Part shown: in pieces, positions 1-64,000 of the stretch
Layout: the number at the start of each line of letters is the position of its first letter
Numbering within the stretch: position 1 is the stretch's first letter
From: Macrostomum lignano
Taxonomy: Eukaryota
Reading direction: 5' to 3'
NCBI GenBank assembly: GCA_002269645.1
Contig: NIVC01000251.1
Coordinates: 620,001 to 684,000 of the forward strand
Length of the DNA: 64,000 bases
Made by a program: the position numbers and the translations under genes
The notes under the pieces: generated by a model
Databases searched by the model: none
Told to the model about the DNA's origin: nothing
The model's input: the letters and a program-made list of their open reading frames with translations, nothing else

Positions 1-110
1 GTGAGAGTCACAGAGAATCTACAGTGAGAGTCACAGAGAATCTACAGTGAGAGTCACAGAGAATCTACAGTGAGAGTCACAGAGAATCTACCGTGAGACT
101 CACAGAGATT
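1..110. repeat. 23-bp minisatellite (GTGAGAGTCACAGAGAATCTACA)n, truncated by the window edge
   Basis: About 4.7 near-perfect copies read directly. Confidence 0.9.
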
Positions 111-638
111 TTACTATGGTTAGTCACGAGTTTATTAAATAGTTTTATTGATTTATTTATTTTACAGGAAAGCAGTTTAAATTAGCCTTACCACTTGACT
201 CATGCTCAGATGAAGAATCTGTTTGGAGTGTGGAATCGCCAGTTGGACTTATCTCAGTGGCACAGGGGGGGGGGCGCTAGCAAGCCATTGACTTGGTATT
301 TAAATGGAACGGTTGCAAATATAAAGTCCCTGACTATTAAAATAGTTTACACTAGTATACGAGCATATAGCTGAAACCAACACTCGAATAAGTGCTCATT
401 TCCGGTCGAATTATTTTTTGAGTTTGGCCAGCTAAAAAAACTAAAATGTTTTTCGTTTTAGCTGTCAGGGTTATTTTGAAGGTCAGTCGCTGGTGTGTCT
501 TTTGGATTTAACTCTCTGGCTGTGAGGGTAATTTTAGCGACATCATGTACTTACTTACTTACTACTGACGGGGGGCGCAGGCGCCGCGAATAGGCCGCGA
601 GGCCCCTATCGCAACCCCAAGGTAAAAGAGCACAAGGA

Positions 639-3080
639 TTAGCCTTGGGGGTGCGCCCAGTCCCCGCCAGTAGTCGGCAGGTCCGCAGTGGAGGCATCGG
701 CGACCCTCATCCGGCCGGAGTCCCGGACGAAGGCGCGGAGGTCTCGGATATTGTCCGCGGTGGTCAGCTCGTCCATCCGCTGGGGGTGGCCGAGGTATTT
801 GTGCCGCGCCTTGTTGAAGTAAGGGCAGAAGGTGACGTGATGCTCCGCGGTCTCCTCTCCTATGCCACAGAAGGGACAGGTGGGAGGGCAACCGGTTTGC
901 AACGATATATGTCTCTGGAAGAATCCGTGGCCGGTTAGGACCATGCACATCTCCCTGAGGTCGGTTCTGTTAAGCGAAATCAGATAATCAGAGACTTTCC
1001 TGTTCAGGTTAGGCATGGCAGAGCGGCTCTGCCTGTACTCGGTGCAGCTGTTCCAGTGGAGCTGGTGCTGCTGATGGAGCCACCTGTTGATATGGCGGGT
1101 GACTTGCGACCTGGGGGTGGGTAGCCTCATCAGACGGTGGTTGCCGTCTGGGTTGCTGCCCTCCTTGGCGAGAGAGTCCGCGAGCTCGTTGCCCAGGATG
1201 TTGCTGTGACCAGGTGTCCAGATAATTCTAATCCTGTTAAGGACTGAGAGAGATTGCACACTGCGGTGGCATTGAGATACTGTAGCAGCGGAGATATTCT
1301 CAGTGGTTAAGGCCTTAATAGCAGCTTGGCTATCAGTGTAGAAATTAATGTCAAAATTATTAATGTTCGCCTGAAACAGTTGCTGGGCACACTGCTCAAT
1401 GGCGCAAATTTCAGCTTGGAAAACTGAGGTGTTCTCACCGAGGTGCAGACTTTCCTGGAGAAGCATCTTACCCTCGTGGAAAATGGCAATACCCGCTCCA
1501 GCGCGGCCGTTGAACAGCGAGCCGTCGGTGAAGCAGTGAATGCCCTGGCTGCGCCGGTTCACACCGACATCCAGCGGAATGTTGTCTCGGCCAGGGATGG
1601 CGGTCTTGAAGCCCCTCCTGATGTTGAGGGCGGGAGGTCGACTATCCACATTGCCCAGGTCCATGTGGATGTTGTTAAGGTCGCGGCGGACAAAGTCCAT
1701 ATGCGGGATTAATGTTTTCATTGGCATAAAGCCAGAGGGCGCGTTATTTAACGTTTTATCTCTGATAAGCCGGGAGGCAGACTTCATAGCCTCCGCCCTA
1801 ATAAATAGGTGAAGCGGAGGTAGGTTAAGGATAGTGTTCAGCCCCTCGTAAGGGGTGGACGGGTACGCACCTGTGATGGCACGGCAAATGCTGCCCTGAA
1901 GCTGGTACAGCCGCTGACGGGCGGCCTTCTGCTCCAGCACGCTAGTCCAGATGAGACTCGCGTATGTGATACTGGGCCGGATGATGCCGGTATAAATCCA
2001 ACGGACCGTTCTAGGCGAGAGGCCCCAAGTCGGCCCGATGGCTCTGCGCAGCTGGGCAAAGCAGCGTTTTGCCCGACCGATGACGTTATCAAGGTGCTTC
2101 GTCCAGCGCAGGTCATGCGTTAGCGTCACACCGAGGTATTTGACCTCCTTCTTGAAGGGGATGTTTCTGCCATAGACAGTGAGGTTTTTCATCTCCCACT
2201 TACGGCGCTTGGTGAAAACGACAGCGACAGTCTTAGTGACGCTGATTTTTAGGCCATGCTGTGTAGCCCAGTCGGCCGCCTTGTCGGCGAATTGCTGCAT
2301 CAGGTTGCGCAGAGTGGCGGGGTCGGGTCCGCTGACGACCGCGGCAACGTCATCGGCGTAGCCCGCCCTGGTGATACTGCTGGGAATGTCAGCGGTTAGA
2401 AGTTCGTCCATGACGAGATTCCAGAGAAGTGGAGTTAGCACGCCACCTTGCGGGCCGCCTTTCATCACCGCCCGGGTGAGGGTAACGCCCATAAGTGTGG
2501 ATGTCACAAACCTTTTGCGGATCATAAAATAAATCCAGCGAACAATGCTGTGTCTTACATTCCTGCGGGAAAGAGAATTTCTGAAGGAGCGGAAGAGGAC
2601 ATTGTCAAATGCTCCTTCGAAGTCAACGAACAACCCGCAAGCGAGTTGTTTGCTAAGGATGGCACTCTCAATTTTGGAGGTAATGGCGTGGAGAGCATGC
2701 TCAGTCGTCCTCCCAGGCTGGAAGGCGTACTGGTACTTACTGACAGGGTCGGAGCGCAGGTCGCACTCTCGAAGCCTCCACAGGATGAGCCTCTCCATCA
2801 GCTTAACACAAAAGGAAGTGAGGCTGATGGGCCGGAAGGATTTCACGTTGGTGTAGTCACCCTTAGCAGGTTTCGGGATGAACACGACTCTGGACATTCT
2901 CCAGATTGTGGGAATGTAACCTGTGGTATAACAGTCAACAAGCAATTTAGAGAAAGAATCAGCAAAGTTTTGCAGCTTTAGCGCCTCCTGCAGGATACAG
3001 GGGGCGATATTGTCAGGGCCAGACGATTTATACGGTTTAAAAGAATTTGCTGCCAGCTGGAGTAGCTGGGGGTGGCGCAC
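639..3080 (-). CDS. Retrotransposon ORF2, C-terminal part: reverse transcriptase, RNase H, CCHC zinc finger
   Basis: RT motifs [45 protein letters not shown]. RNase H motifs [34 protein letters not shown]-terminal CPFC-x8-H-x4-C. Confidence 0.95.
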
Positions 3081-4455
3081 TGCTGGAAAAGCTTGTGATC
3101 ACAAGGCCTGTGGTCATCGACCACGTACTCCGGTTCGTCAACCTGCGGAAAGCAGGTGGAGAAAAGAAGATTTAGCGAACCTTCGGCACTGGTAGTGTAG
3201 TTACCATCCAGGTGCAGAAGGGAGTTACACTGAGCTAGCGTGTCGTGCCTGAGAGTCCTGACCAGCCGGGCTGTGGGGTGTTGCCCTTCCAGGCCGGCGC
3301 AGTAGGCTTTCCAGGTGGTCTTCTTAGCCCTTCGGATAGCACTTTTGTACATCCTCAGAGCAGAGTGGTAGTTCTCCCAATCCTCTGGGGTATTCGAGCC
3401 GTTTGCGAGGCGTTGCAGTCGGCGGGTGTTTTTCTTCATGCGAGTGAGCTCTTGACTCCACCAAGGAGAGTATTTCTTCCTGCAAAACAGCTTAGGGGCG
3501 TTAGCGCGTATGGCGGTGTTTAGGATCTCAACGAGGGAGTTGCACCGATGCTCAATGCCAGGGAGATCCTCGCTGGAGTCCGGTAAGTTGGCTTCGGTCA
3601 GGAGTTTTAGCAGGTCTCTTCGAAAACCTGTCCAGTCGGCCTTTTTCAAATTAAGGCGGTCCCGGTTCTCATGACGGGCTCCGACGGAGCTGATGCTGTA
3701 CTGAATGTACGAGTGGTCGGAAAGCGATGGGAGGTCATCCCTAACCAGCCAGCTGTGGACCTGATTGAGGGCGTTGTTGGAGACGAGAGTGAGGTCGATA
3801 ACCTCACGCCGATTAGAGACAATAAATGTGGGTTTGCTGCCTCTGTTGCAAATGTGTAACGAGGAGGAGTTAATGAAATCAATTAGTAAGTCACCGCGCC
3901 TGTTAGTATCGCTACTAGACCAGGCAGTGTTGTGGGCGTTAGCATCGCAGCTAACGATAAGCTTCCGATCCTGGAGATTACAGAAGTCCGCCAGCTCCTG
4001 CAGGAGGGGGGGAGGGACGTCCTCCTGAATGTCCAGGTAAGCGGAAACGAAGGTCAAGTCAAAGACTGAGAAAGTACACATGTCTTTAGAGCAAAACATT
4101 GGCATAATAGTGGCCGGGAGGTCGTTTTTGACGAGGGCGATAGCTCTGGGGGTGTCGTTCGCGCAGAGGTACAGAACCTGATAGCCTGGCGGCAGGCAGG
4201 TCGGCTTCCCCTTGCGGGTATACGGTTCCTGAATAAGGTAGATGTCAACTTCCTTGTTGGCAAAGGTGCCTGAAAGGTTGCTAGATGCTGCAAGGGCGTG
4301 GTGCAGGTTGATCTGAATAATGTGCAGGTTAACAGGTTGGTTCGCCGGCGGCGGATTATTTATTTGGTTGCTGGTGGCAGTGTCATCATTGGGCTGGCCG
4401 TTAAGGTTCGCCCTCAGCGCCCCGCTCCTAGTTTGGCACGGGGTTGGGAACGGCA

Positions 4456-4456
<1 letters not shown>
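2978..4456 (-). CDS. Retrotransposon ORF2, N-terminal part: apurinic-like endonuclease (EEP fold), frameshifted relative to the RT
   Basis: Motifs [28 protein letters not shown]...IDLTL, SDH are typical of LINE APE domains. It overlaps the RT ORF in a different frame. Confidence 0.93.
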
Positions 4457-5517
<1,061 letters not shown>

Positions 5518-5949
5518 TTATCCCAGGATTGCTCCCAGGCGAGGCTCCGGCGGGCCCCCGGTCCACACTCTGCAAGATCAGGGGGCGGGAGGCCGGCTGC
5601 GGGCTTGGGACACAGGCGCCAGGTCGAGTTGACAGCCGACGCCCGAGCCCTCCCCCACAAGAGCGGCCCTCGAGAACCCGTGTGGTACCAGTTGCAACTA
5701 AGGGCTGTCGATGGGTAGTTGGCGCTTAGCCAGCAGCCAACTACTTAGCAGCCACCTGCCCCGCAAAAAAGCAGCAGGGGGGATCCGTCCCCCACCAGCA
5801 GACCAAGACGAGGAAGCTAGCCGCTTCCACGCCAGGCCAGAACGAAAAGGAGGGGGAAGAGCCTCCTCGAAAAACGAAAAGCTGGCGGATGTCACAGAGT
5901 CCCTCGGTTTAAGTTGCCGTTTGCCCCCCCGACATCATGTATATATTGT

Positions 5950-6200
5950 TGAGATTTCAGTGTCTAACATGTTACAGTGAAAATCTAACAGATCTCCAGT
6001 GTCCATGCCTAACATACTACAATGAAAGTTTAACAGATATCCAGTGTCTAACATGTCTAACATGTTACAATGAAAGTTTAACAGATATCCAGTGTCTAAC
6101 ATGTCTAACATGTTACAGTGAAAATCTAACAGATATCCAGTGTCTAACATGTCCAGCATGTTACAGTGAAAATCTAACAGATATCCAGTGTCTAACAGTT
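5950..6200. repeat. About 48-bp tandem repeat (CCAGTGTCTAACATGTCTAACATGTTAC...) upstream of the GPCR
   Basis: About 5 copies; the translation shows 16-aa periodicity. Confidence 0.85.
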
Positions 6201-6441
6201 CAAAAAGAGACTTTTCTGTCGAAATTCTGTCCATCTGCGCCAAAAGAACGTTACAGAAACATACAGAAGGCTCAAAAGCAATGCTCAACAATCTTTCGAT
6301 TTGAGCCAATCAGAGAAATGAAGGAATAGAGAAAAAATGGGAATGAGTTAACGAGCGGCTTATAAGACAGTTTGGGAAGGCTTGATCCTTCGAGCCGAAT
6401 TCTCCAAAACCCTTGCTACCCCGACTGCATCCTTTGTCGCC

Positions 6442-9400
6442 ATGGAAACTGAAGACGCTAACGACGATAGCATGCACCAGACAACGGCGGAGACGCAGCG
6501 AATGACATTCATCCTGACCGGTTGCACCGGCACAGCCGTCTGCTGCTTTGGCATTGTTGCAAATCTGCTTTCGCTAGCTGTGCTGACTAAGAAATGCATG
6601 CGAAGCAGCAACACGAACCTGTACTTGTGCGCTCTGGCTGTGGCGGACACGATGGTTCTGCTCATGTCCACTCTGGTGTTTCTAAAAAATACTCGAACAG
6701 ATTTTGATTCGCCAGAATTTCTAGTCTGGAGCGACTTCCCAGCAATGCCCTACATCTACATGTACTCGCATGCCATGAACCTGCTGTTCCAGGCGAGTGA
6801 TGCTGCTGTTAGATCTGTTAGATCGAGTTAGCCCATGTGTTTGCCGTTGGACTGAGGTCTCTGTTCTCACCTGATGTAGACTGTTCTCACCTCCTACAGA
6901 CACTGTTCTCCTCTGTTTACAGACACTGTCCTCCTCTGTTTACAGACATTATCCTCACCTGTTTACAGACATTATCCTCACCTGTTTACAGATATTATCC
7001 TCACCTGTTTACAGACATTATCCTTACCTGTTTACAGACATTATCCTTATACCTGTTTACAGACATTATCCTTACCTGTTTACAGACATTATCCTTACCT
7101 GTTTACAGACATTATCCTTACCTGTTTACAGACATTATCCTTACCTGTTTACAGACATTATCCTCACCTGTTTACAGACATTATCCTCTCATCTGTTTTA
7201 AACAGAAAAATCCTCACCTGTTTACAGAAATTATTTTCACCTGTTTACGGACATTGTTCTCACCTGTTTACAGACATTATCCTTACCTGTTTACAGACAT
7301 TATCCTCACCTGTTTACAGACATTTATCCTCCTCTGTTTACAGACACTGTCCTCCTCTGTTTACAGACATTATCCTCACCTGTTTACAGACATTATTCTC
7401 ACCTGTTTACAGACATTATTCTTACCTGTTTACAGACATTATCCTCACCTGTTTACAGACATTATCCTCACCTGTTTACAGACATTATTCTCACCTGTTT
7501 ACAGACATTATCCTTACCTGTTTACAGACATTATCCTCACCTGTTTACAGACATTATCCTCACCTGTTTACAGACATTATCCTCACCTGTTTACAGACAT
7601 TATCCTCACCTGTTTACAGACATTATTCTCACCTGTTTACAGACATTATCCTTACCTGTTTACAGACATTATCCTTACCTGTTTACAGACATTATCCTTA
7701 CCTGTTTACAGACATTATCCTCACCTGTTTACAGACATTATCCTTACCTGTTTACAGACATTATCCTCACCTGTTTACAGACATTATCCTCACCTGTTTA
7801 CAGACATTATCCTCACCTGTTTACAGACATTATCCTCACCTGTTTACAGACATTATCCTCTCATCTGTTTACAGACATTATCCTCACCTGTTTACAGACA
7901 TTATCCTTACCTGTTTACAGACATTATCCTCACCTGTTTACAGACATTATCCTCTCATCTGTTTACAGACATTATCCTCTCATCTGTTTACAGACATTAT
8001 CCTTACCTGTTTACAGACATTATCCTCACCTGTTTACAGACATTATCCTCTCATCTGTTTACAGACATTATTCTTACCTGTTTACAGACATTATCCTTAC
8101 CTGTTTACAGACATTATCCTCACCTGTTTACAGACATTATCCTCACCTGTTTACAGACATTATCCTCACCTGTTTACAGACATTATCCTCTCATCTGTTT
8201 ACAGACATTATCCTCACCTGTTTACAGACATTATCCTCACCTGTTTACAGACATTATCCTCTCATCTGTTTACAGACATTATTCTTACCTGTTTACAGAC
8301 ATTATCTTTACCTATCCTTACCTGTTTACAAACATAATCCTCACCTGTTTACAGACATTATTTTCACCTGTTTACAGACAGTATCTTCACCTGTTTACAG
8401 GCATTACAAAGTTAATTCTTAAAGGTAATCCTTCTTGAGCAGTTGAGTCACTTGAGTAGTTAAAATCAAGGCAAGTCATCAAGCACAAGAATCCTTTTGA
8501 AGTTGAGAAGAAACTTTCAAATTGCTTCCCAAGCCTAACTACCTTTTTTACTAGTCAATTTCCACTTGCTTCTGTGAGCCCCGATGCAGAAACTCTTTGA
8601 GCGAAGCCTTATATGGTCGAAAAGCTTTCAGATAATTAAGAAGCTCCGTTTACAGGTATAGAGTGAAGCTTGCCAACTACAGCAAGCCCAAAATCACTTA
8701 TCATGTAGAGTCTGCTTGGCAGGAGTCGGAGCTGCACTTTTATTGCCTATTTGCCGTCACGTGATTTGCCTGCTGGCTGAAAGTTACCCGCGCTGAGCAG
8801 CTAGAGCCGCCCCCGTCTCCCCCGACTCTGCTCCCGCTGCCCCTATTTCCAACGTGTCATATTCACTTGCTATCTTTTAAAGTATATCTCTGCTGCAGAT
8901 CCCTGCCTCGCGCCCTCGATTGAACTCGCCTCTCCTCCGCCTCTCACCCGCACCCTCACCAGCCCTCTCCTCCGCCTCTCACCCGCACCCTCACCAGCCC
9001 TCTCCTCCGCCTATCACCCGCACCCTCACCAGCCCTCTCCTCCGCCTCTCACCCGCACCCTCACCAGCCCTCTCCTCCGCCTATCACCCGCACCCTCACC
9101 AGCCCTCTCCTCCGCCTCTCACCCGCACCCTCACTAGCCCTCTCCTCCGCCTCTCACCCGCACCCTCACCAGCCCTCTCCTCCGCCTCTCACCCGCACCC
9201 TCACCAGCCCTCTCCTCCGCCTCTCACCCGCACCCTCACCAGCCCTCTCCTCCACCTGCACCCTCACCAGCCCTCTCCTCCGCCCTCTCCTCTGCCCTCT
9301 CCGTCTACTCTCTCCTCCGCCCTCTCCTCCGCCTTTTACTCCTCCCTCTCCTCCGCCCTTTCACCCGGCATCTCCTCCGCCCTCTCCTCCGCCCTCTCCT

Positions 9401-12400
9401 CCGCCTTTTACTCCTCCCTCTCCTCTGCCACTTCATCAATCTCCCTCAACCGCTCTTCCCTCTAACGCATGAATCTCAAATATATCCATAAATAAATAAT
9501 TACGGTAAAAATGGAGCAGCAAGGAACAACAGCTGTTAGTGCCTAGTGACAGGGAAGTTACCGTAATTACTGAGTCTCCACATTGTGTTAGAAAAATAAT
9601 TTAACATACTCACATACAATATTCACTCACTGGCTCGCTGTGAAGAGTGATTAAACAGAATACAATGAATTTTTCAGCAACAGGTGCAGCTCGCTATGCA
9701 AATTTTTCCAAGGAAGATTCGTGACCAAGCAAACACCCAGAAAATAACATTGCGACCCAGAGCATCAAGCAGTCAAAATATTTTGATTTTTTCATAGTTG
9801 TATCTAACTTGCAAATCGACTAACCTTCAAAAAAACAAAATAATTTAAAAATTTAATTTTAAAAAAATTTGGTTCGATTAAAACAAAAATGCTTTAAAAT
9901 GCTTTTAGCGTTATAATTGTATAAAGCTATATAATATAGATGCTTTATTTTTATAGTTTCCGGATTTTCGCGCGAATTTAAATTTTTCAATACCCAAGGT
10001 TCCGGAATTAAATATTATGCATATTATGCATCTACGAGTACATGGTAAAATTTCGTACAAGTATAACAAGGCTCATAATCTTTTCACTGTTAAGCAACGG
10101 TTGCTTACTGTAAATCCAGGAAAAAGCCAAAATAATCTCCCTTCATCATGCAGAGCTGTGTGAGTCCGTATATCACAAAGACAACTCAACAAAAAGGAGG
10201 GGGGCCTGAGAGACTAACAAGATGACAGAGACTGAAGGAAAATGAATAGTTTTGTTTGAAAAGTTGCGAGCCGCACACTGACTAAGATGGGGAGCAAGAA
10301 TCTTTGAAGAGTTAGCCTTTTTTTTCCTTTGGAGCAGCTGCGCGTGTTCCCCAGTAATTACAGGATTCAACCAGGTAAGCCGACAAGGCAATGACTACCT
10401 GTACCGTGTTTGAGCAGCTTCTCAAGTAGAAAACTTTTAAATTAGGTCTCGTTAGAATTGTCAGGCGGGACAACAAAAAAAGCACGCAGCTGTCGATTTA
10501 TTTTGGGAGCTGCTCAAATTCATATCGTTCTTTTGTTTTCTCGACAAACCGTAGCCCGGCTGACTTGTTGTAGCCAGACTAATTAGGGATGCTTCTGGCT
10601 TCGGTCTGAACTGATTGCTTTATTCTCGAGATTCTTTAGGAGTTCAGCACTAGGCTGATTAGTGGACGAAGGCTGCAACTTTGTGTGTCTAAAGATGAAT
10701 AAAAACATTGATTAGTAAGAATTGCTACCAAGGTTGTTGAAGTATAAATAAGAATTGGTGTTTTTAGATTCTCTCAACTGATAGATAAGGACTCTTACCT
10801 GATAGATAAGGACTCTTACCTGATAGATAAGGACTCTTACCTGATAGATAAGGACTCTTACCTGATAGATAAGGACTCTTACCTGATAGATAAGGACTCT
10901 TACCTGATAGATAAGGACTCTTACCTGATAGATAAGGACTCTTACCTGATAGATAAGGACTCTTACCTGATAGATAAGGACTCTTACCTGATAGATAAGG
11001 ACTTTTACCTGATAGATAAGGACTCTTACCTGATAGATAAGGACTCTTACCTGATAGATAAGGACTCTTACCTGATAGATAAGGACTTTTACCTGATAGA
11101 TAAGGACTCTTACCTGATAGATAAGGACTCTTACCTGATAGATAAGGACTCTTACCTGATAGATAAGGACTCTTACCTGATAGATAAAGACTCTTACCTG
11201 ACAGATAAGGACTCTTACCTGATGGATAAAGACTCTCACCTGATAGATAAGGACTCTCACCTGATAGATAAGAACTCCTACCTGATAGATAAGGACTCTT
11301 ACCTGATAGATAAGGACTCTCAACTGATAGATAAGGACTCCTACCTGATACATAAGGCCTCTTACCTGATAGATAAGGCCTCTTACCTGATAGATAAGGA
11401 CTCTTATCTGATGGATAAAGACTCTTACCTGATAGATAAGGACTTACCTAATAGATAAGGACTCTCAGCTGATAGATAAGGATTCCCACCTGATAGATAA
11501 TGATTGTCACCTGTTATAGATAAATAGATTTTAGTATCAGCACCTGACTGATAAAGATTCTCAATTGGGAAATACGGGTAAAATTATTGCCTATTAAACA
11601 AAAAACCCCAAGCCATCTGATAAACAATAACTGAAGCTGAGGCCAAGAATAAAACAACAGACCCTATCGAACACCTTTGTCAGGTGGCATCTGTGTGGCT
11701 AACCGTGGCCTTCACAGCCGACCGCTACCTCATGATCTGCCATCCATTTCTTGCCGAGCGTCTCTGCAGTCGTCGTCTTGTTGGCCAGGTGGTAATTAGC
11801 ATATTCGTCTGCTCAACTCTCTACACCCTGCCTCGGCTATTTGAGCACGAAATTTTCACGCCCAATTTGCCGGAATTTTTGGCCAATCTGAACGACACAC
11901 AGTTGGATCGCCTGGAGAACCAGCTGGTGCAGCACCAGGCCAACGGCCGAGTATTGGCTTCACAGCTGAGACAGGTCTGAGTCTTCTAAGTGCTGATTTC
12001 CTGTTGCTAAGTGAGTGGCCTGCTAGGTTGTTAGACTTGGAATCAAGCTGTTAGATGAATACTCAAGCTGTTGGATAAATACTCAAGCTGTTAGATAAAT
12101 ACTCAAGCTGTTAGATAAATACTCAAGCTGTTAGATGAATACTCAAGCTGTTGGATAAATACTCAAGCTGTTAGATAAATACTCAAGCTGTTAGATAAAT
12201 ACTCAAGCTGTTGGATAAATACTCAAGCTGTTAGATAAATACTCAAGCTGTTAGATAAATACTCAAGCTGTTAGATGATTACTCAAGCTGTTAGATAAAT
12301 ACTCAAGCTGTTAGATAAATACTCAAGCTGTTAGATGAATACTCAAGCTGTTAGATGAATACTCAAGCTGTTAGATAAATACTCAAGCTGTTAGATAAAT

Positions 12401-13750
12401 ACTCAAGCTGTTGGATAAATACTCAAGCTGTTAGATAAATACTCAAGCTGTTAGATGAATACTCAAGCTGTTAGATAAATACTCAAGCTGTTAGATAAAT
12501 ACTCAAGCTGTTAGATGAATACTCAAGCTGTTAGATGAATACTCAAGCTGTTAGATGATTACTCAAGCTGTTAGATAAATACTCAAGCTGTTAGATGAAT
12601 ACTCAAGCTGTTAGATAAATACTCAAGCTGTTGGATAAATACTCAAGCTGTTAGATAAATACTCAAGCTGTTAGATGAATACTCAAGCTGTTAGATAAAT
12701 ACTCAAGCTGTTAGATAAATACTCAAGCTGTTAGATTAATTCTCCAGTGATTAGACAAGGACTGAAATTGTTAGACATGGACTCAATTGTTAGACAAAAA
12801 CTCAAGCTGTTAGATAACTACTCCAGCGGTTAGACAAGGACTCCAGCTGTACATCATGCGTTCCCCCTACTATTTTCCAGCTGGTGAAAGGCGGCGAACG
12901 AACCTGGTACCACCTGTCGAAATTGGGCGTTACCTCCGAGTACCGGATCTACTACCACCTGGTGGCCTGGCTAATCCTGGTAGTCCTGCTGCCCTTCATC
13001 AGTCTGGCTGTGATGAACGCCTTCCTAGTTCGGGCTGTTCGTCGGGCTCGCCAGCGAAGTCGCCGACTCAGCGGCTCCCTGAGCGTCGCCGGACCGCCGC
13101 AAGCCTCTTCGAGCAACTTCGCCGGAGGAGCAGCTGGCCGACCGGGCGGTCCTCAGGGCCCGGTTGGTCGTCATCAGCGGACAAGAAGCGACACCACCGT
13201 GATGCTAATCGGCGTCATTGTGCTTTTCTTCGTCTGTCAGATCCCCGCCGCCGTGATGCACGCCCTGTGGAGCACCAGGAAAATCGGGCAGAAGCTGGTC
13301 TTGGCCGACTACGCATTTCAAGACGTGTCGAACCTGTTGGTAGTGCTGAACTCAGCCATCAACATCGTGCCGTATTGCTTGTTTAGCGGCAAATTCCGTC
13401 GCCAGCTACTTGGGACTCTGCTCTGCTGCGCCGGCGCCCACTGCGCCAGGAAAATCGGCGCTTCGCTTGACGGCGCCGACGTGCCGAGGGCAGCCGTTGC
13501 GGCATCTGGTCTGAACCGGCTGGTCCAGTCTAGAACTATGGAGTTGCGCTCTGTGGCCGCTCAGAATAGCAGGCCTGCTGCGGAGGCTTCCATGTTGAAG
13601 CGGACGAGGAAACAGCAGCAGCAACAGCAGCAGCAAGCTGAGCAGAAGCAGAAAAAGAATCGAAATCCTAGAAGACAATCGACAATGTCGTTTGGCTATC
13701 ATTACGGACCGTTTCTAGTCGACGCTGAACTGATGTCCCTGCCAGTGTGA
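6442..13750 (+). CDS. Rhodopsin-class peptide GPCR, FMRFamide-receptor-like; exons 6442-6792, 11684-11974, 12881-13750 (about 503 aa)
   Basis: TM1 GIVANLLSL, TM2 LAVAD, TM3 TVAFTADRY, TM4 LYTLPRLFE, TM5 ILVVLLPF, TM6 FFVCQIP, TM7 NSAINIVPYC. Both joins are phase 0 (FQ|VAS, LRQ|LVK). Intron 1 is GC-AG; the intron 2 donor GTCTGA is weak. Confidence 0.88.
6890..8400. repeat. 23-bp minisatellite (CCTGTTTACAGACATTATCCTCA)n in GPCR intron 1
   Basis: About 60 copies; source of the spurious 533-aa ORF. Confidence 0.95.
8930..9460. repeat. 35-bp C-rich minisatellite decaying into CT-rich simple sequence
   Basis: Unit CCCTCTCCTCCGCCTCTCACCCGCACCCTCACCAG, about 10 copies. Confidence 0.9.
10770..11510. 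repeat. 21-bp minisatellite (CCTGATAGATAAGGACTCTTA)n
   Basis: About 33 copies, homogeneous on the left and degenerate on the right. Confidence 0.95.
12040..12850. repeat. 20-bp minisatellite (ACTCAAGCTGTTAGATAAAT)n filling GPCR intron 2
   Basis: About 35 clean copies plus a degenerate tail up to the acceptor. Confidence 0.95.
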
Positions 13751-13834
13751 GGCGAGTGATTCTCACAGTGTGACGCGGTTTTGTTTTAGCAGTCTCTATG
13801 TCTTTATGGGTTACGATTTTTGGATTCTGCTTCA

Positions 13835-14490
13835 GCAGCCCCTGCCCCACAGCCCCTACCCCAACTCCTGCCCCAGCACTAGCTCCCTGCCCCAAATCCC
13901 CCTGCCCCCACACTCCCTGCCCCAACTCCCCCTGCCCCAACTCTCCCTGCCCCCACACCCCCCTGCCCCAACTCCCCTGCCCCACACCCCCTGCCCCAGC
14001 ACTCTCTGCCCCCACACCCCCTGCCCCAGCACTCTCTGTCCCCACATCCCCTGCCCCAACTCCCCCTGCCGCCACACCCCCTGCCCCAGCACTCTCTGCC
14101 CCAACTCCCCTGCCCCCACACCCCATGCCCCAGCACTCTCTGCCCCAACTCCCCCTGCCCCCACACCCCCTGTCCCAGCACTCTCTGCCCCCACACCCCC
14201 TGCCCCAACTCCCCCTGTCCCAGCACTCTCTGCCCCCACACCCCCTGCCCCAACTCCCCCTGTCCCAGCACTCTCTGCCCCACACCCCCTGCCCCAACTC
14301 CCCCTGTCCCAGCACTCTCTGCCCCACGCCCCTTGCCCCACTGCCCCAACTCCCTTTCCCCCACATCCCCTGCCCCAACTCCCCACGCCCCACACCTCCT
14401 GCCCCAACACCCCTGCCCCCACACCCCCTGCCCCAACTCCCCCTGCCCCAACAGCCTCTGCCCCAACAATCCCACCCACCCGCACCCACC
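13835..14490. repeat. C-rich 15-16-bp composite minisatellite just 3' of the GPCR stop
   Basis: Units CCCCAACTCCCCCTG, CCCCCACACCCCCTG and CCCCAGCACTCTCTG. Confidence 0.9.
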
Positions 14491-15129
14491 CGTGTTGGTG
14501 TCGCTTTGCTAACACTTTGTAACATTACAAATTTGTAAAATTTCACTTTGTAACATTGTAACATTACAAAACCCCATTTTTTCCCGTGTTATTTTGATCT
14601 CATTACTCGTATTAGCTTGTATTTCTTTAAAATAAGTGTCACTAGGCGCGCCAAAATGAATGTCAAGTAATGGCGTCAAAATTATGATAACAAATTTCAA
14701 GTACATATATTTTCACCTTTTAACCCATTATCATGTGTACATTTGTGTACTTGTAATTTGTTCCTTGAATATGTAATTATCCGTATAGCTTATTGTTGCG
14801 ATTCAATTGCTTTTAGGCTACGGAAGCAAAACTGCTTTCCAGTTTTGTCCTGCTAGTGCCGGGTTTTCAACCTGAGCAGAGAAAGGCAGTTCCAAAAAGG
14901 TAAAATTTGATTTTTTATTCATACTCAGCGCTTGCACTGGAATGCAATCAACATCTGTGTATTTCTGCTTCTGTTCACCCGATTTGCACTGACAAAACCC
15001 GCGACGCTTAACTGATCCCCTTTGTACTCTCTGCACTCCCCTCAGCTTTGCTTTTGGCTTTTTGGAAATTTGGCGTTTGCTTTGCTCTGATTTGCATGCC
15101 CCACTCTTCATATCTGCGGTTTTTTGTCC

Positions 15130-15545
15130 AAATCTCACTCGTACAGCTCTCTCATCACTTACCCGCCACTCTCATCACTCCCCACTCTCATCATTCCCTC
15201 TCGTCTCTCCTTATCATCTCTTCTCTCATCTCTTCCTACTAACCGTCATCTATCCCTCTCATCTCTCTACTCATCTCTCCTCTCATCTCTAGTATCATCT
15301 CTCTTCTCATCTCTCCCTCTCTCTCTCTCCCTCTCATCTCTCCCTCTCATCTCTCATTTCTCCCTCTCATCATCCCCCATTCTCATTACTTGCACTCTCA
15401 CCACTCGCCACTTCTCTTCATCTCTCCTCGCATCTCTTCCTCTCATCTCTCCATCTAACCACATACACTCACTTCTTCTGCATCTCCCATTCATCTCACC
15501 CAGCCGTCTCTTTCTCTCTTTCGCCTTCCACTCCCCCTCGCCATC
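15130..15545. repeat. CT-rich low-complexity tract (CTCTCAT-like)
   Basis: Read directly. Confidence 0.8.
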
Positions 15546-16044
15546 ATACCATTCGTGGGCAATATGGCTCACGTGTTTATATTTTTTATTGTTTTGCTTG
15601 CAAAAACACCGAAGTAATTTTGCACATGGATCAGATAATGTTTATCTTATAATTATTTTGATAACAACTGAGTAACTTGAGCACCTTATACTGCTTTGAA
15701 TAAGAATTTTCCTGCACATTCGATATGCATAGCTGTTGTTCAAAATTCGTTATAAAATGTTTTTTTTCTGATTAGTTTTTAGTTTTTAAGTCCTGTATGA
15801 TTTTTTGAAACAGAGGAAGACAAATTTTTTGAATAAATTTTTTATTCGTTGATTGATGGATGGAATTTTTGTTTTAATTCAATTTTCGCCGGGACATCCG
15901 CAAAGCTGATTCTAGCATCTGTATGCACTGGAAAAAACTGTCAAATATTCTTCTAGCTGTCACGGGAATATTTTCATAATATCTTATCTACTCCTATGGG
16001 AATCTTCTATCCTTCTAAGTAATCTTTTCTCAGTTCCCACCGAT

Positions 16045-17115
16045 GCCCATCCGCCCCTACTGTCTCCCATCCGCCCCTACTGTCTCCCCATCCGCCCCTA
16101 CTGTCTCCCCATCCACCCCTACTGTCTCCCCATCCGCCCCTACTGTCTCCCATCCGCCCCTACTGTCTCCCATCCGCCCCTACTGTCTCCCATCAGCCCC
16201 TACTGTCTCCCCATCGGCCTTTACTGCCTCCCCATCCGCCCCTACTGTCTCCCTATCCGCCCCTACTGTCTCCCCATCGGCCTTTACTGCCTCCCCATCC
16301 GCCCCTACTGTCTCCCTATCCGCCTCTACTGTCTCGCCATCCGCCCCTACTGTCACCACATCCGCCCCTACTGTCTCCCCATCCGCCCCTACTGTCCTTC
16401 TATCCGCCCTACTGTCACCACATCCGCCCCTTCTGTCTCCCATCCGCCCCTACTGTCTCCTATCCGCCCCTACTGTCACCACATCCGCCCCTTCTGTCTC
16501 CCATCCGCCCCTACTGTCTCCTATCCGCCCCTACTGTCTCCCTATCCGCCTCTACTATCTCGCCATCCGCCCCTACTGTCACCACATCCGCCCCTACTGT
16601 CTCCCCATCCGCCCCTACTGTCCTTCTATCCGCCCTACTGTCACCACATCCGCCCCTTCTGTCTCCCATCCGCCCCTACTGTCTCCTATCCGCCCCTACT
16701 GTCACCACATCCGCCCCTACTGTCTCCTAACCCAATCCGCCCTTACTGTCTCCCATCCGCCCCTAGTGTCTCCATCCGCCCCTACTGTCTCCATCCGCCC
16801 CTACTGTCTCCTATCCGCCCCTACTGTCTCCCATCCGCCCTTACTGTCTCCTATCCGCCCCTACTGTCACCACATCCGCCCCTACTGTCTCCTAACCCAA
16901 TCCGCCCTTACTGTGTCCTATCCGCCCCTGCTGTCTCCCATCCGCCCCTACTGTCTCCCATCCGCCCCTACTGTCTCCTATCCGCCCCTGCTGTCTCCCA
17001 TCCGCCCCTACTGTCTCCCATCCGCCCCTACTGTCTCCTATCCGCCCCTACTCATGTCTCCTAACCCAATCCGCCCTTACTGTCTCCCCATCCGCCCCTC
17101 TTGTCTCTCCATTCG
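16045..17115. repeat. 20-21-bp minisatellite (CATCCGCCCCTACTGTCTCCC)n
   Basis: About 50 copies; gives PSAPTVS periodicity in translation. Confidence 0.95.
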
Positions 17116-17579
17116 CCCCCATCTTCCTCGAGCCAACCTACAATCCAGCAGTATTGTGCATACCAATGCAGTAAGCCAGCTATAATGCAATTGATCTGGT
17201 ATGAATACTAGCTAGCATGCATGCTGGAGCAGTGCAAGCACTAATGCAGTGTTAACAGCTTCTGGATATTTCGTAATCTGCAGCGCTTGGTAAGTGTCTG
17301 AAGCATACATGTAACGCATAGCATAATCCTTTCTAATTGGCATGCATGCCAACCCAGTTTGACACAAAACTGCGTGAATATCTTCGCTAATTTAGATTCT
17401 CAATTAGCTTGATTCTCTGCTGCCGCGAATGTGAATTCTGCAATCATAAAAGTACATTCTAATTCTACTAATGAGTGCATGTCAGTTAAATTGTGTCGAG
17501 TTACTTTTTTCATTGTTTTCAAATCTTTCGGGGAAACGGGCCCGACGAGAATTCCTGAAATGATTTCCAAGAATGTCAG

Positions 17580-18670
17580 CGTTGAGTTTTCCTGGAAAGT
17601 GGCGCCGATTTGTCCTGGAATATGGCACCGAGTTTTACTGGAATATGGTGTCGAGTTGTCCTGGAATATGGCGCCGAGTTTTCCTGGAATATGGCGCCGA
17701 GTTTTCCTGGAATATGGCGCCGAGTTTTCCTGGAATATGGCGCCAAGTTTTCCTAGAATATGACGCCGATTTTCCTGGAATGTGGCGCTAAGTTTTCCTG
17801 GAATATGGCGCCGAGTTTTCCTGGAATATTGCGCCGAGTTTTCCTTGAATATGGCGTCGAGTTTTCCTGGAATATCGGAGCCTAGTTTTCCTGGAATATG
17901 GCGCTGAGTTTGCCTGGAATGTGGCGCCGAGTTTTCCTGGAATATGGCGCCGAGTTTTCCTGGAATATGGCGCCGAGTTTTCCTGGAATATAGCACCGAG
18001 TTTTCCTTGAATATGGCGCCGAGTTGTCCTGGAATATGGCGTCGAGTTTTCCTGGAATATGGCGCCGAGTTGTCCTGGAATATGGCGCTGGGTTTGCCTG
18101 GAATATGGCGCCGAGTTGTCCTGGAATATGGCGCTGAGTTTGCCTGGAATGTGGCGCCGAGTTTTCCTGGAATATGGCGCCGAGTTTTCCTGGAATATGG
18201 CACCGAGTTTTCCTTGAATATGGCGCCGAGTTGTCCTGGAATATGGCGCCGAGTTGTCCTGGAATATGGCGCCGAGTTGTCCTGGAATATGGCGCCGAGT
18301 TGTCCTGGAATATGGCGTCGAGTTTTCCTGGAATATCGGAGCCTAGTTTTCCTGGAATATGGCGCTGAGTTTGCCTGGAATATGGCGCCGAGTTGTCCTG
18401 GAATATGGCGCTGAGTTTGCCTGGAATGTGGCGCCGAGTTTTCCTGGAATATGGCGCCGAGTTTTCCTGGAATATGGCGCCGAGTTTTCCTGGAATATGG
18501 CGCCGAGTTGTCCTGGAATATGGCGCCGAGTTGTCCTGGAATATGGCGTCGAGTTTTCCTGGAATATCGGAGCCTAGTTTTCCTGGAATATGGCGCTGAG
18601 TTTGCCTGGAATGTGGCACCGAGTTTTCCTGGAATATGGCGCCGAGTTTTACTGGAATGTGGCGCTGACT
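17580..18670. repeat. 23-bp minisatellite (TTTTCCTGGAATATGGCGCCGAG)n
   Basis: About 46 copies with a GGCGCC core. Confidence 0.95.
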
Positions 18671-19354
18671 TTTCCAAGAAAAGGGGAAGTTCTCATAAAA
18701 CGTTTTCCAAGAATAGGCCTGAAATAGGCCGCCGAACTTTCCTGGAATTAGCTATGTGCATAATTTATTCAAAACTAAACAGGGTAATATTTGTCCAGCC
18801 ATTAAATTAAGAGTTCAGAATCAGAGTTCCAGACAGATTAAATTGCAGTGACATCAAAAGTCGTCGCATTTATTCCCAATAGCCAATTAAGTACAGATCG
18901 CGAATTCGACAAAAAAGTTATCCGAGACGCAGGCAGCGACCCAGAAAGATCAAAGGGACCGCCCAATTACAAAGAGGGTAGCGAAAAATGTCTCAAAAGG
19001 TTCCACCAGAGTAGGCTTGGAACTGCGTGCAGTTTCAACTTTATTCTTACTGCTAGCTACTAAGCTACATGTAAGTTTTGCGGCGTGTGTACAACAGGCT
19101 ACAGAGATCCTGTCTCAGATATATCCCCAAGGCTATAGAAAACTACTAGAGTCAAAAAGCGAATCCTAAATTAAGTACATGTAGCGATAGAGTGGGCTTG
19201 TAGGACTGACTTTTGGATGTTATACAAGGCTGAGTTCTCCATGCTTAAGTTTGCTTTGGCGTGGGCCAAAATTTGCCGACCCCCAGTGTAGATGTAGAGA
19301 GGAAATCAGACATCTGATAGCTTTGGGTGGATTTTGTTTTCGTACCACTGTAAA

Positions 19355-20420
19355 TAAAAGTTTAGTTTTGGCGCCACTGTACATGAAGACTTTATTTTGG
19401 CGCCACTGTACATTAAGACTGTTTTGGCGCTACTGTACATGAAGACTTTATTTTGGCGCCACTGTACATGAAGACTTTTTTTTGGCGCCACTGCACGTGA
19501 AGGCTTCATTTTGGCGCCACTGTACGTGAAGGGTTTATTTTGGCGCCACTGTACGTGAAGGCTTCATTTTGGCGCCAATGTACATAAAAGTTTGGTTTTG
19601 GCGCCATTGTACATGAAGACTTTATTTTGGCGCCACTGTACATGAAGACTTTGTTTTGGCGCCACTGTACGTGAAGACTTTGTTTTGGCGCCACTGTACG
19701 TGAAGACTTTATTTTGGCGCCACTGTACGTGAAGACTTTGTTTTGGGGCCATTGTACGTGAAGGCTTCATTTTGGCGCCAATGTATATAAAAGTTTGGTT
19801 TTGGCGCCATTGTACATGAAGACTTTATTTTGGCGCCACTGTACATGAAGACTTTGTTTTGGCGCCACTGTACGTGAAGACTTTATTTTGGCGCCACTGT
19901 ACGTGAAGACTTTATTTTGGCGCCACTGTACGTGAAGACTTTGTTTTGGGGCCATTGTACGTGAAGGCTTCATTTTGGCGCCACTGTACATAAAAGTTTG
20001 GTTTTGGCGCCACTGTACATGAAGACTTTGTTTTGGCGCCACTGTACGTGAAGACTTTGTTTTGGCGCCACTGTACGTGAAGACTTTCTTTTGGCGCCAC
20101 TGTACGTGAAGACTTTATTTTGGCGCCACTGTACGTGAAGGCTTTATTTTGGCGCCACTGTACGTGAAGACTTTGTTTTGGGCCATTGTACGTGAAGGCT
20201 TCATTTTGGCGCCAATGTACATAAAAGTTTGGTTTTGGCGCCACTGTACGTGAAGACTTTGTTTTGGCGCCACTGTACGTGAAGACTTTATTTTGGCGCC
20301 ACTGTACGTGAAGACTTTGTTTTGGCGCCACTGTACGTGAAGACTTTATTTTGGCGCCACTGTACATGAAGACTTTGTTTTGGCGCCACTGTACATGAAG
20401 TGAAGGTTTTGTTTTGGCGC
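19355..20420. repeat. 29-bp minisatellite (TTTTGGCGCCACTGTACGTGAAGACTTTR)n
   Basis: About 36 copies with a GGCGCC core. Confidence 0.95.
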
Positions 20421-20814
20421 CATTTGTCACAACACAAGAAAAAAATAAACAAGCTTAAATTTTCAAATTTTAAATTGAAACTGAAATTAAACTTATTCAT
20501 ATTGCCTGGTTGCAAAACACAAATAAAGATGATATATTTAGCCATACAAGGATATTCAATATGTAAGAGATTTTATATAGTTTTTAGCAACAAACATTAA
20601 CATTTAGGATGCGCGCCTTAATTCTGGTCGAGGAACTTTAATATATCAGGATAAGAACAGAGAGAAATGGTAGCAGAATACCGGCATAAGGAAGACAATT
20701 TTTTAACACCTGTCTTCTTTTGTTCCAATGCGAAAAAATACTCTTTGGTTGGCTATAAATGAGTACATATCAGCTTCTTATATTGACTGACTGGTTCTGC
20801 ACCTTCGGAAAGAC

Positions 20815-21830
20815 TGTCTAATCTACTCCTATCTACCGCTCTCTCTCTTTCATCTACTTCTACTATCTACTTCGCCTATCAACTTTCTTATGTCATCTTC
20901 CTGTCTCCAATATATCTGATACTCCTCTTATCTACCTCTCTCTCATCTACTTCTTCTATCTACTCCTCTATCTACCTCTCTTATCTGCCCCTATTTATCT
21001 ACCTCTCTTATCTACCACTATTATCTACCTCTCTTATCTACCTCTCTTATCTACCACTATTATCTACCTCTCTTATCTACCACTATTATCTACCTCTCTT
21101 ATCTACCACTATTATCTACCTCTCTTATCTACCACTATTATCTACCTCTCTTATCTACCACTATCATCTACCTCTCTTATCTACCACTATCATCTACCTC
21201 TCTTATCTACCACTATCATCTACCTCTCTTATCTACCACTATCATCTACCTCTCTTATCTACGACTATTATCTACCTCTCTTATCTACCACTATCATTTA
21301 CCTCTCTTATCTACCACTATCATCTACCTCTCTTATCTATCACTATTATCTACCTCTCTTATCTACCACTATTATCTACCTCTCTTATCTACCTCTCTTA
21401 TCTACCACTATTATCTACCTCTCTTATCTACCACTATTATCTACCTCTCTTATCTACCAATATTATCTACCTCTCTTATCTACCACTATCATCTACCTCT
21501 CTTATCTACCACTATTATCTACCTCTCTTATCTACCACTATTATCTACCTCTCTTATCTACCACTATCATCTACCTCTCTTATCTACCACTATTATCTAC
21601 CTCTCTTATCTACCACTATCATCTACCTCTCTTATCTACCACTATTATCTACCTCTCTTATCTATCACTATTATCTACCTCTCTTATCTACCACTATTAT
21701 CTACCTCTCTTATCTACCTCTCTTATCTACCACTATTATCTACCTCTCTTATCTACCTCTCTTATCTAACACTATTATCTACCTCTCTTACCTACCACTA
21801 TTATCTACCTCTCTTATCTACCTCTCCCTC
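20815..21830. repeat. 26-bp minisatellite (TCTACCTCTCTTATCTACCACTATTA)n
   Basis: About 33 clean copies plus degenerate flanks. Confidence 0.95.
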
Positions 21831-22769
21831 TTCTAATCGCGCTAAAACGAAGCAAATAAAAAGCAAAACGCTAAACAACCCAAACTACTACAAGTATTAT
21901 TAATAGCCAACAATGAATACATTATTATTATTATTAAAGAAATAATAAGTAGTAAAAGTGGCAGGATTTACACGGGAAACAAAAACACAACAGAAACGCA
22001 GTGACAGATAAATAGATAGATAGATATAAAGAATTTAAATCAGGAAGAGACAACACTGCAAACAGCTTGACTAGCATATGACACAAATATTTTGCTTCTT
22101 TGTTTAATTGCAACAACGGCTATGCAAAGTAACACTAAAAGTGAACAAATAGTAGCAATATTAATTTATTTATATACATGAGGATTATGAAAGCAAATAT
22201 ATAGGTTTAGACTAGTAAACTTCTTACATTACTGCTAGCCCGTGAAATTCAATGCGATAAAACACTGTATTAAATAAGGAAACTGACAATTTTATAAATT
22301 GTATAAGGCAACTTTGGAAGGCAGAGACAGACAAACTAACAGCTTATATAGTGGTGTTAACAATAACCAGATATTTTGTATAGCGGAAGAGAACAGAAAC
22401 GACTTTCACTACTGTTTATAAGTAGTATTATTAGTAATAGCGTGAAGTTATTGCAACTATAGGTCACTAAATGTTAAAAGCTACATCAATCGTCACTTTC
22501 ATTATACACTACTATACTATTAGTCAAATGTAGTAGTCACTATCGCGTTTAAATAAACAGCTTGGCGCACAAAATGATAAGTATTTATTTGATAAATAAT
22601 AAAATGACCGGCTGTTTTAAAACTGTTTTAAATATTCCGATAACCACGGCGCGGCAAAGTGAGATCAGAGGTGGATGAACTGGCAATGTGGAGAGAGATC
22701 GAGAGAAGAAGATTGATTTTTAAAGTGGAGAGGTGGTTAGAAGCGAAAGGTGAGGAAAATATAGGGAGA

Positions 22770-23350
22770 GGAGGGAGAGAAGAGGAGAGAAGGAGAGAGA
22801 GGGGGGAGGGGGAGAGGGAGAGAGGGAGAGGGAGAGGGAGAGGGAGAGGGAGAGAGAGGGAGGGGAAGAGAGGGAGAGGGAGAGAGAGGGAGAGGGAGAG
22901 GGAGAGGGAGAGAGGAGAGGGAGAGAGGGAGAGGGAGAGAGGGAGAGGGAGAGGGAGAGGGAGAGGGAGAGAGAGGGAGGGGGAGAGAGGGAGAGGGAGA
23001 GGGAGAGAGAGAGAGGGAGAGGGAGAGGGAGAGAGAGGGAGGGGGAGAGAGGGAGAGGGAGAGAGAGGGAGAGGGAGAGAGGGAGAGAGAGGGAGAGGGA
23101 GAGAGGGAGAGAGGAGAGGGAGAGAGAGGGAGGGGAGAGAGAGGGAGAGGGAGAGAGAGGGAGGGGAGAGGGAGAGAGGGGAGAGGGAGAGGGGGAGAGG
23201 GAGGGGAGGAGAGGGAGGGGAGAGAGGGAGAGGGAGAGAGAGGGAGAGGGAGAGAGGGAGAGGGAGAGGGGAGAGGGAGAGGAGAGAGGGGGAGGGAGGG
23301 GGAGGGAGGGAGATGGAAGAGGGCGGGTAGAGAGAGATGGGTGGGAGAGG
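22770..23350. repeat. (GGGAGA)n / GA-rich simple repeat
   Basis: Read directly; pure purine on the + strand. Confidence 0.95.
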
Positions 23351-23668
23351 GAGACTATTTTTCAAATCAAGCTACTCAGTACTTGGCTGTAACAGACTAG
23401 AACTAGGACTTTAAGGGGAAGGAAGAGATGGGAGAGATAGAGGCAGAGGTAGTATACCTAAAAAAACAGCCTAACTTAGACCGCATAGACAGACTAATTA
23501 ATAACTAGATGAGCCAGTAAAGCAAATATTAGCTAACAAAAGCACAGCTGGTGTCTAGCTAGTGCAAGTGTACCAATCAACCAGAGACAGCAAGCATGCC
23601 TCATCATTGACTCCTATAGTTAAAAACTTCCAACCAAGAGAAATCGGGTAGTCAGCCCGAAGCATCTT

Positions 23669-24637
23669 TCACAATCCGGTGCTGCACACTGAGAATGTCC
23701 CAGACGATATCGACGAAGAACTGGAGGCTTGCTGATACTGCTGATGCTGTTGTTGAGCGCTAAAGTTCAACAGTGGCGGCGGAGGCGGCAACGGCTGGAC
23801 GAATAAACCGATTTTATCCAAAACTGGAGCTCCATCAGCGGCAGGATTAGCGTCAGTCTGTTCATCCTCCGACTCGTCAACAGCTGACAATGTCGGATCG
23901 AAATCGGCAAACTCGTCGGCAACAGTTTGACATCGACGCTGTCGTTGCTCGGTTGACGAATCGCTGGAGTCTTCTTGCCATTTCTCTAACGACCTCCGAC
24001 GCGCGTTCATGAAGTAATTGCAGACTGTGGAGAGTTCCAGACCCAGCTGCTCAGCTATGATCGATTGCATCTCTTTACTAGGCCTGCTAGTTTCGTTGAA
24101 TATCGCGTTGAGTGTCCGGCGCTGGATGTCCGTGAACACCAGCCGGGGCTTCTTGGCCGGGGTGCCGTTCGGTTCAGACGGCTTTCTAGTTGACGATTGT
24201 GGAGCTGGCGCTGAAGACTGCGACTGCGGCTGGAGCACGGATCTGGTAGGTGGCAGCTTTGGCTGCTGCTGCTGCTGGGCCTGAGACAGAGGGCCGTTGC
24301 AGTCACCAGAGTCAGCAGTGTCGAAGCTGCGTTTCAAAGCTGCAATAATCAGTTAGACAGTTGTACATATATTACACTATACAATTTTAACATCATATTA
24401 GATAAAACGCATGAGACAAGAGAAAGAATGAAGAAAGATTAGAGACAGAAAGCTAAAGAGATTAGAGGGTTCTAGAGAGAGATTAGAGATAGCGAGAGAA
24501 AGATAAGAGATAGCAAGACAGAGATTAGAGATAGCAAGACAGAGATTAGAGATAGCGAGAGAAAGATAAGAGATAGCAAGACAGAGATTAGAGATAGCAA
24601 GACAGAGATTAGAGATAGCAAGAGAGAAACTAAAGAT

Positions 24638-24687
<50 letters not shown>

Positions 24688-27600
24688 GAGACAGTGAGAG
24701 GGAGAGATTAGAGAAAGCGAGAGGGAGTTTAGAGACAGTAGGAAAGAAGTTTGAGATAGCGGGAAAGAGACTAGAAATAGCGATTCTTAAATTGGATTAG
24801 ATGGCGATTCTGAGAATGGATCAGGGGCGATTCTGAGAATGGATCAGGGGCGATTCTAAGAATTGGTCAGGGGCGATTCTGAGAATGGATCAGGGCGATT
24901 CTGAGAATGGATCAGGGGCGATTCTGAGAATGGATCAGGGCGATTTTTGGAATGGATCAGGGGCGATTCTAAGAATGGGTCAGGGGCGATTCTGAGAATG
25001 GATCAGGGGTGATTCTGAGAGTGAATCAGGGGTGATTCTAATAGTGGATCAGGGGGGGCAATTGTTGCCTCTCTCAGGGCAAGAGACCACTTCAAAACTT
25101 ACAGGCCGAGTGCAGCGAAGACATTCTATCCTCTACGGGAGTTTGCAGCCATTTCCACATGCGTCGGAAAGTTTCCCGACCAGATTTCAATTTGCTCCAC
25201 GGCTTCGGATTGCGCAACAGGTCCGACAGGGTGCCCTGGCTCCGGCAGAGCACCTGCTGAGCGAACACCGCCTGAGGAATGCCGCACTTTTTCAACTCGA
25301 AGATGACTCGCTGGGCCACCTCTTTCGTATTGATTTCGAATAACGGATCCGAAGCTGTCGGTAAATCTGCACTGCCGCTATCGGAATTGGCGTCCTTCTT
25401 GCTGTTGTAGTCTTGCAGTGTTGAGACCAGAATTTCGGCCGCATTGTCTTGGACTGTCACTGCAGCGGCTTTTGACGTTTGGCTTTTTGACTTTGCCGAT
25501 GTCGGTTTGGGCTTTGCTGGACTGAGCGACACTGCTGCTTGGACTGGGGGTGTCGACAAGCTGGCTACCGAGCCTGGCGTGCGAGATTTTTGGTAGGTTT
25601 ATGGTATACTATTGTATGTTTATGGTATACTATTGTATGTTTATGTATGTTGTATGTTTATGATTATATATTATCTGTATGTTTATGGAAGATTATCTGT
25701 ACATTTATGGTAGATTATCTGTGTGTTTATGGTAGATTATCTGTATGTTTATGGTAGATTATCTGTATGTTTATGGTAGATTATCTGTATGTTTATGGTA
25801 GATTATCTGTATGTTTATGGTAAATTCTCTGCATGTTTATGGTAGATTATCTGTATGTTTATGGTAGATTATCTGTATGTTTATGGTAGATTATCTGTAT
25901 GTTTATGGTAGATTATCTGTATGTTTATGGTAGATTATCTGTATGTTTATGGTAGATTATCTTTATGCTTATGTTGGATTATCTGTATGCTTATGGCAGA
26001 TTATCTGTATGTCTATAGTAGATTATCTGCATGTTTATGGTAGATTCTCTGTATGTTTATGGCAGATTATCTGTATGGTTATGGTAGATTCTTTGTATGC
26101 GATAGATTATTGATATGTTTATGGTATACTCAATGTTGGGCACCATTAATGAAAATCTTAACTTTCATCAATAGCAAAAGCATTAGCATTAAAACAAAAA
26201 AAATCTTAACTTATTAACTCTTAATTTTGTTAAGTTAACTGAGAGTTAACTGATTATCATTAATAAGCATTAATCCATTAAAATTAACACAAAATATATA
26301 AATCTTGCACTAATTTCCAAAGCTGACTTTATAATGCACTATCTTTGCTTTTCCACCTTTTTAGTAAAACACAAAGGTCATGTAAGCAATTTATGAGCTA
26401 AAAAGTAATAAATAATATTTTTTAAAAAACTTGAATGTATAATACTACTAAAAGTAAGCATACAATAAAATAATAACTCAGCTATTTGAAACTTGAAAGC
26501 TAATTAGTTAATCATAAAATATGGATAGGAAGGTTGTTTTAGTAGCATCAACAGGCACAGCAAAAAGTTACAAAAGATTAGGAAAGAAGTGAATCAAAGC
26601 AATCAATGCTCACACGCAATAATAAAGTCAAATTTTAATTTATTGTTAAAGTTCTTTAGTAAGAAGTTGTTACATTTGCATGATCATTATTGTAAACAAA
26701 GAGATTAATTAGGCATTCAGGTAAATTGAAATACATTTGTAATGTTGTAACTTCTCGTCAGACTTATATTTTTGTTCTTTCTTTGCATCTTTATTTGGTC
26801 ATTGACATTGCCATTAATGTTAATGATGATGTCATTAACTCATATAATTATTAACACAAATTAGTTATTCCCTTAGTTCAAAAAAATCTTAATGGCAGTC
26901 CATTAATGTAAATGAAAAATCTTAACACTTATTAATGCTTATTAACAGACTGGTGCCCAACACTGGGTATATTATTGAATATATAATAATGGTAGATTAA
27001 TTGTATGTTTTAAGTAACTCTTCTATATATATTTTAAGGATTCTTTTAGATTCATACGTTTACATTAGACTCTTAGATTTTTTGACAAAATTCTTATGGC
27101 TTAATGATGGAATTCTAGTTAATATAAGACAATTCTTGGGGGGAAGTTGAAGGAAACCCTAGAAAAAGCATATTTGAGTTATAGATTGTGTTATAAAATA
27201 TGTTTTAAAATTACTTTTAATTAAAAGTTTATATAACTTGTTAAATTCTATTTTATAATAGACAATTTTCTAAAATCTATATACTTTATAGATAGATAAA
27301 TAGATACAACCTACTGATAAACCATTTTTAGTACAATAGATTATGATTAATTGAAAAATTTGCTATTATTTAAATAATTAATGTTGAGTTAAGAAACTCT
27401 TTAATCTAAGAGAAGTTGCTTGTTTTCATAAAAGATTGTAATTTTTCAATATATAAGTATATAATAGGCCTATAACATATTAAACTATTAGCCAAATAAG
27501 TCTAGGCCTAATTTGATAAAAATAAAGACTAAATTAAAGAATTTATCAAGCATAAAAAAGATTGTTAGATAGATGGCTAATTAATAAAACAATTATTTGT

Positions 27601-28823
27601 TTTTATAGATTCAGTATGTTTCAACTTAAAAAAATTTCTTAGGGCCTAGTTTTAAATTTATAAATAAAATAAAAATGCTTACCAATAATAGGCATTTGAG
27701 GCTTTTGAGCCTGTTGACATGTAGTTGTTGTATCTTGGATTGTAGAATCTAGCTGAACTTCACTTGTTTGAAAAAACTCATTAGAATCTTCAAAATCTTG
27801 TTGGTTGTCTTGTGCTTGAAACATTGAAGCAACATTTGGCATAGAAATAAAGCCAGATACATTACCTTGCATTTGAGCAGGTTGAATTTGCATTGATTGA
27901 CTATGACTAATTTGCAAAGCTTCACTTAGCAAAGGTTGTTGGTGATGCTCATTAGAATCACAAGCATAAATGAGATCTTGTGTTTTATAGTCAAGTTGGT
28001 CTAGAGGATCAATTGGCAATGTTGATTCAATTCCTTGATGACTAAGGTTTAACTTCATACCATCATTAGATAAAAATGATGATTCTTTACTTTCAGCCAT
28101 GGCTAGGTTAGTTGGTTGATCAATTAGAAAATCAAGGCCAGGTGTAGAAGGCCGATTCAACTGAACTTCAAACTTATCAGCTGGCATTGATGATGACATT
28201 GATGATATAGCAAATGATGGCATAGTGCCACTTGTAACAGAACTAGTAGCATTTAGGACATGGTTTTGGCTATTGTCAATAAGCTGATAGGACACAGATC
28301 TTGCATCAGCTGGCACTGATGTCAATGGCAGACTTATAGAAGAGTCTGTAACACTAGCCGCTATTGCCATTGTTGGCATGTTGCCAGGTTGCAGTTGAAT
28401 TCTAGGATTAGAAATGCTGACAATAGGAACTTGATTGCAGTTTGGCAATAGAACTGGCTGTTGTTGAATTTCTGGTTGCTGTTGAGGCTGCAATGCTGGC
28501 GCTGCTATCAGAAGCTGTCCGCCGATAGGCAGATTTGGGTCCACATTAATCAGAGCAAGAGTGACGGTCTGCTGTCCTTGTCCAGTCTGAGAGTGAGATG
28601 CGTCTACTTTTGCGTTTGGTAAACTGATAACTTGCATGAGTTGATTCATCTGATCTGAATTAAGCCCACTAGACCGAATGCAAATATTCTGCGGCACTTG
28701 AAAACTCGATTGAGAAGTTGAGGCCATTATCAACGGCTGCGAACGTACTTGCTGGGAAATACCAGCACCATAGCTGTTGGAAGCAGCAATTGATCCGTAA
28801 GAAAACAGAGAATTTATTTCCAT
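23669..28823 (-). CDS. onecut: ONECUT-class homeobox transcription factor; exons 28823-27683, 25573-25103, 24339-23669 (about 760 aa)
   Basis: Single CUT domain (EINTKEVAQRV...CRSQGTLSDLLRNPKPWSKLKSGRETFRRMWKWLQ) plus an atypical homeodomain (KKPRLVFTDIQRRTL...NYFMNARRR). Both introns are phase 1 with GTAAG donors. The exon 2 acceptor could alternatively be 25564. Confidence 0.92.
24410..24770. repeat. 21-bp GA-rich repeat (GAGATTAGAGATAGCAAGACA) and (GA)n in ONECUT intron 2
   Basis: Read directly. Confidence 0.85.
24790..25050. repeat. 23-bp minisatellite (GGGGCGATTCTGAGAATGGATCA)n in ONECUT intron 2
   Basis: About 10 copies; the sense strand carries AGAATCGCCC. Confidence 0.92.
25590..26125. 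repeat. 22-bp minisatellite (TATCTGTATGTTTATGGTAGAT)n in ONECUT intron 1
   Basis: About 24 copies. Confidence 0.93.
26131..26965. mobile_element. Non-autonomous hAT-like DNA transposon (MITE), 835 bp
   Basis: TIRs CAATGTTGGGCACCA and TGGTGCCCAACACTG (14/15 match). 8-bp TSD GGTATACT / GGTATATT (7/8). AT-rich non-coding interior. Confidence 0.8.
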
Positions 28824-29219
28824 GTCATTACATTGGCTTTGTATACAAAATTAAACACAGAGGAGCGACTGCAAATTAAAAAAAACAAGAAAGCAATAAA
28901 GTCACGGTGCTGTGCTGTTCGCGTCTTAGAAAACTTCTTCAGAATTAATGGTTATTAATGAATAACAATTCTAATTTGTAAACACATTTCGCGGAAAAGA
29001 CACTTCATATGGTCTGAAAAAAGTAGTATTTTAAACAAAGTTAAACAGTACCCAAAAATTAAAATTTTATTGAAATAAAACTTACTATGTAGGGTAATTT
29101 TAGTTCTAAAGCTTACATATATCTTTATAGATTTTATGTTAAAACGGATCGGTTAATTTTGAATGCTTTTAATCGTCAATATACTAAATCTAATCAATGT
29201 TCTATTATCGATGCAAAAC

Positions 29220-29365
29220 CAGTGGCGGCGCAGGGGGGTGGCAGCTGCCCCCGGGTGACCACAAGTCACTGCCTCAAGGTGGGTGACCACCCCACCATCC
29301 CCACGGCCCTCGAAAAGACCCTAGGAAGGGCCAGGGCAGATGGTCACCCCTTGCTATGCAACTAG
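29220..29365. mobile_element. Possible degenerate short MITE (CAGTGGCGGCGCAGGGG ... CCCCTTGCTATGCAACTAG)
   Basis: GC-rich island in AT-rich DNA with imperfect inverted ends. No TSD found. Confidence 0.35.
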
Positions 29366-29952
29366 CACCAATGATTAAAAAAGCATTTTTATAAGATTTC
29401 TCGTTTTGTAAATTCATTTTGTAGGAAGTGTGTCATAATTTGTTCGTAATTTTTCACTGTCTTAGAAAATGCATGTGTTCTAATTCAAATGTTTTTATTT
29501 GTTTAATTACGATTGGGAAGGGGCGGGTTGACCACCTAGTGGATTAAACTGATGTCTTGATGTAAAGAAAAGTTTTTATGTTTAATTTAAACTCATTTTC
29601 AAGTGTTTGCAATTTCTTAGCGACTTGGTTAGTCTACGACTCCAGCGATTTTTTGTCTTATTTTAACCATCAATACATCTTTAGTAAATCTGCATGTTAT
29701 ACATGTGGTCAAATTCCACTGAATCTTCCAACTAAACCGATTATTTCTTAGGGGTAGTTACTTAAGCGCGTTTTTGACGGTTAATTCTCTGGTAAATAAA
29801 ATAGATAACACCACAAGATAACATTCGCTCAAACAAGATAACACATTCCCCATTCCGGTTATGCAAAATGTTATCTTGTATGAATCCTGTTTGGGTGACG
29901 AAATCTTACGTTTTCTTGTTTCATGAACAAGATTCAAATAGGATTCACTGAT

Positions 29953-30187
29953 CAGGTAACAGTCGGGTAATTCATGCAAAAATCCTACAGGGAAACATCG
30001 TGTTATCCTGTTTGTTATCTTGTTTGTTATCCTGTCTGACAAAAAAAGATTCGCTGACCAGGTAACAGTCGGGTAATTCATGCAAAAATCCTACAGGGAA
30101 ACATCGTGTTATCCTGTTTGTTATCTTGTTTGTTATCCTGTCTGACAAAAAAAGATTCGCTGACCAGGTAACAGTCGGGTAATCCAT
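29953..30187. repeat. 106-bp tandem duplication (about 2.2 copies) rich in GTTATC
   Basis: CAGGTAACAGTCGGGTAAT recurs at 29953, 30059 and 30165. Confidence 0.9.
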
Positions 30188-31639
30188 GCGAAAAAAAGCC
30201 GGAAGGCATTGACATCAAATTTCGCAAGTAAAGAAGCGTATAAAAAGTTGGTGCTTCAAGATTTTATGAGTATAGCATCTATTTAACAGCAGGGTGTCAT
30301 TTGTAAGCACCTTATACAAACTAAACGGTAGCTCAACAGGAACGAAAACTTCTGGAGAACAGCGTGGCATACGTCTGAGTTTCGGGAGTCCAGTTATAAG
30401 TAGACCTACTTATACTGTGGATACCAATTGATACTACTGAATTGGTGATCTGCTGCGAGCTGGTGTACTCGCTGGTGAGATCGGACCTGCTGTACTCGGA
30501 CGCGACTCTGACGGCAGTCGACGCGTGAGCCAGACGTTTGAAAGATCGGGTCGCGTACGCGGACGGCGATTAATGAGACCACTGACGGGGGCTTGCATTT
30601 ATATGCTGGCGCAATGGAACGATTCTGCATTATTAAAGTTAAATTAAATGGCAATGGAAGGTAGTTTCTCCGAAATATACACAGTTATAAAGAAACAGTA
30701 ATGTACATACACACTCGATCGCCCAGCTCTAACAGACAGCGACGGTTCGCCGACAATCATTGCCAGATTGTACGACTGTTCACTAGTAATGTCAGCTGCG
30801 TCGATAGAATTGTCATTCGTAGCATAGTCGTCGTCCGGAATCAACTGGCTTTCGTTGATCGGCTGCTCGTAGAGCGGAGACAAGGTGAATGCTATCATCT
30901 GATGCGCCGGCTCGTGCGGCGATGGCTTCGTCGTGCAGTTGCGTCCAAGAATGCCGACTGCGCTGGAAACTCTTACATGATTGTCTTCGCAATCCCGTGT
31001 GCTAACGGTAATATCCAACCGACTTGGCGTTGCAGATGTCGCTATAGTGCGATGGACGATCGTCTAACGGCGTCATCAACTGTGTCGTTCGAAGCAGTGA
31101 CACCCTCTGGAAACAAGTGGCTGACAAGATTACCGACACTCGTAGTCTGTAACGACTACTCTCTTGACTTGATCTGCTCACGGCTGGTGCAACTGCAAAC
31201 GCCTTAGACAAACCAATGGAGCATGCACCGAAAAAAATCGGATTAGCGTCTATCTTAATAGGAAAGCTGCTTTGCATACTGGGCCAGTTAGAGCTATTTG
31301 GAACTATGCCACAGTCTCCGTCTAGACACCCAGCTGTGCCAAACAATATGGTTGGCTGACTCATGCTTCTAAGCGTCAAATATGACGATAGAATCATTCA
31401 GCCCGTTGACACACTAAGCAGCTGTGATAGACTACATGCCAGTGGAAGTCAAACCTCTCGCACACAAACAGGGCGCAACAATTTATCAACTGTCACCTGT
31501 ACGGAGGATGGGCTCAGCCTCACATTACGGATGCTACAGTGCCTCCGAAAAGCAGATCAATTCACCTTGCAATTTCGAGGCTTTATTACCCCTCGGATTA
31601 AAGATTGACCCGCGTAGTCAAATAAAATTGACTACTCTT

Positions 31640-32120
31640 AGCAGCTGCCTTGAGCCACAACAGACGCGAGGATTGATTATCCATCGCAGGTCAGCATAGC
31701 AGCTGCCTTGAGCCACAACAGAAGCGAGGATTGATTATCCATCGCAGGTCAGCATAGCAGCTGCCTTGAGCTACAACAGAAGCGAGGATTGATTATCCAT
31801 CGCAGGTCAGCATAGCAGCTGCCTTGAGCTACAACAGAAGCGAGAATTGATTATCCATCGCAGGTCAGCATAGCAGCTGCCTTGAGCCACAACAGAAGCG
31901 AGGATTGATTATCCATCGCAGGTCAGCATAGCAGCTGCCTTGAGCTACAACAGAAGCGAGAATTGATTATCCATCGCAGGTCAGCATAGCAGCTGCCTTG
32001 AGCCACAACAGAAGCGAGGATTGATTATCCATCGCAGGTCAGCATAGCAGCTGCCTTGAGCTACAACAGAAGCGAGGATTGATTACCCATCGCAGGTCAG
32101 CATAGCAGCTGCCTTAAGCC
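31640..32120. repeat. 58-bp tandem repeat (about 8 copies)
   Basis: Unit GCAGCTGCCTTGAGCYACAACAGAAGCGAGRATTGATTATCCATCGCAGGTCAGCATA. Confidence 0.95.
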
Positions 32121-33240
32121 ACAATAGACGCGAAGAGCAGTCTTATCCGTAACTTCATCGAGATTCGGGTCAATGGGAGCTGATCCCTGTGGATTTTCCG
32201 GATCACTTGGTCTAGATCACTGAGGAATTCCGACTGAACTCCCAAAATCTCATTCAGAACATTTTCATTTGGAAAACCTGAAATTTAGGTCTACAGCAGC
32301 TGTTCCAGGTTAAAAATTTTGGAAAATCCAGCCGGAACAGCTTTCCTTTTTCCCGAACTTTTGAAGGATCACATTTTCCGGAAAAGGGGGCTATTCCGGG
32401 CCAAAAATGCTGATCCGGGCCTTCACTTGGAAATCAAATAATAATTCGGGCCCGGATCACAAAATTCTGGGTGAAAAGTACAACGGGTTCTTACAGACCG
32501 GATAACACAAAGGCATCTTGATTGAAATATTTTTCCATTATCTGGTTTGCAAACCAGATTTGCATCCTGTTATCCGGCAAATTTCAGATTCACACAGGTT
32601 TCTTACAAACCAGATAACACACAGTTATCTTGATTAAAATCTTTTACTGTTATCTGTTTTTCAAACAAGATCCGACCCATGTTATCCTGTGAAATTCCGA
32701 TTCAAACAAGATCAACCAAGATAACAGAGAATTATCTGGTGGCGAATCTTGTCATGTAATCTGATTTCTAAGCAAGATTCGGGCCATATTATCTGGTGAA
32801 ATTCAGATAACTCACCACATAACAGTCAAACCCGATAACACTAAAATTACCTGGTGACGAATCTGGTGGTTTAACCAGTTTCGAACCTCAAACAAGGAAA
32901 TCGGCGTACACGAACCACATCCAATGTTTTATGTAACTTCTACAATCCTAAAATGAGCCACTACCAATGCACCATTAAATAATTTAACGATAAACACTGC
33001 ATAATTAATTACTCAATCAATGACGTGCTAATAATTACAAACAAATGCACCCACAACACGGATTAGCGTAGACAGAGTCCAGTGTATTTTTGTCTGTCGC
33101 AATATGGATGCATTTTAGATGCAAATGAATTAAAAAGGCGAATTTATAATCACTGTCGCTGCAGATTTACAAACATACATTTCTTATTAAAATTTAAATG
33201 GAATTTATTGATAGCCAATTAATTGAATTGTCCTACAAAT

Positions 33241-36200
33241 CTACCAAAGCAGCCGTTTTTCCATGATCTCCACAGTGATCCGTTTGCGGAAGTACGGCAT
33301 GTTGTCCTGAAATAAATCGGGCCAATTTTCCACTTTTTTTGATCGTGCGTAATATTCGAACATCTCTACTTTAAGTAAGATGATAAGTACCTGGCTTGAA
33401 AAAGGGTTAGTGTTCGGTTAAAGATAGATAAATTAAGGTGTCCGTGAGATTAGAAATGGTAATAATGAGATGAAGAATAGATTTAGTGATGGTAGAATTA
33501 GAGATAAGATTAGAATAGAGAATGGGTGGGATGAGAGAATAGATGAGATTAGAGATAGATGAGAATAGAGAATATAGATATACGAGAATCGAGAATGGAT
33601 GAGATTTGAGATATGAGAATAGAGAATATAGATATACGAGAATCGAGAATGGATGAGATTTGAGATATGAGAATAGAGAATAGAGATATACGAGAATCGA
33701 GAATGGATGAGATTTGAGATATGAGAATAGAGAATATAGATATACGAGAATCTAGAATGGATGAGATTTGAGATATGAGAATAGAGATATACGAGAATCG
33801 AGAATGGATGAGATTTGAGATATGAGAATAGAGAATATAGATATACGAGAATCGAGAATGGGTGAGATTTGAGATTTGAGAATAGAGAATGGGTGGGGTG
33901 AGAGAATAGATGAGATTAGAGCTTGGTGAAAATAGAGAATGTATGAGATTAGAGATGCACGAGATGGGAGAATGGGTGAGATTAGACAGTTGAGAAAAGA
34001 CAATGGGTGAGATGAGAGTTCTAGAGGACAAGAAACAGTTTTTACGAACCAATTAGACTCTAAAAAAACACAACCAACCTGACTAAACGTGAAGTCCTTC
34101 TGCTTGCAATAGTAATCGGCAAATTTGCAGGTGAACACACCACAGTCTGATCCGTTCTCTTGTTGCGGAGCGCCAGTCTCGCGGATCAGCTGATAATCAG
34201 ACAGGTCGGGCAATGCAGTTCCGGATTTCTTGTCTCGATGCTCGTCTGCCAAGTACTGTCGCATCAGGGGCAAGCAGCTGGCGCCGCCGCCCATTGACAG
34301 GCTGTCAAGATAGATGATGTTGCGGCAGCGCAGGTCAACGATGCACAGAGTCCAGTGGTTGTTGTGCAGGTGGACGGGACAGAGAAGGATGTCGCAGCTG
34401 AATATGTCCACCTGATGGAGGTAATTAACATTTTCTTACCTATCCGATATTATACTGATAGTTCATTGAGAATCAAATAAGCTCAGAAACCGGGAATCTC
34501 CTACTCAGACAACAGGAATCCCTGAAAAGACACCAGGAATCCCTGAAAAGACACCAGGAATCCCTAATTCATATATGAAGAATTCCAAAATCAAATACAG
34601 GGAATCCTCAACCCAGATTCAGGGAATCCCCAACCCACGTACAGGGAATCCCCAAACCAGATACAGGGAATCCCCAACCCAGATACAGGGAATCCTCAAC
34701 CCAGACACAGAGAATCCCCAACCCAGACATAGGGAATCCCAACCCAGACAGGGAATCCCCAAATTAAATTCAGGGACTCCCCAACCCAGACACCGGGAAT
34801 CCCTAACTCAGACACAGGGAATCCCCAACCCAGACACAGGGAATCCCCAACTCAGACACTGGGAATCCCCAACTCAGACACTGGGAATCCCCAACTCAGA
34901 CACTGGGAATCACCAACTCGGACACAGGGAATCCCCAACTCAGACACTGGGAATCCCCAACTCAGACACTGGGAATCCCCAACTCAGACACAGGGAATCC
35001 CCAACTCAGACACTGGGAATCCCCAACTCAGACACTGGGAATCCCCAACCCAGACACAAGGAATCCCCAAACCCAGACAAAAGGAATCCCCAACTCAGAC
35101 ACAGGAAATCCCCAACTCAGACACAGGAATCCCCAACCCAGACACAAGGAATCCCCAACTCAGACACAGGGAATCCCCAACTCAGACACAGAAAATCCCC
35201 AACCCAGACACAGGGAATCACCCAACCCAGACACAAGGAATCCCTAACCCAGACACAGGGAATCCCCCAACCCAGACACAGGGAATCCCCCAACCCAGAC
35301 ACAGGGAATCCCCAACCCAGACACAAGGAATCCCCAACCCAGACACAAGGAATCCACAAACTAGATTCAGGGAATCCCCAACCCAGACACAGGGAATCTC
35401 CAACTCAGACACAGGAAATCCCCAACCCAGACACAGGGAATCCCCAACTTAGACACAAGGAATCCCCAACTCAGACACAGGGAATCCCCAACTCAGACAC
35501 AGGGAATCCCCAACCCAGACACAGGGAATCCCCAACCCAGACAAAGGGAATCCCCAACCCAGACACAGGGAATCCCCAACCCAGACACAGGGAATCCCCA
35601 ACCCAGATACAAGGAATCCCCAACCCAGACACAAGGAATCCACAAACTAGATTCAGGGAATCCCCAACCCAGACACAGGGAATCCCCAAATCAGACACAG
35701 GGAATCCCCAACTAAGACACCGAGAATCCATAACCGGTAAGTAACTAATCATAGCAATTAATCCATACCTTCCGAGTCCACCGTCTAACAGACGCGTAGC
35801 CGCTAGACGACAGTTTAGTATAAAAGAACGTAGAGAACGCGTGCACTTTAGGCAGACCCAGCTGTTCATCAGCCGACCTGGCCGCAATCAGCTGCATATA
35901 AAAATTCACAATATTATCATTCAGCCAGTTTAATCCGGCCAACGATCTCAGCTCTTCCCTAGTGACTCGCAGGCTAAATCCTTCGTCTAGAACTTCCGAG
36001 CTAGGCAGCTGGCGAGACCAGGCTCGTTCAACTAGCTGCAGCTGGGCCTCGGTTAGGTCGGGAAATTCTTCCTCTTCTTCATCAGCTGCCGGCGGCGGAG
36101 TCGGCGGCGGCTCCTCGTACTGATAGGGCAAGACTGGCAGCTCGCGTTCGGCTAGTTTGAGATTGCGAGTCACCCTGGCAACCAGGTCGCGCTCATCCGC

Positions 36201-39200
36201 TTCTCGCTGCATGGTTTGATTGACGATTAGGGATTAGTGAATATCTACGTTAATCCTATGGGATTAGGATTGGATTGGGGAATAATTACAGTAATCCAAT
36301 GGGATTAGGATTGGATTGGGAAATAATTACAGTAATATAATGGGATTAGGATAAGGATTAAAGAATATCCACGCTAATCCAATGGGATTAGGATTGGATT
36401 AGGGAATATCTATGCTAATCCAATGGGATTAGGATTGGATTAGAGAATATCGATGCTAATCCTTTCGGATTAGGATTGGATTAGGGGATATCTATGCTAA
36501 TCCTTTCGGATTAGGATTGGATTAGGGAATATCTACGTTAATCCTATGGGATTAGGATTGGATTAGTGAATATCTACGTTAATCCTATGGGATAAGGATT
36601 GGATTAGTGAATATCTACGTTAATCCTATGGGATAAGGATTGGATTAGTGAATATCTACGTTAATCCTATGGGATTAGGATTGGATTAGTTAATATCTAC
36701 GTTAATCCTATGGGATTAGGATTGGATTAGGGAATATCTACAGTAATCCAATGGGATTAGGATTGGATTAGGGAATATCTACGTTCATCCTATGGGATTA
36801 GGATAAGGATTAAAGAAAATCTACGTTTTTCCTATGGGATTGGATTAGAGAATATCTACACTAATCATATGTGATTAGGATTGGATTAGATAATATTTAT
36901 GTTAATCCATTCGGATTAAAATTAGATTAGAGAATTAGAGAACTACACGATCTTTGAGTTTTACATACTGTAATACTACAGTGGTCGTTGTGCCAATAAC
37001 AAGACTATAGTAGGAATAAATTGTAAATGCGCTCGCAATAACACTCATAATAACTCACTCTTTTAGCCCAATACTGCATCTTTAAATTCTCTTCGGTCTC
37101 GACGCGTTGCATGTAGGATTTTAACGACTGAGACGAGGTCTTGCTGCAGAAGAATCAAGGGTAGCCAATATTTAATAGCAAAAAAGTGCACGATGCAATT
37201 CTCAGAAACCTCCAAATTCTCTCTAAATAACAGGCTTACATATCGTTTAACCAATCAGGCGATAAATATTTGCACGGCGAGATGATATCGGCCACTGACT
37301 TCGGCTCCTCGATTGAAGTGATGACGCAATCTTCGTCATCGTCGGCTGAGGGGCGTTTAGAGGAGGGCGATTCTCAGGTGAGATTGAGTTCGATTCTTAG
37401 GTGAGACTGAGTGATGGTTCTCAAGTGAGATTGAGAGACGATTCTCAGGTGAGATTGAGAGGCGATTCTCAGGTGAGATTGGGGGCGACTCTCAGGTAAG
37501 ACTGAGGGTCGATTCTAAAGTGAGATTGGGGCGACTGTCAGGTGAGAATGAGAAGCGATTCTCAAGTGAGATTGAGGAACTATTCTCAGGTGAGATTGAG
37601 AGGCGATTCTCAGGTGAGATCGGGGCGACTCTCAGGTAAGACTGAGGGTCGATTCTCAGGTGAGATTGGGGGCGATTCTCAGTGAGATTGAGGGACGACT
37701 CTGAGGTTAGATTGAGGAACTATTCTCAGGTGTGATTGAGAGGCGATTCTCAGGTGAGATTGAGAGGCGATTCTCAGGTGAGACTGAGGTTCGATTCTCA
37801 GGTGAAATTGGGGGCGACTTAGACTTAGACTTAGCTGCAGGGCTGACTTAGACTTAGCTGCAGAGAATGAGAGGCGATTCTCAGTGATATTGAGGGACGA
37901 CTTTGAGGTTAGATTGAGGAACTATTCTCAGGTGTGATTGAGAGGCGATTCTCAGGTGAGATTAAGAGGCGATTCTCAGGTGAGACTGAGGGTCGATTCT
38001 CAGGTGAAATTGGGGGCGACTTAGACTTAGACTTAGCTGCAGGGCTGACTTAGACTTAGCTGCAGAGAATGAGAGGCGATTCTCAGTGAGATTGAGGGAC
38101 GACTCTGAGGTTAGATTGAGGAACTATTCTCAGGTGTGATTGAGAGGCGATTCTCAAGTGAGATTAAGGGGCGATTCTCAGGTGAGAATGAGAGGCGATT
38201 CTCAAGTGAGATTGAGGGGCGATTCTGGGGTTAGATTGAGGAACTATTCTCAGGTGAGATTGAGAGGCGATTCTCTGGTGAGACTGAGGGTCGATTCTCA
38301 GGTGAGATTGGGGGCGACTTAGACTTAGACTTAGCTGCAGGGCTGACTTAGACTTAGCTGCAGAGAATGAGAGGCGATTCTCGGGTGTGATTGAGAGGCG
38401 ATTCTCAGGTGAGATTAAGGGGCGATTCTCAGGTGAGAATGAGAGGCGATTCTCAAGTGAGATGGAGGGGCGACTCTGGGGTTAGATTGAGGAACTATTC
38501 TCAGGTGAGATTGAGAGGCGATTCTCAGGTGAGACTGAGAGTCGATTCTCAGGTGAGATTGGGGGCGACTTAGACTTAGACTTAGCTGCAGGGCTGTCCC
38601 GGGGAGACACAGTGGGAAGGCGCGAACGCCTATTTGGGGCGACTCTCAGGTGAGAATGAGAGGCGATTCTCAGTAAGATTGAGGGTCGACTCTGAGGTTA
38701 GATTGAGGAACTATTCCCAGGTGTGATTGAGAGGCGATTCTCAGGTGAGATCGGGGCGACTCTCAGGTGAGATTGAGAGGCGATTCTCAGTGAGATTGAG
38801 GGACGACCCTGAGGTTAGATTGAGGAACTATTCTCAGGTGTGATTGAGAGGCGATTCTCAGGTGAGATTAAGGGGCGATTCTCAGGTGAGATTGAGAGGC
38901 GATTCTCAGTGAGATTGAGGGACGACCCTGAGGTTAGATTGAGGAACTATTCTCAGGTGTGATTGAGAGGCGATTCTCAGGTGAGATTAAGGGGCGATTC
39001 TCAGGTGAGATTGGGGGCGATTCTCAAGTGAGATTGAGAGGCGATTCTCAGGTGAGATTGAGAGGCGATTCTCAGGTGAGATTGGGGGCGACTCTCAGGT
39101 AAGACTGAGGGTCGATTCTCAAGTGAGATTTGGGCGACTCTCAGGTGAGAATGAGAGGCGATTCTCAAGTGAGATTGAGGGACGACTCTGAGGTTAGATT

Positions 39201-42200
39201 GAGGAACTATTCTCAGGTGAGATTGAGAGGCGATTCTCAGGTGAGATTGAGAGGCGATTCTCAAGTGAGATTGAGAGGCGATTCTCAGGTAAGATTGGGG
39301 GCGACTCTCAGGTAAGACTGAGGGTAGATTCTCAAGTGAGATTTGGGCGACTCTCAGGTGAGAATGAGAGGCGATTCTCAGTGAGATTGAGAGGCGATTC
39401 TCAGGTGAGATTGAGAGGCGATTCTCAGGTGAGATTAAGAGGCGATTCTCAGGTGAGATTGGGGGCGACTCTCAGGTAAGACTGAGGGTCGATTCTCAAG
39501 TGAGATTGGGGAGATTCTCAGGTGAGAATGAGAGGCGATTCTCAGGTGAGATTGAGGGGCAATTCTCAGGTGAGACTGATGGAAATTCTCAGGTGAGACT
39601 GATAGGAAATTCTCAGGTGATTGTGACACAGGAGGGTTGCACTATACCAGAGTCGGCAGCAGCTGCAGCAGCTGATTTCGGCACAGTCGATGCAGCAGCA
39701 GCAGCAGCTGGATGCTTTTTCTTGTTGCTTTTGTCAGATCGAGCACCCGAAGAAGCCATACCGGTAGCTACAGTTGCTAACGGAGTAGAGTGAATGCACG
39801 GCTGCTTCTGGGACTGCTGCTGCTGTTGCGAAGTTGCCTGGGCGATTGAAGCAGTTGACGCCGGCGGCTGAGACTTTTCAGTAGTAGAGACCTGATTGGC
39901 TCCGGCTGGCGAGGGAGACTGATGAGAGTTGGAAGTGGGGGTGTAACGATTGATAGATTTAATCATCAACAGATTAAAAGTAACAGACTTCTTTAAAGAA
40001 ATTTGGTAAACAAGAATCTTCAAGAGAAGGATTAGCGAAAATTAAGGGGCGAATCTAATTTAGCTGAGGATTAGGGGCGATTCTTATCAAGATTGGGATT
40101 AGGGCGATTCTTATTTAGCTGAGGATTAGGGGCGATTCTTATCAAGATTGGGATTAGGGCGATTCTTATTTAGCTGAGGATTAGGGGCGATTCTTATCAA
40201 GATTGGGATTAGGGCAATTCTTATCAAGATTGGGATTAGGGCAATTCTTATCAAGATTGGGATTAGTGCGATTCTTATTTAGCTGAGGATTAGGGGCGAT
40301 TCTTATCAAGATTGGGATTAGGGCAATTCTTATCAAGATTGGGATTAGTGCGATTCTTATTTAGCTGAGGATTAGGGGCGATTCTTATCAAGATTGGGAT
40401 TAGGGCAATTCTTATCAAGATTGGGATTAGTGCGATTCTTATTTAGCTGAGGATTAGGGGCGATTCTTATCAAGATTGGGATTAGGGCAATTCTTATCAA
40501 GATTGGGATTAGGGCAATTCTTATCAAGATTGGGATTAGGGCGATTGTTATTTAGCTGAGGATTAGGGGCGTTTCTTATCAAGATTGGGATTAGGGCAAT
40601 TCTTATCAAGATTGGGATTAGGGCAATTCTTATCAAGATTGGGATTAGGGCGATTGTTATTTAGCTGAGGATTAGGGGCGATTCTTATCAAGATTGGGAT
40701 TAGGGCGATTCTTATTAAAGTGGGGATTAGGGGCGATTCTTATCAAGATGTGGATTGAGGGCGATTCTTATCAAGATGAGGATTAGGGGCGATTATTTTT
40801 TAGGTGGGGATTAGGGGCGATTCTTATCAAGATTGGGATTAGGGGCGATTCTTATCAAGGTGGGAATTAGGGGCGATTCTTATCAAGATTGGGATTAGGG
40901 GCGATTATTATCATGATTGGGATTAGGGGCGATTATTATCAAGATTGGGATTAGGGGCGATTCTTATCAAGATGGGGATTAGGGGCGATTCTTATCAAGA
41001 TGGGGATTAGGGGCGATTCTTATCAAGATGGGGATTAGGGGCGAGTCTTACCGAGGTTGGGATAAAGGGACAAAGGGATTATTATCATGATTGGGATTAG
41101 GGGCGATTATTATCATGATTGGGATTAGGGGCGATTTTTTAGCTGGGGATTAGGGGCGATTCTTATCAAGATGGGGATTAGGGGCAAGTCTTACCAAGGT
41201 TGGGATAAAGGGACAATATAATAGAATCATATTTCGAAGATTTTCAGGGACAGTACAGCTACAATCTAAAATTGACAGCCTAAAATGTCGCTTAAATGAT
41301 AGTAATACTACTCACATTCGCTGCAGACAAGTAGGAGTCTGGCAAATTAGTTATCTGCCCTAGTACAGATTGTACAGCGTTCAGGGCAGAATGAGAATTC
41401 TGCTGACTTCTTCTTTGGCGCTGACGATTGCCACTAGAAGCAGAAGACTCTGAACAAGCAGCAATCGATAAATGCTGATGCCGGTTGAAGCTCTGGCCTT
41501 GGCGAAGCTGACTGTATATGGAAGAGGTATACACAAAAACAAATAGTGTTCCAAGCTGGTGTTTGGTAAAAACTATATTTGAGCATATAAAAATATACAA
41601 TCACATCAAATTACCTTGGTAAAGATTGCCGACTAATTAATGATGTGTTGCCAGTGCCAGCAAATATATCAAAATTGTTCTTGGAGAAATTGAAATCAGC
41701 CTGCTCAATATCCTGAAAATCGACCAGATATTATGTTTAAAACAAAACATAAAATATTCATATTGAAATGTTTTTTTTCAAAAATGCTCACCAAATTCCA
41801 AGTGCCTCGATTTTTGGTGGCCAGGCGATTTCTTTTGCTATATAAAAAGTAAAATTAAAAGGTAATTATATAATCTATTGTTTTTTTCAACTTTACATCA
41901 ATTATTGCTCTACTATAGTTATGTCTATGGCTATAGATATATATTATACCTAAAACAAAAAATTGTGAAAAGCACTTAAAATAAAATTATGCTATCTAAT
42001 GTGGGTCAATGAAAAAGTAAAAAAATCTGTTTGGTAATCCTCAATATATAATATATTGACCATTTATTAATTTATCAATCCACAAAGATATATACCATTT
42101 GTTCATATAAAAATAATTGATATTCTGTTATAGCAATACATTATGGCACCAACATACTTTAGTAACTAGTATTGTCTTAACAAAACCATTATTAGCCTAA

Positions 42201-43864
42201 AATATTTTATACTTATATGTGAATGAAATAATGAAATATTTTTGTGATAATTGATATATTTAGCTATGCTTTAATGGTATTGTCTACAATGTGGGATGTC
42301 AAAAGCCATACATAATTTAGACTAGTTAAAGTAAAGGTATCAATCATATAAGGAGTACTTTAGAAAATTGAAGTTTTACACAAATGGAAAAGCACTATGT
42401 AAAGTAAATAGAAGCTATAAGAAATTAGGAATATATTTTGGTCTTTATAGAAGAAAAGTTAATAATTTGTAGATGGCATCTAAAGCATATGGTTAGCAAT
42501 GGTTAGCATTGTGTAATATGAGTATGCTTTTGCATTTTGAATTCATTCTATAATACTTACTAACCTAGCAAACTTAAATGTACAGCAAAACAAGGTTTAC
42601 ATAATGCTAAGACATAATAAATGATTTATACTCAAATCTAAAGTGCATATCTATTTGAATCAAGGGATAATAGCTACTACATGCCAAATTGAATGTGCAT
42701 TTATAGAAAGCAAAAAGTTATTTTAGGTATATGCACACAATCAGGTTAAATAGACCAATGTACAAGTTAGTCAGTCAACCCTAACCCCCCACATAGCTTG
42801 GGCTAGGTAGGCAATTCCCACCCTTAATCTCTAGGATTAATGGTGTACAGATGCGGTGTGATAAGCAGATAGATACCAGGGCACCTAAATGGCAGCTTCT
42901 AAGATATGCTTAGGCCTATATTTGTTTGCCATATGAAAGTTTTAATATTTATTTTGAAATCAAAATTCTCAAATGAAAAAAAGGCAATGGTCTTTTTTTA
43001 CTCTTTTTTTGCCTCATTAAACTTACTTCAATCTTATAAAAATATGGCTGTAATTAAAAATTTTAGCATCTCTTACTCACTAGGCCTAATTAGACCTATG
43101 TTATAGACTATAGGGTCTTTTAAGCAATTTTTTGTGCAAACAATGTTATATTTCTAATTATAGGCCTAATTTAAATGCAATATTGACAATGCAAAATATT
43201 ATAGAATAATATTTATAACTTTTTAATTTTATATTATAATAAATAAAACAAGAAATAAAAGCCACAATATTAAAATCAACAAAAAATGATAATAATAGGT
43301 ATAGTTTTATATCTAGAACATTTTTTTATTTTTGCATTGAATGCAAGACAAAAATGAATAAGACAGGCTATAACCTTATTGCAGCCAATGGCTTTATTAA
43401 AATCCTGGCTATAAAAAGGGTCTATATAAAACAAAATTGAAAAAAGAAACAATTAAAAGCAAATAAGCCAATATTTAGCTAGAATTTAACTTGAAACTTA
43501 TTTAAATATTACAAACAACTTGCCTAGAGTGTTACAAAATTGTCTTCTTATCTTTACTTAGGTTTATGTCTGACTAGGCTAGGCCTAGACTAGATGCAAT
43601 ATGTAATAATGATTCATGACAAGAAAACAATATTTTTAAAAGCCAATTACAATTTAATAAACTTTTATACCTGTCAATAGTGCTGCCAAGATTTTCCTCA
43701 AATGCTTTCCTCTTTCGACTTGATTCAGAGCCACTGTGATGAACAAGAACGACTTCTGAATTTCTATGTGTTAGTGTAGGCCTTTGGATAGGAGCCACCT
43801 GCTCTTGACTTGGTCTCTCAGTTTCACTTTGAGGGAAAAAGAAATTACGAATAAAGCGGAACAT
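33241..43864 (-). CDS. senp1: SUMO-specific protease, SENP1/2-Ulp1 type (peptidase C48); exons 43864-43671, 41837-41792, 41712-41615, 41511-41316, 40017-39648, 37345-37240, 37143-37059, 36206-35769, 34411-34079, 33306-33241 (about 643 aa)
   Basis: Catalytic domain LNWLNDNIVNFYM, FSTFFYTKL, VRRWT, HLHNNHW, YLDSL, QQENGSDCGVF, MPYFRKR with an intact His-Asp-Cys triad. All nine GT-AG joins are phase-consistent and the chain is open. N-terminal exons are less certain than the catalytic exons. Confidence 0.88.
33490..33960. repeat. About 54-bp GA-rich tandem repeat in SENP intron 9
   Basis: GAGAATAGAGAATATAGATATACGAGAATCGAGAATGGATGAGATTTGAGATAT, about 5 clean copies. Confidence 0.88.
34490..35720. 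repeat. 22-bp minisatellite (GGGAATCCCCAACCCAGACACA)n in SENP intron 8
   Basis: About 55 copies. Confidence 0.95.
36230..36920. repeat. About 41-bp minisatellite (GGATTAGGATTGGATTAGGGAATATCTACGTTAATCCTATG)n in SENP intron 7
   Basis: About 16 copies. Confidence 0.92.
37365..39610. repeat. 24-bp minisatellite (GAGGCGATTCTCAGGTGAGATTGA)n with higher-order blocks, filling SENP intron 5
   Basis: About 85 units; the marker ACTTAGACTTAGACTTAGCTGCAG recurs near 37818, 38018, 38317 and 38567. Confidence 0.95.
40040..41210. repeat. 27-28-bp minisatellite (TTAGGG(G)CGATTCTTATCAAGATTGGGA)n filling SENP intron 4
   Basis: About 42 copies. Confidence 0.95.
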
Positions 43865-45341
43865 TATTGTTAGAACATTGTTTTGGATTTATTCGGAGAA
43901 GTATGAAAGCATAAGTTATAAAAACTTTCTGTTTACTACTGTCAATATATCTGTATTATCTAGTCTCTCTCAACCTCTCAACTTATATGTTATATTCAAT
44001 ATAAAGAAGTCAGCAGACAGTGATTTTGTCCGTCTGTTCAAATAAAAATGATGAGCATTAATAAGCCCTAAAAGAATGCGAAAAGAGTATGGTAAAATAA
44101 GTATATTAAGATGAGAAATATGATTCAAAATTCACAATTCTGACGGTATAGCTCCGAGAAAATCTTCTCCACCCCCACCTCAATTTATTACCGATTGGCA
44201 AATTTTTCTTAGAACTTTTAGATTCTTAGAAAATTTTTATTTAATTATAATAGACAGCTTGCTAAGAAGTTTTTTTAGTTTATTTAAATAATTAAATTGA
44301 CTCATCTAAAACATTTAAGTTATTGAAAACTTACTTCTACTTAGTTTTTTTGTTTTACTGCTAAAAATTAACATAAAAACGCAGAAATACAAATGAGATT
44401 CTTTCTACGAATGCATGGAATAATTACTTCCTGTTCTGCTTCTAAATGCTGCTGAAGCTGAGTTTTCTCAGCGTTGCAATATTACACTGCCATGCTACGT
44501 CTGCCTTCATAATATATATTCTGTATGTAGTTTTGTTCTTTCTTCTTTTTTGCTACTTCGATTTCGATTTCGACAGAGACTTCGACAACCGACAAATAGA
44601 TCTTTCTTGATGAACCGGCCGCCTAGCCTGAAAAATGTTTAAAGATCACCATACCAGTTTTGAAAAACCTTTTTTTCATTAGCTTTTATGTATAAGGTTG
44701 TTTAAAAACTGCGATTTTTCAAGTCTTCTCTGTTCCACTTGCTATATTTGATAACATTATGTATCGATTAACTGTGGCTAAGATCCTTGTTGATTAGCGT
44801 ATTCACAGCACACTGTGTTTAGGGAAAATTTGCCTGTTGTTTTTATCTAAGAATAAAATATTCAGCGGGATAGGCTTCAACAACTTCCCACTGTATCCGG
44901 ATGCCCAGACCAGAGTCCACCTGTTGTTAGAACAGTGATACAAATGTATGTTTTTTATAGCTATGTGGTATAATTTAACTTGCATTTGTAAATTATTAGA
45001 CTTTTAAAAGCCATTCTACTTTTACTAATTTTACTTTAACAGTTATTTTTAACAGTTTTATTTCATCTAAAACATTGCCTAACATCAAGCCACTTTTTAA
45101 GAACAAAATACTCGACTTAGCTTTAAAGGTTAGGTTTAAATGCTTCAATTGCTTTTCCATAATAGCTACTTAATATTGTATTGATTCTATACGTTATTTA
45201 TTTTGAAGTAGGGACACAAATATAATAGTTATTTTTGGCATAAATATTTTCCATTTAATAACAATTGCTAGTATGAATAGCATATCATAAAAGCTCTAAA
45301 ATATTCTAAAGAGAATTAGGTGTCTATACTTTTATCTTCAG

Positions 45342-48300
45342 GCGAAGTACTCAGACTTTGTTGGCTCCAATGTCAAGCAGAATGGGGTCGATGATATGGT
45401 GCTTATACCTCGAATTAATGAGGCCGCCATCACTGACAACTTAAAGATTCGATTTCTGAACAATGCTATTTATGTGAGCTCATAATTTCTTCTGTTTTTG
45501 TCATTTGAAAATTATCATGAGTAAGATTTCAACTGAAAGCACCTAATTTAGACTCAGCAACATCTTGGTACTGATGACTCATATTTAATATGTTATACCA
45601 TAATTTTAATTTCCACAGACCTACATTGGACCTGTGCTGATTGCAGTTAACCCATTCAAAGATGTGAAAATCTTTGACGATAAATTTATCGACATGTACC
45701 AGGGCTCTGTGAGTTGCTTTTTGATACACAAAATGCATTAGAACTGCCATCATAAACTTTTTAATTATTTCTAAATAAAACTTTAGGCCCTGTTCGAGAA
45801 CCCGCCGCATATTTTTGCAATCGCCGATCACATGTACAGAAGCATGGTGTCCGAAATGGAGAACCAGTGCGTTATTATCAGGTAAGAGTTGCTGGTGGCA
45901 GCTCAAGGGGTCGTCATGAGATTCACAATTCCCATCCCATGACAGCCAACCCCCAGTGCACAGAGACTGTACATGCTTGACGATTAGAAAGTCAGGGCCT
46001 CATTTTCCTCTCGGTGCGACCTTTGACTCTGTGAAATTCGCAAATTTGCAATATGCTTAATTTACTAATAGTAGCTAAATCGCTTTTTCAAATATAAAAA
46101 AGTGGCGAAAGCGGCGCAGGAAAGACCGTCAGCGCCAAGTTGATCATGAACTACGTCTCAAAAGTGTCCGGCGGCTCGGGCCGTGTCGAAGAAGTTAAAG
46201 AAGTCATTTTGGAGTCCAACCCGCTGTTGGAAGCTTTTGGCAATGCGAAAACTGTGCGGAATAACAATTCAAGTCGATTTGTGAGTTCTCAATGGCGCAT
46301 GGAAGTTCGAATTTTTATATACAAAAATTCAATATCGAAAAATGAAACAAGGAATATTGACTGCATTGCATGAAATCCTTGCTTTACTCTCTCACCTCTC
46401 TCCCTCTCCCTCTCCCTCTCTCCCTCTCTCTCCCTTTGATTGTCTCTCTCCCTCTCTCTTCCTCTCCCTCTCTCTCCCCATCTCTCCCTCTCTTTTTCTC
46501 TGTCTCCATCTCACTCCCTCTCCCTGTCTCCCCCTCTACCTCTCTCTCCATCTCCCTCTCTTTCTCTCTGTCTCCATCTCACTCCCTCTCCCTGTCTCCC
46601 CCTCTACCTCTCTCTCCCTCTCCCTCTCTCTCTCCCTCTCTTCCTCTTTCTCCCTCTCTCTTCCTCTCTCCCTCTCCCTCTCTCCCTCTCTCTCCCTTTG
46701 ATTGTCTCTCTCCCTCTCTCTTCCTCTCCCTCTCTCTCTCCCTCTCTTCCTCTTTCTCCCTCTCCCTGTCTCCCCCTCTACCTCTCCCTCTCTCTCCCTT
46801 TCATTGTCTCTCTCCCTCTCTCTCCCTCTCTCCCTCTCTTTCTCTCTGTCTCCATCTCACTCCCTCTCCCTATCTCCCCCTCTACCTCTCTCTCCCTCTC
46901 CCTCTCTCTCTCCATCTCTCTCTCCCTCTCCCTCTCTCTCCTTTTCACCCTCTCTTCAACTGCTGCTTCCGCATAGCCTAGCGGGTTGCAGCCCAGTGGT
47001 CAGAGCATCGGACTCACAACTGAAAAGTCGGGGGTTCGATTCTCGACCTACTTTGGAACAATTTGAGTCCTTGAGAAAGACGCTTACATGTAACTTTGAA
47101 TTGCTTTAGTTCACCCAGCTGTAAAATGGGTGCCAGCATTAGCTGGGGTAATTGAGGCTGTGTGTGGTGACCCCCCAGTCCTTGGACTGAACAGCCGTAC
47201 GCAGCCTTCAGATGCGCCGCGCAATAGCTGCGGCTGAGCTGTCGGTTGCACATCTGGAATCCGTGATATGATACAACTAAAATATAAAAAAACGTATCAA
47301 AACGGCCCATTTCAGGGCAAGTACGTTGAAATTCAGTTTAGCCGAGGCGGCGAACCAGTCGGAGGAAAAATCTCTCAATTCTTATTGGAAAAATCTCGTG
47401 TTGTGCTGCAAAACTCGGGCGAACGAAATTTTCACATCTTTTATCAGCTTTGCCGCGGCACCAGACCGGAAATGAAAGGTTTGAAAATATTTGTTTAAAT
47501 TCATGAATTTTTTCTACATGGTTTTTTCACATGATTGGTTGTTCGCCTTCAATGCAGCCGCATTTAATCTGGCCGGACCCGAGTGCTTCTCCTACCTGAA
47601 CCAGAGCGGCTCCTTTGATGCTGACGGCATTGACGATGTGAAGGAATTTGGCGAAACTCTGGTGAGACATTCTCTTTCCGAATTTGCTTTTTTTTGTCGC
47701 TGCCAAATCTTTGTATTCAGGCTCGTGACAGCTGGCTGCAGTTTCAGTCCGCATATTGAGCTGCTTTTTTCGCGATCTCAACCCTCTCTGATCTCTGATC
47801 TCACCCTCTTAGATCTCTGATCTCTCCCTCTCAGATCTCTGATCTCACCCACTCAGATCTCAGATCTCTCCCTCTCAGATCTCTGATCTCACCCACTCAG
47901 ATCTCAGATCTCTCCCTCTCAGATCTCTGATCTCACCCACTCAGATCTCAGATCTCACACTCTCAGATCTCTCCCTCTCAGATCTCATCCCCTCAGATCT
48001 CAGATCTCTCCCTCTCAGATCTCTGATCTCACCCACTCAAATCTCAGATCTCACACTCTCAGATCTCTCCCTCTCAGATCTCATCCCCTCAGATCTCTGA
48101 TCTTACCCTCTTAGATCTTGATCTCACCCTCTCAGATCTCAGACCGCACCCTCTCAGATCTCTAATATCACCCTCCTAGACTTTTGATCTCACCCTCTCA
48201 GATTTATTGTCTCTTCCTCTTGGATCTCTGATCCTACCCTCTTAGATCTCCGATCTCACATTCTTAGATCTCCGATCTCACCCTCTTAGATCTCCGATCT

Positions 48301-51300
48301 CACCCTCTCAGATCTCATCATCTCACATCTCAGATCTCAGATCTCATCCTCTCACATCTCAGATCTCATCCTCTATATCTCTGATCTCGCCCTTTCATAT
48401 CTCTGATCTCGCCCTCTATCTTACTCTCATATCTCAGATCTCACCTTCTCAGATCTCAGATCTCTTCCTCTCAAATTTGATCCCCCGTCTGATTTCTCTT
48501 CTTTCATTATTTTTCCGCCAATTTTCTGATCAAATTTACATATCATAGCGCAGTGAAACACTTTTTCCTATACTATCTGCAGTTCGTTTAGAATGGTTTT
48601 ACATTTAAATTCTTGTAAATTATACCTAATACGCAAGAACCATGCAAACACGGCAGATATGTTGGATTCCGACAATTTTTACAATTTCGCTCACTTACGG
48701 CAAGCGCTTGTATTGCGCACAATTCATCAGCCATAATATAAACGAATCCAGTTGTCTCGCCCTCTTCTCACCTCTCCCTGTGTACAGTTCACAGGCTAAA
48801 TTTGGACAAACTTTTTATTGAGCCATTTTATTTATCTTGTTTAGTTTATCATCAGCATAGCTGTCCACTCCGCTAACCCCCCCCCCACCCCCACTCCGTA
48901 ACCCCCTCATCTGCATTTTCCATCTGTGTTCTTAGAGAAAGACGGAGAAAGATCAGCGTAGCCAGTCGTTTTATAGAGAAGCAGACAGGGACTTCCCTAG
49001 ACGCTAGCGACCAAATCAGCCTTTAACGAACCAAAGTTGGGAAACTCGAAAGTGAAGGATCCGCATTTTGTTTTGGACACCAAAATAAGGAGCGCCAATT
49101 ATAGGGCGCCAAAATAAGGAGCGCCAACTTTACTTCGCCAAATAAGGAGCGTCAACTATAGGGCGCCAAAATAAGAAGCGCTAAAATAAAGAGCACCAAC
49201 TATAGGGCGCCAAAATAAGGGGCGCCAAAATAAGGAGCGTCAACTATAAGGCACCAAAATAAGAAGCGCCAACTATAGGGCGCCAAATAAGGAGCGTCAA
49301 CTATAAGGCGCCAAAATAAGAAGCGCCAAAATAAGGAGCGTTAACTATAGGGCGCCAAAACAAGGAACGTTAACTATAGGGCGCCAAAACAAGGAACGTT
49401 AACTATAGGGCGCCAAAATAAGAAGCGCCAACAAGGGCGTAACTATGTAATTATACGGTAAACTTTCAACAAGAATTTAAAGAAACGGTTCTAGTGCTTC
49501 TAGTCCAGATTTTCAAAGATCCTTGACCGTATTAGGTGTGGGTTAAAATTATCTGAGACAGTACAGGGTGCAGTGAACATTAATTGCATTTATAAACTGC
49601 TGGATGGAACTTCATTCAATATAGAGATGCTTTACTGGTTTAAGTAAAAGAATTTTCGGCGTTTATAGTGTCTAAAAATAGTGAATCATTTTTTTATAAT
49701 AATTACTAGTTATTTCTTTCCACACAAAAATAGAGCCAGCTACTAGCTCACAATAATAGACACGCACCAGTTTGTACATTCTCACTACTCTACTTGCTAA
49801 GTAGAAATATAAACAAATAGCTGCCTTTATAGTATTAAATTTAGAAAAAAAGAACAGGACAAATTCAACAAGTTTCGTTTTAACGTGGTTATGAATTTTG
49901 CTTAAACTTTTTTTAATTCAGCACGCAATGGAAGTGATGGGCATGGATGAGTCAGTTCAAGAGGACATCATCAGCGTGCTTAGCGGAATTTTGCACCTGG
50001 GCAATGTGCAGTTTCGCTCAGCCGCCGGCGACGATCAAGTCGACGTGGTGGACGTTCGCCAACTGGAGAGCCCGGCTGCGTTTCTGCAGATCGACTGCGA
50101 GACTCTGCGGCTGAAGCTCACCAGCCGGCTGATGGAGAGCAAGTGGGGTGGCAAGTCTGAGAACATCAATGTTCCGCTCAACCAGGAGCAGGCCTGCTAT
50201 ACTAGGGATGCGCTGGCCAAGGGCCTGTACTCAAGGCTGTTCGACTTCATTGTTGAGGTAAGAATCGGCCCTTGAATCGATCCTGAAGAATCGCCCCTGA
50301 ACTTGGCCTGAAGAATCGCTCCTGAACTGGCCCTGAAGAATCGCTCCTGAACCAATACTGAAGAATCGCCCCTGAACCGATCCTGAAGAATCGCCCCTGA
50401 ACTGGCCCTGGAGAATCGCCCCCTGAACCGATCCTGAAGAATCGCCCCTGAACCGATCCTAAAGAATTGCCCCTGAACCGATCCTGAAGAATCGCCCCTG
50501 AACCGATCCTGAAGAATCGCCCCTGAACCGATCCTGAAGAATCGCCCCCTAAATAGATCCTGAAGAATCGCCCCCTGAATTGATCCTGAAGAATCGTCCC
50601 TGAACCGATCCTGAAGAATCGCCCCCTGAATAGATCCTGAAGAATCGCCCTTGAATCGATCCTGAAGAATCGCCCCCTGAACCGATCCTGAAGAATCGCC
50701 CCTGAACCAATCCTGAAGAATCGCCCCTGAACCAATCCTGAAGAATCGACCCTCCCTGAACTGGCCCTGAAGAATCGCCCCTTGAACTGGCCCTGAAGAA
50801 TCTCCCCTGAACCAATCCTGAAGAATCGACCCTCCCTGAACTGGCCCTGAAGAATTGCCCCTTGAACTGGCCCTGAAGAATCTCCCGTGAACTTGGCCCT
50901 GAAGAATCGCCCCTGAACTGGCCCTGAAGAATCGCTCCTAAACTGGCGCTGAAGAATCTCCCCTGAACTGATCCTGAAGAGTCGCCCCTGTACCGATCCT
51001 GAAAAATCGCCCCTGAACTTGGCCTGAAGAATCGCCTGAAGGATTGACTTTGGTAACCCAAAAAATCGCCTCCAACAGTCCGTCAACAAGGCGATGGTGA
51101 CCCAAGGCAGCGAGGTCAACGTCGGCATCCTGGACATCTACGGCTTCGAAGTGTTCAGACAGAACGGATTCGAACAGTTCTGCATCAACTACGTGAACGA
51201 GAAGCTGCAGCAGATCTTCATCGAGCTGACGCTCAAAGCTGAGCAAGAGGAGTACCGCCAGGAGGGCATTCAGTGGTCGGAGATCCAATACTTCAACAAC

Positions 51301-54300
51301 AAGGAGATCTGCGAGATGATTGAGTCGAAAAACCCACCAGGAATATTTTGTGTACTTGACGACGTCTGCGCTACGGTGCACGCGGTGACTGAAGGCATCG
51401 ACAGAAAATTCTGCCAGAAATTGGCTGGCACCTTCAGCTCCTACAGGTGACTTTGGAGGCCTTCGTTGAGTGCTAACTACTCGCTAGGAGCTGTGACAGA
51501 CAGGCAGACGCTGAGACAGATTCAGGCAGACACTGTTACATTAGCACATTCAAAGTTATGCTTCACATACTTAAGCGTTGTTAAAAATTGTTGCTAGAAT
51601 CATAGTTAAGACTCAAATGCCACCAGAATTGGGTTTCAAATCGGCGCCAAAATTTTGTTTCAAATAGGCGCCAAAATTGGGTTTTAAATCGGCGCCAAAA
51701 TGAGTTTTAAATCGGCGCCAAAATTGAGTTTCAAATCGGCGCCAAAATTGGATTTCAAATCGGCGCCGAAAAGGAATTTTAAATCAGCGCGAAAATTGGG
51801 TTTTAAATCGGCGCCAAAATTGAGTTTTAAATCGGCGCCAAAATTGAGTTTCAAATCGGCGCCAAAATTGGATTTCAAATCGGCGCCGAAAAGGAATTTT
51901 AAATCAGCGCGAAAATTGGGTTTTAAATTGGCGCCAAAAGTTAAAATTCAATTCGAAGCTTGAAGTAAAAATGTTTAAGCAACAGAGTTAGTAAAGAATG
52001 AATCTGAATTCTCATTTCAGGTATTTCAGCTACGCCACAGACCAGTTCACCATCAGCCACTACGCCGGCTCCGTGCAGTACTCTCCGTCGGGTTTCTGCG
52101 AGAAAAATCGCGACGCTCTGAACAACGACTTGCTGCTGCTGATGCAGAGCAGCTCAAACGCTTTCATTCGAGCTCTGTTCCCGGAGAAAGTTCAGGACAG
52201 GTCAAGGCCAACCACGGCTGGTACGAAGATTCGTAGTCAGGCCAATCGGCTGGTGAAAACTCTGATGAGCTGCACTCCGCATTACATCCGGTGCATCAAG
52301 CCTAACGAGACTAAGAAGCCGGGCGATTTTGATATGGAACGGGTGAAGCACCAGGTGATGTACCTGGGACTCAAAGAGAACATCAACGTACGTCGGGCCG
52401 GTTTCGCCTATCGGAGGCCGTTCGATAAATTTCTGAAACGGTGAGCGCTTTTTCAAAGGAATTTTTACAATCTTTGGGGGTTCTTTTCTTTGACATTTTT
52501 ACAATTCTTTTACAAAAGAGGGTTGTAGTCTAGTGGTTAGAGCATCGGACTCACGACTGGAAGGTCAGGGATTCGATTCTCGACCCACTCGAAACAATTT
52601 AATTAGCTGTAAAATGGGTGCCAGCATTAGCTGGGGTAATTGAGGGTGCGTGTGGTGACCCCCCCCCCCACCCCCAGTCCTTGGACTGAACAGCCGTACG
52701 CAGCCTTCAGATGCGCCTTGCAATAGCTGCGGCTGAGTATTGGAATGTACAGTTTACCTGCCCCTGCCTCTCTTCCCCCTTTTCGCTCTGTACTGTACAC
52801 CCGCTTTATCGATCGCCCCAGCCCCCTTTTTGACTCATCAATGCTGGGCCGACCCCTTTCCCCCATGCCTTATCTATAAATATCTCTGATTAACTTGGTT
52901 GCTGATTTCTCAAATAGCCATTCATTAGCGGTTTGTGATCACGATAATTGGTCCAAGGGGTTGTGAGTCCAAGCGATTCACAGATCAAGGCACAGACAGT
53001 GTACATGCCTGAAGATTAGAAAGACAGGGCCCTTGTACACCCTGTGAGAGAGTGCGCATGAGTGCATGTTAGGAGCCAGGGAAATGGGCAGAATAGCCTT
53101 ACATGTACAAGCGCCAGTTGTGGCACGATATCGCCGAGAAGTCGTTGCCCAAATCCCACAAGACTGTAATCTGATGAAACCGATATGTATCGTAATTAAC
53201 TTTACAAAGAACTGACCGAAAACTTTTAGCTACGCCATCCTCACCAAAGAGACTTGGCCTCAATGGCGCGGCGATCCCAAGAAAGGCATCAACCATCTGA
53301 TGGCTCACGTGGCGATGGACAGGGCGCAGTGGCAGCTGGGCAAGACTAAACTCTTCATCAAGAGTCCAGAATCTGTAAGTGAAAATAATCCTGCTCCTAT
53401 TCTTAACTTAATCCAATCCAGAATAAAAAACATTTGAATTTTAAACACCGGAATTTCAAGTATCAAAATTTGAAATCCAAAAAACTCGGAATCCTATGAT
53501 TCGAAACCCCAAAATTCAAATTCTTAAAACTCGAGATCTAAAATTTAAATCCCGAAATTTAAATCCCGAAATTCGAAATCCCAAAATTCGAAGTCCTGAA
53601 ATTCGAAATCCCGAAATTCGAAATCCCAATATCCGAAGCCACCAATTTTGAGATCCCATGATTTCAAATCCTATTAAGTCGAAATCCCGAAATGGCCGAC
53701 TCAATCCGCCAGCTCTTCATGCTCGAAGACGAGCGCCAGCGCCGGTTCGACCACTACGCCCGGGTCATCCAGAAAGCCTTCAGGTCGCACAATTCCGATC
53801 GAGCGGTCAGCAATCTGCGGAGTCGAGCTCGCGACCTCTACCACGGCAAGAAAGAACGGCGCTGGTGCAGCCTCTACAGGCAGTACGTCGGCGACTACAT
53901 CGGGCTCGATGAGCACCCGGGACCCACCGCCTGCCTTCGCCGGGAGAAACTGCTGCGCAAGAAGGACAAAGTGTTATTCGCTGAGACTGTGGTGAAATAT
54001 GACAGGCGCTTCCGGCCGGTGAACAGGGATCTGCTGCTGGCCGCGGACCGACTCAGCATCATCGGGCGCGAGCTGGTCAAGAAGGGACCGCAGAAGGGAC
54101 AGATTCTTGAGGTGTGGGATTTGTCTGTTTGTCTGCTGGTCCTCAGGGCCACCAGCCTCCCAGGTCCTCAGGGCCACCAGCCTCCCAGGTCCTCAGGGCC
54201 ACTAGCCTCCCAGGTCCTCAGGGCCACTAGCCTCCCAGGTCCTCAGGGCCACCAGCCTCCCACATCCTCAGTTGCTGGGCCAGCCTCCCAGATCCTCAGT

Positions 54301-57300
54301 TGCTGGGCCACCAGCCTCCCACATCCTCAGTTGCTGGGCCACCAGCCTCCCAGATCCTCAGTTGCTGGGCCACCAGCCTCCCAGATCCTCAGTTGCTGGG
54401 CCACCAGCCTCCCAGATCCTCAGTTGCTGGGCCAGCCTCCCAGATCCTCAGTTGCTGGGCCACCAGCCTCCCAGATCCTCAGTTGCTGGGCCACCAGCCT
54501 CCCAGATCCTCAGTTGCTGGGCCAGCCTCCCAGATCCTCAGTTGCTGGGCCACCAGCCTCCCAGATCCTCAGTTGCTGGGCCACCAGCCTCCCAGATCCC
54601 CAGTTGCTGGGCCAGCCTCCCAGATCCCAGTTGCTGGGCCAGCCTCCCAGATCCTCAGTTGCTGGGCCACCAGCCTCCCAGATCCTCAGTTGCTGGGCCA
54701 CCAGCCTCCCAGATCCTCAGTTGCTGGGCCACCAGCCTCCCAGATCCTCAGTTGCTGGGCCACCAGCCTCCCAGATCCTCAGTTGCTGGGCCAGCCTCCC
54801 AGATCCTCAGTTGCTGGGCCACCAGCCTCCCAGATCCTCAGTTGCTGGGCCACCAGCCTCCCAGATCCCCAGTTGCTGGGCCAGCCTCCCAGATCCCCAG
54901 TTGCTGGGCCAGCCTCCCAGATCCTCAGTTGCTGGGCCACCAGCCTCCCAGATCCTCAGTTGCTGGGCCACCAGCCTCCCAGATCCTCAGTTGCTGGGCC
55001 ACCAGCCTCCCAGATCCTCAGTTGCTGGGCCAGCCTCCCAGATCCTCAGTTGCTGGGCCACCAGCCTCCCAGATCCTCAGTTGCTGGGCCACCAGCCTCC
55101 CAGATCCCCAGTTGCTGGGCCAGCCTCCCAGATCCCCAGTTGCTGGGCCAGCCTCCCAGATCCTCAGTTGCTGGGCCACCAGCCTCCCAGATCCTCAGTT
55201 GCTGGGCCACCAGCCTCCCAGATCCTCAGTTGCTGGGCCACCAGCCTCCCAGATCCTCAGTTGCTGGGCCACCAGCCTCCCAGATCCTCAGTTGCTGGGC
55301 CAGCCTCCCAGATCCTCAGTTGCTGGGCCACCAGCCTCCCAGATCCTCAGTTGCTGGGCCACCAGCCTCCCAGATCCCCAGTTGCTGGGCCAGCCTCCCA
55401 GATCCCCAGTTGCTGGGCCAGCCTCCCAGATCCTCAGTTGCTGGGCCACCAGCCTCCCAGATCCTCAGTTGCTGGGCCACCAGCCTCCCAGATCCTCAGT
55501 TGCTGGGCCACCAGCCTCCCAGATCCTCAGTTGCTGGGCCACCAGCCTCCCAGATCCTCAGTTGCTGGGCCACCAGCCTCCCAGATCCTCAGTTGCTGGG
55601 CCAGCCTCCCAGATCCTCAGTTGCTGGGCCACCAGCCTCCCAGATCCTCAGTTGCTGGGCCACCAGCCTCCCAGATCCCAGTTGCTGGGCCAGCCTCCCA
55701 GATCCCCAGTTGCTGGGCCAGCCTCCCAGATCCTCAGTTGCTGGGCCACCAGCCTCCCAGATCCTCAGTTGCTGGGCCACCAGCCTCCCAGATCCTCAGT
55801 TGCTGGGCCACCAGCCTCCCAGATCCTCAGTTGCTGGGCCAGCCTCCCAGATCCTCAGTTGCTGGGCCACCAGCCTCCCAGATCCTCAGTTGCTGGGCCA
55901 CCAGCCTCCCAGATCCTCAGTTGCTGGGCCAGCCTCCCAGATCCTCAGTTGCTGGGCCACCAGCCTCCCAGATCCTCAGTTGCTGGGCCACCAGCCTCCC
56001 AGATCCCCAGTTGCTGGGCCAGCCTCCCAGATCCCCAGTTGCTGGGCCAGCCTCCCAGATCCTCAGTTGCTGGGCCACCAGCCTCCCAGATCCTCAGTTG
56101 CTGGGCCACCAGCCTCCCAGATCCTCAGTTGCTGGGCCACCAGCCTCCCAGATCCTCAGTTGCTGGGCCAGCCTCCCAGATCCTCAGTTGCTGGGCCACC
56201 AGCCTCCCAGATCCTCAGTTGCTGGGCCACCAGCCTCCCAGATCCCCAGTTGCTGGGCCAGCCTCCCAGATCCCCAGTTGCTGGGCCAGCCTCCCAGATC
56301 CTCAGTTGCTGGGCCACCAGCCTCCCAGATCCTCAGTTGCTGGGCCACCAGCCTCCCAGATCCTCAGTTGCTGGGCCACCAGCCTCCCAGATCCCCAGTT
56401 GCTGGGCCAGCCTCCCAGATCCTCAGTTGCTGGGCCAGCCTCCCAGATCCTCAGTTGCTGGGCCACCAGCCTCCCAGATCCTCAGTTGCTGGGCCATCCT
56501 CCAAGATCCCCAGTTGCTGGGCCAGCCTCCCAGATCCTCAGTTGCTGGGCCACCAGCCTACCAGATCCCCAGTTGCTGCTCCATCCTCCCAGATCCCCAG
56601 TTGCTGGGCCACCAGTCTCCCAGATCCTCAGTTGCTGGGCCAGCCTCCAAGATCCTCAGTTGCTGGGCCACCAGTCTCCCAGATCCTCAGTTGCTGGGCC
56701 ACCAGCCTACCAGATCCCCAGTTGCTGCTCCATCCTCCCAGATCCCCAGTTGCTGGGCCACCAGTCTCCCAGATCCTCAGTTGCTGGGCCAGCCTCCAAG
56801 ATCCTCAGTTGCTGGGCCACCAGTCTCCCAGATCCTCAATTGCTGGGTCAGCCTCCCAGATCCTCAGTTGCTGGGCCATCCTCCAAGATCCTCAGTTGCT
56901 GGGCCACCAGCCTCCCAGATCCTCAGTTGCTGGGCCAGCCTCCCAGATCCTCAGTTGCTGGGCCACCAGCCTACCAGATCCCCAGTTGCTGCTCCATCCT
57001 CCCAGATCTCCAGTTGCTGGGCCACCAGTCTCCCAGATCCTCAGTTGCTGGGCCAGCCTCCCAGATCCTCAGTTGCTGGGCCACCAGCCTCCCAGATCCC
57101 CAGTTGCTGGGCCACTGCCTCCCAGATCCTCAGTTGCTGCTCCATCCTTCCAGATCCTCAGTTGCTGGGCCACCAGCCTACCAGATCCTCAGTTGCTGGG
57201 CCACCAGCCTCCCAAATCCCCAGTTGCTGGGCCACTGCCTCCCAGATCCTCAGTTGCTGGGCCAGCCTCCCAAATCCTCAGTTGCTGGGCCACCAGCCTC

Positions 57301-60300
57301 CCAGATCCTCAGTTGCTGGGCCACCAGCCTACCAGATCCTCAGTTGCTGGGCCAGCCTCCCAAATCCCCAGTTGCTGGGCCACTGCCTCCCAGATCCTCA
57401 GTTGCTGGGCCAGCCTCCCAGATCCTCAGTTGCTGGGCCACCAGCCTCCCAGATCCTCAGTTGCAGGGCCACCAACCTCCCAGATCCTCAGTTGCAGGGC
57501 CACCAACCTCCCAGATCCTCAATTGCTGGGCCAGCCTCCCAGATCCTCAGTTGCTGGGTCAGTCTCCCAGATCCTCAGTTGCTGCTCCAGCAGCCTTCCA
57601 GATGCTGTTTCTGGGCCAGCCTTCCAGATCCTCAGTTGCTGGGCCACCAGCCTCCCAGATCCTCAGTTGCTGGGCCATCAGCCTTCCAGATGCTGTTGCT
57701 GGGTAAGTCGAATCAAAAGATTCTAAAACGTCAACTCGCAGGTCATCAAACGCTCGGTGGCCGTCTCGGACATCCTATCGCTGCACCTGTCTCCCTATCA
57801 AGACGGCTTCCTTGTGGTGAAATGTCGCGATGGAGACGATTCTCTGCTCGAAGTGGCGTGCAAAACCGAGTTGCTCCTGCTGCTACTCGAACGGAACCCG
57901 GATTTGAAAATCGACTTCAGCACCAGCGTGGAGTTCTCGCTGCCGAAACGGGGCCTGCTGGGCAGGACCACCCGGCGGGTGAACTTCGTGTGCGACAGGG
58001 CTCGAGTCCGCCAGCCTGACTCGGTGCACGATCGGCGAGTTGCCACGGACGACTCGGCTCGGGTCGTGCTCAAGTCTTCGGGAATCGGTGAGGTTTTTTT
58101 CCTGTACTGTTTGAATTATTTCCAAGAATCGCCTCTAAGCAGTTAGAGAATCAATCGTTCTTGAGCAGTTCCAAGAATCGCCTTTGAGCAGTTCTGCAAG
58201 CAATCGCCCCTGAGCAGTTCTGCAAAGAATCGCCCCTGAGCAGTTCTGTAAAGAATCGCCCCTGAGCAGTTCTGCAAAGAATCGCCCCTGAGCAGTTCGA
58301 AGAATCGCCCCTGAGCAGTTCTACAAAGAATCGCCCCTGAGCAGTTCTGCAAAGAATTGCCCCTGAGCAGTTCTGCAAAGAATCGCCCCTGAACAGTTCT
58401 GCAAAGAATCGCCCCTGAGCAGTTCTGCAAAGAATCGCCCCTGAGCAGTTCTGTAAAGAATCGCCCCAGAGCAGTTCTGTAAAGAATCGCCCCAGAGCAG
58501 TTCTGCAAAGAATCGCCCCTGAGCAGTTCTGCAAAAAATCGCCCCTGAGCAGTTCTGTAAAGAATCGCCCCTGAGCAGTTCGATCTGTAAAGAATCGCCC
58601 CAGAGCAGTTCTGTAAAGAATCGCCCCTGAGCAGTTCGAAGAATCGCCCCTGAGCAGTTCTACAAAGAATCGCCCCTGAGCAGTTCGAAGAATCGCCCCT
58701 GAGCAGTTCTGCAAAGAATCGCCCCTGAGCAGTTCTGTAAAGAATCGCCCCTGAGCAGTTCGATCTGTAAAGAATCGCCCCAGAGCAGTTCTGTAAAGAA
58801 TCGCCCCAGAGCAGTTCTGCAAAGAATCGCCCCTGAGCAGTTCTACAAAGAATCGCCCCTGAGCAGTTCTGTAAAGAATCGCCCCTGAGCAGTTCGATCT
58901 GTAAAGAATCGCCCCAGAGCAGTTCTGTAAAGAATCGCCCCTGAGCAGTTCGAAGAATCGCCCCTGAGCAGTTCTACAAAGAATCGCCCCTGAGCAGTTC
59001 GAAGAATCGCCCCTGAGCAGTTCTGCAAAGAATCGCCCCTGAGCAGTTCTGTAAAGAATCGCCCCTGAGCAGTTCGAAGAATCGCCCCTGAGCAGTTCTA
59101 CAAAGAATCGCCCCTGAGCAGTTCTGCAAAGAATCGCCCCTGAACAGTTCTCTAAAGAATCGCCCCTGAGCAGTTCTGCAAAGAATTGCCCCTGAGCAGT
59201 TCCAAGAATCGCACCTAAGCAGTTCTGCAAAGAATCGCCCATGATCAGTTCTAAGAATCGCCCATGAGCAGTTCCAAGAATCGCCCATGAGCAGTTCCAA
59301 GAATCGCCCATGAGCAGTTCCAAGAATCGCCCATGAGCAGTTCCAAGAATCGCCCATGAGCAGTTCCAAGAATCGCCCATGAGCAGTTCCAAGAATCGCC
59401 CATGAGCAGTTCCAAGAATCGCCCATGAGCAGTTCCAAGAATCGCCCATGAGCAGTTCCAAGAATCACTCCTGAGCAGTTCTAAGAATCGCCCCTGAGCA
59501 GTTCCAAGAATCGCCCATGAGCAGTTCCAAGAATCACTCCTGAGCAGTTCTAAGAATCGCCCCTGAGCAGTTCCAAGAATCGCCCCTGAGCAGTTCCAAG
59601 AATCGCCCCTGAGCAGTTCCAAGAATCGCCCCTGAGCAGTTCCAAGAATCGCCCCTGAGCAGTTCCAAGAATCGCCCCTGTATAAGGATTCAATTTTATA
59701 TGCATGTAGGCCTTAGGAACTATTTAAGACTAAGTAAGACTGAGGTAAGACTGAGGTAAGGTAAGAGTGAGCGTGCCATGACTATGTAATTTGATTATGA
59801 TCACTTAAGTAATTAGCATTAGATATGCAGATCAGATAGAGTAGTAATGGCTAAATCAGCCCCAGTGCTAGGCGATGGAATTGCTCAGACTTACCCAAGT
59901 AATGAGCAGTAGCGGAGGCACGCACAGTAGAACTTGCAGATATTACAACTTGGAGAGTAGAGTTTTTTAGAGAATAGAAGGCAGTGATAATTTAGTCAAA
60001 ATCATACTTATATTTATAGTTATTATTGCCCGTGCAGTTCCCAGTCGTCTAGTCCAGCACCCCAGTCATCAGATGTCGCCTTCTCCAACTCGTTACCTCG
60101 TTCCAGACTCGTTGACATCAGTTCCCAAGTTCCCACCGATTCTGAAAGGCTTAACCTGCGTAAAAGATTAGTTGGCCCCCACCCCACAAATACCCTAATG
60201 GACCCTTTAAAGTGGAAACAGACTTTTAGGGCGGCCTGCACTCGCCCTTTGCAATGCCGTCATCAAGCACTTGTGGCTTTTTGTAAGAGTGTAGCAGTCC

Positions 60301-61427
60301 GCATCTACAACACTCCACCACGCTCTGATAGCATTGCAGATCCCTAATTATTGCCTAATTTAGTCCCTAATACTACTTCCTAAAATAGTCCCTAAATAGT
60401 TCCTAAGGCTTACATGCATATAAAATTGAATCCTTATACCCTGAGCAGTTCTGTAAAGAATCGCCCCTGAGCAGTTCTGCAAAGAATCGCCCCTGAGCAG
60501 TTCCAAGAATCGCCCATGATCAGTTCTGCAAAGAATCGCCCCTGAGCAGTTCCAAGAATCGCCCATGATCAGTCCTGCAAAGAATCGCCCCTGAGCAGTC
60601 CGAAGAATCACCCCTGAGCAGTCCGAAGAATCACCCCTGAGCAGTCCGAATAATCGCCCCTGAGCAGTCCGAATAATCGCCCCTGAGCAGTCCGAAGAAT
60701 CGCCCCTGAGCAGTTCGAAGAATTGCCCCTGAGCAGTCCGAAGAATCGCCCTGAGCAGTCCGAAGAATCACCCTGAGCAGTCCGAATAATCGCCCCTGAG
60801 CAGTCCGAAGAATCGCCCATGAGTAGTTTTATTACCCAATCATAATTACTCTACTAACAGTAGAAAGTCGAATTTTTTACAAAACTCCTGCAGGTGGCAG
60901 CGGCGGCCTCACTGTCACGGTCGGCTCCGGCCTGTCAAACACAACGGACGCGTCGGGTCCCCGATCCAAGCAGGCTGGTGGCGGCGGGCAGCGAGCCGTC
61001 CGTCAGCAGCCGCAGGTCATCGATTCGCGGCTCCCGCCGGCCGGCCAGCTGCCCACAGCCAGGCGTCGGTCGCGAGGCAACAACAGCGGCACCGACGCCA
61101 GCGAGCGGCAGCAGCAGATCGCTCAACGCCGGCAAAGTTCTGCAACCACCGCAGCCAGCGGCAAGCTGCCGAAACCGACGCCCGCACAGCGACAGCAGCG
61201 ACAACAGCCGAATCCGAATCCGAATCCGCCGCCAATTCTCACTGACAGCGTCATCTATCAGGCTGTGCAAAAGCCGGGCCCGCCGAGGCCGCCAGTGCCG
61301 CGTCAGAAGCCGCCGCCTCCGCCGCCGACCGCAGTGCCGCGCTGTGTCGCTCTGTGGGCATACGACGCCCAGGACACGAACGAGCTCAGCTTTAACGTTG
61401 ATGATGTTATTGAAATTGTTAAAAAAG
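45342..61427 (+). CDS. myo1e: Long-tailed class I myosin (MYO1E/F-like), partial; exons 45342-45473, 45619-45708, 45787-45881, 46103-46280, 47316-47478, 47558-47661, 49922-50257, 51079-51446, 52021-52440, 53230-53374, 53713-54111, 57742-58087, 60894-61427; start and last exon(s) unresolved or outside the window
   Basis: [22 protein letters not shown]-loop GESGAGKT, switch I NNNSSRFGK, switch [18 protein letters not shown], one IQ (RVIQKAFR), TH1 (KYDRRF), Pro/Gln-rich TH2 and the start of an SH3 ([15 protein letters not shown]). All joins are phase-consistent. Confidence 0.94.
46385..46960. repeat. CT-rich simple repeat (CTCTCC)n in myosin intron
   Basis: Read directly. Confidence 0.9.
46983..47270 (+). 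mobile_element. tRNA-derived SINE, copy 1
   Basis: A-box-like TGGTCAGAGCATCGG and B-box GGTTCGATTC, then the core GAGTCCTTGAGAAAGACGCTT...CACCCAGCTGTAAAATGGGTGCC. A second copy lies at 52520. Confidence 0.85.
47780..48480. repeat. TCTCAGATCTC-based minisatellite in myosin intron
   Basis: Read directly. Confidence 0.88.
49075..49440. repeat. GGCGCCAAAATAAGGAGCG-type composite tandem repeat
   Basis: Read directly; GGCGCC core. Confidence 0.85.
50258..51045. repeat. About 25-bp minisatellite (GAAGAATCGCCCCTGAACCGATCCT)n filling myosin intron 50258-51078
   Basis: About 30 copies starting directly at the donor. Confidence 0.95.
51630..51945. repeat. 24-bp minisatellite (AAATCGGCGCCAAAATTGAGTTTY)n
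   Basis: About 13 copies, with a 120-bp block duplicated. Confidence 0.9.
52520..52740 (+). mobile_element. tRNA-derived SINE, copy 2 (internal deletion in the core)
   Basis: Shares head and 3' half (AGCTGTAAAATGGGTGCCAGCATTAGCTGGGGTAATTGAG...GCAATAGCTGCGGCTGAG) with the copy at 46983. Confidence 0.85.
53460..53690. repeat. About 15-bp degenerate repeat (GAAATCCCGAAATTC)n
   Basis: Read directly. Confidence 0.75.
54140..57700. repeat. 28/31-bp minisatellite (CAGTTGCTGGGCC[ACC]AGCCTCCCAGATCCT)n, about 3.55 kb, in myosin intron 12
   Basis: About 115 units. There are no stop codons in any + frame, hence three overlapping ORFs over 1100 aa. Confidence 0.97.
58130..60825. repeat. 23-26-bp minisatellite (AAGAATCGCCCCTGAGCAGTTC[TGCA])n in myosin intron 13, split by a TIR element
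   Basis: Array segments at 58130-59680 and 60439-60825. Confidence 0.95.
59681..60438. mobile_element. Non-autonomous TIR DNA transposon, 758 bp, superfamily unassigned
   Basis: 46-bp TIRs beginning TATAAGGATTCAATTTTATATGCATGTA (45/46 identical). TSD is CCCTG (5 bp), or CCT (3 bp) if the ends are GTATA...TATAC. Confidence 0.88.
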
Positions 61428-61454
61428 GTTGGAATCTAAAAATTTATTACGACC

Positions 61455-64000
61455 GAATCGCCCCTGAACAGCTGAGAGAATCGCCCATGAACAGCTGAGA
61501 GAATCGCCCATGAACAGCTGAGAGAATCGCCCCTCATGAACAGCTAGGAGAATCGCCCCTGAACAGCTGAGAGAATCGCCCTGAACAGCTGGGAGAATCG
61601 CCCCTGAACAGCTGAGAGAATCGCCCTGAACAGCTGGGAGAATCGCCCCTGAACAGCTGAGAGAATCGCCCTGAACAGCTGAGAGAATCGCCCTGAACAG
61701 CTGAGAGAATCGCCCCTAAACAGCTGAGAAAATCACCCATGAACAGCTGAGAGAATCGCCCTGAACAGCTATGAGAATCGCCCCTGAACAGCTGAGAGAA
61801 TCGCCCTGAACAGCTGAGAGAATCGCCCCTGAACAGCTGAGAGAATCACCCCTAAATAGCTGAGAGAATCACCCCTGAACAGCTGAGAGAATCGCCCATG
61901 AACAGCTGAGAGAATCGCCCATGAACAGCTGAGAGAATCACCCCTAAATAGCTGAGAGAATCACCCCTGAACAGCTGAGAGAATCACCCCTGAACAGCTG
62001 AGAGAATCACCCCTGAACAGCTGAGAGAATCACCCCTGAACAGCTGAGAGAATCACCCCTGAACAGCTGAGAGAATCGCCCTTCAGGAACAGCTGAGAGA
62101 ATCACCCCTGAACAGCTGAGAGAATCGCCCTTCAGGAACAGCTGAGAGAATCGCCCTTCAGGAACAGCTGAGAGAATCGCCCTGAACAGCTGAGAGAATC
62201 GCCCTGAACAGCTGAGAGAATCGCCCCTAAACAGCTGAGAGAATCACCCATGAACAGCTGAGAGAATCGCCCTGAACAGCTATGAGAATCGCCCCTGAAC
62301 AGCTGAGAGAATCGCCCTGAACAGCTGAGAGAATCGCCCCTGAACAGCTGAGAGAATCACCCCTAAATAGCTGAGAGAATCACCCCTGAACAGCTGAGAG
62401 AATCGCCCATGAACAGCTGAGAGAATCGCCCATGAACAGCTGAGAGAATCACCCCTAAATAGCTGAGAGAATCACCCCTGAACAGCTGAGAGAATCACCC
62501 CTGAACAGCTGAGAGAATCACCCCTGAACAGCTGAGAGAATCACCCCTGAACAGCTGAGAGAATCACCCCTGAACAGCTGAGAGAATCGCCCTTCAGGAA
62601 CAGCTGAGAGAATCACCCCTGAACAGCTGAGAGAATCGCCCTTCAGGAACAGCTGAGAGAATCGCCCCTGAACAGCTGAGAGAATCGCCCTGAACAGCTG
62701 AGAGAATCGCCCTGAACAGCTGAGAGAATCGCCCCTAAACAGCTGAGAGAATCACCCATGAACAGCTGAGAGAATCGCCCTGAACAGCTATGAGAATCGC
62801 CCCTGAACAGCTGAGAGAATCGCCCTGAACAGCTGAGAGAATCGCCCATGAACAGCTGAGAGAATCACCCCTAAATAGCTGAGAGAATCACCCCTGAACA
62901 GCTGAGAGAATCGCCCATGAACAGCTGAGAGAATCACCCCTGAACAGCTGAGAGAATCACCCCTGAACAGCTGAGAGAATCGCCCTTCAGGAACAGCTGA
63001 GAGAATCACCCCTGAACAGCTGAGAGAATCGCCCTTCAGGAACAGCTGAGAGAATCGCCCCTGAACAGCTGAGAGAATCACCCCTGAACAGCTGAGAGAA
63101 TCGCCCTTCAGGAACAGCTGAGAGAATCACCCCTGAACAGCTGAGAGAATCGCCCTTCAGGAACAGCTGAGAGAATCACCCCTGAAAAGCTGAGAGAATC
63201 GCCCTTCAGGAACAGCTGAGAGAATCGCCCCTGAACAGCTGAGAGAATCACCCCTAAACAGCTGAGAGAATCACCCCTGAAAAGCTGAGAGAATCGCCCT
63301 TCAGGAACAGCTGAGAGAATCACCCCTGAACAGCTGAGAGAATCGCCCCTGAACAGCTGAGAGAATCGCCCCTGAACAGCTGAGAGAATCACCCCTGAAC
63401 AGCTGAGAGAATCACCCCTAAATAGCTGAGAGAATCGCCCTTCAGGAACAGCTGAGAGAATCGCCCTTCAGGAACAGCTGAGAGAATCACCCCTAAATAG
63501 CTGAGAGAATCACCCCTGAACAGCTGAGAGAATCACCCCTGAACAGCTGAGAGAATCACCCCTAAATAGCTGAGAGAATCACCCCTAAATAGCTGAGAGA
63601 ATCGCCCTTCAGGAACAGCTGAGAGAATCGCCCCTGAACAGCTGAGAGAATCACCCCTGAACAGCTGAGAGAATCACCCCTAAATAGCTGAGAGAATCAC
63701 CCCTAAATAGCTGAGAGAATCGCCCTTCAGGAACAGCTGAGAGAATCGCCCTTCAGGAACAGCTGAGAGAATCACCCCTAAATAGCTTAGAGAATCGCCC
63801 TTCAGGAACAGCTGAGAGAATCGCCCTTCAGGAACAGCTGAGAGAATCACCCCTAAATAGCTTAGAGAATCGCCCTTCAGGAACAGCTGAGAGAATCACC
63901 CCTAAATAGCTGAGAGAATCGCCCTTCAGGAACAGCTGAGAGAATCGCCCCTGAACAGCTGAGAGAATCACCCCTGAACAGCTGAGAGAATCACCCCTAA
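61455..64000. repeat. 23-26-bp minisatellite (GAGAATCRCCCCTGAACAGCTGA)n in myosin intron 14, running off the window
   Basis: More than 100 copies with about 510-bp higher-order periodicity. Confidence 0.96.

Follow-up and report, generated by a model that had tools for sequence, protein, structure and literature searches.

Why should tandem arrays in the introns of three different genes, two on the minus strand and one on the plus strand, share one short core, and why should that core always lie on the sense strand? The question is raised by a 64-kb window (the whole stretch of DNA that was analysed) of the genome of Macrostomum lignano, where the initial annotation described six such arrays and inferred from them an unannotated intron-repeat system. 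M. lignano is a model for regeneration and stem cells whose repeats hamper genome assembly and annotation. Simple and tandem repeats make up 15% of its genome (PMC5730564), and its introns are about twice the length of those of two congeners (PMC10468722). Published accounts of the species give repeat totals (15%) and state that its repeats have yet to be described in full. We hypothesize, with moderate confidence, that the arrays are an inherited, dispersed minisatellite family that grew in pre-existing introns, and that their orientation was set by a general rule under which the sense strand of intronic arrays is poor in G.

Host genes and arrays

Three genes carry the core-bearing arrays, and Pfam bears out both the identities and the strands that had been proposed for them. 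The ONECUT gene (23669-28823, minus strand) has exons at about 27639-28823, 25103-25559 and 23669-24342, placed from open reading frames, with matches to CUT (7.6e-33) and Homeodomain (3.4e-10). The SENP/Ulp1-type protease gene (33752-43864, minus strand) has two Peptidase_C48 matches (6.2e-27 and 2e-9) and putative N-terminal exons. The class-I myosin gene (45369-64000, plus strand), delimited by Pfam and a tblastn exon map, is myosin-IE-like, with head, TH1 and SH3 regions, and its best named matches are myosin-Ie/IEb at 55-61% identity. Arrays take up 44% of the window, with units of 15-58 bp and lengths of 0.3-3.5 kb; the open reading frames within them reach 1,344 aa and can in practice be mis-called as genes. 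Those that bear the core, called with TRF, consist of 12 to more than 108 head-to-tail copies at periods of 23-28 and 74-97% matches, and are minisatellites in the usual sense of a 10-100-bp unit.

On the minus strand, the ONECUT array (24780-25055) lies in the intron between the CUT and homeodomain exons, with the donor CCT|GTAAGT about 47 nt upstream, and repeats the 23-nt sense unit AGAATCGCCCCTGATCCATTCTC about 12 times. One SENP array (37365-39623; about 93 copies of the 24-nt sense unit AGAATCGCCTCTCAATCTCACCTG, and higher-order periodicities at 48, 72 and 117) fills its intron, beginning about 24 nt past the inferred donor CTG|GTATAG and stopping about 20 nt short of the acceptor CCCCTCAG|. 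Its antisense strand holds one CAGGTGAGA per unit. In the next intron upstream lies the other SENP array (40068-41206; about 41 copies of the 27/28-nt sense unit AGAATCGCCCCTAATCCCAATCTTGATA), whose donor AAT|GTGAGT is about 109 nt upstream.

In the plus-strand myosin gene, about 30 copies of the 25-nt unit AGAATCGCCCCTGAACCGATCCTGA (50260-51036) fill the motor-domain intron 50258-51078, where the donor GT occupies 50258-50259 and the first unit overlaps the donor from position +3; the junction GAG|GTAAGAATCGGCCC, like the unit sequences, is as originally described. A tail intron with the donor GGGAATCG|GTGAGG (GT at 58088-58089) holds an array of 26-nt (AGAATCGCCCCTGAGCAGTTCTGCAA) and 23-nt (...GCAGTTCCA) units, the first part of which spans 58124-59680 (first degenerate unit from 58124; TRF block 58162-59680). 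It is interrupted by a 760-bp MITE-like element (59680-60439) with 47-nt inverted terminal repeats that are 98% complementary. This element lies outside the repeat family, CCT/CCCTG is duplicated at its insertion site, and the array unit is back in register after it, in a continuation of period 23 (60440-60827) that stops 66 nt short of the acceptor CTCCTGCAG|G at 60893. Because the element divides a single array into the blocks 58162-59680 and 60440-60827, the seven TRF blocks amount to six arrays, and the earlier count was right. The last array, in the intron that interrupts SH3 (61454-64000; more than 108 copies of the 23-nt unit AGAATCGCCCCTGAACAGCTGAG), begins 26 nt past the donor AAG|GTTGGA and runs past the end of the window.

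The donor-to-array distances of the six arrays are thus 0, about 24, 26, 36, 47 and 109 nt. The proposed start within about 0-100 nt of the 5' splice site holds in this respect, but it is not specific to the core, as unrelated arrays behave alike; arrays start near the donor because they fill introns that are short. The core arrays take up nearly the whole intron, from the donor-proximal 0-110 nt to the acceptor-proximal 20-70 nt, and several have just 20-40 nt of intron outside the repeats at either end. In each of the three myosin introns with core arrays, GAATC coincides with the donor or adjoins it.

Intron age was compared for one of the six core-array introns, 50258-51078, which agrees in position and phase with an intron of trout myo1e (FDFIVE|SVNKA vs FDFLVE|SINKA) and measures about 112 nt in trout and 821 nt in M. 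lignano. Since this intron is ancient, arrays appear to have colonised existing introns, which argues against their arrival as new introns; for 50258-51078 the trout match rules out the new-intron, or introner, reading. Neither inverted repeats nor target duplications were found at the intron ends in the junctions that were read, where the arrays leave little flank.

A conserved block and a dispersed family

Exact matches to the core AGAATCGCCC number 173 in the window, against 0.09 expected. The 34 on the minus strand all fall within 24825-41163, in ONECUT and SENP only, and the 139 on the plus strand all fall within 50287-63950, in the myosin gene only, so that the strand of the core changes once along the window, between 41.2 and 50.3 kb. 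When one mismatch is allowed there are 324 matches, with 213 of the 214 plus-strand ones in the myosin gene and 109 of the 110 minus-strand ones in ONECUT/SENP; the sole match on the wrong strand for its gene (one mismatch) is isolated, at 52321. All six arrays therefore carry the core in sense, as had been claimed, across two minus-strand genes and one plus-strand gene.

The sharing is real, but conservation extends over about 14 nt instead of the 10 nt first proposed. Each unit, 23-28 bp overall, consists of a common 14-nt block, AGAATCGCCCCTGA, followed by a fast-changing tail of 9-14 nt; when units are aligned across arrays, 12 invariant columns lie among the first 14, and the remaining columns are variable. 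The 24-nt SENP array (37365-39623), which had been credited with the core, does contain the family unit, but mostly as AGAATCGCCTC, with the exact 10-mer in only 8 of about 93 units. Inside arrays, as measured on an unanchored alignment of the seven blocks, the core varies less than the rest of the unit in four and is not better conserved in three. The CpG of the core has undergone G>A in 43% of the units of the 61454-64000 array.

In pairwise unit alignments, scores for six of the seven TRF blocks are 26-55, where shuffled sequences reach 22 at most, and the units are alike well past 10 nt, which supports a common origin of the six arrays. The myosin arrays are one another's nearest relatives (39-55), and ONECUT is no closer to SENP (31) than to myosin (28-35). 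Across three genes and six introns, the six arrays share a core and differ in the rest of the unit; to judge from their units, they are a single dispersed minisatellite family of M. lignano. Membership of the array at 16046, suggested as a relative, is not supported: its alignment score lies within the shuffled range, and it has a single 8-mer, CGCCCCTA, in common with the 40068 array. The array at 34507, described as loosely similar, also scores within that range and has no 7- or 8-mer in common with any core array.

Same-sense sharing of sequence blocks among all arrays exceeds expectation (11 pairs vs 4.35 expected, k = 7, P = 0.003). Between opposite-strand genes, the only pairs that share in this way include a core array, and same-sense sharing as a general rule is gone once the count is limited to opposite-strand gene pairs without core arrays. 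The overall sharing is same-strand local relatedness.

A self-BLAST of the window with arrays masked found no shared non-repeat flanks adjoining any core array, and returned only a SINE-like pair (46980-47238 and 52517-52737) in two myosin introns; Rfam and tRNA scans of the window gave zero matches. Two cores one period apart were sought in public contigs from metagenomes and from prokaryotic genomes, and the 106 and 86 stretches obtained, respectively, were nearly all lone chance matches. Three public loci with many cores were considered as relatives and rejected as unrelated repeats: two of them (L001 and L103) repeat a 27-bp unit, ACAACAGAATCACCTTCTGAAGAAGTA, that is probably coding, and the third (L133) repeats 21 bp in a Sporolactobacillus genome. 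A protein search with a 436-aa antisense array ORF, aimed at sister arrays wrongly annotated as proteins, gave nothing at E <= 0.001.

Orientation and its possible causes

The orientation of the core is part of a wider pattern, drawn from four genes in 64 kb. Among the strongly skewed intronic arrays of this one window (absolute GC skew > 0.2; two plus- and two minus-strand genes), C exceeds G on the sense strand in 13 of 14, and in nine of ten, with one opposite, when the core arrays are left out. The exception, at 34507-35729, is G-rich on the sense strand and still fills its intron. Sense-strand GC skew in all four genes is -0.24 to -0.59 in arrays versus -0.02 to -0.06 in non-array intron; it is the intronic tandem repeats of the window that are strand-biased. 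Because core orientation follows a rule common to unrelated arrays, it does not point to a special system based on the core, and a distinct intron-repeat system is not supported.

The predicted fold of sense RNA is less stable than that of antisense RNA in 18 of 20 arrays (Wilcoxon P = 0.0015), and all core arrays have 0-1.8 G-runs per kb in sense versus 21-62 in antisense. Repeat orientation biases in transcribed regions are usually put down to interference with RNA-processing signals, and R-loops and G-quadruplexes are favoured by GC skew (PMC10030826). Selection against sense-strand splice donors was rejected as a sufficient cause: in unit shuffles, G-poor composition alone gives 0.28 arrays expected, and 0 were seen.

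Copies of the family have expanded until their introns were nearly filled. Since same-gene arrays are the most alike, we propose that they would have spread for the most part over short distances, inside one gene or cluster of genes. Arrays with a G-rich sense strand would be removed by selection or would fail to expand in transcribed DNA, the proposed cost being G-runs in every unit, stronger RNA structure, proneness to R-loops or G-quadruplexes, and more GT. The core would be the slowly changing part of the inherited unit, and a dedicated signal would be unnecessary for the data. Against this reading, uniform neutral divergence would not spare 14 nt across six arrays while the tail turns over, and some constraint on the 14-nt block, or its re-seeding, may be at work.

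Chance combined with local copying would produce the same agreement in orientation: a minus-strand founder would have spread among the ONECUT and SENP introns and an inverted founder within myosin, with one informative event that came out sense by luck. One founder per gene cluster does fit, since the myosin arrays are closest to each other and cross-strand sharing occurs only via core arrays, and it leaves a single informative orientation event (P = 0.5; gene by gene, P = 0.25). The single change of strand at 41.2-50.3 kb and the non-core arrays, which do not share same-sense k-mers across opposite-strand genes, are consistent with this. However, it leaves unaccounted for the C-rich sense strand of unrelated arrays in all four genes (13 of 14), and the ONECUT-SENP score is no better than the ONECUT-myosin scores; we consider it unlikely. 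The direction of transcription is also confounded with a plausible direction of replication in this window. A putative origin at the AT-rich divergent SENP/myosin promoter (about 44-45 kb), with forks terminating between GPCR and ONECUT, which are convergent, would align fork movement with transcription in all four genes, and slippage or expansion would favour one leading- or lagging-strand placement of the C-rich strand. The sign of the skew switches at the divergent promoter and at the convergent 3' ends, arrays outside coding regions (13.8-17.1 and 22.8-23.4 kb) carry on the skew of the neighbouring gene, and replication-linked strand asymmetries are well established (PMC10030826). Yet non-array sequence is unskewed and there is no clean switch across the arrays at 17.6-21.8 kb, and we find it very improbable that the asymmetry follows replication and not transcription.

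The core might instead be a signal, either forcing sense-oriented spread via intron-derived RNA or, when multimerised as AGAAUCGCCCCUGA, recruiting a putative factor that aids the splicing or tolerance of swollen introns. The near-invariance of the 14-nt block between arrays while the tail turns over, its lower variability in four of seven blocks, GAATC at the myosin donors and the six out of six arrays in sense would all suit such a role. We nevertheless give it little credence: the 50260 intron is ancient, the CpG decays freely, the core does no better than the tail in three of seven blocks, no Rfam family matches, orientation is accounted for by the rule common to unrelated arrays, and most array-bearing introns do without the core and are still flanked by intact exons. 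The chance is similarly slim that the AGAATCGCCCCTGA family is truly transcription-oriented, which would make it near-exclusively intronic and sense genome-wide, beyond the prediction from C/G skew, through intron-derived RNA (e.g. reverse transcription of excised repeat-rich intron RNA) or a factor-recruiting RNA motif. If it were so, the sense-strand excess of U1-like CUCACCUG/CUUACCUG in non-core arrays (4 arrays vs 0.97 expected, P = 0.014) would follow the same RNA-level logic. Carriage by a transposon, in which the arrays would be internal tandem repeats of a MITE-, Helitron- or SINE-like element that expanded until its unique ends were erased or dwarfed, is hardly more probable. Transposable elements do land here (the MITE-like element inside one array, the SINE-like pair), and dispersed arrays on both strands require some mobile step, but self-BLAST detected no shared non-repeat flanks beside core arrays, and only 20-40 nt of non-repeat intron is left at either side of several.

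Comparison with known repeat systems

The window provides a concrete picture of genic repeats: introns filled to their splice signals, families with short conserved blocks, and a strand rule that is missing from the surrounding intron. If the rule holds genome-wide, M. lignano would offer a natural system for tolerated repeat orientations (R-loops, G-runs, cryptic splice signals), and the rule would help account for introns about twice those of its congeners.

Human hypervariable minisatellite families with a common core were reportedly described by Jeffreys et al. in 1985 and are mentioned as history in PMC3880010. Like the arrays described here, human minisatellites of the Jeffreys type form a dispersed family of separate arrays that differ in unit length and sequence and have a common core of 10-15 nt. 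The human core is G-rich and chi-like and is tied to recombination hotspots and subtelomeric regions, and it is not known to keep a fixed orientation to transcription. In contrast, the M. lignano core is AGAATCGCCCCTGA, in intron-filling arrays, and its sequence is unrelated to the G-rich human core.

Introner elements are repeated intron sequences that create new introns. As here, related sequences fill the introns of unrelated genes in sense orientation; unlike in introners, the intron that we tested is ancient, the junctions that were read, with their short flanks, show neither terminal repeats nor target duplications, and the likeness lies in a 23-28-nt tandem unit and not in a whole element. 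Tandem arrays carried by transposons occur in other invertebrates and likewise form dispersed short-unit families, whereas no carrier sequence was detected beside the arrays of M. lignano.

The amphioxus 'mirage' minisatellites (PMC3087553 and the Adh3 work that it cites) also lie at intron ends in the orientation of their gene and are tolerated by splicing; one array here starts from donor position +3. However, mirage units contain duplicated exon-intron boundaries, whereas the core arrays have their starts between +3 and about +109 of the intron and repeat no exon sequence, and a single unit family is shared by different genes. In other animals, intronic tandem repeats are known to show strandedness (Mayer et al. 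2010, PMC3152781), but that account concerns mainly micro-repeats of 1-6 bp in arthropods, whereas the arrays of M. lignano have units of 15-58 bp and a bias of C over G.

A dispersed minisatellite family in three genes

The core arrays most plausibly form a new minisatellite family, dispersed over several introns and here named AGAATCGCC (multimer written (AGAAUCGCCCCUGA...)n), in a genome already recognised as rich in tandem repeats. An exact search of the whole window for the core sequence AGAATCGCCC returned 173 matches against 0.09 expected, on the minus strand only in ONECUT and the SENP/Ulp1 protease gene (SENP) and on the plus strand only in the class-I myosin gene. The initial annotation, which placed the core always on the sense strand, is thus right for all 173 exact matches, and when one mismatch is allowed 322 of 324 matches still lie on the sense strand of the host gene's region; of the two exceptions, the one at 52321 lies antisense to its gene and the second is on the minus strand just inside sequence flanking a SENP array. 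Its count of six arrays in three genes is also correct. TRF reports seven core-bearing blocks, which make up six arrays in six introns, because blocks 58162-59680 and 60440-60827 are a single myosin array whose unit is back in register past an inserted element. The element that splits this array is MITE-like (59680-60439, 760 bp), with 47-nt terminal inverted repeats that are 98% complementary and with CCT/CCCTG present in duplicate where it inserted.

Read in the sense direction with the core first, the units are AGAATCGCCCCTGATCCATTCTC in ONECUT, AGAATCGCCCCTAATCCCAATCTTGATA and AGAATCGCCTCTCAATCTCACCTG in the SENP arrays that start at 40068 and 37365, and AGAATCGCCCCTGAACCGATCCTGA, AGAATCGCCCCTGAGCAGTTCCA (or ...TTCTGCAA) and AGAATCGCCCCTGAACAGCTGAG in the myosin arrays that start at 50260, 58162 and 61455, respectively. 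Aligned, they agree in 12 of the first 14 columns, after which 9-14 nt differ from array to array both in length and in sequence. In cyclic pairwise comparison six blocks of the seven score 26-55, and shuffles reach 22 at most; the SENP array at 37365 is marginal (19-22 against the same maximum), and the myosin arrays score highest among themselves (39-55). The likeness of the first 14 columns, together with pair scores above those of shuffles, means that the six arrays descend from a common ancestor. Within the window we found no non-repeat flank common to the core arrays, and hence no transposon carrier is visible. Within-array variability and CpG decay are weak evidence at best for constraint on the core: the core varies less than the tail, the variable part of the unit after the core block, in four of the seven blocks, as much as the tail in two and more in one, and the core CpG decays freely (G>A in 43% of units of the 61455 array). 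Metagenomes and prokaryotic genomes scanned for the pattern gave only chance or unrelated matches, and an array ORF used as a protein query matched nothing.

Array position and intron age

The six core arrays begin 0, 24, 26, 36, 47 and 109 nt from the donor and, where both ends are visible, stop 20-66 nt short of the acceptor. The starts near the donor described in the initial annotation are therefore real but not specific to the core: an unrelated array of 31-mers (54138-57703) begins 26 nt past its donor and stops ~40 nt before its acceptor. Because unrelated arrays also fill introns, donor proximity simply follows from arrays occupying short introns as far as the splice signals. GAATC(G) is found at the donor, or next to it, in all three myosin core-array introns, an observation made post hoc: GGGAATCG/GTGAGG (58080-58090), GAG/GTAAGAATCGG (50256-50270) and AAG/GTTGGAATCT (61428-61440), with the donor at the slash. 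This could reflect either array units that spread to the splice site or seeding at microhomology.

The myosin intron at 50258-51078 is almost all array. It splits ...FDFIVE/SVNKAMV..., and trout myo1e is split at exactly the same position and phase (...FDFLVE/SINKAIV...), by an intron of ~112 nt versus 821 nt here. Judging from this match, at least the array at 50260 colonised an ancient intron. The alternative, that a mobile repeat-bearing element created the intron, is ruled out by the same agreement, since the intron position is ancient. In ONECUT, the intron that separates the CUT domain from the homeodomain is presumably conserved in vertebrates as well.

Genes and other repeats

The window contains four genes, namely a GPCR-like gene of three exons (6382-13750, or 6.4-13.8 kb, plus strand), ONECUT and SENP (both minus) and the class-I myosin (plus); the last three were assigned by Pfam, and the myosin also by exon map. 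ONECUT, the SENP protease and the myosin-IE-like gene are immediate neighbours (23669-64000). Human ONECUT1, MYO1E and SENP8 are all on chromosome 15q, and the neighbourhood hints at conserved linkage with this region. Tandem arrays with units of 12-58 bp (TRF) make up 44% of the window; in the M. lignano genome as a whole the share of simple and tandem repeats is 15% (PMC5730564). Introns average 1,114 nt in M. lignano, against means of 558 and 692 nt for two congeners; the repeats of the species still await a full account (PMC10468722).

The introns of the GPCR-like gene contain four unrelated minisatellites, and past its stop codon the arrays at 13839-17119 are C-rich and carry on the plus-strand skew. 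GGCGCCAAAA unites another group of arrays (17584-18675, 19365-20400, 49078-49431 and 51623-51939): the block lies on the plus strand in the two that sit in myosin introns and on the minus strand in the other two, downstream of ONECUT. A SINE-like pair in myosin introns (46980-47238 and 52517-52737, same orientation, 84-89% identical) is the sole dispersed repeat of the window that is not tandem; ARAGORN and Rfam gave no match for it. An apparently intact LINE (639-5379, minus strand) has ORF1, endonuclease, reverse-transcriptase and RNase H regions; its reverse-transcriptase ORF (639-3080, minus) is 96-100% identical to several M. lignano UniRef proteins, and the element is flanked on the 3' side, at the window edge, by a 23-bp tandem array (1-108). 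Long ORFs also run through arrays, with up to 1,344 aa in the 31-bp array (53692-57726), 436 aa antisense in a core array (58151-59461, minus strand) and 389 aa at 34575-35744, and these could be mis-annotated as proteins.

A strand rule for intron-filling arrays

Core orientation alone proves little. It reaches P ~0.03 only if all six arrays are independent; counted by gene, P = 0.25, and with one founder per gene cluster there is one informative orientation event (P = 0.5). Where the host genes of an array pair are on opposite strands, 7- and 8-mers are shared in the same sense only if the pair includes a core array; for non-core pairs the tally is 1 to 1 (k = 7) and 0 to 0 (k = 8). The wider surplus of shared same-sense k-mers stems from same-strand pairs, which fits local duplication.

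The sense orientation of the core family instead conforms to a strand rule of wider reach, shared with unrelated arrays and apparently undescribed so far in M. lignano. Sense-strand GC skew is -0.24 to -0.59 in array sequence, in four of four genes, and -0.02 to -0.06 in non-array intron sequence. C exceeds G on the sense strand in 16 of the window's 20 intronic arrays; at an absolute skew above 0.2 there are 13 such arrays versus one opposite, or nine versus one when core arrays are left out. In 18 of 20 arrays the sense RNA is predicted to fold less stably than its antisense counterpart (P = 0.0015), with means of -18.0 versus -26.8 kcal/mol per 100 nt. The sense strand has almost no runs of at least three G (0-1.8 per kb in the six core arrays, against 21-62 per kb antisense). 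Because unrelated arrays also show this skew and RNA bias, the core family follows a shared rule. The pattern seen in the initial annotation is real and accurately described, but its orientation is not specific to the core. We consider this rule and the frozen 14-nt half-unit to be of most genome-wide interest. The sole array to break the rule lies in a SENP intron (34507-35729); its sense strand is G-rich (GGGTTGGGGATTCCC...) and its predicted sense RNA is the most stable (-40.7 kcal/mol per 100 nt), yet the intron is still filled.

A near-consensus 5' splice site occurs in antisense, once per unit, in four intronic arrays including the SENP core array at 37365 (6861-8406, 8929-9429, 10771-11523 and 37365-39623, with CAGGTGAGG, CTGGTGAGG/CGGGTGAGA, CAGGTAAGA and CAGGTGAGA, respectively), against 0.97 arrays expected from unit shuffles (P = 0.014, post hoc). 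The sense intron RNA of these arrays carries CUCACCUG or CUUACCUG, which resembles the 5' end of U1 snRNA. No array in the window has such a donor once per unit on the sense strand; selection against sense-strand donors is a needless explanation, since composition alone predicts almost none (0.28 arrays).

Within the window, the direction of transcription is confounded with a plausible direction of replication. Other animals, too, have intronic tandem repeats with documented strandedness (PMC3152781). Where repeats in transcribed DNA are biased in orientation, the usual explanation is that they interfere with signals for RNA processing, and GC skew promotes R-loops and G-quadruplexes (PMC10030826). 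In this window the skew is confined to the arrays and opposite in sign to the excess of G+T reported for human genes (PMC10030826), and on both grounds it is no general mutation bias coupled to transcription.
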